The notes beneath the pieces are model-generated. The model had not been told where the DNA came from. It did not search any database and saw only the letters and a program-made list of their open reading frames with translations. Below are positions 1 through 64,000 of a DNA stretch of 64,000 nt, piece by piece. The position numbers and the translations under genes were made by a program. Within the stretch, counting starts at the first letter, position 1. Every line of letters begins with the position of its first letter. The DNA comes from a bacterium. Its GTDB lineage: Bacteria > Electryoneota > Electryoneia > Electryoneales > Electryoneaceae. The stretch is taken from contig OY769902.1 of NCBI GenBank assembly GCA_963669175.1, forward strand, positions 3,616,001-3,680,000. Direction: 5' to 3'.

Positions 1-204
1 GAGAATTCGGGCCAGATCCATGATCCCCAGCTCTCGCTCAGAAGCAGCCAGCAGCCTCATCAGTCCGAACCGTGACGACGGCATCCCTACTGTTCGGGAG
101 AATCCAGCCATCAACGCCCGGTTTGTCCGTACGATCGTCCTGAATAAATGCGGCTCATCACCATGATGATGAACCTGATCCAAAAGTGGTTTCTTCTTTT
201 CCAT
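1..204 (-). CDS. MarR-family transcriptional regulator, N-terminal part (runs off window start)
   Basis: Manual translation from ATG at 204: MEKKKPLLDQVHHHGDEPHLFRTIVRTNRALMAGFSRTVGMPSSRFGLMRLLAASERELGIMDLARIL. The pattern is typical of the start of a MarR wHTH domain. Confidence 0.65.
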   Translation of the reverse strand, partial: MEKKKPLLDQVHHHGDEPHLFRTIVRTNRALMAGFSRTVGMPSSRFGLMRLLAASERELGIMDLARIL

Positions 205-210
205 GACAGA

Positions 211-253
211 ATATAGATCACGTCATTGACTATGTCAATGATTTGGTCTATAT
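211..253. promoter_or_regulatory. Palindromic operator, probably the MarR autoregulation site
   Basis: ATATAGATCACGTCATTGAC-TAT-GTCAATGATTTGGTCTATAT is a near-perfect 20-bp inverted repeat directly upstream of the start codon. Confidence 0.6.
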
Positions 254-364
254 TTTTTGCTCCATGAGAGGTTATATCCCAAATTTCTTTTTAGGACACA
301 GCGATTGGTTATGGCTTTGGGAGGTGATATAACTTGAAGGACACGAAAAACAGGAAGCACAACC

Positions 365-453
365 GTGTGGCCCGGCGTGCTCGCACCCGGGCATTGCAAA
401 GCACGCTGGTGTGAGTATGACAACAGCCCGGGTGCAAGCACACCGGGCCACAC
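365..453. repeat. REP-like long inverted repeat
   Basis: GTGTGGCCCGGCGTGCTCGCACCCGGGC ... GCCCGGGTGCAAGCACACCGGGCCACAC. Confidence 0.6.
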
Positions 454-508
454 AAGATAGAAATTATCGGTTCCTCACTAGATTTTATGCATCCGCGAAA
501 TGTTGTGG

Positions 509-755
509 CAGGTCTTGACGCGACAGTCCATCTTCGATTTTAGGTATGTTTTCCTGAATGCACGATAGTACAGAAACCGCCTCTCAACAAATTTTCGTCG
601 CGTTGTGACCTGCCACTTGTATCAGAATTCTCGCAGTCGTCAGGTCACAACGTGATGCCTTATGACAAGCTATTATACGAAATAGTAGTTGTGAAGTCGT
701 ACAGGTGTTTGAAATTGCAGTAAAAAACAAGAAAAGGGCATCGCGTCAAGACCTG
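509..755. repeat. Nested REP-like inverted repeats (4 related CAGGTC-core units)
   Basis: CAGGTCTTGACGCGA (509-523) and TCGCGTCAAGACCTG (741-755) enclose CGTTGTGACCTG (601-612) and CAGGTCACAACG (641-652). Confidence 0.6.
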
Positions 756-831
756 ACGAAACGAGCGCCTCGATTGTTTGCACATATTTTTGTGAGCAGC
801 AAAATTATTTTCTTTCACTACTCGATTTTCA

Positions 832-1209
832 TTATTTCTCCGCTTTTTCAACTGTTTTCCCGGCTCCCTTTGGCCGAACACCCTTCAGATACGAAACAAA
901 GGCCAATACCGCTCTTTGTTCCTCCTCGCTCAACTCCTCATGCCGCAACGCGGCTTCGAGAAACGTCGGCTTCCCCCCTTCGCCCGATACTCCCGGCACG
1001 ATATAATCGGCCAGTTCCATCAGACGTTCGTACGGGGTATCCAGTACCTCCGCCAGACGTTTCAACACTCGTGGTGATGGACTCTGTACCATACCATTCT
1101 CCAGTTTCTGCAAGTACGCCGTGGAAATCTTCGCCGGTTCCGACACTGCCGCCAGGCTCAATCCACGCGCTGTACGAACCGCTTTTAACTCCTGCCCCAG
1201 CTTTTCCAT
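832..1209 (-). CDS. XRE-family helix-turn-helix transcriptional regulator
   Basis: LGQELKAVRTARGLSLAAVSEPAKISTAYLQKLENG...SPSPRVLKRLAEVL is a classic HTH_3 pattern. Confidence 0.9.
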   Translation of the reverse strand: MEKLGQELKAVRTARGLSLAAVSEPAKISTAYLQKLENGMVQSPSPRVLKRLAEVLDTPYERLMELADYIVPGVSGEGGKPTFLEAALRHEELSEEEQRAVLAFVSYLKGVRPKGAGKTVEKAEK

Positions 1210-1408
1210 GCTCCCTCGATATCCACTATAGTTACCACTAATTTACTATAGTGTACCACCCAAGTCAAGGATCACTACAATGGATTTTTCGTTTACCATG
1301 TTATTTCCTGTTGCTCTTTACCATTCCTGGCGTTAATTTTAAGTATCCTGCATCGACAAACGCATCCCCTGTTTCGTTTTGCCAATACCTGTGCTTTGGG
1401 GAACTTGT

Positions 1409-1849
1409 ATGCGTTCTATGCTGACCTGGCTTCTTTTGCTGTTCGTGCTGGCACTGTGCGGATGCGCTGAGAACAACGCTGTGAATACCAGTGAACCGAT
1501 GACATACCTGGTAACACTGGTCGATCCTCCCTGTTCACCCTTTACTGTGACCTTCACCAGGGACAATCCGCCCGACACCTTACGAATCCGTCTGCAGGTG
1601 TTTTGCGATGGTGAGCCTGCTGTTGGTCTGCCCTGGCGTACCCCGGAGATCGAGACTTCGCTGGATGGCTATGTGTTGACACCGATTATCCAGACTGATG
1701 CGGGAGGCTATGTTGACTTGGTTCTGTCTGACCTGGATTGGGGAAATTCTACAGGTGACCACTACGTGCAAGTGCCACTGTATTTCGAAGCGGAATACTG
1801 GGAAGCTGAGGTGGATACAGTGGAAGTGTACTATGTGCTGGAACAGTAA
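1409..1849 (+). CDS. Hypothetical lipoprotein (Ig-like fold possible)
   Basis: Hydrophobic signal peptide with lipobox LCGC, followed by a beta-rich acidic mature part. Confidence 0.65.
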   Translation: MRSMLTWLLLLFVLALCGCAENNAVNTSEPMTYLVTLVDPPCSPFTVTFTRDNPPDTLRIRLQVFCDGEPAVGLPWRTPEIETSLDGYVLTPIIQTDAGGYVDLVLSDLDWGNSTGDHYVQVPLYFEAEYWEAEVDTVEVYYVLEQ

Positions 1850-1852
1850 ACC

Positions 1853-2098
1853 GGAAAATCGGGACTGCTACTCTTTTCTGCCAGCGACATTTCCTAAACA
1901 CAAACCAATGTCTGGCTGCACTGATAAAGACTTGACTTCATAGTACAATAAAGCAGAAAAGGTAGCTGTCCCAGGATTTTCCGGTTAGTATCGATCTTCA
2001 CACGGGTGAAAAATCTGGTACAGTTACCTTTTCACCAATTTCTGATTTAAAATCCTGTGCTTATTTAAGATGAAAAGGTAACAGTCCCATTTTTCACC
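1853..2098. repeat. REP block 1 (two inverted pairs of ~25-bp units) flanking the RAYT
   Basis: Units GGAAAATCGGGACTGCTACTCTTTTC, GAAAAGGTAGCTGTCCCAGGATTTT, AAAATCTGGTACAGTTACCTTTTC and GAAAAGGTAACAGTCCCATTTTT. The same block recurs at 2846-3092 and inverted at 13133-13380. Confidence 0.85.
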
Positions 2099-2157
2099 CA
2101 ACTTTTCTTTCATCAACCAATAGCTACCAGAACAATTCTTTCTCAATCCATACATAT

Positions 2158-2820
2158 TCAAGATTTCGGCCGTCCTGGTCCTGATCTCGGGAATTTCTTG
2201 CCAATAACCAATTCCTGGTTGTTTATCCATTCTTCCGACGCGTAGGGTCTTCCACTTTCAGTTGCTCGTTTGAGTGCATCAAGTGTTTCTGTTTCTTGCT
2301 TCATATTGAGGATAGCAGGCCAATCCGCAATTGTTTCCTCATCCGGCCATTTTGCATCTGTCTCCAAAACATCCAATTTCCCGGACAAATGTTTTAAAGC
2401 GCTTGACCAAGGCCATTGATCAGGCGTTTTTACTAATCCGCATCGAACCGGATTATTCTCAACATAATTCGCAGCACGATATAAATGTACGGATTCCATA
2501 GCACAAGAGTAGAATCTTCCTTGCCACAGATGGCCAGAACGCGCGTCAAGTTCGTTTCTATAACGTGTATACATCATATTGGTTCTTGAAACAGTATTTG
2601 TAAGTGAGGTTTCTTCTGTAGGATATGCTATCAGATGAATATGATTCGGCATTATACAATAGCAATAAATTTGTAATTTATACCGGCTCGCATACTTTTT
2701 CAGGAAAGACAAATAAATCTGATAATCTTTAGTTTCGAAGAATATCTTTTGTCTATTGTTCCCTCGCTGAGTAACATGATATGGTACTTCAGGAATAATG
2801 ATTCGTCCAATCCTAGACAT
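2158..2820 (-). mobile_element. REP-associated tyrosine transposase (RAYT, IS200-like Y1 HUH)
   Basis: Motifs YHVTQRGNNRQKIF, YCIMPNHIHL (HUH), GHLWQGRFYS and YVENNPVRCGLV..PDQWPWSS; REP blocks on both sides. Confidence 0.9.
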
Positions 2821-2845
2821 AATATCCCTCCATTCTTGTTGTACA

Positions 2846-3092
2846 GGAAAATCGGGACTGCTACTCTTTTCTGCCAGAGATATTCACTGAACACATTGTC
2901 AATGTCTGACTGCACTAATGAATACTGGTTTTTATAGCTTAAAAAAGCAGAAAAGGTAGCTGTCCCAGGATTTTCTAGCTGATCTCACGCGAAGACCATG
3001 TGAAAAATCCGGGACAGTTACCTTTTCGACTATTACTGATTTGAAGTCCTGTATGTACTGATGATGAAAAGGTAACAGTCCCATTTTTCACC
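2846..3092. repeat. REP block 2 flanking the RAYT (direct copy of block 1)
   Basis: Same four units in the same order as 1853-2098. Confidence 0.85.
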
Positions 3093-3157
3093 ATACAGTC
3101 ACATTTTTCACGCAACTGCTTTTCTACCCAACTATCCTTTGCTCATATCAATAAATC

Positions 3158-3748
3158 TTACACCGCTTCTCTACCCTTCTTAAACGCGGCTACGTTCAGA
3201 TCGATCGTTTTCGGCGGTACCATCTTACGGATCATGTCCAGCCAAGCCTCTTCCGGGATATCCAAGCCGTTGGACATGGCGCCGAGCAGGATGGTATTGG
3301 TCAGGCGCGGGTTGCCGAGTTCCAGCGCGATCGCTTCCGCGTCGATGGTCACCAGACGGCCGGCGCAGATGCCTTTCGTCTGTTCCAGGGCGTCTGTCGG
3401 GTATTGTGGGGCTTTACGTCCCCCACCTGACGGCGGTTTGATCTGCTGGGTCGAGGCGATCATCAGGCCGCCTTCTTTGACCTCATGCGCCCAACGCAGG
3501 GCTTCAGCCGCTTCGAAGGCCAGCAGAACATCGGTCTGGCCGGAGGCGATCAACGGGCTGTTGACTTTGGTTCCGAAACGGACGTGGCTGGAAACCACAC
3601 CGCCACGCTGGCTCATGCCGTGAATCTCGGACTTCTTCACATCGTATCCGGCTTCGGTGGCGACGGCACACATGATGTTGGACGCCAGCACGACGCCCTG
3701 ACCACCGACACCCACGATCAGCACATTATACATGGTATCGTTGCTCAT
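3158..3748 (-). CDS. iorB: Indolepyruvate:ferredoxin oxidoreductase beta subunit
   Basis: GVGGQGVVLAS and SEIHGMSQRGGVVSSHVR motifs; overlaps the iorA stop. Confidence 0.92.
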   Translation of the reverse strand: MSNDTMYNVLIVGVGGQGVVLASNIMCAVATEAGYDVKKSEIHGMSQRGGVVSSHVRFGTKVNSPLIASGQTDVLLAFEAAEALRWAHEVKEGGLMIASTQQIKPPSGGGRKAPQYPTDALEQTKGICAGRLVTIDAEAIALELGNPRLTNTILLGAMSNGLDIPEEAWLDMIRKMVPPKTIDLNVAAFKKGREAV

Positions 3749-5535
3749 GCTGTCACCTCCTCGTTCATCGGGTGAATCGCATCCACCGGGCAGACCTGCG
3801 AACACAGGGTACAACCGGTACAGGCGGACGGATCAATGGCCGCGATTGCCAGGCCCTTTTTCGTCTTGTTACCACTGTCGATAATGGCAGGGCAACCGAT
3901 CTTCAGGCACTTGCCGCAGCCGTTACAATCTTCGTTGACCACGTAAGCGTTCGGACGGATTTTCTTCGGGAACAATGCGCAGGCACGGCGAGCAATCACA
4001 ACTGCCGGGCCTTCGAAATCAATCGCCGACTTGAGTTGCTCAACGGCCTTTTCATAGTCATAAGTGTCCAGCACTTCGAGCTTTTCAACCCCGATCCCCT
4101 TACAAACCTTGATCAGGTCGGCCGCGGGAACGGTATTGCCCATCAGGTCGATCCCGGTTTGTGGGTTGACCTGACCGCCGGTCATGGCGGTAATGCTGTT
4201 GTCTACGATGACTACGGTCGCGTTGGCGTTGGTTGTCACCAGGTCCAGCAAGCCGGTAATGCCGCTATGCATGAAGGTGCCGTCACCGATAACCGCTACG
4301 GCCGGATTCTTCTGCTCCTCCTGGTTCAACGAAGCGCCTACCGCGTTGCCGATACTCGCGCCCATACAGAAACAGGTATGGACCGTTTCCAGCGGCGGTA
4401 AAGCTGCGAGGGTATAACAGCCGATATCGCCGAATACGTCCGCGTTGACTTTCTTGAGCGCCATGTAAATGCCACGGTGCGGGCAACCGGCACAAAGGAC
4501 CGGCGGACGTGGGATCGAAGGTGTGCCCTGCTTGACAACCGGCGCCTTGTCCAGGATTCCGGCTTCGAACAGGCCCTGCGCTACCTTGTCCAGGTTCAGT
4601 TCGCCTTCACGCGGGAAATACTTCTTGCCTTCCACCTGCAGGCCAATGATCTTCGCCTCATCCTCGAGGAAGGGTTCCAGCTCTTCTACTACCAGCACAC
4701 GTTCGCAGTACTCGGCCAGCTTGTGTGCTTTTTCTGCCGGGAACGGCCAGACAAGGCCAATCTTCAGGAAACTGGCGTCGGGCAACAGTTCCTTTACATA
4801 CTGATAGGCAACACCGCTGGTGATAATACCGATTTTCTTGTCCTTGAGATCAAGGATGTTGCCTTCCCATTCATCGCTGAACTTCGCCATATCCAGCGCG
4901 CGCTGTTCAGCGAATGTGTGACGTGGACGGGCAAAATTCGGCATCATGACGAAACGGCTGATCTCACGTTCAAAGGTCTTTCCCTTGACCGGTTCAGCCC
5001 ATTCACCGAGTTCCACCAACCCTTGCGCGTGTGCGATGCGTGTCGTTTCACGCAACATCACCGGCGTATTGAACTTCTCCGAAATTTCGAAGGCCAGTTT
5101 CGTATAGTCGTGAGCATCCTGGCTGTCGCTGGGATCGAACACCGGCATCTTGGCGAACTTGCCGATAATGCGGTTATCCTGTTCGTTCTGGCTGGAGTGC
5201 ATGTCCGGGTCGTCCGCGCTGACCAGGACAAAGCCGCCGCGCACACCGCTGTAGGTGAAGGTCATCAACGGATCCATGGCCACGTTGACACCGACATGCT
5301 TCATGGTTACCAGCGTACGACTACCGGCAACAGAAGCGCCAATGCCTACTTCAACCGCGACTTTTTCGTTGGGTGACCACTTGGCATAAATCCCCGGGAA
5401 TTTAACGAAAGCATCGAGGATCTCGCTGGATGGGGTGCCCGGATAGCCAACGCCGAAATAGCAGCCGGCTTCACGGGCGCCATGCGCGATCGCATCGTTG
5501 CCGAACATCAGCACCTTGTTCTTGTTGTCACTCAT
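3745..5535 (-). CDS. iorA: Indolepyruvate:ferredoxin oxidoreductase alpha subunit
   Basis: GYPGTPSSEI, NEKVAVE, LCAGCPHR, GDIGCYTL, TPP motif GDGTFMHSG and a C-terminal 2x[4Fe-4S] domain. Confidence 0.95.
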   Translation of the reverse strand: MSDNKNKVLMFGNDAIAHGAREAGCYFGVGYPGTPSSEILDAFVKFPGIYAKWSPNEKVAVEVGIGASVAGSRTLVTMKHVGVNVAMDPLMTFTYSGVRGGFVLVSADDPDMHSSQNEQDNRIIGKFAKMPVFDPSDSQDAHDYTKLAFEISEKFNTPVMLRETTRIAHAQGLVELGEWAEPVKGKTFEREISRFVMMPNFARPRHTFAEQRALDMAKFSDEWEGNILDLKDKKIGIITSGVAYQYVKELLPDASFLKIGLVWPFPAEKAHKLAEYCERVLVVEELEPFLEDEAKIIGLQVEGKKYFPREGELNLDKVAQGLFEAGILDKAPVVKQGTPSIPRPPVLCAGCPHRGIYMALKKVNADVFGDIGCYTLAALPPLETVHTCFCMGASIGNAVGASLNQEEQKNPAVAVIGDGTFMHSGITGLLDLVTTNANATVVIVDNSITAMTGGQVNPQTGIDLMGNTVPAADLIKVCKGIGVEKLEVLDTYDYEKAVEQLKSAIDFEGPAVVIARRACALFPKKIRPNAYVVNEDCNGCGKCLKIGCPAIIDSGNKTKKGLAIAAIDPSACTGCTLCSQVCPVDAIHPMNEEVTA

Positions 5536-6599
5536 CCCTTACTCCCGTATTGCTTGGCTTCTTCTTCTCCACGAAGTACCCTCAACGCACCCTGCGCCAT
5601 TGAGAGCATCTCTTCTTCCCCGGGATAGTAGAACATCCGTCCCAGGAAACTGACATATTTCGTAATCTCATCGTACAATCGTTTTGAAAACATCATGCCG
5701 CCGGTCATCAGGATACCGTCCAGCCCACCGTGCAATACTGCAGCCATGGCGCCGATTTCCTTGGCGACCTGGTAGGCCAGAGCTTCCCACACAAGCAACG
5801 CCTGTTCATTGCCATCATCAATCATCTTTTCTACTTCGACCAGGTTGGCCGTGCCGAAATAGCCGACAAATCCACTTTCACGCGCCAGGATCCGCCGTGC
5901 ATCATCGTAGCCCTTTTCCTTACAAAGCTTCAGAACACCCTTCAGCGGAAGCGCGCCAGCACGTTCCGGCCCGAACGGTCCCATACCGAGCTGGGCATCG
6001 TTGACATCGGCAATACGTCCACCATCCAGCGCCGCTACCGATATCCCGCTTCCCATATGGCAGACCACAAACCTGGTGTCCGGAATCGGCTTGTCCAACT
6101 CTTTTGCAGCACGTCGGACAATCGCCTTGATGTTCAACGCATGCGAACGACACAAGCGTTCGATTCCGACAGCGCCGCTGATACGCGGAATCGGACCGAA
6201 TTCATCCGTGGTCACCGGATCAACAATGATGGCGGGAATCCCCAGGGCATCGGCGAAACGCTTGGCAAGCATCGGCCCCAGGTTGCTGGCATGTTCGCCA
6301 TGACGCGCGTTGCTAACATCGTCCAGCAATTCGTCGTCGATAGTATAGACGCCACCGGCGATGGGACGAACCAGGCCGCCACGGCCTATGACAATCTTCC
6401 AGCCATCACGAAATTCGTCGGGAATTGCAGCCTTAATTTGTTCGTAACGGAAATCCAGTTGCGCTGCAACCGTAGGATACTGCTTCAACTGCTGTACGTC
6501 GTGAGTCGTATTCTCTTTCCAGAGTTCCCGTTCTCCATCGAATACTGCAACCTTCGTGGAGGTGGAGCCGGGATTGATTACAAACACGCCCTCTTTCAC
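5532..6599 (-). CDS. buk: Butyrate (branched-chain acyl) kinase
   Basis: INPGSTSTKVA, GRGGL, HASNLG, HALNIKA, HMGSGISV and PGEEEM motifs. Confidence 0.93.
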   Translation of the reverse strand: MKEGVFVINPGSTSTKVAVFDGERELWKENTTHDVQQLKQYPTVAAQLDFRYEQIKAAIPDEFRDGWKIVIGRGGLVRPIAGGVYTIDDELLDDVSNARHGEHASNLGPMLAKRFADALGIPAIIVDPVTTDEFGPIPRISGAVGIERLCRSHALNIKAIVRRAAKELDKPIPDTRFVVCHMGSGISVAALDGGRIADVNDAQLGMGPFGPERAGALPLKGVLKLCKEKGYDDARRILARESGFVGYFGTANLVEVEKMIDDGNEQALLVWEALAYQVAKEIGAMAAVLHGGLDGILMTGGMMFSKRLYDEITKYVSFLGRMFYYPGEEEMLSMAQGALRVLRGEEEAKQYGSKG

Positions 6600-6982
6600 G
6601 GCAAGCTCCTTCTTTCAGTGCAGAGTTTTTGAGGTTTCACAAGATAGGGTAAGAGTGACAAGAAGGCAAAAGCCTGAAACGGACATCACTTACGCCTAAC
6701 CTATTCTATTTCAACAGGTAAGAAAAAGTTGATGCTCCCAGTTTGTGCATTTTTATCACATGCAAAGATGCTCTCCCAACTCATTTAATAAGGTTAGAGG
6801 CACCAAATAAAAAGTTGAGAAATCGCTGTTCATTTTTAACATTCCATTTGTGCGGTATCAGCGACTATTCTATAGAGACGGAAAATGCTGTTACTGGCAG
6901 CACATTGAACCAGCAACTTGCATAAAGAATCGCTCAAACGTACTTTCTCCGGCAAACCTGATCCCACGGAGGAACTCTGTCG

Positions 6983-8710
6983 ATGGAAACGCGCATTTCC
7001 CACTTGGTACGTATTGCACTCGTCCTGTCCCTGCTGGCAGTCAGTTGTTTTTCCGCTTTTGCAGCAGCGCCTCCACCCGCCTGGAGTAAAAAAGGCATGG
7101 TTTCCAGCGCTGATCCCCTGGCGACAGAAGCCGGCGCAAAGGTGTTGGAAGAAGGTGGTAATGCGATTGATGCAGCTCTTGCCACAGCCTACATGCTGAA
7201 CGTGGTTGAAGGCTACAGCGCGGGTATCGGCGGTGGTGAGTTCTGGGTGATCTACGACGCCAAAACCGGCAAAGTGACGACCATCGACGGACGCGAAGTC
7301 GCACCGGCGGCAGCCACGCGTGACATGTATGTCGATTCCACCGGCGCGGTTATTCCCGGGCTGTCCACGACGGGTATTCTGGCGGGGGGTGTGCCGGGAT
7401 CTGTAGCAGCACGCGAGTACGCCTTTGAGAAGTTCGCTACCATGAGCCGCAAACGTCTGATGAAACCGGCGATCGAAACCGCGGAAGACGGTTTTGTTGT
7501 CACTCCCGGCCAGGCGGCCTATTTCGCTTACCTTGCCCCCAAACTGGGCATGTTTGAGACCACAAAGGCGATCATGTTCAAGAATGACAGTACGACCTGG
7601 GGAGCGGGCGACAAACTGGTACAGAAAGATCTGGCGGAAACCTTTAAGCGAATCGCCAAGAATGGCCGAAGCGAGTTCTACACCGGTGAAACAGCGCAGG
7701 AAATCGCACGCTACATGGCGGCGAACGGCGGCCTGATTACGACCGAAGACCTGGCCAACTTTGAGATCACCATTCGTGAACCTGTGCATGGCACCTATCA
7801 CGAATACGATATCTATTCCATGGCCCCCCCCTCCTCCGGTGGCGTTCACCTGATCCAGATTCTGAACATCCTGGAAGATTGGGATTTGTCCCAGTTCGGA
7901 CGCAATTCCGCGCGTTATTACCACCACCTGGGCGAAGCAATGGAAGCGGCATTTGCGGATCGTGCCGAATATCTCGGTGATCCTGAATTTATTGATATTC
8001 CCGTGGAAGGTCTGATCAGTAAGGATTACGCTGCTTACCTGCGTTCCCAGATACCGGACCTGTGGAGCGATCGTTTTGAAGGCCCGGGTAATCCGGCCAT
8101 GTTTGAGAACTACCATGAGAGCGAACATACCACTCACCTGTCCGTGATCGATCAGTGGGGCAACATGGTCGCACTGACGGCAACGATCAACACGGGCTAC
8201 GGTAGCGGTGTTGTGCTTGGCAATACTGGCATCTTCCTGAACAATGAGATGGATGACTTCGCCGTCGCACCGGGTCAGCCAAACTTCTTCGGCCTTGTCG
8301 GTAAAGAAGCCAACTCGGTAGCGCCGGGTAAACGTCCCCTTTCCAGCATGACTCCGACAATCGTCCTGAAAGACGGAAAGCCCTTCATGGCGGTCGGCGC
8401 GGCAGGCGGACCGAAGATTATCACCGGCACCCTGCAAACCTTCCTGAATGTGGTCGATTTCGAGCTGGATGTACAGGAAGCCGTTTCAGCCCCACGTATT
8501 CACAACCAGTGGATTCCGGACGAGCTCTGGGTAGACTGGGACATCAGCCCGGATTGTGCGGCCGAGTTGTTTCGTATGGGTCATAAGGTCGTCCGCAAGT
8601 GGGTCAGCAGTGGTGTGCATGCGGTGATGATCGACCAGGAAACCGGCATCTACTACGGTGGCGCAGACCCACGCTCGGGCGGCAGCGCACAAGGACCGGG
8701 AGTGAAATAG
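6983..8710 (+). CDS. ggt: Gamma-glutamyltransferase
   Basis: Signal peptide; GGNAIDAA, IDGRE, TTHLSVID (catalytic Thr), NNEMDDF, PGKRPLSSMTPT and GADPR. Confidence 0.95.
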   Translation: METRISHLVRIALVLSLLAVSCFSAFAAAPPPAWSKKGMVSSADPLATEAGAKVLEEGGNAIDAALATAYMLNVVEGYSAGIGGGEFWVIYDAKTGKVTTIDGREVAPAAATRDMYVDSTGAVIPGLSTTGILAGGVPGSVAAREYAFEKFATMSRKRLMKPAIETAEDGFVVTPGQAAYFAYLAPKLGMFETTKAIMFKNDSTTWGAGDKLVQKDLAETFKRIAKNGRSEFYTGETAQEIARYMAANGGLITTEDLANFEITIREPVHGTYHEYDIYSMAPPSSGGVHLIQILNILEDWDLSQFGRNSARYYHHLGEAMEAAFADRAEYLGDPEFIDIPVEGLISKDYAAYLRSQIPDLWSDRFEGPGNPAMFENYHESEHTTHLSVIDQWGNMVALTATINTGYGSGVVLGNTGIFLNNEMDDFAVAPGQPNFFGLVGKEANSVAPGKRPLSSMTPTIVLKDGKPFMAVGAAGGPKIITGTLQTFLNVVDFELDVQEAVSAPRIHNQWIPDELWVDWDISPDCAAELFRMGHKVVRKWVSSGVHAVMIDQETGIYYGGADPRSGGSAQGPGVK

Positions 8711-8735
8711 AATTAGGAATTAGGAATTAGGAATT
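8711..8735 (+). repeat. Heptamer tandem repeat (AATTAGG)3.5
   Basis: AATTAGGAATTAGGAATTAGGAATT immediately after the ggt stop. Confidence 0.7.
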
Positions 8736-8883
8736 GATCTGCTTGTCCAATTCAAATATGGCAAGTAGATTTTCACGAAGAACTACAATGATGGTTTATA
8801 TGGTTTAATAACTTATTTCTCCCCGTTCAGGTATGACCGGGCAAGTTTCTTTGCTTTTTTCACTTTTTTCACTTGAGAGAACA

Positions 8884-9486
8884 ATGATTGACCGTATAGA
8901 AGGCGACATTCTTTCCATCGAACCCACTCACGCTGTAGTCAGCGTGGGTGGTGTCGGTTTTTTTCTCCATATCACGCTGAACACTTATGAAGCGGTTGGT
9001 CGTGCGAAACGATTCTGCTTCATGACCTATCTGCATGTACGTGAAGACGCCCTCATCCTCTTCGGCTTCTCCACAAAAGCGGAACGTGAAGCTTTTCTTC
9101 GACTGATCAGTGTCAGTGGTGTCGGTCCCAAGGTCGGTCAGGCAATCCTCTCCTCTCTATCAGTCAGGACTCTTCAGGACGCTGTCCGTGCTGGTGACTG
9201 GAAACGGTTAACCGCTGCTCCGGGGGTTGGGCGCAAACTGGCCGAACGTATGGTCATTGAACTGAGAAATGTTTTCGGAAAAGCCGATGATTCAGCTCTC
9301 GAGGGGTCAGAGGCAGGTGATAGCGGTTATTCTGGCGGCTCCGGGGCGATTTATGATGCCGTGCAAGGAATGATCGCCCTGGGCTTCAACCCGGCTCAAG
9401 CTGAGAAAGCTGTCGGGAAAGCAGCTAAAAAGGTCGGCGAAGATGGAAATGTAGAAGACTTAATACGTTTGGCTTTGAAATCATAA
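8884..9486 (+). CDS. ruvA: Holliday junction branch migration protein RuvA
   Basis: VGGVGF, HVREDALILFGF, HhH motifs VSGVGPK and PGVGRKLAER. Confidence 0.95.
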   Translation: MIDRIEGDILSIEPTHAVVSVGGVGFFLHITLNTYEAVGRAKRFCFMTYLHVREDALILFGFSTKAEREAFLRLISVSGVGPKVGQAILSSLSVRTLQDAVRAGDWKRLTAAPGVGRKLAERMVIELRNVFGKADDSALEGSEAGDSGYSGGSGAIYDAVQGMIALGFNPAQAEKAVGKAAKKVGEDGNVEDLIRLALKS

Positions 9487-9834
9487 GGGAATACTGGCCA
9501 TCGCTTATTTATCTAATACTTTCCCAATACAGACAGAACATATCTCCAACCATTTCCTCCAACTATCATTTCCTGTTTCTGGTATACTGAGAGCATATGC
9601 CTGGTATCAGTAAAATTCAGAATTACAACCTATCCTGTTAACAATAAAATATATACGATCCTTATAAGCGATACACCCCAACACTTTTTTGTAGATTCCC
9701 AACTCCGATTTGATTGTGAGTATTCCTTAAACAAATTCTAACCTTGCAGACACTCTACCATCTCACTTTCCCGGCTGACAAAGTCCCTGCAAAGGCAGGG
9801 AAAACTATGTTCAAGAAAAAACGTGGAGAGTACC

Positions 9835-11697
9835 ATGAAGTTGAGATGGTTTTCCGTCCTGCTTATTCTAGGCCTGTCCTTTGGACTTTTGATGGCCATT
9901 GGTTGCAGTGACGATGATGACGATGATGATCCTCAAACAAACCATGCCCCGCAGATCACCAGTGTGACCGCCAACCCGGTTGCCGTCTATGGTGGTGAGA
10001 CATCTACCCTTACCGTATCTGCAACAGATCCCGATGATGACGCCCTGGAATATGCCTGGTCCGCTTCGCAGGGTTCCCTGAGCGCCACCAATACCGCTTC
10101 CGTCACCTACACGGCCCCGACGACTGAAGGCACCTACACCATCAGCGTAACCGTGACCGATGAAGCTGACAACACTGCCACCGGTTCCGTCCAGGTCGTT
10201 GTTCAGGCCACAGGCACCCCGATCCCGGAAGCTCCGGAATCCGGTTCCGAATTTGAAGAAGGTGATATCGTTTTTGAATGGGGTAGCGTGGATGGCGCTT
10301 CCGAGTACACCCTGGAAGTTTCCGACGCAAGCGATTTCAGCAGCATCGTAGACACCTATACCGGTAGTGAAACAACCCACACCCTGGCCGTGTCCGATCT
10401 GACAGCCAACACAACCTATTACTGGCATGTCAAGGCCGGTTCCGGTAGCTGGTCCACCCACCTGACCTTCACTATTCCTTCGGACATCATAATCCTGTCC
10501 GGTACTATCGTTGAGGATATCATTCTTGAAAACAACAAGACATATATCCTGCGTGGCAATGTTTTCTTCGGTAACGACCAAAACAACATCAACGTAACGA
10601 TTGAACCCGGCACCTATATCTACGGTGAGAGCTCTACACTGGGTACCTTCATCGTGGCGCGTGGCAGTATGATTGACGCTCGCGGCACAGTAGATGCGCC
10701 GATCGTGATGACCTCCGACAAGAATGCCGGCGACCGTGGTCGTGGTGACTGGGGTGGCCTTATCATCAATGGTCTGGCCACACTGAACACCGGCGAAGAA
10801 GCCTGGGGTGAAGGTTCTACAGGCTGGTATGGTGGCAATGATGATTCTGATAACAGCGGTTACCTGCAGTATGTGCGTGTCGAATGGGCCGGTCAGGAAA
10901 TCAGCCCGGAGAACGAGCTGAACGGTATCGCTTTCCAGGGCGTTGGGAACGGTACAACCGTTGACCATATCCAGGTTCACATGAACTCTGACGACGGCAT
11001 CGAGTTCTTCGGTGGCACCGTCAACCTGAAATATGCCTATACAACAGGCATTGGCGACGACAACTTCGACTGGACCGATGGCTGGCGTGGTAAAGGCCAA
11101 TACTGGGTAGCCCAGCAGTATGATGACGCCGGTGACCAGGGCTTCGAATGCGACAACAGCTCCGAAGACAACCTGGCGACCCCGCGCGCCCTGCCGACGA
11201 TTTACAACGTGACCCTCGCCGGTCAGCAGAGTGCTGATATCGGTATGCTGCTTCGTGAAGGCACCGGCGCGAACATTTACAACGCCATCGTGATGAACTT
11301 CGGTGATGAAGGTGTCCGCCTCGACCACAACGCGACCTATACCGAGAGCTGGGATGATGCGAATGGCGTGCTGAATGGCACCCTGATCGTCGACCACAGC
11401 ATTTTCTACAATTGCGACGGCGGTCTGGCGGCTGACGGCGGCGATGCTGATCCGAGCGTGATTCCGTTCACAGCAGAGCAGTTCATGACCACATTGAACA
11501 CAAACAACCAGGAAGTTGACCCAGCATTGACCGATGCGTTCAACTTCACGTCCCCGAACTACCTGCCGACTGGCAGCAGCCCGGCGCTTTCCGGCGCGGC
11601 GTCCCCGTCCGACAGTTGGTTCGATGATGCCGGTTTCATCGGTGCATTCGGCAGCGACAACTGGCTGAACGGCTGGATCCAGACTGAACGTAACTAG
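9835..11697 (+). CDS. Large surface lipoprotein (PKD/Ig-like + Fn3-like + beta-helix domain)
   Basis: Lipobox AIGC followed by SDDDDDDDP; NHAPQI..ATDPDDDALEYAW Ig/PKD segment; GDWGGLII, DNSGYLQYVRVE and DDGIEFFGGTVN beta-helix segment. Confidence 0.8.
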   Translation: MKLRWFSVLLILGLSFGLLMAIGCSDDDDDDDPQTNHAPQITSVTANPVAVYGGETSTLTVSATDPDDDALEYAWSASQGSLSATNTASVTYTAPTTEGTYTISVTVTDEADNTATGSVQVVVQATGTPIPEAPESGSEFEEGDIVFEWGSVDGASEYTLEVSDASDFSSIVDTYTGSETTHTLAVSDLTANTTYYWHVKAGSGSWSTHLTFTIPSDIIILSGTIVEDIILENNKTYILRGNVFFGNDQNNINVTIEPGTYIYGESSTLGTFIVARGSMIDARGTVDAPIVMTSDKNAGDRGRGDWGGLIINGLATLNTGEEAWGEGSTGWYGGNDDSDNSGYLQYVRVEWAGQEISPENELNGIAFQGVGNGTTVDHIQVHMNSDDGIEFFGGTVNLKYAYTTGIGDDNFDWTDGWRGKGQYWVAQQYDDAGDQGFECDNSSEDNLATPRALPTIYNVTLAGQQSADIGMLLREGTGANIYNAIVMNFGDEGVRLDHNATYTESWDDANGVLNGTLIVDHSIFYNCDGGLAADGGDADPSVIPFTAEQFMTTLNTNNQEVDPALTDAFNFTSPNYLPTGSSPALSGAASPSDSWFDDAGFIGAFGSDNWLNGWIQTERN

Positions 11698-12857
11698 TGC
11701 CATTTTAGATCAAGTTAACTCGTTTATCGCGATGGTCTGACTGACCTTTCAGCTTGTGTTTGTTTCGGTATCGCAGATAAGCCTGGATAGCTTGGCCCTG
11801 TTCTTGATGGTCCATGAAGGTTCGTCCTCGTAGCGCGAATTTTTTCAATGCGGCGAAGTGAGCTTCGATGCGGTTCAGCCATGATGCATAGGTCGGCGTG
11901 AAGACCAGCGTGACCCGGTTTCGTTTGGCCCATTGTCTGATTTCTGCTTTTTTATGCGAGCCACGGTTGTCGAGGATGATGTAGAGCCGGACAGTGGACG
12001 GATAACGTTTCCGAATGTTTTTGAAGAACGCCAACACCTCTGGCCACCGCTGGTTTGGACGTTGCCAGCCCCACAATTGATCACTGTGGATGTCATACGC
12101 TGCCAGCAGATAGCGCGTGCCATGGGTACGCGTATAGGTAGCCGGCAGACGGACGGGTTGCTTGTGAGGATGCCAGCTCGCACCCGCGTGGGGCCGGATC
12201 TCCAGCGGCCCGAACTCGTCAAAGCAGATCACGCGCCGGTTTGCCTTCGGCGGCGCGTCATAGAGACGTCGGATGCGTTTTTTTTTCTGTCAAACTCGGG
12301 GTCCGGAGACTGTTTCCATGTCTTACTCTGCTGATAGCTGATCTTATTCTTGTGCAGCAACCAGCGCAGGTGCGGCAGGCTGATCGATTCGATGATGCCT
12401 TCTGCGACCAGATAATCGCGAAGCTTCTCCAGGGACCATTGGCCGAAGGGTAAGCCGAGATGGTCTGGCGGCGTAACAACAACGTCAACGATCTGCTTCT
12501 GGACAGCAGCATCGAACTTGAGCGGCTTCTGGCCTTTGTACTGACTGCCAACACAGGAAAGACCCTGTTCATTGAAAGCATGAACGATCTTGCGGATGTA
12601 ACTGGCATGCCCCATCCGTTGCTGCTGAAGCTGCACAGGGGACAGGCCGGTATCTGTCGCCAACAAAATCATCGCACGGCGACGGGCTACGGGATCAGGA
12701 CTACGATCACGAATCCGTTGAAGGGAATGACCTTCATCGACTGTCAAAGAACGAAGCTTCACTGGGGTAGACATCAGAACCTCCTTGTTAACCTACCCCT
12801 TATACGCACTACTTTCAAAAACGACTCAACACTCAGACTTGATCTAAACTGGCACTA
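11695..12857 (-). mobile_element. IS630-family insertion sequence, complete, with TA target duplication
   Basis: TIRs GTGCCATTTTAGATCAAGT and ACTTGATCTAAACTGGCAC (18/19 match); CTAG at both junctions (11694-11697, 12855-12858). Confidence 0.92.
11705..12774 (-). CDS. IS630 transposase in two ORFs (12774-12229 HTH; 12232-11705 DDE) joined by a probable -1 frameshift
   Basis: An A9C slippery run (T9 at 12278-12286 on +) joins ...PDPEFDRK to KRIRRLY...VICFDEFGP. DDE motifs ILDNRGSHK and TPTYASWLNRIE. Confidence 0.88.
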
Positions 12858-12919
12858 GTGGACCATTGAACAGGCTTTCTCGAAGCGTACCACACCTGTT
12901 GATGCGCTTCCTCCTGAAT

Positions 12920-12948
12920 AGGCAGATCCTCCGGGATCTGCCTTTTTT
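12920..12948 (+). terminator. Intrinsic terminator of the lipoprotein gene, now separated from it by IS630
   Basis: AGGCAGATCC-TCCG-GGATCTGCCT followed by a T run. Confidence 0.8.
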
Positions 12949-13132
12949 GGGTGCCTCGCTGTTTTGTGTGGGGAGAAGTATCTATGGCCAATAAAAGACA
13001 CGTCTGATGAAATAATTAGTGCTACCTGTCACGAATAATTGATCTTCTCGTTGAACCAACAATAGCAGGGAATCCAGAGGAGTAGATCCCGGACAACGCT
13101 CAACGACAGCATTTCCGGGATGACAAAATGGC

Positions 13133-13380
13133 GGTAAAAATGGGACTGCTACCTTTTCATCTTTATGAAATCTGAACTTTGAATCACAAGTTTCCTAAAA
13201 GTGTAGCTGTATCAGATTATTCGCCAGTTTGTTGTTCGAGATTAGCCGAAAATCCTGGGACAGCTACCTTTTCTGCTATTTGTTTACGTTATGACTGCCC
13301 GTATTCATCTGTACAGCCCGTCATTACCCCTGTATTCAGAGAATGTCGCTTGCAGAAAAGTGTAGCAGTCCCGATTTTCT
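13133..13380. repeat. REP block 3 (inverted orphan copy of the RAYT-flanking block)
   Basis: AAAAATGGGACTGCTACCTTTTCATC ... AAAATCCTGGGACAGCTACCTTTTCTGC ... GCAGAAAAGTGTAGCAGTCCCGATTTTC. Confidence 0.85.
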
Positions 13381-13549
13381 TGCGGATTTAGTTGTGCAGT
13401 TTGATCCTTTTGGGATCGTGCAATTCAAAATCCAACGCGCAGAGTGCACATTTATCTTTGTTGGAACAATTCAGATGACAGTGTATCAAATCAGGAAATC
13501 ACTTGGTGAAGCAACAGAGGAAATGTATCAGATCGGGATTCTGACAACC

Positions 13550-13577
13550 AAAAAGCCGGCCCGAAGGCCGGCTTTTT
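13550..13577 (-). terminator. Intrinsic terminator (symmetric A/T tails) ending the putative ncRNA
   Basis: AAAAAGCCGGC-CCGAAG-GCCGGCTTTTT. Confidence 0.8.
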
Positions 13578-14142
13578 GGAGGTCGGAAAATCGGCGTCGA
13601 GGGGAAACGCCGAAGGCGAACTTGCGTGGGGATCGCCACACTTCGGGAACCGTATCTTTTTCAATGCAATCCCTAGCAAGCAGTGCATGTAAAACTATGG
13701 AAGGCTTCCTGCTTCCAGAGGCGCTTCAGTGCCGTTCTCACAATCAGGGTGGGAAGCCCGTACAAAGTGAAGTATGCCTTGAAACCGTCTTAAAACCGTG
13801 CTTGTAAACCGTGCCAGCAATCAAATCAAGAAACCGTGCCAGTCGTCAGTGCAGGTAACCGTGCTAGTAGTCAAATCTCGAAATCGTAAGTTCTTCAGTG
13901 CATGTTACCGTGCCAGTAGCAGTGCTGGTAGATCGTGCAAGTAAACCGTACGGGAAACCGTGCATGTAGTCCGTACTAAAAGCATGAGAACGACGTGACT
14001 TGTTCTGGACCCGAAATCAAAGAAATCGTGCTATGTATCACCAACCGGGTCGCTGAAACCGTGCTAAGTTGATCGTGCCCTTTTCCCAGCCAACGCTCCA
14101 AGGAAGCCTTCCAAATATTCAAAGATCAATCGCAAGCTCTGC
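13550..14142 (-). ncRNA. Putative ~590-nt sigma54-dependent ncRNA with repeated GCACG motifs (sponge-like)
   Basis: Sigma54 promoter upstream, terminator downstream, two long-range closing helices, 10 exact GCACGR motifs and no credible ORF. Confidence 0.65.
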
Positions 14143-14152
14143 ACATGGTTTA

Positions 14153-14168
14153 TGCAACCATCATGCCA
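14153..14168 (-). promoter_or_regulatory. Sigma54 (-24/-12) promoter
   Basis: Minus strand TGGCATGATGGTTGCA versus consensus TGGCACG-N4-TTGCW, with exact spacing. Confidence 0.75.
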
Positions 14169-14612
14169 AGAAATCATCGACTGGGAGACTGAAAACAGGA
14201 AAGGACAAATTCATTGACAATTAAAGACTTAGATGCCATTCTTTCGTTTATTGACTTTCAGGTCAAGAAAATTAACCATGCATCGTCAGAACAGGCTGTG
14301 CATATTTTGCATCAACTATCAAACTGTTTGCACAACACTGCACAAATAATTTGACAATCAGTGAGTCATTGCACCTGCAATGGTGTTTTCTGAGCTGCGC
14401 GCTTTGCCGCAAGACAAGGCGCATTCCCAAATCATAGCAGGGTATTTTAAAGGAATGGAACGACGTCACGAACGATGCGGTACGCACCCTTCGGGCTTGT
14501 CACGAGGCTGCTGTCTTCCGTGTTTATCTCGTTTAAGTAATCCGTTATATCTGCATCTAATCGTCTTTGCGGCCAACTCGCCCTTACCCCACGATCCATG
14601 TGAATCGGTCCA

Positions 14613-15407
14613 CTAAAACCTGAGTTGCAAAGAAATACCGGGACGGATTCCCATACCTGTTTCGAGCAGAGTAGGCTCAATAACCGTTTGCGTTTCCAGT
14701 TCAGGCGGCGTAAAGAAGGCATCCAGGACATTGACTACCCAGACAGTACCGAGTGCTATACCCACGTAATTCCGCATATGGACGGCGTTTTTATACTCAT
14801 CGTATATCCCGGAAAGGGCGTCTGGATTATGACTGTTGTGGTAATCATCATCCAGACGGTTCACTTCAGACTGTGCTACGCCCAAGCCAACAATCAAGAC
14901 TCCTGTAATACCTATATAGGTCCATCCCCTCGTCTTCTGCCCTTTGTAGAGCTGCCCCAATCCGGGGAAGAACAAGCTACGCCTGGCGCCACCGTTTCGC
15001 AGCGCGCAAGCCATCAGCATTTCGTCTGTAGAATGAAAGCGTTGCTGCCCTAGCGCATTAAAGTCATCACGCGCCTGGTTGAATACTGCAAGGATCTTGG
15101 GCGAGGTTAATGTTGGATCAACCCTCAAGCGTGGATTCAGGCTTAACGCATTAATAAACTGCTCTTTGCCTGCTTCACGGTCCCCCCTGGCAACGGAGAT
15201 ATAGGCCAGGTACCTGTGCAATTCTGCCAGGTCAATCTCTGACAGAGATGAAGACCTGCTTACATGGCGCAGGGCCACAAGCTCAGCTTCATCAAGCATT
15301 CCCTGATCGTAAAGGTTCTTTACTTCATTGAGCGGGTCGATCGATGTTTCCTGTGCAAAAACAGGGACTGCCAACAAAAGGACGATCAACAACCTGTATC
15401 GCATCAT
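14613..15407 (-). CDS. Exported TPR-containing protein with C-terminal DUF5683-like membrane domain
   Basis: Signal peptide, TPR-like helices, RSLFFPGLGQLYKGQ motif and a terminal ...ISLQLRF. Confidence 0.7.
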   Translation of the reverse strand: MMRYRLLIVLLLAVPVFAQETSIDPLNEVKNLYDQGMLDEAELVALRHVSRSSSLSEIDLAELHRYLAYISVARGDREAGKEQFINALSLNPRLRVDPTLTSPKILAVFNQARDDFNALGQQRFHSTDEMLMACALRNGGARRSLFFPGLGQLYKGQKTRGWTYIGITGVLIVGLGVAQSEVNRLDDDYHNSHNPDALSGIYDEYKNAVHMRNYVGIALGTVWVVNVLDAFFTPPELETQTVIEPTLLETGMGIRPGISLQLRF

Positions 15408-15700
15408 CCGTACCTGTATTTAATCCCTTTCCCGCCCACCGGATAAAACCAGTGAACGTATTCCGGCGACGTTACGTGACAAGTACCACATTCAACACAG
15501 TTTTCATGATTAACGATACATTCCCCGGTATTGGGATCTTCTTCGTATACCTTCGCCGGGCAGACATAAGTAATAGGACGTGGATGCCGTGGGTCAGCCT
15601 TGTATTTCTCCTGGTCAACGCGGATATGGCTGGCTTTATCCCAATTGTACTGGTTCAGACCAAGTTTATCTTCGATGGTTACCGGATTTTCTTTACTCAT
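15404..15700 (-). CDS. fixX: Ferredoxin-like protein FixX
   Basis: VCPAKVY, ENCVECGTC, WFYPVGGKGIKYRYG; coupled to fixC. Confidence 0.88.
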   Translation of the reverse strand: MSKENPVTIEDKLGLNQYNWDKASHIRVDQEKYKADPRHPRPITYVCPAKVYEEDPNTGECIVNHENCVECGTCHVTSPEYVHWFYPVGGKGIKYRYG

Positions 15701-17010
15701 CGCAGCACCCTCCCGGCTTTGAACATATCCACAGCCATACGCCAATAACCGATTTCTTCTTTAACGCGCTTCAGGATTGCATCTTCCACATCCTGTTTGG
15801 GCGTCTCGTCTATGGTGAAGTAGTCCTGGATAACTTCTGAGACAAATGTTGGATACTGTTTCAGGTAATGTGGGAATTTGTTGAAGAAATCGGGCATCTT
15901 TCTGAATTTGAACATATCCTTGAGGATAAAGGAATTCTCCATCTTGTCCCGATAATGCGCTACCGCTTCCATCGTATTCAGTTCATGCCCATGTTCTTTT
16001 GCTTCGATCAGCGTTTCCGCCGCCAGAATACCACTTCCCATGGCAAGGTTGGTGCCTTCATGGTACAGGCTGGCATTGATCAGACCGGCAGTATCGCCAA
16101 CCAGCATCAGGCCGGGCATGGCAAAATGCGGCAGGTGATTGTACCCGTAGTCAGGAATCATGTGCGCCAGGTACTCAACCGATTCAGCGCCTTCCAGCAT
16201 CTTGCGGATGGTTGGATGCTTCTTGAATCCTTCAAGGAAATCATTCAGGGTTTGCTTTGAAGCAATCAGTTCCTTGATGGTAAGGCCCAACCCGATCGAG
16301 ACGGTATCTTCATTAGTATAGACGAATCCCATGCCGAAGCGACCTTTCACGACATCGCCGAAATACTCCATGGCGACGCCTTCCTTGCCCTCAAGCATGA
16401 ACCTGTCTTCGATTTTTTCTTTGGGGAGACTAAAAACTTCCTTCACATTGGCGATCATGTGCGTTTGCGGCAATACCGGCGCCATTAATCCGGCCTGACG
16501 CGCCAGGAATGCGTGTACACCTTCAGCAGAGATGACAATTTTAGCCCTGATCTCGTCACCGCCCGGTTCCGTCTTGACGCCAACAACCCTGTCATCCTCA
16601 ATCAACAGTTCGCTGACCATCATCTCCGGGATAACATTCACGCCAAGCGCTTCCGCCTGGCCCGCGAACCACTGATCAAACCTGCCACGAAGCGCTGTCA
16701 CTGTATGGTTATATGGTTTATCACGCCAGGGCGCGACCTTTACATCCAGCGCAATTTCAGAGTCTTCGGACAACATGCCGAAACGGCGACGGGTTACAGA
16801 CCGTTCCAGGGGAGCTTCTTCCCAGGTATCGGGAAGCAGTTTCAAGAGTTGGTGAGTAAAGAGAATTCCGCCGTACACATTTTTGGAACCAGGGTATTCC
16901 CCACGTTCCAAAACCATAATTTCTTCAAAGCCAGCTTGTGCCAGACGGATAGCGGCTGCAATACCTGCAGGCCCCGCACCAATAATGACAACCTCAAATT
17001 CTTCATCCAT
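15697..17010 (-). CDS. fixC: FixC / ETF-quinone oxidoreductase family flavoprotein
   Basis: GAGPAG, LERGEYPGSKNVYGG, VGDTAG and HEGTNLAMGSG. Confidence 0.88.
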   Translation of the reverse strand: MDEEFEVVIIGAGPAGIAAAIRLAQAGFEEIMVLERGEYPGSKNVYGGILFTHQLLKLLPDTWEEAPLERSVTRRRFGMLSEDSEIALDVKVAPWRDKPYNHTVTALRGRFDQWFAGQAEALGVNVIPEMMVSELLIEDDRVVGVKTEPGGDEIRAKIVISAEGVHAFLARQAGLMAPVLPQTHMIANVKEVFSLPKEKIEDRFMLEGKEGVAMEYFGDVVKGRFGMGFVYTNEDTVSIGLGLTIKELIASKQTLNDFLEGFKKHPTIRKMLEGAESVEYLAHMIPDYGYNHLPHFAMPGLMLVGDTAGLINASLYHEGTNLAMGSGILAAETLIEAKEHGHELNTMEAVAHYRDKMENSFILKDMFKFRKMPDFFNKFPHYLKQYPTFVSEVIQDYFTIDETPKQDVEDAILKRVKEEIGYWRMAVDMFKAGRVLR

Positions 17011-17240
17011 AAAATCGCCCTCACCGCTGTTTCTATCCGTAAGATCGTTTTTGCGAAACGTACTTCGGGACAGTCCTTTAATTATATACTTTGATCGGGG
17101 ACAGCGTTATATTCTCAGAGTGAACCGTATCGGCAAGCGTGGGAAAACACTAATGTAAGCCACGAGTAATAATCTTTCAAGGAAACTGGAGTCCTGGAAA
17201 TGCTTACGATTCGTGAACATCAACACAGGAAAACTGAAGC

Positions 17241-18458
17241 ATGACTCGAAATACGGGATTGATATATCCACGATTCAAAATAGTTTTCATTCTGTTACTT
17301 GTTCTGATACAACAGGTAAGCGCTGAGGAAAATGTAATTCTCATCATTATTGATGGCGCCAGGTATAGTGAGACTTTTGGAGACGACTCTCGTTCGCTGA
17401 TTCCTCGCATGAATGAGATCGCCACAACAGGAGCCATTGTTGATTCCTTCTACAACGACGGCTTCACCTACACATCCAGGGCAATCCCGGCAATCTGGTG
17501 CGGTGCATGGACTGAAGTCCGTGATACAGTATACAATGGACAATCAACACAGTACACTACCCTCCCCACCGTTTTCGAATACTTCCAGAAACAGGCGAAT
17601 CCAAACCAGGGGCAGAACTATTATGTTCTGAAAGAACTCACGTCGTTATGGTTACCCAGTTTTCATCCTGATTATGGCCCTGCATACTGGCCGGACTTTC
17701 ACAGTGTCGGCGCCACAGATGAAGATGTGTGTACTGAAGCCCTGGAAGTTTTGCAGTACTACAGACCACGCTTTTCCCTGATCTATTTTGCGGATGTCGA
17801 CCACGGTGGTCATTCCGGCAACTGGGAAGAATACACAACACAGATCAGGGAAGCTGATTCACTGGTAGGCGTTATCTGGGATATGGTACAAAACGATCCC
17901 CACTATGCCGGAAATTCAACTCTTTTGGTTACAAACGATCACGGTCGTCATGATGATGAACATGGCGGATTTACCGGTCATGGCTGCGGTTGCGAAGGTT
18001 GCCGGAGAATCATGCTGCTGACAGCGGGCGCATCGGTGAGATCTGGATATGTGTCTCCTGAAAACCGTACACTAAGGGATGTAGCGGTGACAGCCTGCGC
18101 ACGTCTTGGAGTTGATGCTGAGCTTGCAACCGGAACATACATGGACGACTTGTTCTATAGTAGTGATTCTCCTGAATCTTTCCCCATACAACCGGTCACA
18201 CTGGCACTGGATCACCCTTTCCCCAATCCGTTTAATCCTTCCACTACGCTTCGCTTCAGCATTCTGGAGGATGGCTATACCAGTCTTTCAATTTACAATA
18301 TGCAGGGCCAACTTGTTGATAAAGTAACCGCTGGATGGTTTCAGGCAGGGAGCTATGTATTCACCTGGCAGCCTGCTGAACTGGCTACCGGCCAGTACTT
18401 GATCCGCTTGTTGCAGAACGAGCAGACAGTAAACCGAAAAGTCATCCTGCTCAGATAA
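17241..18458 (+). CDS. Secreted alkaline-phosphatase-superfamily metalloenzyme with T9SS type A sorting domain
   Basis: IIIDGARY, DVDHGGH and TNDHGRH metal motifs; C-terminal FPNPFNP...YNMQGQLV...GQYLIRL...KVILLR. Confidence 0.78.
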   Translation: MTRNTGLIYPRFKIVFILLLVLIQQVSAEENVILIIIDGARYSETFGDDSRSLIPRMNEIATTGAIVDSFYNDGFTYTSRAIPAIWCGAWTEVRDTVYNGQSTQYTTLPTVFEYFQKQANPNQGQNYYVLKELTSLWLPSFHPDYGPAYWPDFHSVGATDEDVCTEALEVLQYYRPRFSLIYFADVDHGGHSGNWEEYTTQIREADSLVGVIWDMVQNDPHYAGNSTLLVTNDHGRHDDEHGGFTGHGCGCEGCRRIMLLTAGASVRSGYVSPENRTLRDVAVTACARLGVDAELATGTYMDDLFYSSDSPESFPIQPVTLALDHPFPNPFNPSTTLRFSILEDGYTSLSIYNMQGQLVDKVTAGWFQAGSYVFTWQPAELATGQYLIRLLQNEQTVNRKVILLR

Positions 18459-18641
18459 ATTGATAAAGTTCAAAATGATTGGTATTACTGTTTACTTCGT
18501 CATATAGCTGGAGTATCTTTTTTCATCACTGGTTTCAGATGTATTCAGAGAAAGTGTAAAAGTTACCTGTACGATTTCACGCATCCCGCATCCCGGAATG
18601 CATTAGTGCTTCGATTTGATTGCGATTAGTGGGGCCGGCAC

Positions 18642-21600
18642 ATGCATATTCAGCGCACGTGGTATAGCTGTATCCGTCCGTTTCTCCTGTTGGTATTTCT
18701 ATCTCTTTTTCTGCCAGTCGCGGGTTTGTATTCACAATCCGCTGTAATAAACCCTCCCACAAGTATTTCTCGTGAAAAAGCTGAGTTGTTCTGTGAGTTC
18801 CTCTCCCCTGTTCCGGACGCTGAATATGTTCATCGAGAAAGCAGTATCATCATTCGCCAGGGCGAAAAAATAAACACCGCTTCTATCGACAAATTCCTGA
18901 TTGAGCTTTCAGGCAGCAAGAGCGGCCAGCATGCCGGAGACCTGATCCTGGCAAAGGATCAGAAGACGCTAATCTTCACCCCCTTTTCGCCATTTCAGCC
19001 ATCAGAAACTGTAACCGTCACCATTCTCAACGGGTCAGCAACTTCCTCCGGCGTTTTCGTTCCGGCAATTTCCTACACATTCCGTGTATCTGACAATCAG
19101 GTTGATCATGTATTCAACTCCAGTGAATACGAAGAATCGGAACCTGAGAATTCAGGAAATGGCAGCGCTGGCGAGCTTGATGAGTACACTCTGCCGTTTG
19201 ATGTTCCTGAATTCGGTGTAACTGAAACAAATCATCCCGCGGAAGGATTGATGCTGATTCTCCGCAAAAGCACTACATTCAATTCACATGACTACATGGT
19301 GGGTGTGAACAATCATGGTGAGGCTGAGTTTTATTATAAGGTTGTAAAAGGCGCTGCAAACCTGGATTATCAACCAAGCGGTTTACTGAGCTGGTATGAT
19401 CCATTGCATTTGCGTTACATGCTCATGGATACAACTTTTACACTTGTAGACTCATTCGCTTGTGTGGATGGGTATGATGCTGACATGCATGACTTTCAGC
19501 ATCTTCCCAATGGTCACGCATTCCTGATTGCATATGACCCACAAGAAGTCGATATGAGCCAGGTTGTTCCAGGAGGGCGCGAAGAAGCGCTTGTCATTGG
19601 ATTGATCATTCAGGAACTTGATGAAGATCATAACCTCGTATTTCAATGGCGAAGCTGGGATTTTTTCGAGATTACGGATGCTTCGGACTGGATAAATCTG
19701 CGTGCAGCAACAGTTGATTACGTTCACGGCAATGCGATTTCGATAGATGAAGATGGCGCTATTCTCCTTTCCTCACGGCATATGGACGAGATCACAAAAA
19801 TCGACGGTAGCACAGGTGATCTTTTGTGGCGAATGGGGGGCAACAACAATGACTTTACCTTCCATAATGATATGTATGCGTTTTCCTGCCAACATGATAT
19901 TCGGCGGCTTCCCAACGGGAATCTCACCCTTTTCGACAATGGAAACTATCATGATCCGCCTTTTACCCGTGTAATTGAGTACCAGGTTGATGAGATTTCA
20001 CATGAAGCTTCGATTGTCTGGGAATACGTAAATCCATTGGGCTACACTTCACCTTCCATGGGCTCGATACAACGGTTGGAAAACGGAAACACACTGATTG
20101 GCTGGGGATCGAGAAATGACATGGAATCTATTCCCGAGTGGGTTGAAATAACTCCCAATGGCGCAACTGCTTTCGAAATGTGGTTCGAAGACGATAATAC
20201 TCCATATAGAATCAGGCGACACACCTGGAATGGTGTAGCAGCACGTCCCAGTATTGTAGCGCTTCCTGACGAGAATGGCGATATCGCCCTGTCATTCGGT
20301 TTCTTCGGGCACGAAGATGTCGCCATGTACTATATCTACGAAGGTAACTCGCCACATCCAGACATAATACTTGATTCCACAACATTAACCTCAATGACTA
20401 CACGCGGCGTTGATTTACTTCCCGGCGCGCATAAGTATTATACAGTATCTGCACGTTTGACAAATGGCCTGTATTCTGAAATGTCTTACGTTGAAGAATA
20501 TACTCATCCTTCGTTATTCACCTTGAATCATCCGCGAGATAACGAAACTATCGTGGACGATGTAGTTACACTTCGCTGGTATCGTAACCCGGCATATCCA
20601 GCTCATATTGCTATAAACTACCATCTTGAATACAGTACCGATCCTGACTTTTCAGAATTCTCATATATCATCACTCAGGACACCTCATTTGTGCTTGAAG
20701 AATTGGATGAGTTGCCTGATGACATTACTATTTACTGGCGAGTCTATTTCATTGACATTTTCAATAACGAGATTTGGACAATTCCAGGCAGGAACGGCTG
20801 GTCATTCTCCATTGCAATTCCTGAATCACCCGCTGAATTTCATTTACGCACACCTGAAGATGGCAGTTCACTTGGGACGCTTGAAGCAACCTTCACATGG
20901 ACTCGTTCATCCGATCCTGACCCCGACAGCGACTTGCAGTACCAGCTTGAGCTAGCCCGTGACAGTTCATTCTCGGATACCAACCTGATAGACCTGTATA
21001 CCACGCAAAGCAATTCACATGTTGTTTCCAATTTATCCTGCAATACGGAATACTGGTGGCGTGTTCTGGCAACCGATAACAATACAGACGGCACCTATTC
21101 TTCAGAGACATTCAGGTTCGGAACGGATGTGTCAGAACCGCCTTCAGCATTCATTCTGTCAACACCTCAGGATCACGACACTTTGACACTGAACAGCTCT
21201 GCTGAGATCGAATTCGTATGGTTTCAGTCAATTGATCCCAACCTGGGACAAATACCCACTTATCAATTATTTGTCCTGGCAACCATGGAGGCGCAAGATT
21301 CGTTGCTGACCATTTCAGACATTCCAGATACGATGATAGCAATTCCACTCCTGGATTCCCTGGGCCTGGAAGATCTGAAAACACCAAGGGTAATAACCTG
21401 GTGGGTTCAGGCGATTTCCTGCGGCGACACTGTACGATGCGAATCAGAATTCACTTTCCTTTTGGTCCAGAATACCGATGTCAGCTTTAATGACGATCCG
21501 AGCGTGCCCTCCGAATTTGCACTGAGCCCATTCTATCCCAATCCCTTCAATGCCGCATGTCATGCGCAAATAGCGCTTCCTGTTTCCGAGATGTTGCAGG

Positions 21601-21776
21601 TAAACGTCTATGATATACTCGGCAGGCAAGTGGCGATACTTGCATCAGGACAATACCCTGCTGGTTATCACAAACTTGAATTTCATAACAACCAGCTATC
21701 CAGCGGAATTTACTTCGTGCAAATTCAAGCCGGGACTGCGATCAACGTGGTACGCAAGGTGGTTTTACTGCGATAG
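18642..21776 (+). CDS. Secreted aryl-sulfate sulfotransferase-like protein with Ig/Fn3 domains and T9SS sorting domain
   Basis: DMHDF, DYVHGNAI, SSRHMDEITKID, QHDIRRLPNGNLTLFDNGN and QRLENGNTLIGWG; C-terminal YPNPFN...YDILGRQV...SGIYF...KVVLLR. Confidence 0.8.
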   Translation: MHIQRTWYSCIRPFLLLVFLSLFLPVAGLYSQSAVINPPTSISREKAELFCEFLSPVPDAEYVHRESSIIIRQGEKINTASIDKFLIELSGSKSGQHAGDLILAKDQKTLIFTPFSPFQPSETVTVTILNGSATSSGVFVPAISYTFRVSDNQVDHVFNSSEYEESEPENSGNGSAGELDEYTLPFDVPEFGVTETNHPAEGLMLILRKSTTFNSHDYMVGVNNHGEAEFYYKVVKGAANLDYQPSGLLSWYDPLHLRYMLMDTTFTLVDSFACVDGYDADMHDFQHLPNGHAFLIAYDPQEVDMSQVVPGGREEALVIGLIIQELDEDHNLVFQWRSWDFFEITDASDWINLRAATVDYVHGNAISIDEDGAILLSSRHMDEITKIDGSTGDLLWRMGGNNNDFTFHNDMYAFSCQHDIRRLPNGNLTLFDNGNYHDPPFTRVIEYQVDEISHEASIVWEYVNPLGYTSPSMGSIQRLENGNTLIGWGSRNDMESIPEWVEITPNGATAFEMWFEDDNTPYRIRRHTWNGVAARPSIVALPDENGDIALSFGFFGHEDVAMYYIYEGNSPHPDIILDSTTLTSMTTRGVDLLPGAHKYYTVSARLTNGLYSEMSYVEEYTHPSLFTLNHPRDNETIVDDVVTLRWYRNPAYPAHIAINYHLEYSTDPDFSEFSYIITQDTSFVLEELDELPDDITIYWRVYFIDIFNNEIWTIPGRNGWSFSIAIPESPAEFHLRTPEDGSSLGTLEATFTWTRSSDPDPDSDLQYQLELARDSSFSDTNLIDLYTTQSNSHVVSNLSCNTEYWWRVLATDNNTDGTYSSETFRFGTDVSEPPSAFILSTPQDHDTLTLNSSAEIEFVWFQSIDPNLGQIPTYQLFVLATMEAQDSLLTISDIPDTMIAIPLLDSLGLEDLKTPRVITWWVQAISCGDTVRCESEFTFLLVQNTDVSFNDDPSVPSEFALSPFYPNPFNAACHAQIALPVSEMLQVNVYDILGRQVAILASGQYPAGYHKLEFHNNQLSSGIYFVQIQAGTAINVVRKVVLLR

Positions 21777-21796
21777 GAAGAAAAAGGTGTAAACGC

Positions 21797-21828
21797 AACA
21801 AACCCTCACCGAATGGTGAGGGTTTGTT
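21797..21828. terminator. Bidirectional terminator hairpin
   Basis: AACAAACCCTCACC-GAAT-GGTGAGGGTTTGTT between a convergent CDS and tRNA. Confidence 0.75.
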
Positions 21829-21832
21829 TGTG

Positions 21833-21904
21833 TGACCCCTAGGGGAATCGAACCCCTGTTGCCGGGATGAAAACCCGAGGTCCTAACCACTAGACGAAGG
21901 GGTC
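21833..21904 (-). tRNA. tRNA-Glu(TTC)
   Basis: GACCCCTTCGTCTAGTGGTTAGGAC...TTTTCAT...GGTTCGATTCCCCTAGGGGTCA cloverleaf. Confidence 0.95.
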
Positions 21905-21968
21905 GTCAACAGCGCGTAAGTATAAGGTATCGGGAAGCGGAATTCAACCCATCCTACTCCTGCCTCCA

Positions 21969-22046
21969 TGGGGTCCGAGACGGGACTTGAACCCGTGACC
22001 TCCTGATCCACAGTCAGGCGCTCTAACCAACTGAGCTACACGGACC
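21969..22046 (-). tRNA. tRNA-His(GTG)
   Basis: GGTCCGTGTAGCTCAGTTGGTTAGAGCGCCTGACTGTGGATCAGG...GGTTCAAGTCCC...CCCA, with encoded G-1 and CCA. Confidence 0.95.
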
Positions 22047-22280
22047 ATTTTCGCAACGTCCAAGAACGTAACATCGGATATCCGTATACGCAATGCCCGG
22101 ATTACCCTCCGTTTCTAAAACGAAGTCCAATAGTACAATTTTCATTCGTCTGACACAAGACATTTTACCCGGAGCGTCTCTTCGGGATAATACGCTGTCG
22201 TCTGTTATTCCCTTGACCATAGCCGCAAACTTTGGTTAATTCCTTTATCGCTTCTATCAACTTTGCATGGTGACCAGGTT

Positions 22281-24176
22281 ATGCTGCAACAGGCAACCGA
22301 AAAAGAGCAGGTAAATCTGTACCTTCAGTTCCTCGAGAGTTTTCCGGTGGCTGCCATGCTCTGGTCCATGCAGGATAACGTAGAAATCCGATTGATCGGA
22401 GTCAATGAAGCTTTCAACATCTGTTATTCACGATATAATTCTGGAATTGATTTATCCATCTCCGGGATTGAATCAAACTTCCTTCAGAACAACTCCATGC
22501 ATACCCATCTTGAAGCAGCTCTTCTGGCCGATTCAAACAGTGCTGAGAATCATGCTGTCAAGCATGCGCCATTGGTATTGCCTCATTCATTGCAAATCGA
22601 TTTTGTACTGAATCCTTTTCCTCTGGCAATGGGATCGACCAATAAATACCTCCTGGTGACAATGTTGAACCTGGAAACCGAAACAGAATTGCATCCTGGC
22701 AATAATACAGATTCCAGTAGCGCGTCCTCCCCTGCCATCTGCACAGAGACAAACAGCGATTCAACAGGCCATAAAGAAATCATCTCAGATTTATACCAGG
22801 ATTACAGAAACGTAGTCGAGAGTAGCGATGATCCGATACTACTCGTGGACGAAAAAGATTGCGTGCGAATATCCAATGTAGCGTTCAACGGCATGTTCCA
22901 ATTATCATCAACGGATACAAACGGCTTTCGCCTGGACCAGGTCTTCAAAGATGCGGACATGCTGGAACGCTTCAGGAACAGGATAAAAATTTGCCGCCAG
23001 GGCCTGCAACCTCCGGTTCAGTTTGAAAATATTATACGCTATCGTGACAGCGACAGCAGGCATATGCAAATATCCTATTACCCGGTAAAAGATGAAGCTT
23101 CATCTATTCACGGTGTCGTAGTAATTTTCAAGGATACGACCGAGCTGGTACGTGCAGAAATGGCATTTAAAACTTTTAAGGAAGTAATCGATAAAGCAGG
23201 TTATGGCGCACTGATAACAGACTTGCAGGGGAATATCATCTATGTCAATAAATCTTATGCCCAGATGCACGATTACAAATTGAAAGAACTGATCAGCAAG
23301 AATGCCTCCGTGTTTCATACGGATCAGCAATGGGATTATCTCGAACAACTGTTCAAGCTGATGATTGAGACAAGACACACCTTCACTGATGAAATCTGGC
23401 ACAAGCGAAAGAACGGGACAGCTTTTCCTGCGATGATGACCGGTACGATTATTGAAAATGATCGTGGAACACCGCAGTATATCTCTGTCACAGCGATTGA
23501 TATCACCGCAAAACAGGAAGCTGAAGAGCAAATCCGGCACAGCCTGAAAGAGAAAGAGATTCTCCTGAAGGAAATTCACCACCGAGTGAAGAATAATCTG
23601 CAGATCATCTCGAGCCTTCTGAATCTCCAATCTGCTTCCCTGGATGATCCGCAATTGCAGACTCTGCTCTATGACAGCCAGAACCGTGTAAAGTCCATGG
23701 CATTAATCCATGACAGGCTTTACCGGGAAAAGGATTTTTCACGTATTGACTTTACGGAATATGTCCGTGATATCGTGGAGAATCTGTTTCAATCGTATAT
23801 CAGTTCTGATCGTGTCACCCACAGCATCGACTTCCAGAAAACGTGGTTTGACTTCGACATTGCAATTCCTTTGGGCTTGATTATAAATGAGATCGTCTCA
23901 AACAGTCTGAAGCATGCCTTCCCGGATAATCGTGAAGGGCATATAAACCTGGTATTCACAAAAGAGTCTGAGAATATTTACACATTGATCGTAGCGGATA
24001 ACGGCATTGGATTGCCGGAAAAACTGGAAGTTGCCACACTGGAATCACTGGGCATGAAACTCATCCATACACTGGTAGATCAGCTTGAGGGAGAATTGTC
24101 CATGGAAAGCGGAAATGGCAGCAAGTTTACCATTACATTTGAATATGATGAATCACTTTGGCCTGGAGGTGACTGA
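22281..24176 (+). CDS. PAS-PAS sensor histidine kinase (HisKA_2/HWE-like)
   Basis: Two PAS domains; H-box LLKEIHHRVKNNLQ; NEIVSNSLKHAF and DNGIG. Confidence 0.9.
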   Translation: MLQQATEKEQVNLYLQFLESFPVAAMLWSMQDNVEIRLIGVNEAFNICYSRYNSGIDLSISGIESNFLQNNSMHTHLEAALLADSNSAENHAVKHAPLVLPHSLQIDFVLNPFPLAMGSTNKYLLVTMLNLETETELHPGNNTDSSSASSPAICTETNSDSTGHKEIISDLYQDYRNVVESSDDPILLVDEKDCVRISNVAFNGMFQLSSTDTNGFRLDQVFKDADMLERFRNRIKICRQGLQPPVQFENIIRYRDSDSRHMQISYYPVKDEASSIHGVVVIFKDTTELVRAEMAFKTFKEVIDKAGYGALITDLQGNIIYVNKSYAQMHDYKLKELISKNASVFHTDQQWDYLEQLFKLMIETRHTFTDEIWHKRKNGTAFPAMMTGTIIENDRGTPQYISVTAIDITAKQEAEEQIRHSLKEKEILLKEIHHRVKNNLQIISSLLNLQSASLDDPQLQTLLYDSQNRVKSMALIHDRLYREKDFSRIDFTEYVRDIVENLFQSYISSDRVTHSIDFQKTWFDFDIAIPLGLIINEIVSNSLKHAFPDNREGHINLVFTKESENIYTLIVADNGIGLPEKLEVATLESLGMKLIHTLVDQLEGELSMESGNGSKFTITFEYDESLWPGGD

Positions 24177-25579
24177 TGTCGGTACGCATCATGATATTCG
24201 AAGATGAAGGCATAATTGCGCAGGACTTAAAACTCCGCCTTGAGAAACTGGGCTATGTTGTTCCTGCGATGGCCGTTTCCGGGAAAAATGTTTTAGCGAA
24301 GGTTGGAGCTGCCGATCCGGACCTGATTTTCATGGATATCATGCTGAAAGGACGAACGGATGGCATTGATCTGGCCGGTAAAATAAAAGAGCATTTCGAT
24401 GTCCCCATCGTCTTCCTGACCGCGCTGTCGGATGATCGAACCCTGGAACGAGCCAAAGAAACTGAACCCTACAACTATCTGCTCAAACCCTTTCACGACA
24501 ACGAACTCAGAATCACAATCGAAATGGCGCTGGACAAGCATTCACGTGATACCAGAAAACAGGAACAGCAGAAATGGTATCAGGCGGTGTTGGCCAGCAT
24601 GGGTGAAGCAGTGCTGGTAATCGATAAAAAAGGAATTGTTACTTATTGCAATGAGATAGCGGCGAAATTCTTCAAACAGGAAATCAATGAGCTACAACAT
24701 TCCAATGTCCGTCACCTCATCACTGTTCATAAGGAAAAATCTGACCGGATAATAGATAATCTCGCTTCCATCTTTAATGGCGATGCTTTATCCGTCTCCC
24801 TGCAAGTCGAGTTCACCGGTCCCAGTCCTGACACTCCAGGCATGATTATCGCATCACCTGTACGTATTGATCCTTCGATCATTTCCGGGGCCACTCTGAT
24901 CATTCACAGTGAAGCAAGCAGTGGAAAGACACAGGACACAACTGATGCATCCGCTGGTATCAAGCTGGATGTTCCGCTTGCTATTCATGATCCATTCATC
25001 CTGCAATGCCTGACAAATGCGCCAACGATTCGCCAGCAGGGGACAAACATCGTCAGGACATTTGGCGACTTCAAGATGCGAATTGAGGAGCAGGATATAA
25101 AGCTGACCGAATGGCGTTCAAAAAAAGCGCTCGATGTGCTGGCCTTCCTGATTTTACATTATCCTTCACCGGTTCATAAAGAAATGCTGATAAATTTTCT
25201 TTGGCCGGATATTGATGTAAACACGGGAATCAGCAGGCTGCATCATGTGGTCAGCGAACTTCGAAAGTATCTTTCCCCTGAATCTCAGCGATACAAACGT
25301 CACAGCTATGTCCAATACAGCCACAATGAATACCGTTTCGACCCGCAGGATCAGGTTGTGCTGGACCTTGTAATGTTCGAAGAGCTGGTCAAGGTGGGCA
25401 ACCGGATGTGGAACAGTGACAACCGAAAACGTGCAAAAGAGTTTTACGAAGAAGCGCTACTCTGGAAAACAGGCGACCTGTTCCCCAAATACAGGTATGA
25501 TGAAGAATTCGAAGATAAAAGAGACGCAATGAACCTGCTTGAAGAAACAGCACAGGAGCGGTTGGAAAAAATGAGTTGA
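24176..25579 (+). CDS. Response regulator: REC + PAS + wHTH/BTAD (SARP-like) output
   Basis: IFEDE, FMDIML, FLTA and YLLKP receiver motifs; TFGDF..WRSKKALDVLAFL..LWP..LRK..EEALLWKTGDLF SARP-like region. Confidence 0.82.
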   Translation: MSVRIMIFEDEGIIAQDLKLRLEKLGYVVPAMAVSGKNVLAKVGAADPDLIFMDIMLKGRTDGIDLAGKIKEHFDVPIVFLTALSDDRTLERAKETEPYNYLLKPFHDNELRITIEMALDKHSRDTRKQEQQKWYQAVLASMGEAVLVIDKKGIVTYCNEIAAKFFKQEINELQHSNVRHLITVHKEKSDRIIDNLASIFNGDALSVSLQVEFTGPSPDTPGMIIASPVRIDPSIISGATLIIHSEASSGKTQDTTDASAGIKLDVPLAIHDPFILQCLTNAPTIRQQGTNIVRTFGDFKMRIEEQDIKLTEWRSKKALDVLAFLILHYPSPVHKEMLINFLWPDIDVNTGISRLHHVVSELRKYLSPESQRYKRHSYVQYSHNEYRFDPQDQVVLDLVMFEELVKVGNRMWNSDNRKRAKEFYEEALLWKTGDLFPKYRYDEEFEDKRDAMNLLEETAQERLEKMS

Positions 25580-25787
25580 GTAATGCTTCTTGACAACCAT
25601 AGGCTGGGTGGCCCGATTTTACCCTGTGATGATGCTGATGTTTTGTTGCACTTTTAATTTTGGATAAATGTATTCTCGCATATCAAAATCGGAGGGGCAA
25701 AGTCGGGATTATGAGAATATCTCCCCACTCAAACATTTGTCCGAAGAACGAGCGCCTCGACAATCCCGACTTGCCTCCAGGGGCGCT

Positions 25788-26624
25788 TTACAAATACAGG
25801 TTCAGATCGATCTCATCAACATGTGCGGAATCCCAGATCGTATCAAGCTCATCTTCTTGAAGACCAAGCTTTTCGAGCGCATACACATGTGTCTTCTCGA
25901 CGACATTTGTACCGCTCTCGCCAACATTGTACATGTGACACATACCGTTTGCGATATGGGTAACGGATGGCATCATACTCTCTACCGGGCCATTCTCGGG
26001 ATCATGATGGTGATGAATCGCTTCTATCAGGGTCTGCGGCAGTTCCCAGTGCTCTGCGATCTTCGTTCCGATTTCACAATGGTCTATTCCCAGCAACTTC
26101 AGTTCTGCATCACGCATGCTGACATCATGTTCTTTGGCATATGTCAGCGCTCTCTCCAGCTCCAAAGGGAAAAACTGATCCAGCACGACCTTCCCGATAT
26201 CATGCAGCAATCCGGCTACAAAAGCATCCTCAGCGCTGATCGATCGTGCCTTTTTGCTTAATGCGCGCGCGACATATGCCGTGGCGACTGAATGCATCCA
26301 GAATTGATCCCTGGACAACATCGGGGTTCTTCCGCCGGGATACTGACGGGTAAGAATCAGCGCCATTGCAATATTGACAACTTCATTAAAGCCGAGTATC
26401 ACAGTTGCATGTTCAATGTTGCCAATGCTTCGGCTGAAACCGAAGTAGGCGCTGTTGACAATACGCAGGATACGAGCGGTAAGGGAAAGGTCTTCCTTGA
26501 TACAGCGAGAAAGGTCTTTTGCTGAAGACTCGGGATCACCGTTTATCTGTAGAATACGCTGAACAATGCTGGGGAAAGGTGCGAGGTTTTCTATTTGCCC
26601 CAGTTCTGCACGGATATCAATCAT
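25788..26624 (-). CDS. HDOD domain signal transduction protein
   Basis: [40 protein letters not shown] and HWELP. Confidence 0.9.
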   Translation of the reverse strand: MIDIRAELGQIENLAPFPSIVQRILQINGDPESSAKDLSRCIKEDLSLTARILRIVNSAYFGFSRSIGNIEHATVILGFNEVVNIAMALILTRQYPGGRTPMLSRDQFWMHSVATAYVARALSKKARSISAEDAFVAGLLHDIGKVVLDQFFPLELERALTYAKEHDVSMRDAELKLLGIDHCEIGTKIAEHWELPQTLIEAIHHHHDPENGPVESMMPSVTHIANGMCHMYNVGESGTNVVEKTHVYALEKLGLQEDELDTIWDSAHVDEIDLNLYL

Positions 26625-26694
26625 GCCGGCGCTCCCGGTTCAAAATGCAATAGAAAGAATAGTTCGCCTGTTATTGGATTGTATCCTGTAATAA

Positions 26695-26771
26695 TGGTAC
26701 GCCCGTTGGGACTCGAACCCAAAACCCCCGGCTTAGAAGGCCGGTGCTCTATCCGGTTGAGCTACGGGCGC
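26695..26771 (-). tRNA. tRNA-Arg(TCT)
   Basis: GCGCCCGTAGCTCAACCGGATAGAGCACCGGCCTTCTAAGCCGG...GGTTCGAGTCCCAACGGGCGTACCA. Confidence 0.95.
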
Positions 26772-26868
26772 ATTACGGTCGAGCTACCGTGCTCCTTCAA
26801 CCGTATCGCTTGGATGCTGTGAACGTCCATGAAGGTCATCGCACAGGCAATCCAAAGAAAAACAACGA

Positions 26869-26944
<76 letters not shown>

Positions 26945-27090
26945 TCTATGAATTAGCATGACAAAGTAGATGTCTGCCCCGATGCCTGTCAAGCCTTGGG
27001 AGACCCCATTCAGGGCTCGTTATGCCAAACTTTTCCTGTGGTTTTTTCTTGGTTGAGTGAGTACCATTCAATACCTTGTCAGGTAGTAAC

Positions 27091-27669
27091 ATGGATGATG
27101 ACGTGCTTGGAAAAATCCTTTCATACCTGGTAGTTCTGGTGCTCGGACTTGTTGCCGGAATCATCATTGGCAGCATGCGCGTCCCACCTCCAACCCATAT
27201 CCCCACACCGCATTCAGACTTTCGCTTACTGGAAAGCGGAAATTCTGATCAGGCAGAAAAGGTCAACGAGAACCAACACGCAGCGTCGGTCGTCTCATCT
27301 TCGAAAGAAACTGCTGATCTGTTTGAGAAGAAGAACTGGCCGCAGGGACGTGTGGCAAACCTGACACCCACATTCGCCAACCTCAGTACTTCCTGGCGTG
27401 ATCGTACCCTGTATTATCATTTTAAAGTTTTCCCTGATACAGTACTGCAACGTCACCTGAAATCAGGCAAGACAAGCTCATCAGGATTCACCATTCGTCT
27501 GCTGGATCGGAACCGTTTTCTACTGCATACTATCTTCATTCCATACTACCGGATGTCCTCTTTTCGTAATGAGAGAATGGACTTGAACGGCCTGGAGGTA
27601 AACGAATCCATTCCCTTGCAAAAAGAGGACTACCGGTTTGCCGCGTTCTGGGAAGTGGAATGGGAGTAG
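27091..27669 (+). CDS. Hypothetical membrane-anchored protein
   Basis: Single N-terminal TM helix (ILSYLVVLVLGLVAGIIIG); the ORF fills the intergenic gap. Confidence 0.6.
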   Translation: MDDDVLGKILSYLVVLVLGLVAGIIIGSMRVPPPTHIPTPHSDFRLLESGNSDQAEKVNENQHAASVVSSSKETADLFEKKNWPQGRVANLTPTFANLSTSWRDRTLYYHFKVFPDTVLQRHLKSGKTSSSGFTIRLLDRNRFLLHTIFIPYYRMSSFRNERMDLNGLEVNESIPLQKEDYRFAAFWEVEWE

Positions 27670-27700
27670 TTGCGGATATCGTTTACCATGAGGAATAGTA

Positions 27701-28930
27701 TCAATCTTCGTTCACATCCGCCCCGGCATGGACAACGACAATCCCTTCATCACTGATGGCAAAACGCTTTTTATCTTCTTCCAGATCAACCCCGATTCTG
27801 GAGTTGGGTGGGATTTGCACCCCGACATCAACAATGGCATTCCGAAGAATAGACCCACGCCCCACTCGCACCCGGTCAAACAGGATACAACCGTATACAT
27901 CAGAGAAAGAACCGACTCGCACTTCGGGCGATACCACAGATTTTTCAACCCGTCCCCCTGAGATAATCACCCCGGGTGACAGCAGAGAATCAACCGCACG
28001 TCCGACACGTCCTTCACGTTCATTGTTGAAAACCGTTTTCGCAGGTGGTAATTCACTGTTAAAACTTCGAATAGGCCAGGAATAATCATACAGGTTAAAG
28101 ACTGGATCCACATCAATCAAATCCATGTTGGCTTTGTAATAAGCGTCTATAGTCCCGATATCACGCCAGTACGGTTCCTTTTTACGGTTCTCGTCTTCAA
28201 AAATGTATGCTGAGATGTTGGCTTTCGCTTGTAACAGGCGTGGTATGATATCCGTCCCGAAATCGAAATGCTCTTCCGGATTAATCACTTCATATGACAA
28301 GATTTCTTTCAGGAAATCACGTTTAAGGATATACAAACCCATATTACAGATGGCACGGTCAGGCTCGGAAGGAAGCGGCGCAGGATTTTCCGGCTTTTCT
28401 TCAAATGAAAGCACATGAAGATTTGTGTCAACTGTCACGACACCGAGATTCTTCGCAATGTCCAATGGCATGTCAACACAGGCGATAGTAAGATCCGCCT
28501 CTCGGTTCATGTGGTATTCCAGCATTTTCCGGTAGTCCATCTTGTACACATGATCCCCGGACAGAATCAGTAGATAAGAATTATCCTCCTTGTCAATCAT
28601 GTCAATATTGCGGTAAATCGAATCTGCCGTCCCACGATACCATTCACGCCCGGAATAATGCTGCGGGGGACGCGCTTCAATAAACTCGCCCAGTTCTGCA
28701 CGGAACAGACGACACCAGCCAAGACGAAGATGACGTTCCAACGAAGAAGAAGCGAACTGGGTAAGCACAAAAACGCGGCGAAGCCCTGAATTCAAACAAT
28801 TGGATAGCGTAAAATCGATAATACGGTAAATGCCTCCGAACCGGATGGCAGGTTTGGCACGGTGTAATGTAAGTGGGGCAAGTCGTTTGCCACGACCTCC
28901 GGCAAGGATCATCGTCGTAACATCTTCCAT
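27701..28930 (-). CDS. glgC: Glucose-1-phosphate adenylyltransferase
   Basis: LAGGRGKRL, RAKPAIRFGG, WYRGTADS, SGDHVYKMDY, FEEKP and YWRDIGT. Confidence 0.95.
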   Translation of the reverse strand: MEDVTTMILAGGRGKRLAPLTLHRAKPAIRFGGIYRIIDFTLSNCLNSGLRRVFVLTQFASSSLERHLRLGWCRLFRAELGEFIEARPPQHYSGREWYRGTADSIYRNIDMIDKEDNSYLLILSGDHVYKMDYRKMLEYHMNREADLTIACVDMPLDIAKNLGVVTVDTNLHVLSFEEKPENPAPLPSEPDRAICNMGLYILKRDFLKEILSYEVINPEEHFDFGTDIIPRLLQAKANISAYIFEDENRKKEPYWRDIGTIDAYYKANMDLIDVDPVFNLYDYSWPIRSFNSELPPAKTVFNNEREGRVGRAVDSLLSPGVIISGGRVEKSVVSPEVRVGSFSDVYGCILFDRVRVGRGSILRNAIVDVGVQIPPNSRIGVDLEEDKKRFAISDEGIVVVHAGADVNED

Positions 28931-29102
28931 CGACACCTCCCCGGTAACACTGGAATATTATACAATACTATTGGTTTTTTCTCCTTACAAGCAAATTTTT
29001 TCCGATATTTGAAAAGTGGTTCCACATTTTACGTTACCTTTTTCGCTGAACTCCAGAGTACCGGGGATCTAAACCACCACGTTCCGCGTTCACTGGAAGA
29101 CC

Positions 29103-29819
29103 ATGATTGAGATAAAAGAACTGACAAAACACTACCTGCTGGGTGGACAGGAAGTACGAGCCCTTGATGGTATCGACATGACGATCCCAAATGGGGAATT
29201 CCTGCGGATTGTTGGCTCTTCGGGGTCCGGCAAATCGACCCTCCTGAACCTTATCGCCGGACTGGACACCCCCACTTCAGGTTCAATCTCCACCCCGTTC
29301 GGCGAACTGGCAACCATGACAGATAAACAGCGCAGCCGCTGGCGCAGCGAGTATATCGGTATGGTCTTCCAGTCGTTTAACCTGATCAATCACCACAACG
29401 CTTTGTACAATGTCGGACTTGGCCTGCTGTTCAAAGATGCGCCGTCCGATGAAAGACAAAAAGCTGCGATAGCCATGTTGACACGGCTGGGAATGGCTGA
29501 GCGTCTGCATCATAAACCGGCAGACCTGTCCGGTGGTGAACAACAGCGTGTGGCGCTGGCTCGTGCGCTGGTGAAGAAACCGACCCTGCTGCTTGCCGAT
29601 GAACCTACGGGCAACCTGGACCGTGAAAACGCCCTTCAAATCGAATCGCTGCTGGCGGATTTGAACCGGGAAGGTCTGACGGTTGTCGTGGTAACGCATG
29701 ATCCCGAGTTTGCCCTGTCTCATGCACACCGCACGCTACATCTAAGTTTCGGTAAACAGTCCAGTGAAGAGACTCACCGTTCCCTGGACACGCAGGAGAC
29801 AAGCTATGATCCTGCGTGA
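29103..29819 (+). CDS. ABC transporter ATP-binding protein (LolD/MacB-like)
   Basis: [24 protein letters not shown] and [11 protein letters not shown]. Confidence 0.92.
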
Positions 29820-31224
29820 GTTTATCGGAATTTCGCTGGGGAACCTGTGGCGAATGAAACTGCGAACCGCGCTTACAGTCAGCGGCATCATGATCGGGAT
29901 CGGGGCGCTGGTGTCAATGCTTTCCTTCGGTTTTGGTATACAAAGGAATGTCTCCGATCAGTTTCATAAAATGGGGTTGCTGACAACGCTACAGGTACGA
30001 GCTGTCACCGGTGAAAGATCGGAGGCTACCTCCACTCCTCCGGGGCATCCACCAGTGAACCAAGAGGAAGAATCGGATCAATCCCCCCAACGAATCCTTA
30101 ATGCCGCAGCGCTGGATACTTTCAAGGCTATTCCGGGTGTCTCCCTGGCGTACCCGTTGGAAACATTTGACGCTTACCTGCTGTTTGGGAATGATTCAAC
30201 GAAAGTATCCGCCCAAGCGCTCCCTGCTGTGTTTGCCGACCATCAGAGCTTCGGTGACCTGTTGAACGGCCGTTTTTTCACCTCTGACACAGCTCACGCC
30301 ATCGTTCTATCTGAAGAGGTCACGGAGAAGCTGGGCTTAACACCGGATAGCGCACTCGGGCAGGTGATTACACTTCGCACAACCGGACGCAGCTCACTGA
30401 TCAACGCTTTTCTTGATAATCAGCTCGCCCAGTTTGATATTCCTCCACCGGCACGTTTGATAATCCGTACTGCGGCAGAGTCGTTTCTGAATCGCGGCGA
30501 GAAACAAACCGAGATTGAGGTTACCGTTTGTGGGGTCGCTGAACTGAGAAGTGGCTTCGGATATGTGATCAAGGATGTACTGGTGCCCACGGAAACTGTT
30601 GCCGGATTGGACCGTGTCTCCTTCTCCAATCCGCTGGAATTAATGAATATCCTCTCTTCCGATCCGGATCAGGGCTGGAAACAGGCGCTGGTTGTGGTTG
30701 AACATGACAGTAGCTTGAACCGTGTCAGTGAGACAATCGAGGATATGGGCTTTGAGGTGTTCAGCTTTGCCGGTCGATTTGATGAGATCAAACGTAATTT
30801 CGCCATTTTTGACCTGATGATGAGCGCGGTCGGTTTCATCGCTGTGATTGTATCCCTGATGGGAATTGTCAACACCATGGTCATGTCCGTCACCGAGCGA
30901 AAACGTGAAATCGGTATCTTGAAATCGCTGGGCGGTGAAGAAAGCCAGATACGCTTGCTGTTCCTGGTTGAGTCCGGCGTCATCGGTTTAATCGGTTCCG
31001 TGTTCGGCCTGATCCTGGGCTGGGCGGTCAGTGAAGTGGGTTCTCTGATCTTCAAGGAGATCATGCGACGTGAAGGCGGACCGGTGCTGGATATGTTCCT
31101 GATCCCCTGGTGGATGATCCCTGTCGCGCTGGGGTTCGGGATTACCGTGAGTATTCTTGCCGGTCTCTACCCTGCTGCCCGAGCCGCCCATGTCGACCCG
31201 GTGAAAGCGCTCAGGAATGAGTAG
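29806..31224 (+). CDS. ABC transporter permease (MacB/FtsX family)
   Basis: RTALTVSGIMIGI, SVTERKREIGILKSLG and YPAARAAHVDPVKALR. Confidence 0.9.
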   Translation: MILREFIGISLGNLWRMKLRTALTVSGIMIGIGALVSMLSFGFGIQRNVSDQFHKMGLLTTLQVRAVTGERSEATSTPPGHPPVNQEEESDQSPQRILNAAALDTFKAIPGVSLAYPLETFDAYLLFGNDSTKVSAQALPAVFADHQSFGDLLNGRFFTSDTAHAIVLSEEVTEKLGLTPDSALGQVITLRTTGRSSLINAFLDNQLAQFDIPPPARLIIRTAAESFLNRGEKQTEIEVTVCGVAELRSGFGYVIKDVLVPTETVAGLDRVSFSNPLELMNILSSDPDQGWKQALVVVEHDSSLNRVSETIEDMGFEVFSFAGRFDEIKRNFAIFDLMMSAVGFIAVIVSLMGIVNTMVMSVTERKREIGILKSLGGEESQIRLLFLVESGVIGLIGSVFGLILGWAVSEVGSLIFKEIMRREGGPVLDMFLIPWWMIPVALGFGITVSILAGLYPAARAAHVDPVKALRNE

Positions 31225-31397
31225 CCTCACAAGAATTTACAAGATGAACAGGATGGGTAAGGATTATCAGGATAGAAAACACATGATAAGTGAAGGTATT
31301 TAAACCACATAGGCATACTTTTAAGTCATGGATTATATTACTCTTCCTATACTCCCGGCCAGGCATGGCCGGTCTACCTTAACTTTTTTCACCTTTT

Positions 31398-33080
31398 TCA
31401 CTTACAACTTTTTTCACTTCCTTTCACTTCTCCTCCAACAACAACACAGGTCACATCCGCAAACAGTATTTCAAGAGAGTTGAGTTGTCGTAAATCAATC
31501 GCCAACACCGTAACATCCGCCAAATTCCCGACTTCCAGCGTGCCCAGGTCATTCTCCTGGAAGGCGGCCCAAGCGGCGTCAACAGTATACCCTCGCAGCG
31601 CTTCTTCGATTGTCATACGGTGTTCCGGGTACCAGCCGTTTTTCGGGAATCCAGCATGGTCCATGCGAGTAACGGCAGCGTAGATCCCTGTTCGCGGGTC
31701 ATGGCTTTCGATAGGATAATCGCTGCCCAGGGGAATACGGCATTCTTGTTCCAGCAGGCTGCGCCAGGCGTAGGCGCCTTTTATCCGTTCTGCGCCAATC
31801 CTGTCCTCTGCCCAGGGCATGTCTGAGGTTGCATGAGTAGGTTGCATGGAAGGAATAATGCCCAGCTCGGCAAATCGTGCGATATCATCCGGGTGGATGA
31901 TCTGCGCATGCTCAATACGCAGGCGATGGTCTTCAACAGGGACATCTTTCAACGCCGCTTCGTAGGCGTCCAGCACCAACCGATTGCCACGATCTCCGAT
32001 GGCATGGGTACAGACCTGAAATCCTGCACGAAGCGCACGGCGTGTCATTTCCGTGAGCTGTTCTTCATTCGTGGTAAGCAAGCCGGTATTGCCCGGATCA
32101 TCGCTATAGGGTTCCAAGAGCGCAGCGCCACGTGATCCCAAGGCACCATCAGCGAACATCTTCACCATACCAACCTGTACCAGCGATTCCGGATCACGTT
32201 GCGGCCCAAGCTCAAGCTGCCTGTTCAGGAATGCGGTATCTTCCTCCTCTGATGCGAGCATGCAGCATACACGGAAATTAAGCTCGCCTTCCGATTCCAG
32301 TTCACGCAATGCCTGTAACGATTTTTCATCGGTCCAGGCATCATGAGTTCCGGTCAAGCCGACCTTGTGGCATTCACGCACGGCGTCACGTATCCACTGC
32401 TTGATCTCTTCAATCGTCGGGTCAGGAATGTGTTTCCTGATAAGGTTAGCCGCATTGTCCACCAATACGCCGGTCGGGTTTCCGTCATCATCTCGAAGAA
32501 TGCGGCCGCCATCAGGATCGGGAGTATCTTTCGTGATTCCGGCAATCTCCAGCGCACGTCTGTTCACCCAGGCAGCATGGCCGTCAATCCTGCGCACATA
32601 AACCGGTTGCGGGATGTCCGGCATATCAGAAAGCGTGGGAAATTGTTTTACTTCCCAGTCGTTCTGATCCCAGCCACGCCCGGTGATCCATTCATCCGGT
32701 TCCTGATTTCGAGCGTACTCAACGATTTTCGTCTGGATTTCGTTGATAGAAGCTGTTCCGGTGAGATTCAGCTCATTGAGCAAACGTCCAAGGTTGTACA
32801 GGTGCGCATGGGCATCCACGAAACCGGGATAGGCAAACGCTCCCGCAAGATCAAAAACCTCTGTCCCTTTGCCCTGAAAAGTCTTTACTTCGTCCGCATT
32901 CCCTACGAAGACAATCCTGTTGCCACGGATGGCTAGCGCTTCCGCCTCCGGTTGTTCAGGATTCATGGTGATAATGGTTCCACCGGTAAGGATAATGTCC
33001 GCTTCATGATTCTGCATGCACCCGCTCGCTATAACAAGAATGAATAGAAAAGTCACGTTAATCAACTGGACACTTTTCAT
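31398..33080 (-). CDS. Amidohydrolase (YtcJ / Amidohydro_3), probable lipoprotein
   Basis: PGFVDAHAH, KMFADGALGSR, HAIGD, RIEHAQ and GSDYP; lipobox ASGC. Confidence 0.9.
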   Translation of the reverse strand: MKSVQLINVTFLFILVIASGCMQNHEADIILTGGTIITMNPEQPEAEALAIRGNRIVFVGNADEVKTFQGKGTEVFDLAGAFAYPGFVDAHAHLYNLGRLLNELNLTGTASINEIQTKIVEYARNQEPDEWITGRGWDQNDWEVKQFPTLSDMPDIPQPVYVRRIDGHAAWVNRRALEIAGITKDTPDPDGGRILRDDDGNPTGVLVDNAANLIRKHIPDPTIEEIKQWIRDAVRECHKVGLTGTHDAWTDEKSLQALRELESEGELNFRVCCMLASEEEDTAFLNRQLELGPQRDPESLVQVGMVKMFADGALGSRGAALLEPYSDDPGNTGLLTTNEEQLTEMTRRALRAGFQVCTHAIGDRGNRLVLDAYEAALKDVPVEDHRLRIEHAQIIHPDDIARFAELGIIPSMQPTHATSDMPWAEDRIGAERIKGAYAWRSLLEQECRIPLGSDYPIESHDPRTGIYAAVTRMDHAGFPKNGWYPEHRMTIEEALRGYTVDAAWAAFQENDLGTLEVGNLADVTVLAIDLRQLNSLEILFADVTCVVVGGEVKGSEKSCK

Positions 33081-33309
33081 CCCAACCCCCATCGGAATGT
33101 TGCCAGTGAGTATACAGGATATGGTCAGCAATAGCTACATGTTAACTTCATAAAGACAAAAAAATAATCACTTTGAGGCGTAAAAGTAGTCAGAGATAAC
33201 CAATTATCCTGTATCCTGAAAAAATAACACACCCGTCTTCAGGATCGGGTGCGTTATTGCACATCAACTATCGCAAAAACTGCAAGAGTACACTTCCGTT
33301 CAGCGAAAC

Positions 33310-33804
33310 CTATTCGCCTGAGTCAATCTCCAGTAAGGGTACCTTGGCGTCCACTTGCTGCCCTTCTTCACAGTTCAAAGCGCTGACTGTTCCTGCTAAC
33401 GGCGCAGAAAGGGTATGTTCCATCTTCATGGCTTCGACAATGATCACCTGCTGGCCTTCTTCGACTGTATCGCCCTGCTTGACCAGCACCTTGATCACTT
33501 TGCCCGGCATCGGCGCGGCAACGGAATTTTCCGCCATGGCAGCGCCGCCCATTTCATCCTGTGCCCGTGCATCTTCGAAGATGTACACCCGGCCATTGAC
33601 CGCAGCCCACACTCGTCCATCCTGCTCCGCTGCCACCACACGGTAGGCAACATCACCAACACGCCAGATACCTCTGCCTGTACCAGTCTTCAGCAGTTGT
33701 CCTTCAAGCAATTCCTCGCCCACCTGGGCCCTTAGTAAACCGTCACGAATCTCTGCTTTCACTTTTACGGTGTCGTTTTCCAACGCGAATTCACGAGTTC
33801 TCAT
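33310..33804 (-). CDS. Biotin carboxyl carrier protein
   Basis: APMPGKV and EAMKME biotinylation motif. Confidence 0.9.
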   Translation of the reverse strand: MRTREFALENDTVKVKAEIRDGLLRAQVGEELLEGQLLKTGTGRGIWRVGDVAYRVVAAEQDGRVWAAVNGRVYIFEDARAQDEMGGAAMAENSVAAPMPGKVIKVLVKQGDTVEEGQQVIIVEAMKMEHTLSAPLAGTVSALNCEEGQQVDAKVPLLEIDSGE

Positions 33805-35303
33805 GCACCTGCTCCAATGCGCCATGCGCTAAAAACTTTCCACGGTGATGGGATACCGGTCGCCTGATCGCCATCACCTTCCATTGTAACAAACCCTTTT
33901 TCCGGCATTGCCGCTGCCGCTGCCAGGGCTATCTTTCGTTCCTCGTCACACTGACCATGCCAGCCGTCAAAGTGACGCGGAATAAAGTCCGTACGTGTAT
34001 CACCCTTTATAAATGGTTCTGACGCCAGAACATCCCGAAGGAATGAAGCTGTCGTCGGAACTCCGAGAGCAACATAGTCTTCCAACGCCAGGATCAAGCG
34101 TTTCCGTGCAGTTTCACGATCCGGACCATACGCAATCACTTTCGCCATGATCGGGTCGTAATCCATCGGAACCGCCACCCCCTGCACTACGCCGCCATCC
34201 ACACGAACTCCCGGCCCGGTCGGTTCTTGCAGATACAGCAACGGTCCCGCCGCAGGCAGGAATCCTCCCGCCGGATCTTCCGCATAGATACGCGCTTCAA
34301 TCGCATGCCCGTTCTGGCGAAGATCATCCTGCGTCCAGCTTAGTTTTTCACCGGCCGCAACACGGAACTGCTCGGCTACCAGATCCACCCCGGCGACTTC
34401 TTCAGTAACCGGATGTTCTACCTGAATCCGAGTGTTCACTTCGAGGAAATAGAAATTGCCATGCTTGTCAAGCAGGAATTCCACCGTCCCGGCATTGACA
34501 TATCCCGCCGCCTTGGCCGTAGCTACCGCGGCATCGCCCATCTTCTGCCTGAGTTCAGCCGTGACCGCAGTCGAAGGGGTCTCTTCAACGACTTTCTGAT
34601 GACGACGCTGGATGGAGCACTCACGTTCGAATACGTGAATGTAGTTGCCGTGTGTATCGGCAAAGATCTGGAATTCCACATGACGCGGTTCTTCCAGCCA
34701 TTTTTCCAGGAATACACGTGAATCGCCAAATGCGCCCTTCGCTTCACGCATCGCGCCTTCAATAGCATCAGAAAGCTGTTTTTCTTCGTGAACGACACGC
34801 ATGCCCTTGCCACCACCGCCCGCAGCGGCTTTCACCAGCAAGGGATAGCCGATTTTTCCGGCTTCCTTCTTGTAAACTTCGATATCCTCAGTCTCACCGG
34901 TAAAACCGGGTGTTACCGGGACACCGGCCTTTTCCATTGCGATTCGGCTGCGCACCTTGTCGCCAAGAAGGTCAATCACATCCGGCGGCGGTCCAATCCA
35001 CACCAATCCAGCGTCAATCACGGCTTTTGCAAAAGCAGCACGTTCCGCCAGGAATCCATACCCGGGATGAATCGCTTCACAACCGGTGCGTTTTGCAGCG
35101 TCAATCAGCTTTTCGATTGCCAGATAACTTTCACCCGGCGGGGGAGCTCCCAAGTGTACCGCCTCATCAGCAAGACGCACGTGCAGCGCCTTCTCGTCCA
35201 CATCACTGTAGACAGCGACCGGGGATATTCCGAGTGTGCGACACGCTCGTATAATGCGTACCGCTATCTCTCCCCTGTTTGCGATCAGTACTTTCTTGAA
35301 CAC
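33801..35303 (-). CDS. Biotin carboxylase subunit of an acyl-CoA carboxylase
   Basis: LIANRGEIA, HPGYGFL, GGGGKGMR, RECSIQRRHQK and EVNTRIQVEHPVTE. Confidence 0.93.
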   Translation of the reverse strand: MFKKVLIANRGEIAVRIIRACRTLGISPVAVYSDVDEKALHVRLADEAVHLGAPPPGESYLAIEKLIDAAKRTGCEAIHPGYGFLAERAAFAKAVIDAGLVWIGPPPDVIDLLGDKVRSRIAMEKAGVPVTPGFTGETEDIEVYKKEAGKIGYPLLVKAAAGGGGKGMRVVHEEKQLSDAIEGAMREAKGAFGDSRVFLEKWLEEPRHVEFQIFADTHGNYIHVFERECSIQRRHQKVVEETPSTAVTAELRQKMGDAAVATAKAAGYVNAGTVEFLLDKHGNFYFLEVNTRIQVEHPVTEEVAGVDLVAEQFRVAAGEKLSWTQDDLRQNGHAIEARIYAEDPAGGFLPAAGPLLYLQEPTGPGVRVDGGVVQGVAVPMDYDPIMAKVIAYGPDRETARKRLILALEDYVALGVPTTASFLRDVLASEPFIKGDTRTDFIPRHFDGWHGQCDEERKIALAAAAAMPEKGFVTMEGDGDQATGIPSPWKVFSAWRIGAGA

Positions 35304-35386
35304 ATTGCCTCCATAGGCTATAGGTTCACGTAGTCTTCGCTCGCATACTCTACCATACAGACTGACTCACATGACACACACGACTC

Positions 35387-35560
35387 ACAGGATATTAGGA
35401 TATAAAGATATTCAGGATAAAAGACTATTAACGCTAAAAACACTTTCCATTTTCCTTGCTTATTTCAATTATTTTGCCTGCATCTATTCTCGTTGTTTTC
35501 ATTCTTAATTTTTAATTTTTAATTCTTTATCCTTTACATCCTATTATCCTACTATCCTGT
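35387..35560. repeat. Imperfect inverted repeat built from periodic AGGAT units
   Basis: ACAGGATATTAGGATATAAAGATATTCAGGATAAAAG ... CTTTATCCTTTACATCCTATTATCCTACTATCCTGT. Confidence 0.55.
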
Positions 35561-35576
35561 TAAGAAGATTCTCTTG

Positions 35577-38183
35577 TTACCCAAAGAACAGGCCGTACAC
35601 AATGATCAGCGCGATCACAACCATCATCAATCCTTCACCGGCGATCAGGCCGCTGGCCAGTGAGAAACCGTACTTTTCAGCCTTTTCCGCATAGCGTTTT
35701 TCGTACCAGCCATAGCCCACAGCACCCAACCACATGGCAATAGAGTATACCGGATGGACCATGAATGCAATACTGAATGCAACCGGGCTGGGCAGCCATT
35801 TACCAACTTTCGGCGCCAGCTTGCCGATTACCGGAACAACAATACCGAAAATCGCGCCAGCCAAAGCGCCCCACAAAGCGCCCGGCGGTAACGCGCTGAA
35901 GCCCTTGCTGAGGATTTCCGCCATCTTATACCAGGCGAACACGGCCGGACCGGGGAACACATCACCGGGAATATCATAGGCCAGCATCAGCACCTTGAAA
36001 GTGGCCGAAGCTGCAAACACACCGACAATCACACCGATTAACTGGGTGATGACCTGCTTGCGTACGGATACCTTCAGCATATGCCCGGCTTTCAGGTCGT
36101 GCATCAGGTCGCCTGCCTGGCTGGCTCCCGCAGCAGTAATACCGGCAGCCATCAGGTTAGTCTGCATATAACCGGGATGCAACGCGCCGAACACGACCTG
36201 CGTGATCTTGCCCATAGCGCCGACCGGGTTAATGTCTGTTTCCCCCGTAGCACGCACTGCAATCGCCGCAACCAGTAACGACAGAATTACCGCCAGCACA
36301 CCCATCCAGACCGGAATCCCAAAATAGGTATAGGCCAGAAATGCGGTCAGGAAGGTTGCCAGCGCCATCCCGATCGCCCAGTACTTCATCGGGTAGGGAT
36401 CTGGCGCGTCTTCCTCTTCGTCCGCATCTTTCGCAGCAGCAACACCCTTGATCGAAGTGAAGGTTCGTGCAATGGATTTCCACTGGAACGCCAGGCTGAC
36501 AAAACTGGAGGTGATCATCAGCGAAACACCGGTCCAAAGCACCCAGTTGAAACCGGCTCGATAGGGACTGGTTGTATCCGGAAGATTATAAGCAAGTACC
36601 GTTTTGTTTTCTTGCGAACGAATCCGCAGCTCATCTAGCGTCATGAGTGGTTGAGGTGGATCCAGCGCCAGTTTTTTTCGTGTTTCTGCCAGTAAAGTTA
36701 ACGCATATGGCCCGACACTCTGTACGGACAAACTGTCCACACTACGTGTCCCCAACATAATGGCAGCCATCTGGTAAGGACGCACAACTTCATCTAAATC
36801 AACATCTTTACCATTAACAACACGTGTTGAAGCACGTGCCAGGTCTGCCTGCATCATCCATTTCAGATGTTCAATCGGTTCAACCATGGCTGTGCTGTCC
36901 AGCATGGCATGAAGCTGCTGAACTTCGGTGTTGCTGGACGTAATCAGGGTCAGGAGATGAGTCGCTACGTCCTTATCAAGTTGTGTATCAAGGATAATCG
37001 GATTGTTAAATCGAGGAGCTTCCCACTCGATTTCGCCATCCAGCATTCCCTGGCGTACAAGGGTTGCCAGCGCGAAGTTCACAACACGCTGATCATCCTG
37101 ATCGAGTCCTGCCAGTTTTTCTTCCAGCAGAGCCTCGTCCAGAATCCCAAGTTGCGCCGCGCCCAGGATATCTCGTGCAACTTCAATATTTTCGTCGGTA
37201 GTGCGATGCAGCAGCTCAATCACATCCGCTTCAATGTACGCTGAGACGATAGAAGCAGTTGTCGACGCTTCACCGGGGGAATCCTTGGTACGCATCTGTT
37301 CATTTTCGGCAAGGATCCCGGTTCGTCGCATCACCTCCTCAACGGCACGGTTCAGCTCCGCCTGATCACCATGTATGTTTCGTCGTACCGCAGCGATATC
37401 GGGAGCAACTTCTACTCGACCGCTGTCGAGGAGAATCGGGGTAATGATGCCCCATGCCAGCACCGCGCCGCCCAACAGGCTCCACCCCACCTTTTTCCCG
37501 ATCAGGATACCGGCACCGATCATCATCGGGGACATGTTCAGCCCGAAATAAAGCGACTGAAGTGAGAAGCCCATCAGGGTAATGGCCGTAATGCCAAAGG
37601 TTTCGATGTAAAGATTTTCAACCACACCGGCGGGTGTATATTCCATCAGCGCTTTCCAGACTGCCGCGCCAATCGCAGCCCACATCAGCACCTTGGTTTT
37701 TTTCATCGCTTCCACACCGGAAGCATACATGGCCTTGATGGTTTCACCGGCAGCCGTACCTGTCGGGTAACGCAGTTTCTCGACAACCACCATCTGTTTG
37801 CGAAGCGGCACCGCGAAATGAACCCCGAGAAATGCGATGCTGATCGCCCAGATCATGTATTGCCACAGGGTGAGCGGATCCTGCCCATTGGCCAGACGGA
37901 TCATTTCCAGCGCAGGGATCGACGACACAAATCCACCTGCCGACGCCATGGTTCCGGACGAGGAACCGGCTGTCGCCGAGATCAGGTTTTCTTTGCTGGT
38001 ATAAGGGTTTCGGAGTCCGCGCATGGCGGAAAAGATGGCAAAACTGATGACTGCTGCAGTGATGGAGGCGCCAAAGGTCCAGCCGATTTTTAGGCCGATA
38101 CAAACATTGGACATCGCTATCAATGAACCGACAAAAAGCCCCGAAATCACTGCTCGAAAGGTAAGTTCCGAGTGGTTGTTCAT
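35577..38183 (-). CDS. OPT-family oligopeptide transporter with a large soluble insertion
   Basis: ELTFRA, ENLISATAGS, PLRKQMV..LRYPTGTA, GETDINP, DLMHDLKAG and ASGLIAGEG. Confidence 0.88.
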   Translation of the reverse strand: MNNHSELTFRAVISGLFVGSLIAMSNVCIGLKIGWTFGASITAAVISFAIFSAMRGLRNPYTSKENLISATAGSSSGTMASAGGFVSSIPALEMIRLANGQDPLTLWQYMIWAISIAFLGVHFAVPLRKQMVVVEKLRYPTGTAAGETIKAMYASGVEAMKKTKVLMWAAIGAAVWKALMEYTPAGVVENLYIETFGITAITLMGFSLQSLYFGLNMSPMMIGAGILIGKKVGWSLLGGAVLAWGIITPILLDSGRVEVAPDIAAVRRNIHGDQAELNRAVEEVMRRTGILAENEQMRTKDSPGEASTTASIVSAYIEADVIELLHRTTDENIEVARDILGAAQLGILDEALLEEKLAGLDQDDQRVVNFALATLVRQGMLDGEIEWEAPRFNNPIILDTQLDKDVATHLLTLITSSNTEVQQLHAMLDSTAMVEPIEHLKWMMQADLARASTRVVNGKDVDLDEVVRPYQMAAIMLGTRSVDSLSVQSVGPYALTLLAETRKKLALDPPQPLMTLDELRIRSQENKTVLAYNLPDTTSPYRAGFNWVLWTGVSLMITSSFVSLAFQWKSIARTFTSIKGVAAAKDADEEEDAPDPYPMKYWAIGMALATFLTAFLAYTYFGIPVWMGVLAVILSLLVAAIAVRATGETDINPVGAMGKITQVVFGALHPGYMQTNLMAAGITAAGASQAGDLMHDLKAGHMLKVSVRKQVITQLIGVIVGVFAASATFKVLMLAYDIPGDVFPGPAVFAWYKMAEILSKGFSALPPGALWGALAGAIFGIVVPVIGKLAPKVGKWLPSPVAFSIAFMVHPVYSIAMWLGAVGYGWYEKRYAEKAEKYGFSLASGLIAGEGLMMVVIALIIVYGLFFG

Positions 38184-38316
38184 GCATTCTCCCAACTATG
38201 GAAGCTTTTAAGATACACTACAATACCGGGAGGTGCAAAAGCTCGGGAAGCCTGAGAAGCGATTCATTTAAGAAGTGTATTGTTCGCTGAGATGGTTTTC
38301 TGACATGCCTTTCCTG

Positions 38317-38799
38317 CTACCTATCTTCTTGTTGTTTAAGAGGTAGCTTTGTTTCCGGTTTCGTTTCTTCGGATGCAGTACCCGGGATAGGTATACCCAA
38401 CATTTCAGGTGTTAGTGTGGAGAGTTGAGCTCGTTTTACTGTGGCTATGTCGTTAGTACGTTTCACTTCTTTGGCACATTTGGCACAGGTCGCTTCACGC
38501 CCCAACCGGCTTCGACAGGCAATCCCATGACGACACACATATTCAATCCCCTGGGATATCAGCACAAAACCGGGATCAGTTGACGGATCTGGATGATAAC
38601 CGCCATCCTCGTAGACCTTCCCCTTGTGCCCTGAGAACCCGGAAACTTTTTTCCCGAGGGACACAGTTGGCCACTCCGCATAGAGCTCGGCAAGGGCCTG
38701 ATCCGCGGCGCTCACATACCCCGTAGCCTTCACTTCAGAAAACTTACCCAGTCGCTTCCTGATTTGCCTGACCAAGTTCAGCATCGCTTCCTCGTCCAA
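38317..38799 (-). CDS. Hypothetical protein with a Cys/His cluster
   Basis: ORF fills the gap and contains CRHGIAC...CAKC. Confidence 0.5.
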   Translation of the reverse strand: MDEEAMLNLVRQIRKRLGKFSEVKATGYVSAADQALAELYAEWPTVSLGKKVSGFSGHKGKVYEDGGYHPDPSTDPGFVLISQGIEYVCRHGIACRSRLGREATCAKCAKEVKRTNDIATVKRAQLSTLTPEMLGIPIPGTASEETKPETKLPLKQQEDR

Positions 38800-39007
38800 A
38801 TGGCAGCATTAATAAATATAAGGAGATGGACGAGGAAATCAATACTCGATTCGACATATTTTGATATTTATGATTATTATTGTATTTTGGCGTTTTTCGT
38901 GTTTAAAGCCGTCGGGCTCGAGAAAATACATTGTTTACTCACTACTTACTTTTTCTCTGATTACTGCTCCTGATTCTGATGTTTGTCTCTCAAGGAGCAT
39001 GCCTTTT

Positions 39008-41320
39008 CTAAAACTCCAGGCTGACACCGATAGAAGGCAGTAAACCGATCGAATCGCCTTTTATGGCTCGCTGTTCACGTTCGTCCCATTCGGGCGCGTA
39101 ATCTGTTTTGTGGTTGTACACGTTCTGCACATCGATATAGGTGATCAGGTTATAGTTCGCAAAGCGCCAGAAACGGTCCACACGGATATCCAGGCTGTGA
39201 TTGATACCGGTCCGTTTCGAGTAATAGTCCTCGACGTCCTCGCTGCCATCCGGGTTGTATGGTGTGTAAGGACGCCCGGTGGCCAGGCGGAACTTGGAAG
39301 AGACTTCCCATTTCTGGTCGAACATGAATCCCACGCCGAGGTTAAAAATCCAGCGTTGATCCCACGCGCCAGGCCGTTCAATACCATCCAGTCCGGTAAA
39401 CCAGGTTTCACTGTAGGTAAGCGATGCAGTGCCGTAATGAGGATTATCAGAGGATTTCTTCTGCACCAGCAGCTCCACCCCACGTGACCAGCCTTCTCCC
39501 TTGCTGACCAGGGGATCAAAACCGTAACTGGCGAAACCTTCAGTCGCTCCTCCATACCCCGCCCCGGTATTGGCAAGCACCAGCCAGGGACGAGTAGTAC
39601 TCGCAGGATAGTTGAAGTAATCCTTGTAATAGGTCTCAACCTGTACGCGAACATCGGAACGCAGGAAATATTCTGTTCCCAGCACCAGTTGATCCGCGCC
39701 GATTTGTTTCAGTTCTCGGTTCTTTTCATTAGCCACCAGCCAGATATAGCTGGGCGCCTGGTGATAACGTCCCACGCTGGCGTTCAGTTTCATGTTGTCA
39801 AACAGTTGGTAGGACATGGCCAGACGCGGACTGAAGGCCCAGCCATCCTCGATCATGTCGAAATAATCAGCGCGTCCCCCAAGGGTAGTCGTGAGAAAGC
39901 CGAATTTTTTCGCCAGTTGAACATAGGCCGCTGATTTGAAGGTTGCAGAGTTATAGTGTTCGTTCAGGTACAGTGTCTGCACTGGTGTAATCTCGGTACT
40001 GTCCAGGAAGATGTCGGCATTGAATCGAACCAGTTTCTGTTCTACACCTGTGGTGATGCGCAGGTCGTCAGCAGGATCGAAAACAACTTCTCCTATCAGG
40101 GAGGTTTCATCTTCAAAGGATTTGTTGTAGAAGAATTGCTGCATCAGGGTGTCATTCTGCCCGATATCAAACGTGACATAGTTTTTACCAAGGGTCAGGT
40201 TGGTGTATCCGCTGCCGAAGAAGTGCTTCCAGGTAACCCCGCCAATATACTGGTTAAGCGATGGAAATGGCGTCTGGGCGTTATCATAGCGCTGATCAGC
40301 GTCATCGTTAAACAGCTTGACACGATCCAGAACGACCAGCCCTACCCCGCTCAGCTTGTCCCTGGGGCCGAGATCGTAATTCACCTTGCCCAGGAAATCC
40401 CAGTATTCCGGGACGAAGCCAAACCCTGCCGCTTTGAAGATAAAATCCAGGTAGCTGCGTCGTGCTGAAAACAGGAATCCATTGCTGGAACCATCCGCAT
40501 TCTTTGCCAGCGGTCCCTCAAGATTGAAACCGAACTGGGATGCGGAAATGTTGGCTTTTCCGCCGATACGATCACTGCGGGGATCACGAAGATCTATGCT
40601 GAGAACGCTGGAGAGTTTATCCCCGTAGCGCACTCCGAAACCGCCAGTGTTAAAAGTGGTACGGTCAATATAGTCCAGATTGATGAAACTCTGCGGACCA
40701 CCGCCAGCTCCCTGGGTTCCGAAGTGATTGATATTATTCAGTGGGATATTGTCAAGAATAAAGAGGTTCTCTGAAGGCGCGCCGCCACGGACAACCATAT
40801 CATTGCGTCCCGGTGTCGCCTGGGCTACTCCCGGCAGAATGGACACGGCACGAACCACATCCTCAAAACCGCCAGGGAAACGTCTGATCTCTTCATTGCT
40901 CTGGGTGATGGTACTGACAGTGAAGTCGTCCGGCTTTCGGAAATAGCCGGCGGTGACTTTTACCTCTTCCAATTGCAAGGTCGTTGGCTCTAGCGAAATG
41001 TTCAACTCGACCGGACGCGCATTGGTCACCACCACATCCGGCTGAATCGTTGTTGCGAATCCCAGGGCAGTGATTTCCAGCGCGTAATGCCCGGGCGGGA
41101 TTGATTGAATTGCAAAACGTCCATCCAGATCTGTGGCGCTGCCATATCGGGTACCTTGAACAACCACATTGGCCCCGACTATTGGCGAACGATCTTTCGC
41201 ATTCAGCACCTGTCCGATAATAACACCATTATCAGCTTGCGTAGCGGCAATAGAGCTCCCGATCACTAGTGAGAGCATCAGTACGCTGCCCAGGACCAGA
41301 ATTGTCACATTGCGCATCAT
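39008..41320 (-). CDS. TonB-dependent receptor with N-terminal carboxypeptidase-regulatory-like domain
   Basis: GANVVVQGT..GSATDLDGRF, LEEVKVTA, plug motif LPGV..VRGG..ENL, beta-barrel and terminal ...GVSLEF. Confidence 0.92.
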   Translation of the reverse strand: MMRNVTILVLGSVLMLSLVIGSSIAATQADNGVIIGQVLNAKDRSPIVGANVVVQGTRYGSATDLDGRFAIQSIPPGHYALEITALGFATTIQPDVVVTNARPVELNISLEPTTLQLEEVKVTAGYFRKPDDFTVSTITQSNEEIRRFPGGFEDVVRAVSILPGVAQATPGRNDMVVRGGAPSENLFILDNIPLNNINHFGTQGAGGGPQSFINLDYIDRTTFNTGGFGVRYGDKLSSVLSIDLRDPRSDRIGGKANISASQFGFNLEGPLAKNADGSSNGFLFSARRSYLDFIFKAAGFGFVPEYWDFLGKVNYDLGPRDKLSGVGLVVLDRVKLFNDDADQRYDNAQTPFPSLNQYIGGVTWKHFFGSGYTNLTLGKNYVTFDIGQNDTLMQQFFYNKSFEDETSLIGEVVFDPADDLRITTGVEQKLVRFNADIFLDSTEITPVQTLYLNEHYNSATFKSAAYVQLAKKFGFLTTTLGGRADYFDMIEDGWAFSPRLAMSYQLFDNMKLNASVGRYHQAPSYIWLVANEKNRELKQIGADQLVLGTEYFLRSDVRVQVETYYKDYFNYPASTTRPWLVLANTGAGYGGATEGFASYGFDPLVSKGEGWSRGVELLVQKKSSDNPHYGTASLTYSETWFTGLDGIERPGAWDQRWIFNLGVGFMFDQKWEVSSKFRLATGRPYTPYNPDGSEDVEDYYSKRTGINHSLDIRVDRFWRFANYNLITYIDVQNVYNHKTDYAPEWDEREQRAIKGDSIGLLPSIGVSLEF

Positions 41321-41515
41321 CGACTCCCTGTCTTGTTTTGTTTTCAACAGTTAGACGCACTTAATATTTTTTCGTTCCTACCCCGATTTATGAGCTGTCT
41401 CTGGAGAACCCCTAACAATATCCTTACAATCAAGCGGCATTGTTGCTAATCACAAAACAGATGTACTGAGTTTAAGACAAAATAAGTGTGACCTGAAACT
41501 GAACGGGAGGACATC

Positions 41516-42646
41516 ATGCGTTGGACAGGGCTGTTCATCTTGCTTACTGTATTTGTTGCCTTTACATGTCAGGCTGCGATTCTGAACGTGCCTGATCAAT
41601 ATAAGGAGATTCAACAGGCCATTGACGCTGCGGCAGATGGTGATACGGTACTCGTAGCGCCCGGAACTTACAACGTGAATGAAAAGACCATTCCGCAGAA
41701 GAAGATTGAACAAGTTGCCGATATTATTGAAATTGAAGAAAAGCCTGGACTGTTGATCATCAACAAAGAGATCATTCTGGCTTCACATTTTATTGTTAGC
41801 GGGGACACCTCTTTCATCGCCAGTACCGTGATAAGTGGTGGCGGCTTCATTAAGGAAGGCAAAGGCTGGAAAGGTGGAACCGGAATTACAGTTGGTGGAT
41901 CGAAAACTGTCACAATCACCGGGCTCACCATTCGTGACGCCAATGACGGTATCTATCCCACCTGCCGTATCAACCTCACCCATTGCCATATCTTCAATAC
42001 TCACGACGGCGTGGACTTCGAATCCGGCAGCGGCGGCTATGTAGCGTATAACGTGATCGAACGAAATACGGATGATGCCCTCGATTTTGACGAAGACCTG
42101 GACATCGTGTGCGAGTATAACATCCTGCGCGCCAACGATGACGACGGCATCGAAATCCGTCTGCAAGCCTGGAGCGGCCATACCCTTTATTCCACAATCC
42201 GTAACAATGTGATCAGTGGAAACGCGGAAGACGGCATTCAGTTCATCGGCTACAATGTACCGACCAACCGTGTTTTCGAAATTCATGACAACCTTTTCGC
42301 CGGCAACGAAATTGCGGCTATCGCCTGCATGAACGATTCCAATACGATTGAGGACAAGCGTGGCGCGCAACTGACCGAGAAAATCATCGTTAAAAACAAT
42401 ATCATGTTGGATAACGAATATGGGATTATCGGCGGTGGCAATATGATTATCAAGGAAAACATGATCGCCAATTGCACCGGGGTTCCGCTGATGAACATTC
42501 AGGGAAAATCGAAGATTTGTGAGACGATGCTTTGGAACAACGCAAAAAAAACCGTAAACTGTAATATAACGGACAAATCGATTCTGAATATGCACCCCCA
42601 TCCGGAAGGGAGGCCCTATTTGAACCCCAAGTGGCCCCGGAAGTGA
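41516..42646 (+). CDS. Secreted right-handed parallel beta-helix protein
   Basis: VPDQYKEIQQAIDAAADGDTVLVAPGTY and repeated DDGI/DG(I/V) coils. Confidence 0.85.
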   Translation: MRWTGLFILLTVFVAFTCQAAILNVPDQYKEIQQAIDAAADGDTVLVAPGTYNVNEKTIPQKKIEQVADIIEIEEKPGLLIINKEIILASHFIVSGDTSFIASTVISGGGFIKEGKGWKGGTGITVGGSKTVTITGLTIRDANDGIYPTCRINLTHCHIFNTHDGVDFESGSGGYVAYNVIERNTDDALDFDEDLDIVCEYNILRANDDDGIEIRLQAWSGHTLYSTIRNNVISGNAEDGIQFIGYNVPTNRVFEIHDNLFAGNEIAAIACMNDSNTIEDKRGAQLTEKIIVKNNIMLDNEYGIIGGGNMIIKENMIANCTGVPLMNIQGKSKICETMLWNNAKKTVNCNITDKSILNMHPHPEGRPYLNPKWPRK

Positions 42647-42668
42647 TGGGGCGACATCGGGGGATGGT

Positions 42669-43178
42669 ATGGAAGGAAAAAAACTGTTCAAACGCTGGTT
42701 CGCACCGGTTGGTGTCAGTATAGGAATAACCGTTCACCTGTTCATCTGGAGCAGAGTTGTCAAACGGTACGAGATCGATAAGATCTCTGCCGTTTTCTCG
42801 TTTATGCCAAGGAAATTTATAGTGATCCCGGGCCTTATATTGTCTATCATTGGCCCGATTGTCTTCCTTTCCGGTATTATCAGGCTGGGGCGTGATGCTG
42901 CTATCGGCTATCCGGACAAGCTGGAAAGCGATGGCATTTTCAACTTGATCCGTAATCCCATGTATGCCGGAGTTATTTACACACTGCTTGGGGCAGGACT
43001 CTTGTTTGACAGGCTGGCGCTGGCGCTGACCGGGATAAACTGGTTCGGTTGGTCATTCTTGCAGGATAAAAGAGAAAAACGTGAGTTGACTCTGAAGTTT
43101 GGTGAAGCCTACGAAAGCTACAGAGAAAAAACTCCCGGATTCTTTCCGGGATTCAGATGCTTTTCCTCCGCCGATTAG
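42669..43178 (+). CDS. Isoprenylcysteine carboxylmethyltransferase / PEMT family membrane protein
   Basis: GIFNLIRNPMY and E..L..KFGEAYESYREKTPGFFP. Confidence 0.82.
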   Translation: MEGKKLFKRWFAPVGVSIGITVHLFIWSRVVKRYEIDKISAVFSFMPRKFIVIPGLILSIIGPIVFLSGIIRLGRDAAIGYPDKLESDGIFNLIRNPMYAGVIYTLLGAGLLFDRLALALTGINWFGWSFLQDKREKRELTLKFGEAYESYREKTPGFFPGFRCFSSAD

Positions 43179-43197
43179 TTCATGCGTTGGCAAGCCG

Positions 43198-46014
43198 TTA
43201 CTTCTCTTCGTTGGAATCTGAAGGTTCAGCCTCATCGGATCGGGCTGCTTCTTTCCTATCTCTTTCAATTGATTTCTGAAGGTCAATAATTTTCAGGCCA
43301 TGCGTATATTCAATTTCTTCAACATGTTTCAGAGTTAATAGCTTTTGCACAAGCCCATGCATTCGCTGAACCTGCGTAGGAATCTTCTCGAGTAACGGTT
43401 TCCTGTTTTCGTCTTCCAGAGCATCGTCTGCCAACAGATCCGCACATCCCTGTATAATTGCGAGCGGATTATTGAATTCATGGGCGATTGTAGCTGCAAT
43501 CTGGTTCGTTCTTTTTACCTGTTCAGCCTCGAGCCGCGCTCTTGCCGCTCTATCCTGTTCCCTGACAATCTGCCGGGATCGTTCTTCCACAAGTTTCTGC
43601 AAGCGTACACGTTCACGTTCCAGACGTCCAAGTCGCCATTGAATCAATCCCAGGATCAGAGCCGCAATGAGTAACAGATACAACAGATACACCCACATGC
43701 TTCGGTACCAAGGCGGAAGAACTCTGAAACTGAATTCTGCAGTTTTCCCCACGAGTTGATACCCATCGCGTCCGCGAACCTCAAAACGATATTTCCCTTC
43801 ACGCAAGCCTGAATACTCGTGAATGTTTTCTTTCGTCCATTCCGACCAGGCGCTGCTTTGCCCGACTAAACGATACTGGTAACGATTCTGGTTATATGTA
43901 TCATATGCCGGGATGGCAAATTCGAAGCGGACAGTATTGTCATCATATTTCAGGATAGTTGGCTTTTGAGAAGCCAATGCCAAACCGCCGAATAACAGCG
44001 AATCTTTGTTGGCGTACACTCCTGTAATGATTGAGTTTACAGCTTCTTCGCTACCATAGGAAAGATCTCCATGATAGCGTATCAGCGTATTCCCGCCACC
44101 ACCGGCCCAAATTGTATTATCTGCTCTGTCGAAATAAAGAGTGCGAATATCAGGAAGTGATGCCGGCGCCAATGGGAGGTTGAAAGTCGGGATATTGTCT
44201 GGCGAAAAGCTGACCCTGGGATTATAGAATCCCCTGGAACTGAACCATAAATTACCATCAGGATCAACATGCGGGAATGACATTTGATCACCAGTCGGCT
44301 TGAAACGATCTCCCAGCAGATCGCTTGCTATAAAACAGTCTTCTGATTCATCATACTCGTACAAACCATCAACCCCTGACAGATAAATACATCCATTGAG
44401 CAGGAATGGTTGGCACTCCCCCGACGGGACTCCTTTCGTGGAATCATACACCTGTACAGACATTTCAGAAAAATCATCATGAATGCTGTGAACGGAGATC
44501 CTTTCAAGATGATCCCAGTCTGCATTGATCCATAGATTATTGTTTTTATCAATTGCCATGGGCCCAATATGTGTCGTAAGCCCAACCGCATCAACACGCC
44601 TGGTAATCCAGCGATTTCCCTCCAGTTTCAGTAAATGGAGCCCGTTATAATAAGAGCTTACGGCAATGGTGCTTGAATCAGGCAGAACAACAAAGGACTG
44701 AATATCATAGGGAAGTTGTTTCACCATCCTTACCTGGCCTGAAGCCAACAATTCCTTCACGCCTTGTGCTGTTGCGAGTAACAACCTGTCCTTTAATGGT
44801 AGCATATCCCAGCATGTAGTGTTGCAACCTTGTACAAGATGGAATTTGGCCGGGAATCCCTGTTTGGAAGATTCTTCAAGGGCAAATAATCCCTGCATGG
44901 TCGCAACGTAGATCTGTCCATTAAACATTCTTATACGATGCACTCCTCCTCGTAAGCCTAATTCATAGTTAAATTTTGACATTTCAGGCAGGATCATTAC
45001 ACGTGCAAGACCGTAATCCAAAGGTAACCATAGACCACCTTGTCTATCTGGAAAAGATTCCCCGATAACTGTTTCGTCAGAAAGACCGACATCCTGATTG
45101 AGTAGCCTGATTACTTCACCACGCTTATTGATAACGGCAGCGCCATGCTCCTCAAAAGTCAAACAAAACAGTTCATCATTTATTCGCGAGAGATCGCGTC
45201 CAATGTACTTTTCCGCATATTCCAGCACATCCCAATTGGTTGATTTTAAATAATCTCCTTCAAGAAATGCAACATAGGGTTCTCCCCAACAGGATACCAG
45301 CGTATCACCATCAACACGAAACAGTTGACGAATAACAGTATCGTTTGGAATCTGAATGGGGCGAGGAATCAGTGAATCGCCAACGACTTTGAAAAACTGC
45401 TTATCTCTGGTCTGAACAAAAATGGCATTTTCAAACTCAAGCAGTGTAGCCCAGATATCCTTTTTTGGGGCAAGGATGGCAGAGATTTTACCGGTGGCCG
45501 GATTTTGATCATACTCCACATGCAAGAGAATTGAATCGGCCAGGAAATAGGCATGCCCGGGAATGGCTTTTGTATACCAGACATCAAAGAAATCTCGACT
45601 CAGGTTTTCGGGGATTAACTCCTTGTATGATTTGAAGGTCCGTTTGCCAAGCGTGTCTGTCTGCAAGAATCCGATATCGCCTTCCCATCCGACGAAGATA
45701 TTGTCAAACTCATCAATATCCATTGAAAGCGGAAATACTCCTTTGGGGTGCGCTATCATCCTCCAGTGGATTCCATCAAACTCAAGAATGCCTGATCCAT
45801 TGGCTATATATATGACACTTCGCGCATCCTGTAAGATGGCAAAATTCTGTACATGTCCGTCATACTCTTCAGGAAGAATGGTCTGGATGAAGGGTAATCC
45901 ATTTGTGGTGGCATTGGCGCTATAGGGCAGAGTACTGACGAGAAAGAGCAACAGGAATACTGCTGCCGAATGATATCCTGCCCTGAAGCGCGCGGTAAGC
46001 AAGTGGTGCCCCAC
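43198..46014 (-). CDS. Periplasmic beta-propeller + Y_Y_Y sensor with HisKA domain but no HATPase domain
   Basis: Propeller repeats, YQYRLVG..WSEW..Y..L..GKYRFEVR, PPWY-TM and AHEFNNPLAII; the protein ends ~70 aa later. Confidence 0.82.
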   Translation of the reverse strand: MGHHLLTARFRAGYHSAAVFLLLFLVSTLPYSANATTNGLPFIQTILPEEYDGHVQNFAILQDARSVIYIANGSGILEFDGIHWRMIAHPKGVFPLSMDIDEFDNIFVGWEGDIGFLQTDTLGKRTFKSYKELIPENLSRDFFDVWYTKAIPGHAYFLADSILLHVEYDQNPATGKISAILAPKKDIWATLLEFENAIFVQTRDKQFFKVVGDSLIPRPIQIPNDTVIRQLFRVDGDTLVSCWGEPYVAFLEGDYLKSTNWDVLEYAEKYIGRDLSRINDELFCLTFEEHGAAVINKRGEVIRLLNQDVGLSDETVIGESFPDRQGGLWLPLDYGLARVMILPEMSKFNYELGLRGGVHRIRMFNGQIYVATMQGLFALEESSKQGFPAKFHLVQGCNTTCWDMLPLKDRLLLATAQGVKELLASGQVRMVKQLPYDIQSFVVLPDSSTIAVSSYYNGLHLLKLEGNRWITRRVDAVGLTTHIGPMAIDKNNNLWINADWDHLERISVHSIHDDFSEMSVQVYDSTKGVPSGECQPFLLNGCIYLSGVDGLYEYDESEDCFIASDLLGDRFKPTGDQMSFPHVDPDGNLWFSSRGFYNPRVSFSPDNIPTFNLPLAPASLPDIRTLYFDRADNTIWAGGGGNTLIRYHGDLSYGSEEAVNSIITGVYANKDSLLFGGLALASQKPTILKYDDNTVRFEFAIPAYDTYNQNRYQYRLVGQSSAWSEWTKENIHEYSGLREGKYRFEVRGRDGYQLVGKTAEFSFRVLPPWYRSMWVYLLYLLLIAALILGLIQWRLGRLERERVRLQKLVEERSRQIVREQDRAARARLEAEQVKRTNQIAATIAHEFNNPLAIIQGCADLLADDALEDENRKPLLEKIPTQVQRMHGLVQKLLTLKHVEEIEYTHGLKIIDLQKSIERDRKEAARSDEAEPSDSNEEK

Positions 46015-46229
46015 CAGAAAAGGAATCTAAAATCAAAACCGATTGAATTTCCATGTCGATTGTATAAAGGAAAATTATAATGAACCTGATCACAATAAAC
46101 CTTAGTTGTATTATGTATTATAAACGTACACCTTTTCGGGTCCAATGGCAATCAAGAAAAAAGGCTGCTATCCTCCAAATGAGGACCAGCCTCAATGATT
46201 TTCAACTCGATATTTCCACGAACTTACGT

Positions 46230-46925
46230 TCAGTCATCCGAAACCATGCCACGAAGGACAAGTAAACGAAGCAACTGGACAACAGCCATCGTTGCCGAAG
46301 CCACATAGGTCCATGCTGCTGCACTGAGAACTTTACGGGCGCCAGTGACTTCTTCTGACCGCAGATAGCCATCCGTTCCCAGGATCTGGATCGCGCGTCG
46401 GCTGGCATCAAACTCAACAGGCAATGTGACAAGGTGAAAGACAACAACCAGCGCAAACAGGACGATTCCGATATCCATCAGTGATTGGAATGACGAGAAA
46501 ATCAAGCCAACGAAAAACAAGGGAAACGCCAGCCAGCTTCCCAATTGAACCGGTCCAACCAGCGCATGACGAAATTTCAGCGCAGAATATCCTTCGGAAT
46601 GCTGTATTGCATGCCCTACTTCATGTGCAGCGACAGCAAGAGCGGCCAGTGATGGGCTTGCAAAGTTGCCTTCCGATAACCGCACCACGCGTTTTCCGGG
46701 ATCGTAATGATCTGAAAGTACGCCCCTGGTCGGCTCAACTTTAACATCAAACAGTCCAAACCTGTCAAGAATTCGGCGTGCAACATCCGCCCCCTTCAGG
46801 CCGGCGCTATTGTAAACCTGGCTATATGTCCTGTATGCCCCCTGGACCTTTGATTGTGCCCAGAAAGCCAGTATCAGCGCCGGAATCAACAGGAAAAATG
46901 TCGGATCAAACATCATGAACGGCAT
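46230..46925 (-). CDS. Zinc metallopeptidase, YugP family
   Basis: LSDHYDP, AAHEVGHAIQH, TLPVEFDASRRA and AAWTYVA. Confidence 0.92.
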   Translation of the reverse strand: MPFMMFDPTFFLLIPALILAFWAQSKVQGAYRTYSQVYNSAGLKGADVARRILDRFGLFDVKVEPTRGVLSDHYDPGKRVVRLSEGNFASPSLAALAVAAHEVGHAIQHSEGYSALKFRHALVGPVQLGSWLAFPLFFVGLIFSSFQSLMDIGIVLFALVVVFHLVTLPVEFDASRRAIQILGTDGYLRSEEVTGARKVLSAAAWTYVASATMAVVQLLRLLVLRGMVSDD

Positions 46926-47055
46926 CTATCCACTACTCCTTTTGCTCGTACGATATCAGCTTCACACCATGTAAACAACTTTGTATAGACAAAACTCAAA
47001 ATTCTGATACGGAGTTCCCACATTTTCATCACACCCTGAGCCATTAATTGAAGGA

Positions 47056-47324
47056 CTAGTGGACCATTGCACCTGATATGAGTTGTTCTGCTTGTTTTTG
47101 ATGAGTCGAGTTCAAGACAGTTACACAAAAACATAGTGTTCTATATTGAGTGTAACTAACGCAGAAATCGACCATCAAAAACAAGCCCGAAGGGAGCGCG
47201 CGCTTTACCCCATGACTGCGTTGCTTTCCCTTGAAATAACCCGCTATGTCTGTAGTCAAGCGCCTTTTCCTGAGGTAAAGCGCGCAGCTCAGAAAACATC
47301 ATAGCAGGTGCAATGGTCCACTAG
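47056..47324. mobile_element. MITE A (non-autonomous, IS630-like CTAG/TA target)
   Basis: CTAGTGGACCATTGCACCTG ... CAGGTGCAATGGTCCACTAG (20-bp perfect IR including CTAG, extending imperfectly); no transposase. Confidence 0.8.
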
Positions 47325-47798
47325 CCCGAATATTTCACCAATGCAATTTCAAATTTGGTATTTGATGGAATGGCCAGTACAAGAACCACGGCAGTGGTTC
47401 TCTGTATTAGCCCACCGTCCAGCGCCGTCTGTTTGGCGCTCACGGTGGGAATAGGATGTACGCTACTTGCCAACCCCGGCAGCGGGTTGCCTGAATATTT
47501 CCACTGTATACTTTTGATAATTATCAGGTTACTCCTTCCGGAGTAAATATATGGTGCGCATTATCTCCCCGGGTAGCCGCCAAACTGACGGCGGCTGCCC
47601 GGGGCTAATACAGGTTGCCCCTGCCGGGGCGGTTGCCGATTCTCAGCCTATTTTGCCAGCGAAACAGGGAATAGACACGCAAAGGGATACCGGAGCAAAC
47701 TGTCCCCTGAAAAATGCTGTATGAATCAGTTGTATTGTGTTGATATGAACTGTGTTAAGATGAATATCCATGTTCCGTTCATGAAATATTCGGGCTAG
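47321..47798. mobile_element. MITE B abutting MITE A, carrying internal REP-like hairpins
   Basis: CTAGCCCGAATATTTCA ... TGAAATATTCGGGCTAG (17-bp perfect IR); internal hairpin CCCCGGGTAGCCGCC/GGCGGCTGCCCGGGG. Confidence 0.7.
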
Positions 47799-47862
47799 TT
47801 ATTACTGAAGGGGAAATTTCTTTAATTCTTGCAGGACTTCCCGTCGGACACTATTTTCCGGT

Positions 47863-48543
47863 GTGAACAAACCGACTGCCATCATCATCCCCCTTTACCG
47901 GTATAGTCAGCATCTTGAGACTGTGCTGCAGGGATGTTTGCGTCATTTCCCGGCAGACCGAATCCTGGTCGTTGATGACGGCAGCCCCGACCTGGCCAGC
48001 GCCAGAGCGCAAAAATACGGGGTTCACGTGCTTCGGTATCCGGTTAACCGTGGCAAGGGCGCTGCGCTGCGTGCAGGTATCGACTTCTGGCGTGAACGAA
48101 AAATCTCCTGGGTAATCACGCTTGATTCAGATGGTCAACATGATGTCGCGGATCTTCCAGCATTCATTTCAGCAATTGCTGCAGGCGAAGCCGACGTTAT
48201 TCTTGGTTGGCGTAAAAACAGATCGGCAATGCCTGTTGATCGACGAATCTCCAATACCCTGACAAGTTGGATAATAAGTCGGCTGGCGAGAACATCCATA
48301 CCGGACAGTCAGTGTGGATATCGTGCTTTGAAAACAGACCTTTTACCCGGCCATCGATGGTTTGAAGACGGTTTTTTCTTTGAGAGCGAATTCCTGCTCA
48401 AGTGTGCTGGCAATGCCTGTCAAATCAAGTATATTCCGGTGCGCACAATCTACCACCCTGGTGATGTAAGCTCCATTCGCAGGTTTCCGGATACAGCAAG
48501 GTTTATCCGATTGGTGATACGAAGGATCACAGGACGTGATTAA
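47863..48543 (+). CDS. Glycosyltransferase family 2 (DPM synthase-like)
   Basis: VVDDGSPD, NRGKGAAL, TLDSDGQH and DSQCGYRA. Confidence 0.9.
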   Translation: MNKPTAIIIPLYRYSQHLETVLQGCLRHFPADRILVVDDGSPDLASARAQKYGVHVLRYPVNRGKGAALRAGIDFWRERKISWVITLDSDGQHDVADLPAFISAIAAGEADVILGWRKNRSAMPVDRRISNTLTSWIISRLARTSIPDSQCGYRALKTDLLPGHRWFEDGFFFESEFLLKCAGNACQIKYIPVRTIYHPGDVSSIRRFPDTARFIRLVIRRITGRD

Positions 48544-49183
48544 TTATCGTTTGGAAAGAGAACAGCTCGTAGACAGTTTGCAGCGCAAGGGCATCAGGGA
48601 TAAACGTGTCCTTGAAGCCTTGCGAAGCTTGAAACGGCACAACTTTGTTCCATCCAATATGCGCGCGCGTGCATATGAAGATAATCCCCTGCCCATCGGC
48701 GAAAACCAAACGATTTCGCAACCGTATATGGTTGCAAAGATGACCGAACTTCTGGAACTATCCGGCAATGAAAAAGTACTGGAGATTGGAACCGGGTCCG
48801 GCTATCAATGCGCTTTACTGGCCATTTTAGCCAAGAAAGTCTTTACCGTTGAACGGATAACCAGCCTGGCACAACGTGCTCGTGAGCAATTTTCCAGGTT
48901 GGAACTTGGAAATGTTATTCAGAAAGTTGGTGATGGCAGCCTTGGGTGGCCTGATTTTGCGCCCTATGACAGAATCATTGTAACTGCCGGTTCGCCGAGC
49001 ATACCCAAAAAACTTACGGATCAACTGGCAGACGGCGGCATCCTGATCATTCCTTCGGGAACCAGGAGAATCCAGGATTTGAAGAAGATCACACGCCAGG
49101 GAGATGAGATTATAACATCTTCGGAAGGCGCCTGTGTTTTTGTTCCCCTGGTGGGAAGTGACGGCTGGACTGACAACGATTAG
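48536..49183 (+). CDS. pcm: Protein-L-isoaspartate O-methyltransferase
   Basis: QTISQPYMVA, VLEIGTGSGY, GDGSLGW, APYDRIIVTA and FVPLVG. Confidence 0.95.
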   Translation: MINYRLEREQLVDSLQRKGIRDKRVLEALRSLKRHNFVPSNMRARAYEDNPLPIGENQTISQPYMVAKMTELLELSGNEKVLEIGTGSGYQCALLAILAKKVFTVERITSLAQRAREQFSRLELGNVIQKVGDGSLGWPDFAPYDRIIVTAGSPSIPKKLTDQLADGGILIIPSGTRRIQDLKKITRQGDEIITSSEGACVFVPLVGSDGWTDND

Positions 49184-49239
49184 CGGACCAGAAGCATGTA
49201 GCGGTCCATTTGACGCCCAACAAAAGCGAACAACGAGTA

Positions 49240-49875
49240 ATGATGGAACATAAAAGTCTGGCTGATGACCTTCGCGATCTGGCCGTCCAATGCGGAACGG
49301 ATACAGTCAGCCTGGGAGATATCACCAGGATCATGGGTGAACGTGGCTTTGGGATGCTTTTCATCATTCTGTCACTCCCCAGCGCAATGCCAGTCCCGGC
49401 CCCCGGATACAGCACCCCATTCGGCATCCTGATGGTCCTGCTCGGACTCCAGCAACTGGTTGGCAAGTCCAGCCCCTACCTGCCGCAATGGGCGCTCAAT
49501 CGTGAACTCAAATCAAAGACCATGGCTAAAATCTTCAATGCCGGTGGCGCTTTCTTCGACAAGATGGAATACCTGATCAAACCGCGCTTTGGTTGGATTG
49601 GAAGCCGACTCGGGCAATCTGTCATCAGCCTGCTGGTTATCATTATGGCCACCTTGATGATTTTCCCGATTCCGTTGACAAATACCGCTCCGGCCATTGT
49701 AATCTTTATTCTCGGCATCGGGATCCTTGAACGTGATGGGCTGGCGATTGCCTTTGGCGCTGTTGTGGGCTGGCTGGCAGTTCTTCTCTACGGATTTGTT
49801 ATTTATTCCATCATTTACCTTGGCACCAGCCCGGAAGAAGTGAAGGAAATGGTCAAAGGATTCCTGGGAATGTGA
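49240..49875 (+). CDS. ExoD-family exopolysaccharide biosynthesis membrane protein
   Basis: GERGFG, LSLPSAMPVPAPG, IPLTNTAPA and ERDG. Confidence 0.88.
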   Translation: MMEHKSLADDLRDLAVQCGTDTVSLGDITRIMGERGFGMLFIILSLPSAMPVPAPGYSTPFGILMVLLGLQQLVGKSSPYLPQWALNRELKSKTMAKIFNAGGAFFDKMEYLIKPRFGWIGSRLGQSVISLLVIIMATLMIFPIPLTNTAPAIVIFILGIGILERDGLAIAFGAVVGWLAVLLYGFVIYSIIYLGTSPEEVKEMVKGFLGM

Positions 49876-49983
49876 GCAATGTGCGCATAATAAGTGCAGC
49901 ACATGCCAGCAGGCGTGTATATTGTTCACACCTGCTTACCACCTCAACATCATATGTTTATATTTACAAGTACTTAACAAAAC

Positions 49984-49999
49984 TGGCACACGGCTTGTA
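49984..49999 (+). promoter_or_regulatory. Probable sigma54 promoter
   Basis: TGGCACACGGCTTGTA: perfect -24 TGGCAC, exact spacing, TTGT in place of TTGC. Confidence 0.55.
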
Positions 50000-50009
50000 A
50001 CTGTGCATA

Positions 50010-50256
50010 TCAGACCCCCAAGGCAGCCAAACCTTGGTTGTGGAATCAGGCCGACGACTGAAGGATTGGGCTTTCCCACCCCTTCCGAAGCCGAAGTCTT
50101 AACCACCATTCTTTCGGAAGTGGCTTGATTTCCGGGTCTGTTTTTAGAAAGAGGGTTCCCGAAAGGGACTGAACATAGCAGTTGGTGCATCCCCGCACCG
50201 TTTGGCCTCAGCCATTCGCAACACTTGGCCGGTGTTGTAGGCTGGGGCTTCTCTTT
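50010..50256 (+). ncRNA. Putative structured two-domain ncRNA
   Basis: Domain 1 is closed by CAGACCC/GGGTCTG with inner helices; domain 2 is closed by AAAGAG/CTCTTT with three hairpins; start coincides with the sigma54 +1. Confidence 0.55.
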
Positions 50257-50396
50257 GCGACTTAGGTTATAAACAATTACAAGAATCTTCTTCCACACCC
50301 TGATCTCCATACTGCGCACAGCATACGCAGAAGCAGGATTGAATCTGACAGCAGTATGCACTATACTCCAGCACGAAGAATACAATTGGAGATAGA

Positions 50397-51308
50397 GTGA
50401 CCAACGGATACAGCAAAATACCAGTGAACGGCCCCTTCCGTTTGGCAACGGCGCTTAATGTCCTTTTCCGTTATGAACGCCCACGGCTCAATCCAAGGGA
50501 ACCGGCTCGCGCATCCTTTTCCCTGGAAGTCCCTGATGGCGCGGTGGAGGTTACTGTCCGACAACAGCGCCCCGGCGATACACTGGAATTCCTCGTACTT
50601 GGCGACCGTGCTTCACAGGAGACCATCGAGTATGTCAATAAAACACTGATCAGGATGTTCGCGCTGGATGTTGATGCATCTGACTTTTTTGAACGTGTGC
50701 GTGATGATTCACATTTGAAACTGGCCTCTTCCCTGTACCCGGATTTGCGTCCAGTTCGCATGCCAACCCCATTTGAAGCAGCGATAAAACTGATCATCGG
50801 GCATCGGATTTCGCCGGAAACAGCGGTAGCGTTGATACGGAACCTGGTTGAAGTTTGCGGAATTATTCCGTCCGGACGTCCAAACGCCAGACCGGCATTC
50901 CCTGGAAGGGCGACGATTCTTGCCATGCCGGATAAACTCCTGGAGATCACCGGTATCGTAAATGAGAAGATTCAGAAGATTCGCGAGCTGGCCTCTTCAC
51001 AATTCGGTGAAGAAGCTGATATGGAATCGATTTTCGCCGAGAGTGATCCGATGATTGCCAGGAAAAGACTGGAAGATCTCCCGGGCATCGGCAGGCGAAC
51101 AGCCGAGCATATCCTGCTTCGCGCTTACCCTTTCAATGACATGTTGAATGATGACCCGATCCTTCAACGTGCCGTTCAACGGTTCTATCATCTTGCGCAA
51201 ATGCCTGACGAGAAAACCATGAAACGATTTGCTCAGCCTTTTATGCCGTGGCGAAGCTGGTGGATGTTCCTGCTTTATACTGTAAATGAGACCTCGGTAA
51301 TTGTGTGA
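50397..51308 (+). CDS. DNA-3-methyladenine glycosylase II (AlkA family)
   Basis: PFEAAIKLIIG, AFP and HhH motif LEDLPGIGRRTAE; C-terminal PWRS. Confidence 0.85.
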   Translation: MTNGYSKIPVNGPFRLATALNVLFRYERPRLNPREPARASFSLEVPDGAVEVTVRQQRPGDTLEFLVLGDRASQETIEYVNKTLIRMFALDVDASDFFERVRDDSHLKLASSLYPDLRPVRMPTPFEAAIKLIIGHRISPETAVALIRNLVEVCGIIPSGRPNARPAFPGRATILAMPDKLLEITGIVNEKIQKIRELASSQFGEEADMESIFAESDPMIARKRLEDLPGIGRRTAEHILLRAYPFNDMLNDDPILQRAVQRFYHLAQMPDEKTMKRFAQPFMPWRSWWMFLLYTVNETSVIV

Positions 51309-51704
51309 GCCATGGTGATTTTTCGGTTATCGCTTGTTGCTTATAGCGCTTGTGCTTATCTTAGTGAGTTATGTTCCATCTGTCAGATTGTTTCAGAAGC
51401 AGGAATTTCTGAATAACCCTATGATTTCAGGCATATCTGCTTTGTCATATATTATGGTTGATGAATCATGTGGGCTTCATCAGCAGATGTATGACTGAAA
51501 TCAGATGAAAATCTTTGCAAGTTATTGATTTTCAAAAGCAGCAAATCACATTTCATATAATATCAACATGTGGTGCAGGAAGGTTGAAAACGACAAACAA
51601 GATGACGTTACTCAAGCAAACCTGTTTTAATTCCGTTGCCACCCGGTGAAACAGGCCCCGTAAAAGAGTAGCGAAACGGTTTACATAGTTTGAAGGAGAG
51701 TCCC

Positions 51705-53492
51705 ATGAGGCATAAAACGCGACACCTGTACACGTTAGCACTTATTGCGCTGGTGGCAGTATTGGCGATGAGCGGCGCAGTAAATGCATTCTACCAGAGC
51801 CTGCTTCATGAGAATTTTGAGCAGGATCAGGGGCTTTGGCCCTGGGATACGGACAACATAGGTGACCAGGGGTGGATGATTTCCCCCGGCGCCAACACGC
51901 AGCATCCTTACTACACCTGGGCAGTCGAAGAAAGCACGATTTACCACTACATTGGCCCAGATTATTACCGGTCTATCTGGTGCTGTGGTCTTCCCAACAA
52001 CTACCTGCCCGGCCAGGATGATTATCCGCCGAACCAGCTTGCATGGGTAATCTGGGGTCCCTTTGACATCAACAGCCTCGATATGTTCCAGGTTGGTGGC
52101 GTCTTTTACCATTGGGCTGAAACTGAACCCTGGTACAGTGGCGCTGGCGATGCTTTCTGGATGGTCGCGAAGGATGACCCGAACCTGCAACAGCTTGACA
52201 TTACCGAATGGTATATCGGTTACGCGCATGAGACCGGTGTAACGCAACCGCCGCAACAATGGATCCCCATGTCGTTTGACTTCTTCGACCTGGTTACCTG
52301 GGAAGGTGATTCCGTTGCCCTTATGCCCGAAGATGGCGAAACACTGAACAACGTCTATTTCGGATTTGTGTTCTACTCCGATAGCGATGATCTGCGTGGA
52401 CGTGGTGTATTCCTCGACGATATTGATTTTGGTTACGACGATGGTCAGTTTGACTATCAGGTCATGACACCGATGTACTACAAGTATGCAGATTCAGTCC
52501 TTACACAGGCGTATACCATTCACCAGAATGATACGATTGCCATCAAGAACCGTTTTAACGCGCATGGAGCCACACCAGAGATTGCGGCAACACATGTTGT
52601 TTATATCAACAACGATGTCAGGAATCCGGAATCTGAATGGATCCCCCTGGATTCCATGACCGGTCAGTGGATCGCCCATCCCAATGGACGCATCAACAAC
52701 GTGTATTTCGAAGAATACTGGGTACCGGATGATACCGGCTATTGGGGCGTCAAGATCTCGCTTGATGTTGACGATGTTCAGATGGAATCGGATGAGACCA
52801 ATAACATCTTTGTCGATACGATCTACGTAGATGCACCGCAAACAGCGCCTTACATCATATGGCATGACCTGATCGGAACTTCGGAAAACGACACGCTTGT
52901 CGTGGTTGACGTTGGCGAAGTTGATGCTTTAACGATTGATTACACGGCAATTAACTCACCGCCATCCGAGGCGGCAGGGTTATCGTTCCTGTATTGTGAC
53001 AACGATACCAGCACACAAGATGTCATCATGGAATTGTTCGGTATCATCATTGATAACGAACGGCATCAGGTTGAGTGGCACTTGTCAGAGTTGGAAGATT
53101 CCGTGGTCTATCGTCTTTATGCCTTCATGGATGACGGCAGCTTCCTTCCGATTACGGATCAGGCTCCGCAGTACATCATGAAGGTCGAGACCGACGATGT
53201 TGATGATGTGCAGGCATCGACTTTACCGACAGAGTTTGCTATTGAATCCATATACCCGAACCCCTTCAACCCGACAGTTGAAGTAGAGTTTGCCATGCCC
53301 CAGGCTGGCGACATCAAGATTCAGTGGTATTCACTCGAAGGGCGTCTGGTTGATGTACAAACTATTGCAGGCGCGATGCCAGGCTTCCACAAGATTGCCT
53401 GGACACCGCAGAATCTCGCCAGCGGTATGTACCTGATGCGTGCCAGTAGCCCAGCCGGCGAATTGACGGGCAAGGTTCTTTACCTGAAATAA
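51705..53492 (+). CDS. Secreted protein with CARDB-like domain and T9SS type A sorting domain
   Basis: Signal peptide, GVFLDDI, ESDETNN and C-terminal YPNPFNP...YSLEGRLV...SGMYL...KVLYLK. Confidence 0.78.
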   Translation: MRHKTRHLYTLALIALVAVLAMSGAVNAFYQSLLHENFEQDQGLWPWDTDNIGDQGWMISPGANTQHPYYTWAVEESTIYHYIGPDYYRSIWCCGLPNNYLPGQDDYPPNQLAWVIWGPFDINSLDMFQVGGVFYHWAETEPWYSGAGDAFWMVAKDDPNLQQLDITEWYIGYAHETGVTQPPQQWIPMSFDFFDLVTWEGDSVALMPEDGETLNNVYFGFVFYSDSDDLRGRGVFLDDIDFGYDDGQFDYQVMTPMYYKYADSVLTQAYTIHQNDTIAIKNRFNAHGATPEIAATHVVYINNDVRNPESEWIPLDSMTGQWIAHPNGRINNVYFEEYWVPDDTGYWGVKISLDVDDVQMESDETNNIFVDTIYVDAPQTAPYIIWHDLIGTSENDTLVVVDVGEVDALTIDYTAINSPPSEAAGLSFLYCDNDTSTQDVIMELFGIIIDNERHQVEWHLSELEDSVVYRLYAFMDDGSFLPITDQAPQYIMKVETDDVDDVQASTLPTEFAIESIYPNPFNPTVEVEFAMPQAGDIKIQWYSLEGRLVDVQTIAGAMPGFHKIAWTPQNLASGMYLMRASSPAGELTGKVLYLK

Positions 53493-53514
53493 AATGATCC
53501 TGATTGCTTCCCCG

Positions 53515-53550
53515 GCCCCTTTCCGAATTTGGGAAGGGGCTTTTTTTTTT
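53515..53550 (+). terminator. Intrinsic terminator
   Basis: GCCCCTTTCC-GAATTT-GGGAAGGGGC-T10. Confidence 0.85.
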
Positions 53551-53657
53551 GTGCTGTGTCATGTTTATCACTCTCCCATTGTCTCTATTCCGGGTGACCT
53601 ATCTTATCGATGTGCTTATATTCCAAGTTCATCCGAACGAAAACAGGATTGACTCTC

Positions 53658-54683
53658 ATGCATGAAAAACTGGTTGAGCTGGATCAGCATCGAAGTGCTT
53701 TTCTAGACGAGCTTTCCGGCATCTCGGCATTAGATTCGCTTGAACAGCTCCGGGTTAAGTACATAGGTCGAAAAGGACTGATCGCCGGGCTCTTCAAGGA
53801 AGTCGGAAAACTTCCCAATGAGGTAAAAGGACCATTTGGGAAAGCGTTGAATGAGCTGAAAACACTTGCCACAGAACAGATCGAAGCAGCACAACAACGT
53901 CTGGAAGGTGAACAGATACGTACCGAAGTGGATTTGACACTTCCAGCCAGACTGCCTCGAACGGGTTCATATCATCCCCTGGCGCTGGTGGAGCGTGAAG
54001 TTCGCAAAATCTTTCAGCGTATGGGTTTTACGGTTGAACGTGGTCCGGAAATCGAAGATGCCTGGCACTTGTTTGACGCTTTAAATACACCGGAGTGGCA
54101 TCCTGCCCGTGAACCTACCGATACGTTTTATCTGGAAGAAGGCGGCATTCTGCGTACGGAAACCAGCCCGATCCAGATCCGTGTCATGGAACGGGACAAG
54201 CCACCGATCCGCATCATTGCGCCGGGAAAAACGTATAGAAACGACAAACCAGATGCCACCCATTCCCCCATGTTCAGCCAGGTTGAAGGGTTATACGTGG
54301 ACAAAGGTGTGACCATGGCGGACCTGAAAGGAACAGTACTGGCATTTTACCGTGCTTTCTTCGGATCGTCTGTGAAAACACGCTTCCGTCCGCATTTCTT
54401 CCCCTTTACCGAACCATCGGCAGAAGTAGACATCACCTGCGCTTTTTGCGGCGGGAATGGCTGCCGTGTTTGTAAAGGCTCAGGCTGGATTGAGATGGGC
54501 GGTTGCGGCATGGTGGATCCCAATGTGTTTGACGCTGTCGGGATTGATTCAGAGGTCTACACCGGCTGGGCCTTCGGGCTTGGCATCGAACGGCTTTCCA
54601 TGCTGGCATACGATATAAACGACATCAGGCTTTTCCACGAAAACGATTACAGGTTCCTGGGACAATTTGGAGGCAGGCGATGA
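53658..54683 (+). CDS. pheS: Phenylalanine-tRNA ligase alpha subunit
   Basis: HPAREPTDTFY, LRTETSP, DATHSPMFSQVEG, FPFTEPSAE and AFGLGIERL. Confidence 0.97.
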   Translation: MHEKLVELDQHRSAFLDELSGISALDSLEQLRVKYIGRKGLIAGLFKEVGKLPNEVKGPFGKALNELKTLATEQIEAAQQRLEGEQIRTEVDLTLPARLPRTGSYHPLALVEREVRKIFQRMGFTVERGPEIEDAWHLFDALNTPEWHPAREPTDTFYLEEGGILRTETSPIQIRVMERDKPPIRIIAPGKTYRNDKPDATHSPMFSQVEGLYVDKGVTMADLKGTVLAFYRAFFGSSVKTRFRPHFFPFTEPSAEVDITCAFCGGNGCRVCKGSGWIEMGGCGMVDPNVFDAVGIDSEVYTGWAFGLGIERLSMLAYDINDIRLFHENDYRFLGQFGGRR

Positions 54684-57109
54684 AGGTATCATATAACTGG
54701 CTGAAGGAATTCGTCGATTTCGACGCAACTCCCGAGCAAATCGCCGAGATCCTCACTTTCCAGGCGTTTGAGCTGGAAAGCATGGAAAAAGTCACCCGCC
54801 ATGTGACAGGTGTCGTCGTTGGTAAAATCCTTGAAGTCACCCCACATCCGAACGCGGACAAGCTCAAACTGACCAAAGTCGATATTGGAACGGAAGTTCT
54901 TGATATCGTTTGTGGCGCTCCGAATTGCCGTGCCGGGATTAAAGCACCAGTGGCAAAGCCGGGAACACAACTGGGCGATATTACCGTAACGCCGCGAAAA
55001 CTGCGTGGCGAACCATCTAACGGTATCATCCTGTCAGAACGTGAGATGAACATCAGCGGCGATCATGGCGGTATCCTGATTCTGGATGATTCCCTCGAAA
55101 TCGGCACAGAGATGTCCACCCTGGTTCCACCGGAAGACACCATCCTCGACTTCGAGATCACGGTCAATCGTCCGGATGCGATGAGTCATCTTGGTATCGC
55201 GCGTGAACTGGCAGCGCATTTCAACCTGCCACTGACCATGCCGCCGACAGATGTCACAGAAATCGATCTGCCCGCTTCGGACTGGATTAAAGTGGATATC
55301 GAGGATCCGGAGTATGGTCCACGCTATGTGGCACGAGCGGCGCAGCATGTCAAAGTCGCTCCTTCCCCGCTCTGGATGAAAGCCCGCTTGTGGGGATTGG
55401 GACAGCGTCCGATCAATAACGTCGTTGATATAACCAACTATGTCCTGCTCGAGCTGGGACATCCGTTGCACGCCTTCAATTATCACCTGGTCAAGGATGG
55501 TCACATCATTGTCCGCCTTGCCAATGAAGGTGAGAAGTTCACCACGCTGGATGATCAGGAACGTACGATGAAGACCACGGACCTGATGATTGCCGACCCT
55601 GAGAAGGGTGTCGCTGTTGCCGGAGTCATGGGTGGCGCGAACAGCGAAGTGGATGAATCGACAAGTGACGTCCTGATCGAAGCAGCTTATTTCAATCCTG
55701 TCAGTGTCCGAAAGACTTCGAAACACCTGGGCCTGATTACGGAAGCCTCCAAGCGCTTCGAACGTGGCCAGGATCCGGCAATGGCGCCTGTTGCGGCACA
55801 ACGCTGCGCGCATATGCTGCAACAATTGACCGATGCCGAGATCCTGAGAGGCGCGGTTGATGCGTATCCGCAGGAAATTCTGCCATGGACGGTTACGCTT
55901 CGCCCCTCACGCGTCAATCATGTTCTTGGAGTCGATATCAAGCGTGAAGACGTGCTTGACAGTCTGCACAGATTGAACCTAGAGGTTGCTGAAGCGGGCG
56001 AAGACAGTCTGACCGTCACGATTCCAACTTTCCGCCCGGATCTGACTCGTGAGATTGACCTCGTTGAAGAAGTTGCCCGTATTGTGGGCTATTACAAGGT
56101 GCCGGATGCGATCCATTCCAGTATTGTTCTTGAGCGCAAGGATACCGGTGTTGAAAGCTTGCTGGAAGCGGCGTCTGATACGATGGTTGGCCTTGGATAC
56201 AACCAGGCTGTCACCATTGCCATGATCCAGGACAGCGATCAGACAGCATTCCAGCCATCACTCCATCCGTTCCATATTAATCATGCTCTTAGCAAGGAGA
56301 TGAACAGCTTCCGTGCATCTTTGATCCCTGCTTTGCTTCGAGTTGCGGAATACAACTTGAACCGTGGTGTCGAAGATATTCGTTTATTCGAAATTGGGCA
56401 GACCCAGGTAGCAGAAAAAGTGGCTGGTGGCTGGTTCAGTGAATATAGTGACGCCCGTGAACATCTGGCATTTATTTCAATTGGATCCTCTCGTTCGGCT
56501 TCCTTTGACGAGAAATCACCAAGAGAATATGATATTTTTGATCTTAAAGGGGACGTAACTGGACTTTTGTCAGGTATTTGTCTTGACAATTTCCCGGTTC
56601 TTTCTTATGATACGGTTGAGCATCTTGACCTTGCTTTATCCATGTTTGATGCGCAGGGGAATTTGCTTTTGAGGGCTGGTCGGTTAGCGCGAGAAACTGC
56701 AGAAGCATTCGGAATAGATAAACCGGTATTTGTGTGCGAAGTAGATTTGTTTGCACTGGTACCACTCGAGGGTCACGAGGGGATTCTCAGACCGGGTGCC
56801 GCGAGTCGTTTTCATTCCTTCTCTCGCTTTCCGACAAATGAGCGCGATTTAGCCTTTATTGCCCCCAAAACAGTTGCAGCCGGTACTATTGAGCAGATCA
56901 TTCGGGAAAAAGCCGGAGCATTGCTGGAAAGTGTCAGACTGTTTGATTTGTACGAAGGAAAACCGTTGGCTGATGATACACGGAGCCTGGCATTCAGGCT
57001 GGTATTCAGGGCTGACGATAGAACATTGACAGATGATGATGTCAATCCACTGGTAGCAAAAGTTATTTCTGCCGTGGAAAGTTTGCCGCAAGTAACATTG
57101 CGGTCATAA
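54680..57109 (+). CDS. pheT: Phenylalanine-tRNA ligase beta subunit
   Basis: MKVSYNWLKE, HPNADKL, VCGAPN, NRPDAMS, RPDLTREIDLVEEV and a C-terminal FDX-ACB domain. Confidence 0.97.
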   Translation: MKVSYNWLKEFVDFDATPEQIAEILTFQAFELESMEKVTRHVTGVVVGKILEVTPHPNADKLKLTKVDIGTEVLDIVCGAPNCRAGIKAPVAKPGTQLGDITVTPRKLRGEPSNGIILSEREMNISGDHGGILILDDSLEIGTEMSTLVPPEDTILDFEITVNRPDAMSHLGIARELAAHFNLPLTMPPTDVTEIDLPASDWIKVDIEDPEYGPRYVARAAQHVKVAPSPLWMKARLWGLGQRPINNVVDITNYVLLELGHPLHAFNYHLVKDGHIIVRLANEGEKFTTLDDQERTMKTTDLMIADPEKGVAVAGVMGGANSEVDESTSDVLIEAAYFNPVSVRKTSKHLGLITEASKRFERGQDPAMAPVAAQRCAHMLQQLTDAEILRGAVDAYPQEILPWTVTLRPSRVNHVLGVDIKREDVLDSLHRLNLEVAEAGEDSLTVTIPTFRPDLTREIDLVEEVARIVGYYKVPDAIHSSIVLERKDTGVESLLEAASDTMVGLGYNQAVTIAMIQDSDQTAFQPSLHPFHINHALSKEMNSFRASLIPALLRVAEYNLNRGVEDIRLFEIGQTQVAEKVAGGWFSEYSDAREHLAFISIGSSRSASFDEKSPREYDIFDLKGDVTGLLSGICLDNFPVLSYDTVEHLDLALSMFDAQGNLLLRAGRLARETAEAFGIDKPVFVCEVDLFALVPLEGHEGILRPGAASRFHSFSRFPTNERDLAFIAPKTVAAGTIEQIIREKAGALLESVRLFDLYEGKPLADDTRSLAFRLVFRADDRTLTDDDVNPLVAKVISAVESLPQVTLRS

Positions 57110-57153
57110 TTGTTATTAGTATTTGATTCCGATTCCAACGAGTGAGACTAGTG

Positions 57154-57411
57154 ATGCAGATCGAAGATTTACAACAACTAGAAGCAAAAATCGCTGGCGT
57201 GCTTGAGAAAATGGAAACACTCAAGCAGGAAAACGGCGATTTGCAAAGACGGCTGGACGACCTCCAGTCGCGATACGATGACAAAGCAGCCAGGCTTGAA
57301 GAAGTATCCCTAGAGCTTGAAAAAGCCCGATCCAATGCAAGGGACTTCGAAAAGGAGGAGAAGATCCGCACGAAGGTGTCGAGTCTTCTGGAGAAGCTCG
57401 ATAGCTTCTAA
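57154..57411 (+). CDS. zapB: Cell division protein ZapB-like coiled coil
   Basis: LQQLEAKI..LKQEN..IRTKVSSLLEKL; pheT-zapB-zapA synteny. Confidence 0.75.
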   Translation: MQIEDLQQLEAKIAGVLEKMETLKQENGDLQRRLDDLQSRYDDKAARLEEVSLELEKARSNARDFEKEEKIRTKVSSLLEKLDSF

Positions 57412-57490
57412 GCTACGTTGCAGTGTTGGTTCTTAAGGAGCGATTTTGATAAAGTAACGGCTACATTACACTTCAGGATACGGACGGTCC

Positions 57491-57799
57491 ATGAACGAGA
57501 AAAACCGGGTGGTACAGGTCGACATATTTGGGCAAGTTTATTCCATCCGGGCCAGCGTGCGTGACGAGGAGTATATCCAGTCCATAGCCCGGTATATCGA
57601 CGGCAAGATGCGGAAAATTGACAAGACGATGAAACCGAATTCCGCACAGAAAGTAGCCATTTTAGCTGCTTTGAATGTTGCTGACGAACTACATACGCTC
57701 AAGCGGAAATACCAGGAACAATCGGACCGGCTGGCGAAGTATAAGGAGAAAATCCAGACATTTTCTGACGTTCTGGACAAGAATCTGATCCAGAAATAG
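57491..57799 (+). CDS. zapA: Cell division protein ZapA
   Basis: VDIFGQVYSIR, YIDGKM and VAILAALNVADE. Confidence 0.92.
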   Translation: MNEKNRVVQVDIFGQVYSIRASVRDEEYIQSIARYIDGKMRKIDKTMKPNSAQKVAILAALNVADELHTLKRKYQEQSDRLAKYKEKIQTFSDVLDKNLIQK

Positions 57800-57816
57800 C
57801 CGTAAAAAAGTTGCTA

Positions 57817-58002
57817 GAAAGCCCTGCACCTCACGCAGGTTACAAAAGAAGAACCAACACTTTAGAAAAGGGAGTTCGACTTCGGTGGTGGCTGGCATGC
57901 CTCCCTGCCTCGCAGGCTAGAGGAAGTCAAATACTACTGGGCGGACACCCACCGTGTTGTACACGGTTCTCTCTTCTTTGCCTGTGGGGGTGTTGGGTTT
58001 TT
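57817..58002 (+). ncRNA. ssrS: 6S RNA
   Basis: ~185-nt rod (GCCCTGCACCTCACGCAGG pairs with CCTGTGGGGGTGTTGGG) with a central bubble; zapA-ssrS-rny synteny. Confidence 0.85.
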
Positions 58003-58032
58003 TATATACATAAAGGATAGGAGCTTAACTCC

Positions 58033-59601
58033 ATGTTAGGATACATCATCGCCGGGATCGTCGGCCTGCTGCTGGGCGTCGCGGTGGGAGCTGTTGTCGG
58101 CATTAAGCTGAAAACAGCCGAAGACAAGAAGAAGAAACTGACCGCTCAGCAGGAAGCGGATCAGATCCTGGAGATCGCCAAAAAAGAGGCTGATTCGCTG
58201 AAACGCGAAAAACTCCTGGAAGCCAGGGACGAAGCTATCGCCCTGAAACGTGAACAAGACAAGCAATACGATAAAAAACTTGATGAACTGCGATCAGAGC
58301 AGAAAAAATTGCACGATCGTGAAGTGGCGCTCGATCGTCGTTTTGAGAAAAACCGGCAGTTGGAAAAAGAACTGAAAGATAAAGATCGTGAAATAAAAAG
58401 GTTAATGCAGTCCAACCAGGACAAACAGGCGTTTCTCGATGATGCCGTAACCAAGCAGAAAGAGCTGTTGGAACGTACCGCCCAGATGACTCGCGAAGAG
58501 GCACTGGAGCAACTCAAGGGCACCCTGATCGACAAGGCGCGTCGCCAGACCGCGGAAACGATCAAGGAAATGCGCGATAAGGCTCGCCTGGAAGCCAACC
58601 GTGAAGCTCGTGAGATCATCATTCAGGCAATTCAACGTAGCGCAGCGGATCATGCGGCAGAGAACACCGTCACCGTCATCAACCTGCCGAACGATGATGT
58701 CAAGGGACGGATAATCGGACGTGAAGGCCGCAACATTCGCGCGTTGGAAGCGGCTACCGGCGTTGATATCATCGTTGACGACACACCGGAAGCAGTTATT
58801 CTTTCAAGTTTTGACCCGTACCGCCGTGAAATCAGCCGTATCGCACTGGAGAAGCTGATTACGGACGGTCGCATCCATCCTGCACGTATCGAGGAAGTGG
58901 TTGCCAAGGCTCAGAAAGAACTGGATGAACGTGTGCTCGAACTGGGTAAAAACGCCCTGATCGAAGCCAAGGTACACGGCCTCCATCCTGAATTGATAAA
59001 GTTGCTGGGACGTTTGAACTACCGTACCAGCTACGGCCAGAATGTCCTGAAGCATGTTACTGAAGTAGCGCACCTGTCCGGTCTGATGGCCATTGAGCTT
59101 GGTCTTGACGCCAAGATCGCACGCCGCGCCGGTCTGTTGCATGACATCGGCAAGGCGGTTGACCGGGAAAGCGAAGGCACCCACGTCAAGCTCGGCCTTG
59201 AACTGGCAAAGAAATACGGCGAAGGTGGCGTGGTTCAGAACGCGATCATATCGCACCATGAAGACGCACCACCGGATAACCCGATTTCCGTGCTGGTGCA
59301 AGCCGCAGACGCGATCAGCAGTTCACGTCCGGGCGCACGCCGTGAATCCTTGGAAGGCTATATCCAGCGTATGCACGGGTTGGAAGAAATCGCGTCCAAC
59401 TTCGAGGGCATCAACAAGGTTTTCGCGATCCAGGCAGGACGCGAGATCCGCTGCATCGTAGAGCATGAGAAAATCACCGATGCCCTGGCCGATGCGCTGT
59501 CCCACGACATCGCGGAAAGGATCGAGCATGAACTTGAATACCCGGGCCAGATCAAGGTTACGGTGATCCGTGAGTATCGTGCCGTGGATTATGCAAAGTA
59601 G
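58033..59601 (+). CDS. rny: Ribonuclease Y
   Basis: TM anchor, coiled coil, KH motif [15 protein letters not shown] motif GLLHDIGK and [12 protein letters not shown]. Confidence 0.97.
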
Positions 59602-59634
59602 GCTTTACCTCTAGAGATTGAACATTCCCCCCCC

Positions 59635-59656
59635 CCCGCTTCGGCGGGTTTTTTTT
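59635..59656 (+). terminator. Intrinsic terminator after rny
   Basis: CCCGC-TTCG-GCGGG-T8. Confidence 0.85.
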
Positions 59657-59867
59657 ATACTATCCCATTGATAAATATTTTACTTAAAGAATCAAATTAC
59701 TCGAAACTCATATACTCAAACATTTTTGAGTTGAGTATAATTTCTATATTACTAAAGCTTGAGAATATTGCCAGTGACTCTAGAGTTGAAGATAATTAGC
59801 TGTCTCTATATTGACATTTGAAACTACATTTAGTATCATTTTTGTCAGTAAGAAAAAAGCGGAGACT

Positions 59868-60200
59868 ATGAGCAAAATCCAGAAGACTTTTGAACAGCTT
59901 ACGGGAAAAGGTAGAAAACTACCTAACGAAATCGAGTTTAAAGTTCTTAAAGATGTGCTCGAGGAAGCCGGATGTACAGTAACACACTTTCCAACTGGTT
60001 CACACTGGCGTGTAACCCATCCAGATTTATTTAAACACCCAGATTTTAGTAGATCAGGCCATTTTGAGATTCCAGTTCACGGTGGAAGACAGGGTGGTCA
60101 ACATGTCAGAAGAGCAAGGATCTACATACAGAAAGTTGCGAAAGTCGTGGAGTTCTTAAGGGAATACGAGGAGATAAAACGTGGAAAAGCAAGATCTTAA
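59868..60200 (+). CDS. HicA-like toxin
   Basis: Basic 110-aa protein with FKVLKDVLEEAGC..TGSHWRVTHP..IPVH..IYIQKV (HicA GSH motif); upstream of a HicB-like gene. Confidence 0.75.
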   Translation: MSKIQKTFEQLTGKGRKLPNEIEFKVLKDVLEEAGCTVTHFPTGSHWRVTHPDLFKHPDFSRSGHFEIPVHGGRQGGQHVRRARIYIQKVAKVVEFLREYEEIKRGKARS

Positions 60201-60765
60201 GGCACTTATCGATAGTCACTATCCTATTACACTTATCAAAACAGAAGATGGTATTGAAGGATGGTATGAGGATTTTGGACGTGGTACAACTGGTACCATT
60301 GCTGATACATTGGAAGAGGTTGTATTCGATCTAGAGAGTATTTTGATGAGTACTCTTGAGTATATGGTTGAACAAAGTCTCGAAATTCCTCAACCACATA
60401 GCGAAATAATTGATAACTTCAGTGGCCAGTTTATTGTCAGAGTCCCAAGAAGTTTGCATGCTGACCTTTCTAAAAACGCTAAAAGAGAAGGAGTTAGTTT
60501 GAATCTCTATGTAAATAATATTTTATCTGAACGCAATATGCTCAGTCAAGTCAATAATAAAATTAACAATTTACAATTAGGACACGATAAAATATTTGAT
60601 AAATTTCAATCCATTATACCTGAGCCAAAGAAAGACACCTATACATTTGATTATAATCCTACCCCTAGTCAATCAACAGCTTTGATATTGGAAATGAATA
60701 CACCATCGGTAAAAGGAGAAACCCAACCATGGTCAAGTAATAATTCAACCGCAAATTCGAATTAG
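60181..60765 (+). CDS. HicB-family antitoxin with C-terminal extension (candidate chaperone-addiction tail)
   Basis: N-terminal partial RNase H-like fold, IPQP, RHH motif FSGQFIVRVPRSLHADL...EGVSLN, then ~70 extra residues. Confidence 0.82.
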   Translation: MEKQDLKALIDSHYPITLIKTEDGIEGWYEDFGRGTTGTIADTLEEVVFDLESILMSTLEYMVEQSLEIPQPHSEIIDNFSGQFIVRVPRSLHADLSKNAKREGVSLNLYVNNILSERNMLSQVNNKINNLQLGHDKIFDKFQSIIPEPKKDTYTFDYNPTPSQSTALILEMNTPSVKGETQPWSSNNSTANSN

Positions 60766-60791
60766 AGTAAAGAAACTACTTGGAGGTAGCA

Positions 60792-61274
60792 GTGAGGTCA
60801 AAGGAAAATACGATTAGCTTTGAAGAAGCGAAAAACTGCCTCTCATACGAAGAATACAACCGTTTACTTTCGGAGTGTGAACTGCAGCAGATAGAACTGG
60901 TCAGTCTTTCTTCAAAGAAATTTGGATCATATGAAAATAAGTCCTTTAAATTGGAACCGAACTTAACACATAAATACTTTAAGACAAAGAAAAATCAATC
61001 CTATAAATTTGAGACTAATTTTTCTTTACATTCTTATGAGGCGAGAGATAATTCTAAGGGAAGTGATTCTAAGCGTGATAAACTAGTAGAGATACAGTGT
61101 AAGTATAATATCTATCTTACTACAGATAATGATTTACCTGAGGAATTTTTAGTAATTTACATTAACCTAACTTTAGGTTTAGTAATATGGCCTTTTATCA
61201 GAGAAATGGTTGTCGATATATCGCAAAAAATGATGCTACCACCTATCATTCTTCCTATGATAAGAGTAGGATAA
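60792..61274 (+). CDS. SecB-like chaperone (third component of a TAC system)
   Basis: GGAGG RBS then GTG; ELQQIELVSL...VEIQCKYNI...IWPFIREMVVDISQKMMLPPIILP resembles the SecB C-terminal (F/W)PY.RE...(G/M).PP..LP motif. Confidence 0.75.
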   Translation: MRSKENTISFEEAKNCLSYEEYNRLLSECELQQIELVSLSSKKFGSYENKSFKLEPNLTHKYFKTKKNQSYKFETNFSLHSYEARDNSKGSDSKRDKLVEIQCKYNIYLTTDNDLPEEFLVIYINLTLGLVIWPFIREMVVDISQKMMLPPIILPMIRVG

Positions 61275-61356
61275 CACAAAATCCCTTAAGATATTGATGT
61301 ATTGGTATTTCTCAAGACACCTAGAAATGGGTGTCTTTTCTCTTGCCATGAAGGAT

Positions 61357-61577
61357 AAAAAAAATCGGACGACCGAAGAGCCGTCCGAACAAGAGTATTT
61401 TCGAAAGTCAGTGGGAAGAGGCCACCTATCAACCACTGTCTTTCACGAAACCAGGGGAGGGCCTGGCTTCGCCATCCGGTTTCACCCGCTCGGGTGGCGA
61501 AACGTGGTGCGCCCTAGGACGCCGCATCCCCGCACCTAAACGTCTGTCGAAGCGCTCACACGTTTCGTCGCCCTTGC
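61357..61577 (-). ncRNA. Putative ~220-nt sigma54-dependent multibranch ncRNA with terminator
   Basis: GCAAGGG/CUCUUGU closing stem, four internal hairpins and terminator UCGGACGG..UCGUCCGA-U8. Confidence 0.6.
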
Positions 61578-61587
61578 TACACCTTTT

Positions 61588-61603
61588 TGCAAGCGACAGA
61601 CCA
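61588..61603 (-). promoter_or_regulatory. Probable sigma54 promoter
   Basis: Minus strand TGGTCTGTCGCTTGCA: GG-N10-GC spacing with perfect TTGCA; -24 partly degenerate. Confidence 0.55.
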
Positions 61604-61970
61604 GTTTGGTATTATCGGGCTTCTGGAGACCTCCCCTGAATATTTCACGAGATAGAACCTCTACTAGCAAACACATACATCATCACTAATCCGGGGCTGG
61701 GTATCCTGTGCACACAGGTGGGAACGACGTGCGCAGTTTTGTATTATTATCCGTCCCATAGAGTTGATTCACTGTATCAGCCCACCTTCCAGCGCAGTTG
61801 TCTTCATCCTGCAATGCCTGCTACAGTGAGAAGCAGACGAATTCTCCACGGGACTTTTTACCTTGGTTAGCGTAGTCCCCCTTGGTATATTAAAGGTTTA
61901 GAAAATTTGGGAGTTCATGGGAACTCCCGCATGGTTGTAACGTACCAAACGCAACACATATGGGGTCGCT

Positions 61971-62996
61971 ATGCGAGTGCTGATCACCGGAGGCGCTGGG
62001 TTTATTGGATCAAACCTCGTGCATTACCTGGTAAGACTCCGTCCTGAGTGGGAGATTGTCAACCTGGACGCACTCACCTATGCCGGAAACCTGGAAAACC
62101 TGACTGCGATTGAGAACCACCCCGGCTATACTTTCGTCCATGCTGATATTACCGATGACAAGGCTGTCGCAGCCACTCTCGACAAATACAGGCCGGATGC
62201 GATCATGCATCTCGCGGCTGAATCGCATGTTGACCGTTCTGTTCATGGCGCTCAAGTATTTGTCCATACCAACGTCATGGGAACACAAATCCTGCTGGAT
62301 CATTTCCGCAGGGTGAATCCGGATGGACGTTTTCTCCAGGTATCCACGGATGAAGTCTATGGCTCGCTTGGGCCTGAAGGCTATTTCACCGAAGAAACTT
62401 CATTGGCGCCCAATAGCCCCTATTCGGCTTCCAAGACTGGCGCTGACATGCTGGTGCGAGCTGCGCACCACACGCACGGTATGGACACGGTCATTACCCG
62501 GTGCAGCAATAACTACGGCCCATACCAGTTCCCTGAGAAGTTAATCCCGCTTATGATCGCCAACGCCATGGCCGGGAAGCAGCTACCTGTCTACGGTGAT
62601 GGGATGAATGTCCGGGACTGGTTATACGTCGAGGATCATTGTTCTGCACTGGTGACCGTCCTGGAAAAGGGGAAAGCCGGTGAGGTATACAATATTGGTG
62701 GTCACAACGAAAGGGCTAACCTGCATATTGTCAAGCTGATCCTCCAGCATTTGGGGGCGTCGGAAGAGCTGATCCATTTTGTCACGGATCGTCCCGGCCA
62801 TGACCGTCGTTATGCGATTGATGCAGGCAAGATAGAACGTGAACTGGGCTGGACACCGAGCCGTACCTTTGAGCAAGCGCTTCCGGCTACGATTGAGTGG
62901 TACAAGGATAACCAGGAATGGGTACAGCGTGTCATGAGTGGTGAATATCAGAAGTATTACCAGGATATGTACGGAAGCAGGCTGGCATCCGAGTAA
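61971..62996 (+). CDS. rfbB: dTDP-glucose 4,6-dehydratase
   Basis: TGGAGFIGS, DALTYAGN, AAESHVDRS, STDEVYG, PYSASK and DRPGHDRRY. Confidence 0.95.
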   Translation: MRVLITGGAGFIGSNLVHYLVRLRPEWEIVNLDALTYAGNLENLTAIENHPGYTFVHADITDDKAVAATLDKYRPDAIMHLAAESHVDRSVHGAQVFVHTNVMGTQILLDHFRRVNPDGRFLQVSTDEVYGSLGPEGYFTEETSLAPNSPYSASKTGADMLVRAAHHTHGMDTVITRCSNNYGPYQFPEKLIPLMIANAMAGKQLPVYGDGMNVRDWLYVEDHCSALVTVLEKGKAGEVYNIGGHNERANLHIVKLILQHLGASEELIHFVTDRPGHDRRYAIDAGKIERELGWTPSRTFEQALPATIEWYKDNQEWVQRVMSGEYQKYYQDMYGSRLASE

Positions 62997-62999
62997 AAC

Positions 63000-64000
63000 A
63001 TGCGCACAAAATGGCTTACATCGATTTTTCTGGTTGCACTCCTCGCCTTGACCGCTGCCGGTCAACCGGTTCCGCTGGGTGATCGGGTCTATACCCTCCT
63101 GGATGCAGGCTATAGTCGTGGTCTCATTACGGATGGAGCGATAACCCAGCTTCCCCTGATGCGTTCGGAAGTGGCGTTCTACCTGGTGGAAATGGAAGAT
63201 GCCCGGCAGGATGGGCATTACCTCCCCTCCGCCCTTAGGGACGAACTAGCTCAACAGCTCCGCTGGTATAAACGGGAAGTAGACAAGATCGTTGAAGACA
63301 AGTGGTGGACCAATGTCACCCCTGGTAAAGCCAAACTCGCACGTCTTACCGGAAATCCACTGGTAAATTCACTCTGGTCCGGCATCATTTTGGCCGAAAA
63401 CGGGCACATTCTTGATCTCACGTTTAATGAGAATGTGTGGCTGACGGCAGATCCTACATATGCATTTGATTATTATCATCTTCCTTATCAAGACGACGTA
63501 CTCAACCGTCGCTGGGGATTCGTTTTCGAAGCGAGTACAGCGGATTGGGCCAAGGTGTATCTGCGCTGGCGAGATGTGGCAGAATGGGGCAATGGTCCTT
63601 ATTTCCACTGGAATGTAAGAGATGCGCTCTATGATAATCGCGCCGGGTACCTGAATCCCAATGCGGAAAACCTGGTTGCTTATGAAGATTTTTGCGGTGG
63701 TGTGGTAGTCGAGAAGGCCCCCTTCACTCTTTTCTTCGGACGGGATGTTGTCCGCTGGGGACCGGGCCGGTTTGGCAACCTGATGATGGGCGGCGAAGCT
63801 CCCACGTTCGCCCATCTCAAACTAACAGCAAACCTGTCGCATAAAGTACGCTACACCTATTTGCATGGTTCGCTGCATCAGTGGCCGGAAATTGCGGACA
63901 CGCTGTATACGGCATCATCAGGACGTGTCAGAAGACATTTGGAAGAGAAGTATATTGCCGGGCACAGGTTGGATATGAAAGTATTCCACTGGTTGAATCT
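63000..64000 (+). CDS. Capsule assembly Wzi-family outer membrane protein (partial, runs off window)
   Basis: ATG at 63000 with signal peptide MRTKWLTSIFLVALLALTAAG; later FFGRDVVRWGPGRFGNLMMG and KYIAGHRLD motifs. Confidence 0.72.
   Translation, partial: MRTKWLTSIFLVALLALTAAGQPVPLGDRVYTLLDAGYSRGLITDGAITQLPLMRSEVAFYLVEMEDARQDGHYLPSALRDELAQQLRWYKREVDKIVEDKWWTNVTPGKAKLARLTGNPLVNSLWSGIILAENGHILDLTFNENVWLTADPTYAFDYYHLPYQDDVLNRRWGFVFEASTADWAKVYLRWRDVAEWGNGPYFHWNVRDALYDNRAGYLNPNAENLVAYEDFCGGVVVEKAPFTLFFGRDVVRWGPGRFGNLMMGGEAPTFAHLKLTANLSHKVRYTYLHGSLHQWPEIADTLYTASSGRVRRHLEEKYIAGHRLDMKVFHWLN

What the first reader, a model, noticed from the sequence alone, without database searches (positions are those of the whole stretch)
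13550..14168. Large sigma54-driven ncRNA with an array of GCACG motifs: candidate new protein-sponge RNA
Seen: a near-consensus sigma54 promoter on the minus strand (TGGCATGATGGTTGCA, 14168-14153, +1 near 14142) and an intrinsic terminator at 13577-13550 bracket ~590 nt with no credible ORF. The ends are clamped by two long-range helices: GAGCUUGCG (14139-14131) with CGCAAGUUC (13626-13618), and a perfect 13-bp UGGAAGGCUUCCU (14113-14101) with AGGAAGCCUUCCA (13710-13698). The enclosed region holds 10 exact GCACGR motifs, mostly GCACGGUUU (near 13792, 13806, 13831, 13856, 13905, 13931, 13955, 14023, 14056, 14071). About 10 variants (GUACGG, GCACUG, AGACGG, UUACGA) are also present, irregularly spaced. 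Known: this layout matches titrating RNAs such as CsrB/RsmZ (GGA motifs) and the sigma54-dependent CrcZ (AANAANAA motifs), but the motif is neither. Inference: a previously undescribed sponge RNA for an unknown GCACG-binding protein.
Basis: partly seen in the sequence, partly recalled or inferred. Interest (0 to 1): 0.9.

Follow-up and report, generated by a model that had tools for sequence, protein, structure and literature searches.

The report
Sigma54-driven RNA with GCACGG repeats
This is a real, expressed, roughly 590-base non-coding RNA from an undescribed family found across a small bacterial phylum; its many copies of one short motif suggest that it soaks up an unknown RNA-binding regulator.

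Summary
A near-consensus sigma54 promoter (14168-14153, minus strand) and a terminator (13577-13550) bracket about 590 nt with no conserved reading frame. This stretch holds 10 GCACG and 7 GCACGG on the RNA strand, none antisense: the densest GCACGG cluster in the 5.45-Mb genome. No Rfam family matches. A same-genus homologue is conserved from promoter to terminator only. Metatranscriptome contigs from four studies lie entirely inside the predicted transcript. The 13-bp long-range helix is kept through compensatory changes in 7 of 7 related species.

The RNA belongs to a phylum-wide family. Its members share a sigma54 promoter, TGCAC-repeat upstream sites and a conserved position (DUF5683-like gene, then the RNA, then tRNA-Pro or icd). 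They carry from 1-2 invariant GCACGG elements to arrays of more than 10.

The genome lacks CsrA, Hfq, ProQ and RRM proteins. In this genome GCACGG is enriched, sense strand only, just upstream of type IX secretion cargo genes. That was a post hoc finding and did not recur in two other genomes.

My best reading, at about 0.5, is a titrating RNA for an unidentified GCACGG-binding factor. The partner and the targets remain unproven.

The parts
14296..14344 (-). Candidate enhancer (UAS) for the sigma54 activator: GTGCAGTGTTGTGCAAAC and GATGCAAAATATGCACAG, 128-176 nt upstream of the promoter
   Evidence: Read. TGCA(C/A) repeats at about 10-nt spacing lie 90-180 nt upstream of the sigma54 promoter in homologous loci of families f1, f3, f5 and f6. 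The binding protein is inferred, not shown.
14153..14168 (-). Sigma54 promoter TGGCATGATGGTTGCA (-24 GG / -12 GC elements)
   Evidence: one of 11 strict intergenic matches. Conserved as TGGCATACCCCTTGCA in the same-genus genome. A promoter of this type stands at the same place in homologues. rpoN is present.
13550..14142 (-). Predicted transcript, about 593 nt (+1 inferred near 14142 from the promoter geometry)
   Evidence: Identity to the G001 homologue is 0.67 inside this span against 0.38 upstream of the promoter. Metatranscriptome contigs cover only 13582-14127. The exact ends were not mapped.
14131..14139 (-). P1 5' strand GAGCUUGCG
   Evidence: Pairs with 13618-13626. The same helix is found in G001. 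G009 has UGAAACUUGCG/CGCAAGUUUCG, one pair added on both strands and G-U changed to A-U.
14101..14113 (-). P2 5' strand UGGAAGGCUUCCU
   Evidence: This is the top 5'/3' stem in 7 of 7 related f1 RNAs at the homologous place, with compensatory changes.
13793..14078 (-). Motif array: 10 GCACG(G/A), of which 7 are GCACGG and 5 are GCACGGUUU, interleaved with GCACUG and GUACGG variants. Two more GCACUG start at 13732 and 13686.
   Evidence: The logo from 67 sites in 11 RNAs is C-N-R-GCACGG-U-U-Y-M-C. The commonest GCACGG-to-GCACGG spacing is 24-26 nt (coordinates).
13698..13710 (-). P2 3' strand AGGAAGCCUUCCA
   Evidence: It closes the domain that holds the array.
13618..13626 (-). P1 3' strand CGCAAGUUC
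13591..13613 (-). 3' hairpin with a C-rich loop (GGCG-UUUCCCCUCGA-CGCC)
   Evidence: MFE fold. An equivalent hairpin with a changed stem sequence and a UUUCCCC-type loop is present in G004, G005, G008, G009 and G014 (read by eye).
13550..13577 (-). Intrinsic terminator (7-bp GC stem, UUCG loop, U5), usable in both directions
   Evidence: Conserved in G001. RNA contigs from two runs stop at 13582.
14613..15407 (-). Upstream neighbour: DUF5683-like protein, 264 aa, the syntenic anchor of the RNA
   Evidence: Atlas look-alikes. Weak DUF5683 Pfam hits in orthologues. A homologue is found in 76 of 79 genomes of the phylum.
15697..17010 (-). FixC / ETF-quinone oxidoreductase-like gene upstream of the anchor gene
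   Evidence: etfB and etfA stand at this place in family f3.
11705..12774 (-). IS630-type element (HTH_32 and DDE_3 ORFs) downstream of the RNA. It probably displaced the ancestral downstream neighbour.
   Evidence: In relatives the RNA is followed by tRNA-Pro (f1) or icd (f3, f6).

Best explanation
The locus encodes a sigma54- and enhancer-binding-protein-dependent structured regulatory RNA of about 590 nt. It belongs to an undescribed family that is conserved across most of a small FCB-group phylum.

Two long-range helices (P1, P2) close a domain in which GCAC(G/U)G(UU) elements are displayed without any complementary partner in the RNA. In this organism the element has been amplified to 10-15 copies at about 25-nt spacing.

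The most likely mechanism is titration. When the unidentified activator fires the sigma54 promoter, the RNA accumulates and sequesters a trans-acting factor that recognises single-stranded GCACGG. That factor is most likely a protein and possibly a dimer. Sequestration would relieve or alter the factor's action on mRNAs that carry the same motif next to their ribosome-binding sites. In this genome those mRNAs are preferentially ones for proteins secreted by the type IX system.

Shown: the transcription unit, its conservation, its expression in nature, the P2 helix, the motif statistics and the absence of CsrA, Hfq, ProQ and RRM proteins.

Inferred: the start site, the activator, the single-strandedness of the motifs, the existence and nature of the binding factor, and the regulon.
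For: Unit and conservation:
- Promoter, terminator and no conserved ORF.
- Conservation begins at the promoter and ends at the terminator.

Expression:
- Five contigs from 4 metatranscriptome runs in 4 studies, at 90-99% likeness (one under 95%), lie wholly within 13582-14127. None crosses either end.

Structure:
- P2 is kept in 7 of 7 f1 RNAs. Relative to G000, U:A becomes G:C in G006 and G007. G008 has three doubly changed pairs. G009 and G004 have different flanks around a GAAGG/CCUUC core.
- The f6 alignment of 10 sequences gives 95 predicted pairs, 24 of them with compensatory changes.

Motif:
- Counts are 60- to 1600-fold above expectation and the cluster is unique in the genome.
- GUGC is absent from 9 of 13 family RNAs, which hold 4-44 GCAC.
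- The motif is invariant in f6 RNAs, where two copies lie about 40 nt apart start to start. This arrangement would suit a dimer.
- Copy number ranges from 1-2 to more than 10 among homologues, as expected if copy number sets capacity.

Competing sites in mRNAs of this genome:
- GCACGG on the sense strand within 150 nt upstream of type IX cargo genes: 19 of 298 against 35 of 2188 other genes (OR 4.2, p 6e-6). The reverse complement gives 4 of 298 against 24 of 2188.
- GCACGG ranks 1 of 60 composition-matched permutations and 8 of 2892 6-mers, the seven above it all being AT-rich.
- Sites cluster at -45 to -9, just 5' of GGAGG.
- One gene keeps the site at a fixed distance from the Shine-Dalgarno sequence in G000, G001 and, as GCACGA, in G003.

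Other:
- The mRNA sites have the same sense as the RNA motif, not the complementary sense. This fits competition for one factor rather than pairing between the RNA and the mRNAs.
- The known global RNA-binding regulators are absent.
Against: - No partner was identified.
- KhpA, the only small KH protein, is absent over the cut-off from family f3 (0 of 16) and from G005, G011 and G014, all of which have the RNA. It is present in f9, where no RNA was found.
- Thermodynamic folding does not predict the motifs to be less paired than the rest of the RNA (mean pair probability 0.61 against 0.59).
- Many family members carry only 1-2 motif copies, which would be weak sponges.
- The type IX association was noticed first in 9 genes and tested afterwards. 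It rests on crude gene calls.
- With the same pipeline the association did not recur. G008 gave 2 sense against 2 antisense in 60 genes, and G030 gave 5 against 5 in 80 genes.
- Genome-wide, GCACGG is not enriched near starts (rank 6 of 60, 1.03-fold). GCACGGTT is enriched only about 1.9-fold.
- Contigs cannot show the strand, the ends or the level of the RNA.
Confidence: 0.5

Rival explanations
1. The RNA acts by base pairing. The reiterated GCACGGUU elements would be seeds that pair with AACCGUGC-containing RNAs, either mRNA targets or a small RNA that the locus sponges.
For: A conserved, unpaired, invariant 8-9-nt element is typical of seed regions. Homologues with a single element look like ordinary trans-acting small RNAs. 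Sigma54-dependent base-pairing small RNAs are known (Qrr, recalled).
Against: The complement AACCGTGC is rare near gene starts: 4 sites in -80 to +40 against 15 for the sense motif in -80 to +20. It is not enriched upstream of type IX genes (0 of 298). No repeated intergenic copy that could be a partner small RNA was seen among the 27 intergenic sites outside the RNA. Ten or more identical seeds in one RNA are unusual for a pairing regulator. The enrichment seen in mRNAs has the same sense as the RNA motif.
Confidence: 0.2
2. It is a structured RNA whose function is not titration, for example a scaffold, a ribonucleoprotein component or a regulator of one enzyme or of the transcription machinery. 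The array would then be lineage-specific expansion of a structural module.
For: The f6 members are compact, highly structured RNAs of about 420-450 nt with extensive covariation and only two motif copies in an invariant domain. The position next to central-metabolism genes (etf/fixC, icd) is conserved. 6S-like or GlmY-like single-partner RNAs exist (recalled).
Against: Copy number varies from 1 to more than 40 while the scaffolds differ between families. This is easier to explain by selection on the number of sites than on one architecture. A separate 6S RNA is present in the window.
Confidence: 0.2
3. The motif acts at the DNA level. The array would be a cluster of binding sites for a DNA-binding protein, perhaps the activator itself, whose upstream sites also contain TGCAC. 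The transcript would be incidental.
For: The upstream enhancer-like repeats (TGCAC-N5-TGCAC) share GCAC with the RNA motif. The motif also lies upstream of genes, where operators lie.
Against: P2 covaries as an RNA helix around the array. All copies are on one strand at 12-13- and 24-26-nt spacing, not the roughly 10-nt spacing of the upstream sites. The transcript is abundant enough to assemble in four metatranscriptomes. In 6 of the 20 type IX genes with the motif a promoter-like element lies upstream of it, and in 2 downstream.
Confidence: 0.07
4. The region encodes one or more small proteins.
For: Short ORFs of 30-65 aa exist on the minus strand, and a 154-aa ORF on the plus strand.
Against: No Pfam hit for the 154-aa ORF. 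Thirteen of 14 gap runs against the same-genus homologue break any frame. Conservation follows RNA helices and a strand-specific motif.
Confidence: 0.03

Closest known systems
CrcZ (Pseudomonas; sigma54- and CbrB-dependent RNA that sequesters Hfq/Crc). Properties recalled, not from a call.
   Same: Sigma54 promoter with upstream activator sites. Several hundred nucleotides long. Several reiterated single-stranded motifs. No coding capacity. Proposed output of a nutrient-sensing signalling pathway.
   Different: The motif is GCACGG(UU), not A-rich AANAANAA. No Hfq gene in the genome. No Rfam match. A different phylum and different neighbours. Two long-range closing helices.
CsrB / RsmX-Y-Z family (CsrA/RsmA sponges). 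Properties recalled.
   Same: Variable copy number of a short motif among homologues, variable scaffolds, and a dimeric-partner logic. A link to secreted products if the type IX association is real.
   Different: No GGA-in-loop motif as the repeated element. No CsrA gene. A sigma54 promoter rather than a GacA/UvrY-dependent sigma70 promoter. No Rfam match.
GlmY (sigma54-dependent decoy RNA for RapZ in enterobacteria). Recalled.
   Same: A sigma54-driven RNA that acts by sequestering a protein. The one- or two-site homologues of families f5 and f6 resemble a single-partner decoy.
   Different: No sequence or Rfam similarity. No GlmZ-like twin was seen. The element is amplified to arrays in several lineages.
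ToxI-type antitoxin RNAs of type III toxin-antitoxin systems. Recalled.
   Same: An array of a repeated RNA element that binds a protein.
   Different: ToxI repeats are regular tandem units next to the toxin gene. Here the spacing is irregular (12-35 nt). The neighbours are a DUF5683-like gene, fixC/etf, tRNA-Pro or icd. The promoter is sigma54-dependent.

Membership tests
CsrB/RsmZ-type CsrA sponges | Cognate CsrA/RsmA protein encoded in the genome | tested here: not met
   PF02599 gave 0 matches in the single-contig genome (95.9% complete). The control rang in 3 reference genomes.
CsrB/RsmZ-type CsrA sponges | Match to the curated RNA models (CsrB, CsrC, RsmX/Y/Z) | tested here: not met
   No such hit at the gathering threshold in the window or in 12 homologous loci, nor at E up to 10 in 13300-14500.
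CsrB/RsmZ-type CsrA sponges | The reiterated element is A(N)GGA presented in hairpin loops | tested here: not met
   The reiterated element is R-GCACGG-UUY (logo of 67 sites). GGA was not counted separately.
CrcZ/CrcY/CrcX | Sigma54 promoter with upstream activator sites | tested here: met
   TGGCAT-N5-TTGCA at 14168-14153, with TGCA repeats upstream. Binding of an activator was not tested.
CrcZ/CrcY/CrcX | A-rich AANAANAA motifs and an Hfq (with Crc) partner | tested here: not met
   PF17209 (Hfq) gave 0 matches. The motif is GC-rich. There is no Rfam CrcZ hit.
Protein-titrating (sponge) RNAs as a functional class | Discrete, expressed non-coding transcript | tested here: met
   Strand and ends were not mapped, because contigs only were available.
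Protein-titrating (sponge) RNAs as a functional class | Multiple copies of one short motif, far above chance, strand-specific and conserved in homologues | tested here: met
   However, f5 and f6 members have only 1-2 copies.
Protein-titrating (sponge) RNAs as a functional class | The same motif in the regulatory regions of target mRNAs | tested here: inconclusive
   Enriched upstream of type IX cargo genes in G000. Not seen in G008 (60 genes) or G030 (80 genes). The hypothesis was post hoc.
Protein-titrating (sponge) RNAs as a functional class | A cognate binding protein that is sequestered | not testable with these tools
   Inventory of G000: RRM 0, CsrA 0, Hfq 0, ProQ 0, PUF 0 (control silent), CSD 4, KhpA 1. 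KhpA was rejected on its phyletic pattern.
Type III toxin-antitoxin antitoxin RNA (ToxI-like) | Regular tandem repeats directly upstream of the toxin gene | tested here: not met
   Motif spacing is irregular (12-35 nt). Flanking genes are DUF5683-like and IS630.
6S RNA | Match to RF00013 | tested here: not met
   The window's 6S RNA is a separate gene at 57818-58002 on the plus strand.

The most novel reading that the evidence does not exclude
An FCB-group phylum that lacks CsrA, Hfq, ProQ and RRM proteins has its own global post-transcriptional switch. An unknown protein would bind GCACGG next to the ribosome-binding sites of mRNAs, in this organism chiefly those of the very large type IX secretome (about 330 genes). 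A sigma54/activator-controlled RNA would titrate that protein, with a capacity tuned in evolution by amplifying a 25-nt unit from 1-2 to more than 40 copies. This would be a third, independent invention of the Csr/Rsm and Crc logic, with a new protein family still to be found.
Probability: 0.3. Interest if true: 0.9.

Novelty: new variant of a known kind. Interest (0 to 1): 0.78.

Why it matters
Global RNA-binding regulators and their decoy RNAs are known almost only from Proteobacteria and Firmicutes. In the FCB group, post-transcriptional control is largely uncharted, and the usual proteins are missing here.

This family offers a concrete, testable entry point:
- It is conserved in at least 40 of the 79 genomes examined in this phylum.
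- It is transcribed in wastewater, wetland and rhizosphere communities.
- It has a defined 6-9-nt bait sequence that could be used directly for a pull-down.

If the link to type IX cargo genes holds, the RNA would control the extracellular enzyme repertoire of abundant environmental degraders. Even if the sponge model fails, this is a new structured RNA family with covariation support and a conserved sigma54 regulatory input.

Tried and rejected
1. Scan of genome contigs with three GCACGGTT within 32 nt of each other. None of the 119 loci had a sigma54 promoter within 700 nt upstream. The 14 I read were regular tandem repeats or coding repeats. This says nothing either way about presence of the family outside the phylum.

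2. The looser 6-mer triple pattern in the phylum. It was noisy: the controls rang too, and G007 and G005 carry unrelated repeats. It added only G046.

3. Other GCACG or ACGGTT clusters in the genome (530465, 3017250, 3818400, 5393900). They are perfect tandem repeats, unrelated to this RNA.

4. Genome-wide enrichment of the motif near starts. It is weak: GCACGG ranks 6 of 60 and GCACGGTT is 15 observed against about 8 expected.

5. The pattern motif + Shine-Dalgarno + ATG. It does not discriminate in G000 (rank 17-42 of 60), so it was not run across genomes.

6. Replication of the type IX association in G008 and G030. No strand asymmetry was seen (2/2 and 5/5). The samples were small (60 and 80 top-scoring genes), starts were guessed, and upstream regions were not trimmed at neighbouring genes.

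7. KhpA as the partner. Rejected on its phyletic pattern.

8. Cold-shock genes that begin AUGCACGG. The MHGKVKWF start occurs in only 3 of 79 genomes, and one copy uses CAT. It is a coding coincidence.

9. RNAduplex on long halves. It gave uninformative global duplexes, so ungapped stems were used instead. Shuffled controls there reach 14-16 bp when G-U pairs are allowed. Stem length alone is therefore not significant. The argument for P2 rests on homologous position and compensatory change.

10. A second strict sigma54 promoter identical to that of the G014 RNA (G000 3978107). It drives a different RNA of about 130 nt without GCAC.

11. Naming the phylum. Two Atlas calls gave only FCB-type look-alikes, so the phylum is left unnamed.

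12. Literature. GCACGGUU matched anywhere gave 13 papers, of which the 10 listed were unrelated. Three keyword searches gave listings only, with nothing relevant. I read passages of PMC9723704 through the find mode and they were not relevant. On the strength of these four searches and Rfam 15, I found no description of this RNA in print.

No metagenome-contig scan, covariance model, structure prediction or complex prediction was run.

What I say about CsrB, RsmZ, CrcZ, GlmY, Qrr and ToxI is recalled from memory, not taken from a call.
Full report
THE OBSERVATION

On the minus strand the window reads TGGCATGATGGTTGCA at 14168-14153. At 13577-13550 there is a GC-rich hairpin (GCCGGCC-UUCG-GGCCGGC) followed by U5. 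The promoter is one of only 11 strict intergenic TGGCAY-N5-TTGCW matches in the 5.45-Mb genome. The genome encodes sigma54 and 11 ORFs with the GAFTGA signature of sigma54 activators, none of them near the locus.

Between promoter and terminator the RNA strand holds 10 GCACG, 7 GCACGG and 5 GCACGGTTT, and none on the opposite strand. Genome-average expectations are 0.44, 0.12 and 0.003. No other 400-nt window in the genome has more than 3 GCACGG. The other dense GCACG or ACGGTT clusters are perfect tandem repeats of a different kind.

ORFs are short, and the one 154-aa plus-strand ORF has no family.

IT IS A GENE FOR AN RNA

A genome of the same genus (G001) has a homologue. Identity is 0.67 between the promoter and the terminator but 0.38 upstream of the promoter. 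Thirteen of 14 gap runs are not multiples of three.

Five assembled contigs from four metatranscriptome runs lie on the region. The runs come from four studies: wastewater, two wetlands and rhizosphere. Likeness is 90-99%, with one contig under 95%. Every contig lies within 13582-14127 (13759-14116, 13582-13740, 13720-14127, 13582-14089, 13814-14089), and none reaches the flanking DNA. Contigs cannot give strand, ends or level, and DNA can contaminate RNA libraries. Still, cover confined to the predicted unit in four studies is what a discrete, abundant transcript would give.

No Rfam 15 family reaches its threshold in the window or in 12 homologous loci. With permissive thresholds only terminator-like noise appears.

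A FAMILY ACROSS A PHYLUM

The collection holds 79 species genomes of the phylum, whose name I could not establish. Type IX secretion domains and DUF5683-like neighbours place it in the FCB group.

Two GCACGGTT within 32 nt occur in 18 of 79 genomes, against 3 for the reversed control. After reading the loci, 13 of these genomes hold a sigma54 promoter, a motif array and a terminator. The rest are coding-sequence chance hits.

Searching by synteny found many more members.

- A DUF5683-like gene is present in 76 of 79 genomes. In the 30 best loci it is followed at 130-480 nt by a sigma54-type promoter in 7 of 13 f1 genomes and 7 of 7 f5 genomes. I read four of the f5 loci.
- In f5 the -12 element is TTGTA. 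Most RNAs there are about 200 nt with one or two GCAC(U/G)G. G033 and G036 have arrays.
- In f6, 16 of the 19 genomes examined have a sigma54 promoter 700-1000 nt upstream of icd. It drives a compact RNA of about 420-450 nt.
- No such promoter was seen upstream of icd in the 4 f2 and 5 f9 genomes examined.
- In f3 the order is etfB-etfA-DUF5683-RNA-icd. In f1 it is fixC-DUF5683-RNA-tRNA-Pro, with rearrangements. In the window an IS630 element follows the RNA.

Upstream of the promoters in all four families lie TGCA(C/A) repeats at about 10-nt spacing. These are presumably sites for one conserved activator.

STRUCTURE

In each of the seven f1 RNAs that sit beside the DUF5683-like gene, the best ungapped stem between the first 110 nt and the 3' part falls at the homologous place. 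It changes by compensation:

- G000: UGGAAGGCUUCCU / AGGAAGCCUUCCA
- G001: UUGGAAGGCUUCCU / AGGAAGCCUUCCAA
- G006, G007: GGGAAGGCUUCCU / AGGAAGCCUUCCC
- G008: GAAACAAUGAAGGCUUCU / AGAGGCCUUCAUUGUUUU
- G009: GAAUGAAGGACC / GGUUCUUCAUUC
- G004: CGAAGGCACU / GGUGCCUUCG

Stems of this length arise by chance when G-U pairs are allowed (shuffles reach 14-16 bp). The evidence is therefore the position and the paired changes, not the length.

P1 recurs in G001. In G009 it has an extra pair on both strands.

Ten f6 RNAs align to a consensus of 95 pairs, 24 of them with compensatory changes. A long helix encloses an almost invariant stretch carrying two GCACGG about 40 nt apart, start to start.

THE MOTIF

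From 67 sites in 11 RNAs the logo is C-N-R-GCACGG-U(81%)-U(87%)-Y-M-C. A GCAC(U/A)G often follows 12-13 nt downstream. Among the pairs of GCACGGTT listed for true members, the commonest spacing is 24-26 nt (coordinates).

The complementary word GUGC is absent from 9 of 13 RNAs that hold 4-44 GCAC. The elements therefore have no partner within the RNA. Plain thermodynamic folding, however, does not mark them as unpaired.

Copy number ranges from 1-2 (f5, f6) to 7-11 GCACGG and up to 44 GCAC (f1, f3).

WHAT MIGHT BIND

The single-contig genome has no RRM, CsrA, Hfq or ProQ match. It has four cold-shock-domain genes and one KhpA. The PUF search was uninformative.

KhpA over its cut-off is missing from all 16 f3 genomes and from G005, G011 and G014, which have the RNA. 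It is present in f9, where I found no RNA. It is not the partner.

Two csp genes begin AUGCACGG. That start is confined to 3 genomes and is not kept at the synonymous site.

POSSIBLE TARGETS

Genome-wide the motif is barely enriched near crude gene starts. Of nine genes with GCACGGTT in a likely 5' leader, five encode proteins with the type IX C-terminal sorting domain. I then tested this idea on the whole genome.

- About 330 of 3421 crude genes carry that domain (own HMM). The tool scored 150 of 340 candidates.
- GCACGG occurs, sense strand, within 150 nt upstream of 19 of 298 such genes, against 35 of 2188 others (OR 4.2, p 6e-6).
- GCACGGTT occurs upstream of 7 of 298 against 6 of 2188 (OR 8.8, p 3e-4).
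- The reverse complement shows nothing (4 of 298 against 24 of 2188).
- GCACGG ranks first of 60 composition-matched words.
- In an unbiased scan it is 8th of 2892 6-mers. The seven above it are AT-rich, promoter-like words such as TAGTTT.
- The sites cluster at -45 to -9, just 5' of GGAGG.
- For one gene the site is kept at the same distance from the Shine-Dalgarno sequence in G000 and G001, and as GCACGA in G003.

Against this, the hypothesis was formed after looking at the data and the gene starts are guesses. With one pipeline applied to all three genomes the results were as follows:

- G000 type IX genes: 26 sense against 4 antisense.
- G000 other genes: 74 against 65.
- G008, same family, 60 genes: 2 against 2.
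- G030, another family, 80 genes: 5 against 5.

The association is therefore established for this genome only.

MECHANISM AND RIVALS

Several facts together fit a titrating RNA best, and the sigma54-dependent CrcZ and GlmY are functional precedents (recalled):

- The promoter is signal-controlled.
- The elements are reiterated, strand-specific and have no partner within the RNA.
- A helix closes the display domain.
- Copy number is evolutionarily plastic.
- In this genome the same-sense motif sits beside ribosome-binding sites.

I put this reading at about 0.5.

- A pairing mechanism (0.2) is disfavoured. Complementary sites are scarce, and the mRNA motif has the same sense as the RNA motif.
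- A non-titrating structured RNA (0.2) remains open, because the f6 and f5 forms have only one or two sites.
- A DNA-level role (0.07) and coding (0.03) are unlikely.

COMPARISON AND NOVELTY

The RNA works most like CrcZ or CsrB but fails their membership tests on motif, partner and Rfam model. I found no description of it in Rfam 15 or in four literature searches.

I class it as a new variant of a known kind. It is a new RNA family with a new motif and presumably a new partner, within the known logic of decoy RNAs.

Noticed in passing
window 57818-58002 (+): A 6S RNA gene (RF00013, 64.4 bits). Four tRNA genes lie at 21833-22045 and 26698-26944 on the minus strand.
   Followed up: no
G000:C1:3978107-3978260 (+), outside the window: A second strict sigma54 promoter (TGGCATATGAATTGCA) is followed by a hairpin-rich stretch of about 130 nt ending in a terminator, with no GCAC motif. 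It is a candidate second sigma54-dependent small RNA.
   Followed up: partly
G000:C1:530465-530650 (+), 3818400-3818750, 5393900-5394500 (+), 3017250-3017360 (-): Several perfect tandem-repeat arrays with units of about 29, 59, 56 and 14 nt. Three of them share a TGTCAGGTCTTG core, which suggests one family of minisatellite-like elements.
   Followed up: no
G000 genome-wide, upstream of type IX cargo genes: TAGTTTA and related AT-rich words are the most enriched 6- and 7-mers upstream of the roughly 330 type IX cargo genes (TAGTTTA in 24 of 298 against 26 of 2188). This may be a dedicated promoter element for the secretome. The secretome itself is unusually large, about 10% of crude genes.
   Followed up: partly
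window 14296-14344 (-) and homologous loci: The enhancer-like repeats upstream of the sigma54 promoter (TGCAC-N5-TGCAC) share the GCAC core with the RNA's own repeated motif. I cannot tell whether this is coincidence or feedback, with the activator also touching the RNA.
   Followed up: no
L134, L135, L136 (family f3), about 250-900 nt downstream of the motif arrays: A further conserved, apparently structured stretch, for example AACCCGCTGATGA ... ACCAACCTCC(C/T)TGG, lies between the array and icd. It may be the 3' domain of the same RNA or a separate element. It has no Rfam hit.
   Followed up: no
G007, many contigs (one search list): A dispersed short repeat GCAAGCACGGAGG..., 2-3 copies per site at more than 25 sites, unrelated to the sigma54 RNA.
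   Followed up: no
G046:C58 and C182 contig ends; G038 and G047 loci (L138, L152): In family f3 the arrays are built from higher-order repeats and extend over more than 1 kb. They sit at contig ends in one assembly, so such RNAs are probably under-assembled in metagenome genomes and their distribution is under-counted.
   Followed up: partly
window 11705-12774 (-): An IS630-type transposase split into HTH_32 and DDE_3 ORFs lies directly downstream of the RNA's terminator.
   Followed up: no

Follow-up and report, generated by a model that had tools for sequence, protein, structure and literature searches.

We analysed a window of 64,000 nt, the whole stretch of DNA considered here (assembly GCA_963669175.1, contig OY769902.1, positions 3,616,001-3,680,000 of the forward strand), from a member of the Electryoneaceae (Electryoneota). 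Three gene-free loci of this window encode what look like new regulatory RNAs, named RNA1, RNA2 and RNA3 (Table 1). RNA2 precedes a gene with weak AlkA matches, and RNA3 is convergent with its neighbour gene in genome G000. The window also holds a 6S RNA; none of the three RNAs matches RF00013, and an Rfam search returned no family above threshold for any of them. The comparison set comprised 16 genomes of one family, from an uncultivated and little-studied candidate phylum of the FCB group. These genomes are kin, and homologue counts are thus not independent. Promoters, structures, repeats and complementarity are conserved among them, with a known reach that is narrow (one sub-clade of the family, 5-8 of the 16 genomes). 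None of the three RNAs has a second copy in the genome.

Table 1. Positions in the window of the three RNA loci, their predicted promoters and associated features
Feature	Position	Strand	Remarks
RNA1 predicted sigma-54 promoter CTTGGCATGATGGTTGCATA	14151-14170	-	PWM 17.0 bits; predicted +1 near 14142
RNA1 promoter core match TGGCATGATGGTTGCA	14168-14153	-	
RNA1	14142 to 13550	-	~590 nt
RNA1 5' clamp arm GGAAGGCUUCC	14102-14112	-	identical in 6/6 homologues; exact complement of 3' arm
RNA1 repeat interior	13719-14101	-	14 GCAC + 8 ACGGUU, all sense, mostly 12-13 nt apart
RNA1 invariant 20-mer CUGGAAGCAGGAAGCCUUCC	13699-13718	-	contains 3' clamp arm
RNA1 3' domain	13550-13698	-	conserved blocks AAGCACUGCUU, AUACGGUU, CGGCGUU..CCCUCGACGCCG; three-genus alignment
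RNA1 final terminator hairpin + U-run	13555-13574	-	terminator at +596 from promoter
RNA2 predicted sigma-54 promoter ACTGGCACACGGCTTGTAAC	49982-50001	+	PWM 17.8 bits; predicted +1 near 50010
RNA2 promoter core match TGGCACACGGCTTGTA	49984-49999	+	
RNA2	50010 to 50256	+	
RNA2 5' domain, closed by CAGACCC/GGGUCUG	50012-50140	+	consensus fold with compensatory changes
RNA2 invariant ACCCUUCCGAAGCC in 5' domain	about 50079-50092	+	alignment
RNA2 hairpin GGUGC-AUCCCC-GCACC	50184-50199	+	stem covaries in G006: GGCGC/GCGCC
RNA2 segment GCAUCCCCGCACC, 13 nt	50187-50199	+	exact complement of RNA3 core
RNA2 terminator hairpin + U-tract	50204-50256	+	helix conserved; about 140-160 nt before AlkA-like gene
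AlkA-like gene (HhH-GPD superfamily)	50397-51308	+	weak AlkA matches
6S RNA	57818-58002		Rfam RF00013, 64.4 bits
RNA3 predicted sigma-54 promoter ACTGGTCTGTCGCTTGCAAA	61586-61605	-	PWM 13.1 bits; predicted +1 near 61577
RNA3 promoter core match CTGGTCTGTCGCTTGC	61604-61589	-	
RNA3, candidate ~220-nt structured sRNA	61577 to 61357	-	covariance model
RNA3 conserved core GGUGCGGGGAUGCGGCGUC	61518-61536	-	GCGGGGAUGC in 8/8, GCGGGGAUGCGGC in 7/8 homologues
RNA3 intrinsic terminator	61365-61388	-	10-bp stem then U8; helix covaries (helix 9)

Predicted sigma-54 promoters and the stretches behind them

The genome encodes RpoN (Sigma54_DBD match, 184.9 bits) and about 22 enhancer-binding proteins with strong AAA+ domains (22 Sigma54_activat matches above 180 bits), both of which an earlier note on this DNA had proposed to look for. 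Palindromes of the type TGTGC(A/G)CA, seen by eye ~90-170 nt upstream of the promoters, are putative activator sites. We scored promoters with a PWM trained on this same genome. All three sites agree with TGGCAC-N5-TTGCW (GG at -24, GC at -12, fixed spacing), save that RNA2 of G000 and G003 has TTGT. They are the three best intergenic sites of the window, and each is followed by an ORF-poor stretch and then a terminator, which bears out the earlier note's observation that such sites precede non-coding segments here. Its further claim, that transcription is predicted to start no more than ~3 nt from a closing helix, holds for RNA2 and RNA3 but not for RNA1, where the conserved clamp comes ~30 nt after the predicted +1. 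Two sites within ORFs of the window score 13.2 bits, versus 13.1 for the RNA3 promoter, an unremarkable value that 244 sites equal or exceed genome-wide. The plain consensus is found below chance in the window (19 matches with at most two mismatches vs 36 +/- 6.4 in shuffles), and hence the three sites are convincing only because of the PWM and of conservation.

At the scale of the genome, sites of at least 16 bits are enriched 12-fold per base in intergenic regions (44 intergenic vs 20 coding). They do not generally announce RNA genes. Among the 81 intergenic sites of at least 14 bits, 49 lie within 300 nt of a confident gene, a further 24 have an ORF of 60 aa or longer, and only 8 have neither, such that the scan suggested by the earlier note finds sigma-54 sites mostly before genes and not before ORF-free regions. 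The RNA1 promoter reads TGGCA(C/T)-N5-TTGC around a variable spacer in all six homologues with a complete 5' side. GG-N10-GC is kept at RNA2 in the four full copies and in two shortened leaders (G006, G008), with the promoter present in the relatives G003, G009 and G010, and at RNA3 in 8/8 homologues at constant distance; in both the spacer drifts. When RNA4 is included, a fourth conserved candidate for a sigma-54-driven sRNA located elsewhere in the genome, outside the window, GG and TTGC occur at fixed spacing and distance in all 25 promoter copies read, while spacers and flanks have diverged. This pattern suggests that the three RNAs are transcribed and depend on sigma-54.

The stretches behind the promoters contain no sense ORF longer than 48 aa (the longest have 48 and 41 aa). 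ORFs overlapping the RNA loci have low coding scores and no Pfam match, and every alignment contains indels whose length is not a multiple of three. By BLASTP, an ORF antisense to the RNA1 3' domain does match between G000 and G001 (39% over 79 aa). Sampled RNA1 words were found in four metatranscriptome runs from four studies, with shares of 0.21-0.43 that represent word matches only. Contigs of four public RNA runs, compared with positions 49900-61700, left RNA2 and RNA3 uncovered, as they did even the 6S RNA.

Repeat architecture of RNA1

RNA1 is closed in its MFE fold by an invariant clamp of 11 bp, and the 20-mer that contains the 3' arm is exact in G000, G001, G003, G006, G007 and L149. 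The interior between the arms diverges between homologues and ranges from 331 to 609 nt, yet retains its motif: each carries 14-20 GCAC(G/U)GUU repeats on one strand, spaced 11-13 nt. Taken together, the six interiors (2604 nt) contain 94 GCAC in sense and none in antisense, at spacings of 11-13 nt and multiples thereof. TRF reports periods of 11-12, 24 and 50. The RNA1 interior is also the genome's top ACGGTT cluster on its strand (9 per 500 nt vs 0.2 expected). Its predicted fold is less stable than that of shuffles (z = +2.0), and the motif is not preferentially unpaired in it.

Many same-strand copies of a motif that is kept while the surrounding sequence changes are a feature of protein sponges, and RNA1 has it. 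This build suggests that RNA1 acts as a sponge. It would be a ~590-nt decoy, whose clamp presents a weakly structured array of phased sites, and the array would most likely titrate a putative oligomeric RNA-binding regulator. A search of the genome for known partners detected no CsrA, Hfq, ProQ or RRM_1, a point against this reading.

RNA3 and RNA2, a probable leader

The covariance model finds RNA3 in 8 of the 16 family genomes. Covariation is strong, with compensatory changes on both sides in 36 of 62 pairs, and the share of paired cells is 90.2%, compared with 74.5% for shuffles and about 40% for slid controls, the pair counts being taken from an alignment that had been fitted to the model. 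The fold itself is stable (z = -3.05). Neither the RNA3 core nor the RNA1 clamp varies, and covariation can therefore test neither of them. RNA3 has the features of a trans-acting sRNA: a promoter and terminator of its own, no tie to one gene, a conserved seed and complementary sites. We propose that it is a structured sRNA acting in trans, whose G-rich core GCGGGGAUGCGGC would pair with C-rich GCAUCCCCGC sites.

RNA2, whose whole-RNA fold is also stable (z = -3.96), lies directly upstream of the AlkA-like gene and on its strand in all four full copies and in the shortened ones of G006 and G008. The orthologue follows it in G003 (51% identity), G009 and G010, while genes on the other side differ between genomes. 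Because RNA2 is tied to this one downstream gene wherever it is found, it is probably a cis leader, structured and with a putative sigma-54 dependence. Fifteen family genomes carry the gene, and 7 of them lack such a leader; what remains in G004 is a sigma-54-like site with a degenerate hairpin.

The complementarity between RNA2 and RNA3 extends over 13 nt in G000, 13 nt in G003 and 12 nt in G006, and was reached in 0/1000 shuffles in each case. G006 shows a compensatory double change from A-U to G-C in the complementary segments. Changes in G009 and G010 yield G-U pairs, and the match of G010 contains one G-U. RNA3 is also present in G001, G004, G007 and G008, where the matching RNA2 hairpin was not found; within G004, leader and RNA3 mismatch at two central positions. 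Conversely, G009 has RNA2, and RNA3 was not detected there. The conserved complementarity argues for pairing of the two RNAs, in which one target site of RNA3 would be the RNA2 hairpin loop just before the terminator. The genome contains 16 copies of GCATCCCCGC, 14 of them outside the RNA2 and RNA3 loci, and 4 of these 14 are located between -28 and -53 relative to a gene start (~0.26 expected, by estimate). These may be further RNA3 sites, and the few large genes that they precede include type IX secretion cargo genes.

Alternative readings and known systems

RNA1 could sponge a small RNA, or mRNAs carrying AACCGUGC, by base pairing instead of titrating a protein. The one-stranded repeats and their predicted poor structure would suit this, as would the genome search for partners, which detected none of four global RNA-binding protein families (CsrA, Hfq, ProQ, RRM_1). 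We nevertheless regard it as unlikely, given that 5' UTRs are enriched for neither the motif nor its complement (AACCGTG was seen 32 times vs 49.8 expected), that no sRNA candidate is prominent among the intergenic occurrences listed, and that the complementarity of RNA2, RNA3 and RNA4 to RNA1 is not above chance. If the repeats acted as DNA, as an iteron- or centromere-like array or as -24 decoys, transcription would be incidental. Many repeats of G000 and G001 indeed read GGCACGG, which is -24-like, and each clamp arm is near-palindromic. The arms are, however, complementary to one another (centre G vs C) and not identical, none of the 94 motifs lies on the opposite strand, a phasing of 12-13 bp is off the DNA helical repeat, most G003 repeats lack the GG, and the array sits between a conserved promoter and a conserved terminator, all of which make this explanation quite improbable.

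Somewhat more room is left for RNA2 as a free-standing trans sRNA or a ligand-sensing riboswitch and not a leader targeted by RNA3, a reading we hold to be doubtful. Its strong terminator, 110-160 nt ahead of the gene, the invariant sequence in its structured 5' domain and a sigma-70-like site between terminator and AlkA-like gene agree with it, whereas its occurrence only upstream of the orthologue does not. Either domain can be lost, as in G006 and G008, and this speaks against a single fixed aptamer. Lastly, the promoter-like sites could be due to chance or serve a different sigma factor, with the conserved blocks being, for example, small proteins or remnants of mobile elements. Besides the low consensus count, one may cite an IS-type transposase pair ~780 nt beyond RNA1 and two other apparent orphan sigma-54 sites of the genome, which precede genes for small secreted proteins. 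The fixed GG and TTGC among diverged flanks, the non-triplet indels, the covariation of RNA3 and the single copy of each RNA weigh so heavily on the other side that we give this very little credence.

The earlier note had proposed one family of RNAs linked by a weak shared motif. The motifs it quoted lie where it had placed them, but a 7-mer common to RNA1-RNA3 arises in 265/2000 shuffles and an RNA1-RNA2 10-mer in 193/2000, and the shared motif is absent from RNA1 of G003, L026 and L049 and from RNA2 of G003. At chance level and not conserved, it gives no reason to treat the RNAs as one sequence family. The associated idea of a network of a sponge and pairing RNAs survives in part: the build of RNA1, the RNA2-RNA3 complementarity and RNA4 fit it, while RNA2 is probably a cis leader. 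On balance, we consider it probable that the loci are three separate sigma-54-driven non-coding units, RNA1 a decoy, RNA3 a trans sRNA and RNA2 the leader of the AlkA-like gene. More tentatively, RNA1 may represent a new class of sigma-54 sponge, a clamp-closed array of GCACGGUU titrating a novel oligomeric RNA-binding global regulator, within an RpoN network that includes RNA3, its targets and RNA4. The array is phased 12-13 nt, and in that network RNA3 would target type IX secretion cargo mRNAs as well as the RNA2 leader. To our knowledge, post-transcriptional control is almost unknown in FCB-group candidate phyla. All of this is drawn from sequence comparison, and it offers a direct handle, RNA pull-down with the conserved RNA1 repeats, for finding a new RNA-binding regulator, as well as a testable candidate sRNA-leader interaction in RNA3 and RNA2. 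Comparing -24/-12 promoters across relatives can likewise reveal RNA genes that ORF-based annotation overlooks.

CsrB, RsmY and RsmZ carry GGA motifs in hairpin loops and have CsrA as partner. RNA1 resembles them in its many copies of one short motif and in the presumed titration, and differs in the motif itself, which is not preferentially unpaired, and in a genome where CsrA was not found; with no Rfam match either, we rejected it as a CsrB/Rsm sponge. CrcZ and CrcY of Pseudomonas are several-hundred-nt RNAs with an RpoN promoter, reported to sequester a global RNA-binding regulator through repeated single-stranded motifs (PMC5113210, PMC4063720). RNA1 is likewise several hundred nt long, with a sigma-54 promoter (here predicted) and a repeated motif. 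CrcZ motifs are A-rich and its partner is Hfq/Crc, whereas RNA1 has GCAC(G/U)GUU, phased by 12-13 nt and closed by the 11-bp clamp; this motif, the failure to find Hfq in the genome and the lack of an Rfam match led us to discard a CrcZ-type Hfq sponge. Qrr sRNAs of Vibrio and GlmY of enterobacteria depend on sigma-54, and Qrr base-pairs through a conserved seed. GlmY is described as acting as a decoy (PMC4152352, PMC7073468). The small RNAs reported here share with Qrr and GlmY a promoter (predicted sigma-54) and a terminator of their own, and differ in showing no sequence or Rfam relation, in coming from another phylum and in that no Hfq- or RapZ-type partner was identified; the G-rich seed of RNA3 is set within a multi-helix RNA of ~220 nt. 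Finally, RNA2 is similar to sRNA-targeted 5' leaders in being long and structured, with a terminator-adjacent hairpin that matches a trans sRNA; unlike in those leaders, the effect on termination or translation is putative, and both partners, RNA2 and RNA3, appear to be driven by sigma-54.

Sigma-54 sites and the non-coding status of the three loci

Comparison among related genomes indicates that RNA1, RNA2 and RNA3, the three segments that follow -24/-12 elements in the window (see table), are real, conserved non-coding RNAs that belong to new families and probably depend on sigma-54. The three sites are present at the positions where the earlier note had placed them, and the machinery that they call for is encoded in the source genome G000 (5.45 Mb in a single contig, 50% G+C; the window is G000:C1:3616001-3680000). 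We found rpoN and, for enhancer-binding proteins, 29 Sigma54_activat matches, of which 22 score over 180 bits.

A plain consensus scan of the window gave 19 matches at up to two mismatches, below the 36 ± 6.4 obtained in shuffles. We also used a 20-nt position weight matrix, trained iteratively on the intergenic matches of G000 after crude gene calling, with the sites of RNA1-3 possibly among the training sites. At 16 bits or more it finds 44 sites in intergenic DNA (16% of the genome) versus 20 in coding DNA. The sites of RNA2 (17.8 bits), RNA1 (17.0) and RNA3 (13.1) are the top three intergenic matches of the window, and the numbers of sites scoring at least as well genome-wide are 26, 42 and 244, respectively. 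The RNA3 site is therefore unremarkable by its score and becomes convincing only through its conservation. The genome-wide scan did not bear out a general link between such sites and ORF-free regions. Among 81 intergenic sites of at least 14 bits, 49 have a confidently called gene within 300 nt; for another 24, an ORF of 60 aa or longer begins inside that distance, and only eight have neither. Protein genes are thus the main sigma-54 targets here, and a window with three non-coding loci is unusual, not typical, for this genome.

Some orphan sites were rejected as promoters of RNA genes. Those at genome positions 2216762 and 2270136 (18.5 and 19.6 bits) precede genes for small secreted proteins of 149 and 119 aa, each with a GGAGG ribosome-binding site, that the crude gene caller had dropped; a codon-usage filter discards both. 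A further one lacks the GG and is followed by a tRNA. By eye only, each of the three promoters has palindromes of the TGTGC(A/G)CA type some 90-170 nt before it, which could be shared enhancer sites.

An antisense ORF over the 3' domain of RNA1 gives a BLASTP match between G000 and its relative G001, which counts against non-coding status; nucleotide conservation alone would also yield such a match. The ORFs overlapping the loci have no Pfam match, and the two that are long enough to be scored have coding scores of 0.001 and -0.124 (long genes: 0.187 ± 0.058). The longest sense ORFs have 48 and 41 aa, and the homologue alignments include indels whose lengths are no multiple of three. We therefore reject hidden coding. 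Rfam identifies four tRNAs and one 6S RNA in the window and no family at threshold on the three loci or on three further loci outside it; its weak matches fall mostly on terminators. The weak motif said to be shared by the three RNAs occurs at chance level in shuffles and lacks conservation among homologues, leaving a single sequence family unsupported.

Coordinates of the features (window positions unless marked as genome positions of G000)
Feature	Position	Strand	Description
IS-type transposase, two ORFs (HTH_32, DDE_3)	11705-12774	-	~780 nt beyond RNA1 terminator
ORF overlapping RNA1 locus	13343-13807	+	no Pfam match
RNA1	14142-13550	-	~590-nt repeat RNA
Palindromes	14290-14340, 49868-49896, 61700-61740		upstream of the three promoters
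ORF overlapping RNA2 locus	49936-50448	-	no Pfam match
RNA2	50010-50256	+	
AlkA-like gene	50397-51308	+	downstream of RNA2
6S RNA (RF00013)	57818-58002	+	64.4 bits, gathering score 46.4; between RNA2 and RNA3 loci, apart from the finding
HicB-family (antitoxin-like) protein	60181-60765	+	beside unannotated small ORFs, just before RNA3 locus
ORF overlapping RNA3 locus	61294-61539	+	no Pfam match
RNA3	61577-61357	-	~220 nt
29-nt tandem array	genome ~530470-530640	+	at least six copies
GCATCCCCGC 5' sites (L152-L155)	genome 1318748, 1526042, 1528676, 2098398		before four genes of 743-810 aa
RNA4 (L137)	genome 3978105-3978265	+	19.4-bit sigma-54 site, then ~140-nt terminator-ended sRNA candidate
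UUAGC-repeat locus (L138)	genome 5000477-5000830	+	18.2-bit sigma-54 site
51-nt tandem array	genome 5393880-5394530	+	~12 copies

The repeat RNA, RNA1

DNA and pattern searches retrieved RNA1 in five of the 16 genomes of the family (G000, G001, G003, G006 and G007) and in none of 63 other genomes of the phylum; one further full-length homologue lies on a metagenome contig (L149). Each of the six copies whose 5' side is complete has the promoter, TGGCA[CT]-N5-TTGC, 41-50 nt before the invariant GGAAGGCUUCC. A second invariant element, CUGGAAGCAGGAAGCCUUCC, lies 331-609 nt beyond this 5' arm. It ends in 11 nt that are exactly complementary to the arm, so that the two would form a clamp around the repeats; downstream of the clamp come a 3' domain, also conserved, and a terminator. 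The interior between the arms diverges freely, yet the words GCAC(G/U)G and ACGGUU are kept. On the sense strand, the six interiors (2604 nt) carry 94 GCAC, with about 10 expected by chance, and 71 ACGG; the opposite strand carries neither GCAC nor ACGGTT. GCAC spacing is mostly 11-13 nt or multiples of it, and TRF gives periods of 11-12 and 50 for the G000 copy and of 24 and 48 for that of G003. Nowhere else in G000 is ACGGTT as dense on that strand as at the RNA1 locus; the one cluster that compares with it is a 51-nt tandem array with no relation to RNA1.

The build of RNA1 is, on its sequence, that of a titrating RNA, with GCACGGUU as the candidate protein-recognition motif. The clamped interior is predicted to fold less stably than shuffles (-115.7 versus -127.4 ± 5.8 kcal/mol, z = +2.0), and in the predicted fold the motifs are no more unpaired than the rest of the interior. 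The 5' UTRs of the genome show no enrichment of the motif or of its complement. Searches of the genome for CsrA, Hfq, RRM_1 and ProQ as possible partners found none of them.

RNA1 follows a fixC/fixX-like operon in four of the five genomes, G003 being the exception. On the other side, the IS-type transposase beyond the RNA1 terminator could account for the loss of synteny there. Looser matches were discarded: those of an RNA1 20-mer at three mismatches are coding DNA (according to the one locus read fully) or lack repeats, and 35 of 39 18-mer matches in genome contigs and three of six 20-mer matches in metagenomes are chance.

A probable leader, RNA2, and a structured small RNA, RNA3

Full copies of RNA2 occur in four genomes (G000, G003, G009 and G010), each 110-160 nt upstream of one orthologous gene, which encodes a distant AlkA-like HhH-GPD protein and is present in 15 of the 16 family genomes; genes on the other side vary. 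Upstream of this gene, G008 has the sigma-54 promoter but, of RNA2 itself, just the 5' domain; G006 has a 20.6-bit promoter followed by the C-rich hairpin and terminator alone, G004 has a degenerate version, and seven family genomes have nothing of the kind. RNA2 has a folding z of -3.96 and compensatory changes. In our reading it is more likely a leader under sigma-54 control than a free sRNA.

RNA3 was retrieved in four copies by BLAST and, with a covariance model built on five copies, in eight of the 16 family genomes (G000, G001, G003, G004, G006, G007, G008 and G010). All eight copies have a GG-N10-GC promoter at equal distance upstream. In the model-fitted alignment 90.2% of cells are paired, versus 74.5% in shuffles and 38-45% with slid partners, and in 36 of the 62 pairs both partners change; these figures are somewhat inflated by the fit to the model, and the genomes compared are kin. 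The core GCGGGGAUGCGGC, within a small never-varying hairpin, is invariant but for one change in G004. RNA3 is convergent with its downstream neighbour and, in G000 and G003, divergent from a sugar dehydratase gene. Of the weak matches elsewhere in the phylum, the three that were read (G034, G040, G078) proved to be terminators only; further weak matches fall in G021, G027, G061 and G063 (R1 model) and in G043 (R2 model). Two-mismatch matches of an RNA3 19-mer in other families (G018, G037, G066, G076) are chance.

The RNA2 loop-and-stem GCAUCCCCGCACC is the exact reverse complement of RNA3 GGUGCGGGGAUGC. Full-length RNAduplex was uninformative, because whole molecules were paired with their internal structure ignored, and was replaced by the longest Watson-Crick stretch: 13 nt in G000, 13 nt in G003 and 12 nt in G006, reached in 0 of 1000 shuffles each. 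Both RNAs of G006 differ from those of G000 at one position, turning an A-U into a G-C pair, and the changes in RNA2 of G009 and G010 would give G-U pairs (7 + G-U + 5 in G010). Against the link, G009 has no detected RNA3, RNA3 occurs in genomes lacking the hairpin, and the pair is mismatched in G004.

The complement of the RNA3 core, GCATCCCCGC, occurs 16 times in G000 (10.4 expected). Besides the RNA2 and RNA3 loci, four of 14 occurrences lie 28-53 nt upstream of gene starts, against a chance estimate of about 0.26. Three of these genes encode type IX cargo proteins with type IX secretion sorting domains, and the four candidate-target 5' UTRs carry GCAUCCCCGC. For one candidate target, the BNR/type IX cargo protein, a search of five relatives gave no orthologue at E ≤ 1e-40. 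These putative target sites are a lead, not a regulon.

Transcripts, further RNAs and known systems

Over 49900-61700, four metatranscriptome runs (X1-X4) matched only conserved protein genes, in pieces of 30-60 nt at 90-95% likeness; RNA2, RNA3 and even the 6S RNA had no coverage. Words sampled from RNA1 were present in four runs of four studies, with shares of 0.21-0.43 by word matching only.

A fourth candidate outside the window, RNA4, favours the view that this clade has a few RNAs driven by sigma-54. It has a CAUGAG..CUCAUG hairpin followed by a C-run and terminator, its core is kept in five relatives (G001, G003, G006, G007, G010), and the promoter is seen in the four copies whose upstream sequence was captured. 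Its complementarity to RNA3 (8 nt, GCAUCCCC) was reached in 119 of 500 shuffles and is not above chance.

Other repeats were observed in the genome. At L138, the site is followed by five UUAGC words spaced by about 10 nt and by several CUNAAG-loop hairpins, and no sense ORF that begins within 300 nt exceeds 6 aa; such hairpins also lie downstream of a site at genome position 510437. The 51-nt array, between two cytochrome-like genes, has the hairpin GCGCACACGGUUUUCGUGCGUG in each unit and is not CRISPR, as it lacks spacers. The 29-nt array shares GTCAGGTCTTG with it and has a weak sigma-54-like site upstream.

The earlier note had proposed a network of a sponge plus pairing RNAs. The one-stranded repeats of RNA1 and the RNA2-RNA3 complementarity make this reading plausible, and the part that made the RNAs a shared-motif family is not supported. 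Type IX sorting domains suggest that the genome belongs to the FCB group, as does a relative recorded under the name Candidatus Electryonea clarkiae, which has the same RNA1 locus as G003 without any difference. One paper, whose main text makes no mention of sigma, RpoN or non-coding, places that name in Electryoneota (=AABM5-125-24), a candidate phylum within the FCB superphylum (PMC9324843). Our literature search retrieved no report joining AABM5-125-24 with sRNA, nor RpoN-dependent sRNA with Bacteroidetes. As a kind, sigma-54-driven sponge and decoy RNAs are already known from published accounts, for example CrcZ and GlmY.

Follow-up and report, generated by a model that had tools for sequence, protein, structure and literature searches.

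A 13-nt sequence shared by two structured RNAs, here called RNA 2 and RNA 3, most likely allows RNA 3, a putative regulator, to pair with RNA 2. In the reading that best accounts for the data, and which we hold to be probable on the basis of the sequence, RNA 3 acts in trans as an Hfq-independent small RNA (sRNA) with a seed in a hairpin loop, and RNA 2 is its highest-affinity partner. Neither small RNA had been described before, and both come from a bacterial lineage without cultivated members. Sequences, strands, promoter and terminator motifs, structures, conservation and energetics were read directly from the DNA, and transcription, pairing in the cell and the effect of pairing were inferred from them.

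The shared 13-mer and the two predicted transcription units

The window, that is the whole stretch of 64,000 nucleotides analysed (genome G000), contains the following features.

49984–49999, plus strand: sigma-54-type promoter of RNA 2 (TGGCAC-N5-TTGTA), at the equivalent position in homologous leaders
about 50010–50258, plus strand: RNA 2, a transcript predicted to measure about 250 nt and to form the structured leader of an AlkA-like gene
50184–50199, plus strand: RNA 2 hairpin GGUGC-AUCCCC-GCACC, holding the 13-mer (50187–50199) complementary to the RNA 3 loop
50204–50256, plus strand: terminator of RNA 2, in which UCUCUUU follows a long hairpin, GGCCUCAGCC...GGCUGGGGCU, with compensatory changes in the stem
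50397–51308, plus strand: gene downstream of RNA 2, encoding an AlkA-like HhH-GPD DNA glycosylase of 303 aa
about 61357–61577, minus strand: RNA 3, predicted to be a stand-alone sRNA about 220 nt long that folds into several helices, with covariance-model matches
61357–61388, minus strand: RNA 3 intrinsic terminator, a 10-bp stem (61388–61365) followed by T8; the stem (helix 10) covaries
61518–61544, minus strand: RNA 3 seed hairpin, stem GACGUU/GGCGUC and 15-nt loop with an invariant core
61588–61603, minus strand: sigma-54-type promoter of RNA 3 (TGGTCT-N5-TTGCA)

The 13-nt identity reported in the first-pass annotation was confirmed: GCATCCCCGCACC occurs exactly at 50187–50199 and 61524–61536, and these plus-strand copies are the only two exact ones in the whole 5,447,365-base (5.45-Mb) genome, four further places carrying the sequence with one base different. 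Within the window, no further match with up to one mismatch was found, and 100 dinucleotide shuffles gave a mean of 0.10 matches, with two or more in 0/100. The strands first assigned, plus for RNA 2 and minus for RNA 3, are upheld by promoters, terminators and G–U pairs, and because of this opposite orientation the two transcripts are complementary at the 13-mer. Both sites fall within unannotated structured RNAs: an Rfam 15 search of the whole window at the gathering threshold returned just four tRNAs and 6S RNA, leaving RNA 2 and RNA 3 unmatched, and permissive scans of 49800–50500 and 61250–62000 gave chance-level matches (best E 0.2).

RNA 3 displays an invariant candidate seed

Covariance-model searches found RNA 3 in 7 of the 16 family genomes, with no convincing match elsewhere in the phylum. 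Its structure is well supported by the alignment: 92.7% of the cells are paired, two-sided changes affect 27 of 61 pairs, and none of 500 shuffles equalled this result; the G–U pairs of this covarying structure are consistent with the minus strand. The promoter, a GG-N10-GC element with an invariant TTGC, keeps the same spacing in all seven homologues. RNA 3 has no downstream gene, since it is convergent with the neighbouring plus-strand gene (convergent neighbours are seen in G000, G003 and G010), and its own promoter and terminator mark it as a candidate independent transcription unit.

The 15-nt apical loop closed by GACGUU/GGCGUC was found as proposed, in the hairpin at 61544–61518, and the 13-mer, which reads GGUGCGGGGAUGC at 61536–61524, makes up 13 of its 15 bases. 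The loop core GCGGGGAUGC is invariant in all seven genomic homologues and in one further metagenome variant, staying fixed while the flanking stems covary, and opening the loop site costs only 3–5 kcal/mol, as expected of a conserved accessible seed. RNA 3 would be a sigma-54-dependent, stand-alone, trans-acting sRNA, whose apical hairpin loop displays a G-rich seed with the invariant core, extended to GGUGCGGGGAUGC in the clade of the window. An Hfq gene was not found in the genome, consistent with a seed that lies open in a structured loop.

RNA 2, a predicted leader of an AlkA-like gene

The start site of RNA 2 was inferred from its promoter. The transcript comprises domain 1, up to about 50147, and domain 2, formed by the 13-mer hairpin and the terminator; the architecture is modular from genome to genome. 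In the consensus structure of four sequences, 12 of 42 pairs changed on both sides, and the many G–U pairs are consistent with the plus strand. The hairpin GGUGC-AUCCCC-GCACC was recovered as described, at 50184–50199, with the 13-mer spanning it. Conservation of RNA 2 ends at the borders of the complementary block, and the 13-mer element is identical in G003, carries one C>U in G010, one A>G in G006 and two A>G in G009, and is degenerate in G004; G009 has lost the local hairpin yet retains the block. The terminator motif points to a discrete 3' end of RNA 2; a simple scan detected this terminator only in part, and the T-runs that follow it are longer in the homologues.

The downstream protein matches PDB 1diz (E 8e-8) and, with a score under the curated cut-off, the NCBIfam family DNA-3-methyladenine glycosylase 2 (E 1.6e-10); the gene is present in 15 of the 16 family genomes. 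RNA 2 would be a second sigma-54-dependent transcript, a glycosylase leader predicted to end at a strong intrinsic terminator and to bear the genome's best seed match 4 nt upstream of it.

Conserved sigma-54-type promoters

The genome encodes rpoN and about 22 strong enhancer-binding proteins (22 strong Sigma54_activat matches). Genome-wide, a loose sigma-54 pattern was not enriched (257 matches versus 313 for the reversed control), and a strict one gave 10 matches versus about 5 by our own estimate; the motif is nonspecific at this scale, and therefore it is promoter conservation that carries the evidence. Besides the seven RNA 3 promoters, the -24/-12 element is equally placed in all seven leaders that possess one (G000, G003, G009, G010, G006, G004, G008). 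With GG-N10-GC promoters close to the TGGCAC/TTGC consensus, rpoN and activator genes, RNA 2 and RNA 3 are candidate sigma-54 units, in line with the co-regulation first suggested for them; TGYGCA motifs possibly lie upstream of both.

Sigma-54-dependent sRNAs are known from Vibrio (Qrr1-5) and from enterobacteria (GlmY/GlmZ), where the Qrr sRNAs are Hfq-dependent siblings and GlmY acts on GlmZ by protein mimicry rather than by pairing. The present RNAs resemble them in their predicted -24/-12 promoters, in the enhancer-binding proteins and in having more than one sRNA under one sigma factor per circuit, and differ in forming a complementary pair and in lacking homology, Rfam having found none.

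Conservation of the predicted pairing between RNA 2 and RNA 3

For the six genomes having both loci, RNA 3 was compared with the 520 nt that precede the glycosylase gene. In four of them, belonging to four genera (G000, G003, G010 and G006), the helix between the loop and the 13-mer was the top ungapped one, and shuffles did as well in 0/300, 0/300, 7/300 and 3/300 cases, respectively. The match extends over 13 bp plus one G–U in G000, with the loci 11 kb apart, and over 16 bp in G003, where RNA 3 lies on a separate contig. The two remaining genomes gave no significant helix, G004 having an internal G–A mismatch and G007 a leader without the site. The first-pass annotation had named transcription of both RNAs from one strand, and loss of the complementarity in relatives, as evidence against pairing; the opposite strands and the retention of the complementarity in four of the six genomes speak for the proposal. 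In the same four genomes the duplex energy is -25 to -28 kcal/mol and opening the RNA 2 site costs 6–10 kcal/mol, leaving a net pairing energy of -13 to -17 kcal/mol.

Among 15 genomes with a readable leader region, the RNA 2 element is present in six and RNA 3 in six, five being common; these counts are not independent, because the genomes bearing RNA 3 may all belong to a single clade. G008 lacks both the 13-mer element and RNA 3. G009 has the RNA 2 site and a 5'UTR site (see below) with RNA 3 undetected; its assembly is 89% complete and also lacks the neighbour gene of RNA 3.

For the proposed kissing-loop contact, the homologues give a mixed picture. The RNA 3 loop is present in all seven homologues, and the AUCCCC-loop hairpin of RNA 2 is found in G000, G003, G010 (4 bp) and G006 (10-nt loop), but in G009, which keeps just 2 of the 5 pairs, it is not maintained. 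Pairing in trans would probably begin by an AUCCCC/GGGGAU loop-loop contact, from which the helix could grow to 12–16 bp and open the 5-bp stem of RNA 2. Compensatory changes across homologue pairs, a check proposed in the first-pass annotation, amount to a single case, in G006 (U–A to C–G); it carries little weight, because the stem of RNA 2 compensates too and the partner base in RNA 3 would pair whether it is U or C.

The complement of the loop core recurs in predicted mRNA leaders

In the TPR/PMT_2 orthologue of six of the seven RNA 3-bearing genomes and of G009, the exact complement of the core, GCATCCCCGC, precedes GGAGG by 5–9 nt. The G010 site is GTGTCCCCGCACC, with a 13-nt pairing that includes two G–U pairs. 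Except for G009, genomes without RNA 3 lack the site in all six orthologues. The sequence flanking the site has diverged, and the 10-nt core is a conserved 5'UTR footprint over seven genera. Specifically in G000, 6 of 14 other copies of the 10-mer lie in sense 20–53 nt upstream of long ORFs, five of the six encoding cargo of type IX secretion (T9SS); cargo 5'UTRs bearing the 10-mer are found in both G000 and G003. Core 9-mers precede ORF starts in 9/53 and 9/54 cases, versus 0–2 of 37–70 for flanking 9-mers. Within the 10-nt core, target sites show six substitutions, of which five are C>U or A>G and keep the pairing as G–U. Family-wide, 10-mer totals do not follow RNA 3 (10–49 copies with it, 5–25 without).

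The seed of RNA 3 matches a conserved element just before the Shine-Dalgarno sequence of TPR/PMT_2 as well as several type IX cargo 5'UTRs, and RNA 3 therefore looks like a multi-target regulator, with conserved complementary sites near the translation signals of its putative target RNAs. That the core GCGGGGAUGC complements a conserved 5'UTR element of other genes also strengthens the earlier suggestion of an sRNA and its target.

Base-pairing sRNAs that are encoded in trans, expose their seed in a hairpin loop and act without Hfq dependence are known, such as those of the RsaE/RoxS type and of Bacteroides. RNA 3 shares with them its own promoter, an intrinsic terminator and a short, invariant, single-stranded seed in a structured scaffold; its predicted target sites likewise lie near the ribosome-binding sites of several mRNAs, in a genome in which no Hfq gene was found. 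In contrast to RsaE/RoxS, the seed is G-rich and the targets C-rich, the reverse of the known arrangement; further differences from these sRNAs are the sigma-54-type promoter, the host, a candidate phylum of the FCB group, and the lack of Rfam homology.

Consequences of pairing and competing explanations

As to what pairing would do, we tentatively favour, at clearly less than even chances, that RNA 2 is a terminated leader which acts as a decoy or sponge and so titrates RNA 3. It is a predicted non-coding transcript whose seed site is at least equal to those of the mRNAs, pairing over 13–16 bp versus 10–13 bp. A parallel is provided by Caulobacter, where CrfA is reported to sponge SisA-D and CrfA-Sis pairs were recovered with Hfq (PMC12559287). 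As there, two non-coding transcripts would pair through the seed of the regulator, the decoy being separately regulated and its match longer than the mRNA sites. The present case differs in that an Hfq gene was not found and in that RNA 2 is a gene-attached leader rather than a free-standing sRNA gene, with titration as its putative effect.

The position of RNA 2 raises another possibility, which appears to us a little less likely than titration: RNA 3 may bind nascent RNA 2 just upstream of its terminator, altering termination, processing or stability and so determining how strongly the AlkA-like glycosylase is expressed. All seven genomes having RNA 2 place it immediately before the glycosylase gene and co-oriented with it, and the 13-mer site, with the gene downstream, is always 4–8 nt before the terminator (G000, G003, G010, G009, G006), whatever the distance from the promoter (178 nt in G000, 33 nt in G006). 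In addition, a second sigma-54 promoter between terminator and gene was not found in G000, and related genomes without the leader have a TGGCA-type element directly before the gene. Against this, a sigma-70-like match at 50339–50367, between terminator and gene, could be the glycosylase gene's own promoter, and a DNA glycosylase has no apparent functional tie with the other predicted targets.

Such control, to which we give the same limited credence, would amount to antisense-RNA-mediated attenuation by a regulator encoded in trans. In the plasmids pT181 and pIP501/pAMbeta1, antisense RNAs attenuate transcription of replication genes; these RNAs are cis-encoded and fully complementary, and their binding redirects the fold from pre-emptor to terminator. 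RNA 2 likewise has a target hairpin, then an intrinsic terminator, then a gene, and RNA 3 may make a loop-first contact with the leader hairpin just upstream of the terminator, as those RNAs do. Unlike these antisense RNAs, RNA 3 is not encoded opposite its target at the same locus, lying 11 kb away with a match of 13 nt. Mutually exclusive pre-emptor and terminator folds were not found in RNA 2 of G000, G003, G010 and G006, nor was an antiterminator using the site; folding with the 13-mer blocked left the terminator helix unchanged in these four genomes, and therefore no switch mechanism is visible.

Returning to pairing itself, a coincidence followed by inheritance seems unlikely to us. The loop of RNA 3 and the hairpin of RNA 2 would then be conserved for unrelated reasons (e.g. 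protein binding, tertiary contacts or terminator context) and an ancestral chance match of 13 nt retained; complementarity among relatives could indeed reflect no more than the inheritance of two motifs, each under its own constraint. Covariation of RNA 2 with RNA 3 is close to nil, G004 and G007 show a degraded pairing or none, and the genomes retaining the pairing may belong to a single clade. The chance initially put at about 0.002 holds, at about 0.001–0.002, for a match that falls within a single RNA of about 250 nt chosen beforehand, which is the rare event; it does not extend to a 13-mer match somewhere, which is common, since the genome has 63 13-base complements to RNA 3 (about 36 expected). 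Besides this low a priori chance for two 250-nt RNAs, coincidence is opposed by the location of the match, which joins the invariant single-stranded loop of RNA 3 to the most conserved block of RNA 2, by the recurrence of the 10-nt core as a conserved 5'UTR footprint of a different gene in seven genera, co-occurring with RNA 3, and by substitutions that are mostly G–U compatible.

Finally, it is very improbable that the 13 bp are a double-stranded operator or roadblock for one DNA-binding protein in both units rather than an RNA–RNA interface: the 13-mer has the same chromosomal orientation at both loci, and both units seemingly share the promoter type and possibly the upstream TGYGCA motifs, but the sequence is non-palindromic, its promoter distance varies from +33 to +178 in RNA 2 homologues at a fixed terminator distance, covarying stems flank the RNA loop in which it lies, target-site substitutions are biased towards keeping G–U pairs on one strand only, and in mRNAs the element adjoins the Shine-Dalgarno sequence.

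Exact complementarity between RNA 2 and RNA 3

The sequence GCATCCCCGCACC occurs on the plus strand at 50187-50199, inside RNA 2 (the predicted plus-strand leader RNA at about 50010-50258, upstream of an AlkA-like glycosylase gene at 50397-51308), and again at 61524-61536, where its complement falls in the 15-nt apical loop of RNA 3 (a predicted stand-alone small RNA of the minus strand, about 61577-61357). No further copy is found in the window, also at one mismatch, and 100 dinucleotide shuffles of the window gave a mean of 0.10 matches to the 13-mer, with two matches in none of the 100. The genome holding the window (G000) is a single contig of 5,447,365 bases, with the window at 3616001-3680000; throughout it, exact copies are present only at these two loci, with one-base variants at four further places. 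The shared 13-mer reported by the first-pass annotation is therefore an exact, genome-unique pair of copies, and its chance estimate, put at about 0.002 for a pair of 250-nt regions, was judged fair. Since 13-base complements of the whole of RNA 3 number 63 in the genome versus about 36 expected, a match of this length is notable only for joining two particular RNAs. The elements of the two loci are as follows.

49984-49999, plus strand: RNA 2 promoter, TGGCAC-N5-TTGTA, predicted start near 50010
Plus strand, from the predicted start: RNA 2 fold, in order a long-range closing helix, several hairpins with conserved loops, the 13-mer hairpin and the terminator
50184-50199, plus strand: 13-mer hairpin of RNA 2, GGUGC-AUCCCC-GCACC
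Plus strand, 4 nt after the 13-mer hairpin: RNA 2 terminator, a long hairpin followed by UCUCUUU
61603-61588, minus strand: RNA 3 promoter, TGGTCT-N5-TTGCA
61388-61365, minus strand: RNA 3 terminator, a 10-bp hairpin followed by T8

RNA 3 is a conserved structured RNA

Rfam searches over the window returned four tRNAs and a 6S RNA, and neither the RNA 2 nor the RNA 3 site was matched, even permissively. The minus-strand orientation proposed for RNA 3 is borne out by its terminator and by a promoter element shared by all seven homologues; specifically, 7/7 show, at an equal distance upstream, a GG-N10-GC element whose TTGC is invariant. No gene lies downstream of RNA 3, because it is convergent with the neighbouring plus-strand genes.

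A covariance model based on four sequences detected RNA 3 in 7 of the 16 family genomes (G000, G001, G003, G010, G006, G004 and G007; E 8e-69 to 9e-11), and scanning 79 genomes of the phylum returned the same seven plus one weak match (E 1.5e-4). Two contigs emerged from a seed-independent metagenome scan, one carrying a new RNA 3 variant and the other identical to the G003 sequence over the model alignment. In the seven-sequence alignment, which was fitted to its model and is thus biased somewhat toward structure, 92.7% of cells are paired and both-sided changes affect 27 of 61 pairs; none of 500 shuffles was as good, and slid controls gave 7-11 pairs. We did not count as RNA 3 the weak model matches, all with E of at least 1e-4 (a second G000 site, G013, G005, G008 and G037); the second G000 site overlaps a region coding for a type IX secretion (T9SS) C-terminal domain.

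At BLAST-level sensitivity most homologues are missed: of 41 genomes, RNA 2 was found in 2 and RNA 3 in 4; the only BLAST match to RNA 2 is in G009. The remaining homologues needed the covariance model or synteny with the glycosylase gene, and pattern searches at family and order level covered the identical 16 genomes. Several candidates were discarded: 16 of the 19 loci from a 19-mer contig scan are chance matches in unrelated GC-rich genomes, two pattern matches to RNA 2 (G001:C19 and G009:C26) are Walker-A coding sequence, and loop-like 12-mers in G008 have contexts that look coding. As far as searched, RNA 2 and RNA 3 are new RNA families confined to the family that includes Candidatus Electryonea clarkiae; a search at the level of paper listings found no published description of either.

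The RNA 2 leader is modular

The 303-aa product encoded downstream of RNA 2 is a distant AlkA-like HhH-GPD glycosylase (PDB 1diz, E 8e-8), and its gene is present in 15 of the 16 family genomes. By comparing the DNA upstream of each gene copy, a modular architecture became apparent. The leader is full-length in G000, G003, G009 and G010; G006 retains only the promoter, the 13-mer hairpin and the terminator, in a form that is degenerate in G004; G008 has the 5' domain with its own terminator and no 13-mer; and the leader is absent from the remaining genomes.

The 5' domain (50010-50147, plus strand) displays the conserved loops CUGCCAA and CCCACCCUUCCGAAGCC and a U-run after the closing helix. 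By itself, with its own terminator, it makes up the whole G008 leader (L055), and it might act as an independent sensing or protein-binding module. The RNA 2 terminator and the glycosylase gene have a sigma-70-like match between them, and the motif is absent from the intergenic region 51309-51689, before the next T9SS gene. In G009, the AlkA-like gene (L043/L044, G009:C20:2816-3707) is matched as two overlapping pieces in different frames, owing to a frameshift or an assembly error.

Predicted sigma-54-type promoters precede both RNAs

A sigma-54-type promoter is found at the start of 7/7 RNA 2 leaders, and the G000 genome encodes rpoN together with about 22 strong enhancer-binding proteins (sigma-54 activators). 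Genome-wide, a loose sigma-54 pattern gave 257 matches versus 313 for the reversed control, and the strict consensus 10 versus about 5 expected by our own estimate. The motif alone is unspecific, and the case for these predicted promoters is their positional conservation. Upstream of 8 of the 14 RNA 2 and RNA 3 promoters examined we observed TGYGCA motifs (TGCGCAC, TGTGCAT), often paired; the upstream regions examined were about 49880-49980 for RNA 2, about 61640-61760 for RNA 3, and their homologous loci. These motifs may be binding sites of a shared enhancer-binding protein, a hint that we regard as a lead.

The complementarity is conserved in relatives

All ungapped helices between RNA 3 and the 520 nt upstream of the glycosylase gene were scored in each genome against shuffles. 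This score, together with opening energies, replaced ViennaRNA duplexfold, which returned unrealistic full-length duplexes.

Table. RNA 2 sites, RNA 3 loops and best helices by genome
Genome; RNA 2 site; RNA 3 loop; helix; shuffles as good
G000; GCAUCCCCGCACC; GGUGCGGGGAUGC; 14 bp including one G-U; 0/300
G003; GCAUCCCCGCACC; GGUGCGGGGAUGC; 16 bp; 0/300
G010; GCAUCCCUGCACC; GGUGCGGGGAUGC; 14 bp; 7/300
G006; GCAUCCCCGCGCC; AUCGCGGGGAUGC; 12 bp; 3/300
G004; GCAUCACUGCACC; GUUGCGGGGAUGC; no significant helix; 262/300
G007; leader without site; UCUGCGGGGAUGC; no significant helix; 270/300
G009; GCGUCCCCGCGCC; RNA 3 not found; –; –
G001; leader unassembled; GGUGCGGGGAUGC; –; –

The helix between the loop and the 13-mer ranked first in 4 of 6 genomes (G000, G003, G010 and G006), showing that the complementarity is conserved in relatives, and the 10-nt loop core GCGGGGAUGC is invariant. 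Duplex energies range from -25 to -28 kcal/mol, or from -13 to -17 kcal/mol net of opening costs, with a low cost of 3-5 kcal/mol for opening the RNA 3 site.

The apparent absences of RNA 2 in G001 and of RNA 3 in G009 are uninformative because of assembly gaps: the G001 contig ends about 8 nt short of the expected RNA 2 promoter, and the G009 assembly (89% complete) also misses the gene that flanks RNA 3 in G000, G001 and G003. Among 15 genomes with readable leader regions, the element is present in 6, RNA 3 in 6 and both in 5, a co-occurrence with a hypergeometric probability of about 0.01 in a hand calculation that ignores kinship among genomes; all RNA 3-bearing genomes may form one clade.

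Compensatory changes were sought across homologue pairs, and a single both-sided change was found, in G006 (U-A to C-G). This change is, however, also explained by the RNA 2 stem, in which it is compensated (GGUGC/GCACC to GGCGC/GCGCC), and the RNA 3 partner base would pair as U or C; covariation between the two RNAs is thus thin. G009 keeps the 13-mer block and has lost the local hairpin, which argues that the block is conserved for something besides the hairpin. For four of the five genomes with a non-degenerate RNA 2 site, the AUCCCC/GGGGAU loop-loop start proposed in the first-pass annotation is plausible.

The loop seed matches sites upstream of secretion and membrane-protein genes

With 16 copies in G000 versus 11-15 expected under Markov models, the 10-mer GCATCCCCGC shows no over-representation, but its placement is not random. 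Of 14 copies outside both RNAs, six sit 20-53 nt 5' of ORF starts in sense orientation. The six ORFs encode 743-810 aa; five carry a T9SS C-terminal domain, in a genome whose T9SS cargo set is very large (about 330 ORFs of at least 150 aa, out of 5261 crude ORFs, match the domain profile), and the sixth is a TPR/PMT_2 membrane protein. Along the loop complement, enrichment upstream of ORF starts is restricted to the core 9-mers (9/53 and 9/54, versus 0-2 of 37-70 for flanking 9-mers). Of eight other copies in G003, four precede ORFs of 681-862 aa by 16-36 nt, and three fall in AT-rich intergenic DNA. G011 has no RNA 3, and none of its 9 copies is clearly upstream of an ORF in that manner.

The TPR/PMT_2 gene, whose 5'UTR in G000 lies around 1318748-1318790, is the clearest case, with orthologues in 14 of the 16 family genomes. 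Their 5'UTRs contain the exact 10-mer, 5-9 nt 5' of a GGAGG-type Shine-Dalgarno sequence, in six RNA 3-bearing genomes (G000, G001, G003, G007, G004 and G006), with diverged flanks around it. In the seventh, G010, the site reads GTGTCCCCGCACC and allows 13-nt pairing with the loop, including two G-U pairs. The 10-mer is missing in G008, G005, G011, G013, G014 and G015, all devoid of RNA 3; G009 has it too, although RNA 3 was not found there. Across RNA 2 and the TPR/PMT_2 5'UTR, five of six core substitutions are C>U or A>G, changes that preserve pairing at the RNA level alone and solely for this strand. An Hfq gene was not detectable.

Other candidate evidence was set aside. Across the family, per-genome totals of GCATCCCCGC give no discrimination between genomes that have RNA 3 and those that lack it, and the repeated complements of another conserved RNA 3 motif (CTTCGCCATCCG) fall within coding sequence. 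A 14-nt loop complement at G000 2908403-2908416 (minus strand, L131) maps to an aldolase-like 3'UTR, where a small hairpin and the terminator flank it; the match is kept in neither of the two orthologous 3'UTRs examined (G010 and G006), pointing to a chance or lineage-specific match.

A model of RNA 3 action

On the best-supported reading, RNA 3 would be a sigma-54-dependent, trans-acting sRNA, the loop seed of which would pair with C-rich sites adjoining the ribosome-binding sites of a small regulon, and also with RNA 2, possibly starting from the AUCCCC/GGGGAU loop-loop contact. RNA 2 holds the longest match to the seed in the genome, directly before its terminator. Two roles are conceivable for this site. 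RNA 3 might control the glycosylase leader; if true, an sRNA-controlled terminator would correspond to plasmid antisense attenuation in a trans-encoded form, exerted on a DNA-repair gene of the chromosome. In a constrained fold with the 13-mer blocked, the predicted RNA 2 terminator was unchanged, and because no alternative fold connects the site to the terminator, folding predictions slightly favour RNA 2 as a decoy titrating RNA 3. The complete scheme, an Hfq-independent sigma-54 circuit in the candidate phylum of Ca. Electryonea, in which the RNA 3 seed would co-ordinate the glycosyltransferase-like TPR/PMT_2 gene and a subset of T9SS cargo, with RNA 2 as sponge or sRNA-controlled terminator, is tentative and rather doubtful as a whole.

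Antisense-RNA attenuation in plasmids and sigma-54-dependent sRNAs such as Qrr and GlmY/GlmZ are among the closest analogues. To our knowledge, post-transcriptional regulation in uncultivated FCB-group phyla is essentially unknown, and the FCB-group phyla known outside the well-studied Bacteroides are without the usual chaperone Hfq. The locus offers a concrete candidate sRNA with a defined seed, a conserved mRNA site adjoining the ribosome-binding site and a second non-coding partner, and it connects sigma-54 control with cell-surface and secretion genes. An RNA 2 decoy or sRNA-gated terminator, if true, would take sponge or attenuation mechanisms into a lineage and a promoter class that are both new to them; otherwise, two new, well-supported structured RNA families remain. 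Systems of this type, made up of an sRNA bearing a seed and its target or sponge, are already known, and sRNA sponges such as CrfA/SisA-D (PMC12559287) are likewise among the closest analogues.

Neighbouring features

The 6S RNA (RF00013, 64.4 bits) maps to 57818-58002 (plus strand), directly 5' of an RNase Y gene (58033-59601); neither has an apparent link to RNA 2 or RNA 3. The interval from the RNase Y gene to RNA 3 holds a HicB-family antitoxin-like ORF (60181-60765, plus strand) and two ORFs that match no family (59811-60200 and 60780-61274). Elsewhere in G000, tandem 9-nt repeats resembling CTTTGCGCC occur at about 1526150-1526230 and 2908020-2908060 (L113), in a T9SS cargo upstream region and near the aldolase-like locus. 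Finally, G001 (L045, 1-120) has three copies of a roughly 14-nt motif, TCTCATYCCMGCGAA or the complementary sequence, ahead of where the RNA 2 promoter is expected, and G000 has three copies 5' of a T9SS cargo gene (about 2902470-2902640, L112).

Follow-up and report, generated by a model that had tools for sequence, protein, structure and literature searches.

What is encoded by a short, GC-rich segment near one end of the 64,000-nucleotide stretch of Electryoneaceae DNA analysed here (the window), and how might its product act? A preliminary description had proposed that the minus strand specifies a discrete noncoding RNA of ~220 nt belonging to no familiar family. Our analysis upholds this proposal: the segment has no Rfam match and is present in single copy, its promoter box and terminator recur in eight homologues, and its helices covary. 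From these sequence features we consider it very likely that positions 61577-61357 of the minus strand hold a real, single-copy gene for a structured RNA, predicted to be sigma-54 dependent. The lineage concerned, Candidatus Electryoneota, has been described from metagenome-assembled genomes.

Extent of the RNA gene and its signals

Immediately upstream of the segment, a putative sigma-54 -24/-12 box (TGGTCTGTCGCTTGCA, 61603-61588 on the minus strand, that is, window positions 61588..61603) follows the pattern GG-N8-TTGC, which recurs in 8/8 homologues, with a variable spacer, 13-16 nt ahead of the first conserved GGG. If the C of the GC dinucleotide is taken as position -12, the usual geometry of sigma-54 promoters would place the start of transcription at G 61577, the position also given in the preliminary description. 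The genome encodes rpoN (184.9 bits) and yields 23 tblastn matches to enhancer-binding proteins (bEBPs), corresponding to ~22 genes, and no sigma-70-like site was scored upstream on the RNA strand. The -24/-12 pattern alone is no rarer in the window than chance allows (7 matches versus 6.05 expected), and the case for the promoter therefore rests on its conservation in relatives.

At the other end lies an intrinsic terminator (61357..61388, minus strand) with a 10-bp stem and a 4-nt loop (61388-61365) followed by U8 (61364-61357), again in line with the earlier reading. A stem-loop with a T run stands 3' of the core in every one of the eight homologues, and RNAalifold predicts the terminator helix with compensatory changes. 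A transcript whose 3' end falls within the terminator U tract would measure 221 nt (61577-61357), and 190-234 nt are predicted in relatives. Most of this length is taken up by a conserved core of 176 nt (61402..61577, minus strand) that comprises domain 1 (P1-P4), a junction and the hairpins H3 and H4.

A 231-nt stretch folds more stably than its shuffled versions (z = -3.12; 1/200 shuffles as good), and the G+C content reaches 0.595 at 61400-61599. The segment had been described as GC-rich within AT-rich flanks; this is accurate on the downstream side (0.29-0.375) and does not extend to the upstream side (0.48-0.50).

Homologues in related genomes

The family of the window includes Candidatus Electryonea clarkiae, and covariance-model searches of the 16 family genomes located homologues in 7. 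Across 63 genomes from the other eight families of the phylum, model R3 gave no match, in a search run with stricter filters and on many incomplete genomes, in which absence does not prove that the gene is missing. The distribution thus stands at 7/79 phylum genomes plus one metagenome contig (L017), giving eight copies, and this narrow range limits the wider impact of the RNA for now. The three models, built from the window alone (R1), from five sequences (R2) and from eight (R3), score the core at 231.2, 197.4 and 186.1 bits, respectively; the E-values are rough, the calibration of the models having been shortened.

Several searches converge on these copies. With blastn, copies appeared in four relatives, and a pattern scan of 185,579 genomes, each standing for one species, returned contigs that, once aligned, were identical to these four; one of the contigs carries the label Candidatus Electryonea clarkiae, a member of the phylum Candidatus Electryoneota within the FCB group. 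Among the 16 family genomes, R2 gave solid matches in G000 (the genome of the window), G001, G003, G004 and G010 and weaker ones of 59.7 bits in G006 and 40.9 bits in G007; the last two rose to 89.5 and 81.0 bits with R3, a rise that is not independent because R3 was built from both. A second, looser pattern scan of the species genomes produced three contigs, one already known and the other two (L080 and L081) assumed to be G006 and G007. One metagenome scan added the new copy L017 (117.8 bits), alongside a contig identical to G003 (L018) and a chance match (L016), and a loose two-block pattern run across the family genomes gave no extra copy. Two further matches were rejected as homologues, namely one in G005 (28 and 24 bits), which has neither the promoter box nor the invariant blocks, and a blastn match in G029.

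Fold and invariant segments

Of the hairpins originally listed, the sequence contains the long interrupted one as well as CGAAGCCAGG/CCUGGUUUCG and GAAAG.CAGUGG/CCACUG.CUUUC, and covariation supports the fold. In the alignment A10, which holds eight related sequences and is fitted to the model in a way that favours structure, 93.6% of 314 cells form standard pairs and 31/43 pairs have changed on both sides. None of 500 shuffles reached the observed values, and sliding the 3' partners by 1-3 columns left 37-43% pairing. On a plain, unfitted MAFFT alignment, RNAalifold recovered P2 and P3, the terminator and H4 in its upper part, with compensatory changes in 23/42 predicted pairs.

The support differs among helices. 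Within domain 1, a long interrupted hairpin at 61492..61573 (minus strand) backed by covariation, the inner helices P2 (61567-61559/61506-61498) and P3 (61555-61552/61512-61509) have changed on both sides in 9/9 and 4/4 pairs, respectively; P1 (GGG 61573-61571/CCC 61494-61492) and P4 (61544-61539/61523-61518) hardly vary. H4 (61403..61444, minus strand), the hairpin GAAAG.CAGUGG/CCACUG.CUUUC, has changed on both sides in 11/11 pairs. H3 (61446..61471, minus strand), formed by CGAAGCCAGG and CCUGGUUUCG, carries a C/U-rich loop, CCCUCC (61461-61456); in the six sequences that have this hairpin, 100% of cells pair and 6/10 pairs have changed on both sides, and it is missing from G006 and G007.

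One element of the proposed architecture did not hold up across the family. The closing stem GCAAGGG/CUCUUGU forms 7 pairs (two of them G-U) in the minimum-free-energy fold from +1 and is not conserved; when the 5' 9 nt were paired with the pre-terminator linker in the 8 homologues, 64 to 195 of 200 shuffles were at least as good. We therefore reject the outer stem as a conserved helix: it is specific to G000 and is the source of the "multibranch" shape. What is conserved instead is the local closure of domain 1 by GGG/CCC.

The CCC that follows P2 has more than one potential partner: it pairs in 91.7% of cells with the 5' GGG, in 79.5% with GGGUG and in 82.1% with the GGUGG of the H4 loop, and none of the three pairings shows covariation. 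The CACCC/GGGUG hairpin (79.5% of cells) and a CCACC/GGUGG pseudoknot (82.1%) may form. Likewise, GGCGUC has two mutually exclusive partners, GACGUU in A10 and GGUGC in the RNAalifold prediction from the unfitted MAFFT alignment.

Three conserved segments, GCGGGGAUGC, GGGUGAAACCGGAUGG and GGUGGCCUCU, are put on display by this fold. The apical loop of domain 1 (61524..61538, minus strand) contains the block GCGGGGAUGC, invariant in 8/8 copies, and GCGGGGATGC is likewise invariant in all eight sequences; the loop could adopt the form of a GC/GC-closed GGGGAU loop. The nearly invariant junction block GGGUGAAACCGGAUGG (61472..61487, minus strand) has GGGTGAAA identical in 7/8 sequences and CGGAT in 7/8; G004 has one C fewer between the blocks, G006 has AG for the final GG, and in G007 the whole block diverges. 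The junction could form a 3-bp CGG/CCG hairpin. In the H4 apical loop (61432-61415, minus strand), an invariant GGUGGCC is followed by UCU, with GGTGGCC at the DNA level in 8/8 copies and CCTCT, which includes that UCU, in 7/8. The two most conserved blocks are G-rich, not C/U-rich; GGUG occurs three times in the RNA and GGAUG only twice.

Known RNAs, repeats and reading frames

The RNA corresponds to no described family among the collections searched. At gathering thresholds, Rfam 15 (4227 models) matched only four tRNAs and one 6S RNA in the whole window, none at the RNA gene. With E-values up to 10 over 61200-61800, the best matches were to sRNA71 (22.2 bits, threshold 50) and to the L20 leader (20.5 bits, threshold 58.7), both carried by the terminator; the GlmY/GlmZ and Qrr covariance models were absent among these matches, as were all ribozyme and riboswitch models. 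The 6S RNA (RF00013) lies at 57818-58002 on the plus strand (~185 nt), 3.4 kb from the RNA gene. With 6S (64.4 bits), SRP (57.5 bits), RNase P (322.1 bits) and tmRNA (146.7 bits) all located elsewhere in the genome, the RNA is not a diverged housekeeping RNA. A description of it was not found in the accessible parts of the full-text literature on Electryoneota, AABM5-125-24, sigma-54-dependent sRNAs and structured-ncRNA discovery.

The RNA gene gives one match in its own genome (a single contig of 5,447,365 bases) and one per genome in relatives. Because it is single-copy, it is neither a REP-type repeat nor a MITE, an identification that the preliminary description had held out as a reason to abandon the RNA.

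A protein-coding reading of the region is also unlikely, which agrees with the initial impression that the segment holds no credible open reading frame (ORF). Two overlapping ORFs, of 81 aa on the plus strand and 66 aa on the minus strand, have no Pfam match, and a third, of 46 aa on the minus strand, begins upstream of the predicted RNA start. The closest copies, those of G000 and G001, differ by single-base indels within the RNA; in our reading of the homologue sequences its short AUG-initiated frames are not conserved, and substitutions keep base pairs, not a reading frame.

Neighbouring genes

An rfbB-like dehydratase gene stands next to the RNA gene, in divergent orientation, in G000, G001 and G003, which limits the linkage to rfbB to 3/8 loci; the other five have different neighbours, and across the 8 loci the RNA has no constant protein-coding neighbour. 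As to the TAC operon named in the preliminary description, the only domain found was a HicB domain, in the ORF at 60181-60765. Six loci have at least 1 kb of flank downstream of the RNA; in five of these the next gene converges on it, L017 alone having a co-directional one. A trans-acting RNA therefore fits this arrangement and a leader does not, and the conserved co-directional downstream gene that a riboswitch or other cis-acting leader would need is not found. Judging from gene order, the RNA is probably a trans-acting regulator, a claim we make with good confidence, if with less than we place in the gene itself.

Putative activator sites and a possible shared regulon

A sigma-54 promoter fires only when a bEBP remodels the closed complex, and the RNA gene has putative sites for such an activator. 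Two 17-bp palindromes, TGCGCACGTCGTTCCCA and TGTGCACAGGATACCCA (61698..61735, minus strand), lie 4 nt apart and 21 bp from centre to centre; they are of the TGT-N11-ACA type, with the consensus TGTGCAYGACATTCACA, and in G000 the pair begins 133 nt upstream of the -24 GG. Tandem palindromes occur in 8/8 copies, and in 6/8 they start 126-150 nt upstream of the -24 GG; in G010 and G006 this distance is ~110 bp greater, and site 1 has 1-2 mismatches. The tandem score at the RNA is the best in the G000 genome (36.5 versus 22.7 for the next), where the pair is unique as a tandem, and the exact tandem pattern has 9 matches in the 16 family genomes versus 0 for the reversed control. The gene thus combines a -24 GG and a -12 GC at the right distance, in a genome with rpoN, with activator-type sites at least 100 bp upstream. 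On these features we assign the RNA, as a predicted new family, to a known functional class, that of sigma-54/bEBP-dependent sRNA genes.

The same site marks a second promoter. Using a weight matrix trained on the RNA loci only, the best single match in G000 is at C1:4005213, upstream of another sigma-54 box, TGGCATGTGGGTTGCC, from which it is separated by a gap of 132 nt (149 nt start to start). Downstream of this box lies an ORF for a Cys-rich protein of 71 aa, with GAGGAGG as its ribosome-binding site. The ORF is present in 15/16 family genomes and has a sigma-54 box before it in 13/13 complete loci (two further loci are clipped); a palindrome with a score of at least 18 precedes it in 6/13 (G000, G001, G003, G006, G008 and G010), five of which have the RNA. 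In G003, a further tandem site with a sigma-54 box is found elsewhere. As predicted from its repeated placement, the palindrome is a recurrent sigma-54 enhancer element with the RNA gene as its most constant target, and since the promoter of the Cys-rich gene shares the activator site, the RNA seems to be one of the outputs of a small regulon under an enhancer-binding protein.

Candidate activators

Which protein binds these sites is suggested by one locus. In L017, a gene encoding a PAS domain and a sigma-54-interaction domain is divergent from the RNA, 217 bp from the RNA start, with the palindromes in between. It is the only bEBP gene adjoining the RNA, and no bEBP gene was found near the other RNA loci or the Cys-rich gene loci. 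Orthologues of the L017 bEBP (66-76% identity) exist in 9 family genomes, 4 of which are without the RNA; G000 and G001 have none, their best match being 49%. G000 does encode a paralogue, a PAS-bEBP of the same architecture as the L017 protein (C1:633230-634579, 449 aa), with orthologues (64-85%) in 9 other family genomes, including four without the RNA, and none in G007, which has the RNA. The union of the two sets covers all 7 RNA genomes, and four genomes have these proteins without the RNA. As neither set matches the distribution of the RNA, the phyletic pattern does not single out the activator. Among the G000 proteins, the helix-turn-helix closest to the L017 type is that of the C1:633230-634579 protein (60-70% over 40-42 aa), followed by that of the bEBP at 5.26 Mb (C1:5260497-5261804), a likeness that is suggestive only. 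We conclude that the activator is probably a PAS-sensor bEBP of the L017/C1:633230-634579 group.

Possible modes of action

On balance, we favour a reading in which a sigma-54/bEBP-controlled, trans-acting RNA would mask ribosome-binding sites independently of Hfq. A bEBP bound to the two palindromes ~130 bp upstream would remodel the sigma-54 closed complex and allow transcription, which the intrinsic terminator would end. In the resulting RNA, domain 1, a long hairpin with covarying pairs, would join one or two additional hairpins in displaying the three invariant segments, and the C/U-rich loops (CCUCU in H4 and CCCUCC in H3) would pair with GGAGG-type ribosome-binding sites and lower the translation of the targets. 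The RNA would be the output, acting in trans, of a small bEBP regulon that answers to a signal and, in this genome, also takes in the gene for the 71-aa Cys-rich protein.

We prefer this masking mode because the loops CCCUCC and CCUCU are complementary to the GGAGG-type sites of the family; GGAGG or GAGGAGG stands before the start codon in most of the 13 upstream regions of the Cys-rich ORF loci. Independence from Hfq follows from the genome, which gave no match to Hfq (PF17209) in a search whose controls matched; Hfq dependence is thus rejected. We put forward base pairing as the main mode only tentatively. When 3425 approximate start regions of translation were scanned roughly for duplexes, no target stood out; the scan is not discriminating because C/U loops pair with every ribosome-binding site, and complementarity to the mRNAs of the candidate activators did not stand out in it either. 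Only in G000 and G001 does the H4 loop show a 9-bp match to the ribosome-binding site of the Cys-rich, co-regulated ORF. Against pairing, seed-type contacts with ribosome-binding sites do not account for the G-rich blocks, and H3, which has the best anti-ribosome-binding-site loop, is missing in 2/8 copies.

These two points keep a protein-binding mode alive, since the strongest conservation lies in G-rich loops and the junction and H3 is dispensable. In that case the RNA, like GlmY, 6S or CrcZ, would be a protein decoy, sponge or scaffold that binds its partner through GCGGGGAUGC, GGGUGAAACCGGAUGG and AGGUGGCC with the helices only presenting them, and its regulatory output would be the titration or recruitment of that partner. 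We consider this unlikely, although it accounts for several features: invariant blocks of 10-16 nt sit in apical loops and the junction while the helices around them covary freely, a pattern typical of specific recognition surfaces; GGUG is repeated three times; the loss of H3 leaves the invariant blocks intact; and the duplex scan provided no convincing mRNA target. However, no partner can be named, with both CsrA and Hfq absent, and the varying neighbours of the 8 loci do not point to one; moreover, invariance over eight members of a single family, with its limited divergence, is weak evidence for a binding surface. A CsrA sponge built on the two GGAUG motifs is rejected, as the genome, a 95.9%-complete single contig, gave no CsrA match in a search whose controls matched. 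A broader version of the idea, in which a new class of complex-folded RNA would bind a protein or small ligand through its G-rich surfaces as the main output of a dedicated PAS-bEBP/sigma-54 circuit, seems to us more doubtful still. If true, it could imply, for example, feedback on the sigma-54 machinery or on the co-regulated Cys-rich protein, and a GlmY- or 6S-like logic that evolved independently in an uncultivated phylum of the FCB group.

Far less probable is another kind of self-contained RNA, that is, a ligand-sensing or catalytic RNA or a conformational switch that works through alternative pairings. The three exclusive partners of the CCC, with pairing largely kept for each (in 91.7%, 79.5% and 82.1% of cells), the two exclusive pairings of the domain 1 apical stem, and invariant junction and loop nucleotides of the kind typical of tertiary folds would all be expected of such an RNA; yet compensatory change is found in none of the alternative pairings, no ribozyme or riboswitch model matches at E-values up to 10, and in 5/6 loci with readable flanks there is no gene downstream that could be controlled in cis. 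Least probable of all, and by our estimate very remote, is that the locus is not an independent RNA gene at all but a cis leader or attenuator, a DNA element, a short coding gene or a mobile repeat, a reading that can draw on the co-directional 311-aa ORF of L017, 318 nt after the predicted start, and on the short ORFs overlapping on both strands, and that is opposed by the single copy, the strong terminator in every copy, the convergent next gene in 5/6 loci, the two overlapping ORFs without a Pfam match, the single-base indels between the closest copies and substitutions that preserve pairs rather than a reading frame.

Comparison with known systems

To our knowledge, sigma-54-dependent small RNAs are few and nearly all from Proteobacteria, with GlmY/GlmZ, Qrr and CrcZ as the examples. 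The sigma-54-controlled, trans-acting RNA preferred here resembles them in the layout of its gene. The glmY gene has three GlrR sites of the form TGTCN10GACA more than 100 bp upstream of its sigma-54 promoter (PMC3045617). GlmY/GlmZ of the Enterobacteriaceae, whose bEBP is GlrR, and the system described here both have a stand-alone RNA gene (~150-200 nt) with a -24/-12 promoter and an intrinsic terminator, and several palindromic bEBP sites more than 100 bp upstream, three at glmY and two, predicted, at our gene. In contrast, there is no similarity in sequence or structure (no Rfam match at E-values up to 10), the candidate activators of our gene have a PAS sensor domain in place of a receiver domain, the overlapping sigma-70 promoter has no scored counterpart here, and our RNA belongs to another phylum and to a genome without Hfq.

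The Qrr RNAs are ~100 nt long, Hfq dependent and multi-copy, whereas the RNA described here is ~220 nt, single-copy, without an Rfam match and encoded in a genome that lacks Hfq. Their likeness lies in the circuit: the Qrr sRNAs of Vibrio depend on LuxO-P and sigma-54, act in trans and form the main output of a signalling pathway (PMC13501541). A sigma-54/bEBP-dependent, trans-acting sRNA as the output of a pathway is common to both, as predicted here from the sequence.

The proposed mode of action has its closest counterparts outside the sigma-54 systems. Hfq-independent sRNAs whose C-rich loops mask ribosome-binding sites are represented by RsaE/RoxS and RNAIII of Firmicutes. Our RNA shares with these the C/U-rich apical loops (CCCUCC and CCUCU) on stable hairpins, in a GGAGG-using genome without Hfq; it differs in that there is no homology, its best-conserved parts are G-rich and one of its C-rich hairpins is dispensable. 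As for 6S RNA (RF00013), which acts by protein binding, it is likewise structured and of similar size (~185 nt), but its model gives no match here, it is a single long bulged duplex rather than a multi-hairpin fold, and the genome already has one.

The RNA adds a well-supported structured family to the existing catalogues. For a lineage of this kind, it is unusual that an entire control region, with its predicted activator sites, promoter, RNA and terminator, is legible from the sequence. The second promoter with the same activator site suggests a compact circuit in which a candidate PAS-bEBP would act through sigma-54 on both the RNA and the Cys-rich protein.

Other occurrences of the activator site

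The palindrome found at the RNA, the putative binding site of a bEBP, also stands upstream of a protein-coding gene in the same genome. At C1:4005213-4005695 (stretch L069, 4214-4696), the same palindrome is followed by a sigma-54 box and then by a 71-aa Cys-rich ORF with the Cys pattern CxxC...CxxC, for which no family match was found. This small ORF is kept in 15 of the 16 genomes of the family, and a sigma-54 box lies upstream of it in all 13 complete loci (13/13). A YtkA-like ORF of 273 aa comes after it in the genome of the window.

Two relatives that carry the RNA have further tandem sites. G003 has a second one, together with TGGTATGCTGATTGCC (C161:56114-56275; stretch L100, 1501-1662). 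From there, AT-rich sequence runs on for about 350 nt until the next ORF, and the site may mark a further regulon member or another RNA. The tandem activator-like site of G007 (minus strand, C5:2367-2404; stretch L099, about 1501-1538) stands directly in front of an ORF start, where a downstream sigma-54 box would not fit; it may serve a divergent promoter.

Around the candidate activator gene in the genome of the window (C1:630000-636400, stretch L030) lie a Gly-rich ORF of 90 aa and two genes for MinD/ParA-type ATPases with 4Fe-4S domains, one recognized by Pfam scan and the other judged to be one by its N-terminus. A further gene there encodes a DUF1847 protein that also has a weak Nitro_FeMo-Co-like match, under the family cut-off.

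Surroundings of the RNA gene

Three plus-strand ORFs of 129, 194 (HicB domain), and 164 aa (window 59811-61274) converge on the RNA. Behind them, on the same strand, comes a terminator-like hairpin (61314-61337), which 27 nt separate from the terminator of the RNA. The window also holds a full-length 6S RNA (RF00013, 57818-58002, plus strand, 64.4 bits), with the RNase Y gene (58033-59601) beginning 30 nt downstream, and four minus-strand tRNA genes in two pairs (21833-22045 and 26698-26944). Another sigma-54-type box, TGGCATGATGGTTGCA (14153-14168, minus strand), fits the sigma-54 consensus better than the RNA's own box does, and may be one of the two other promoters of the preliminary description.
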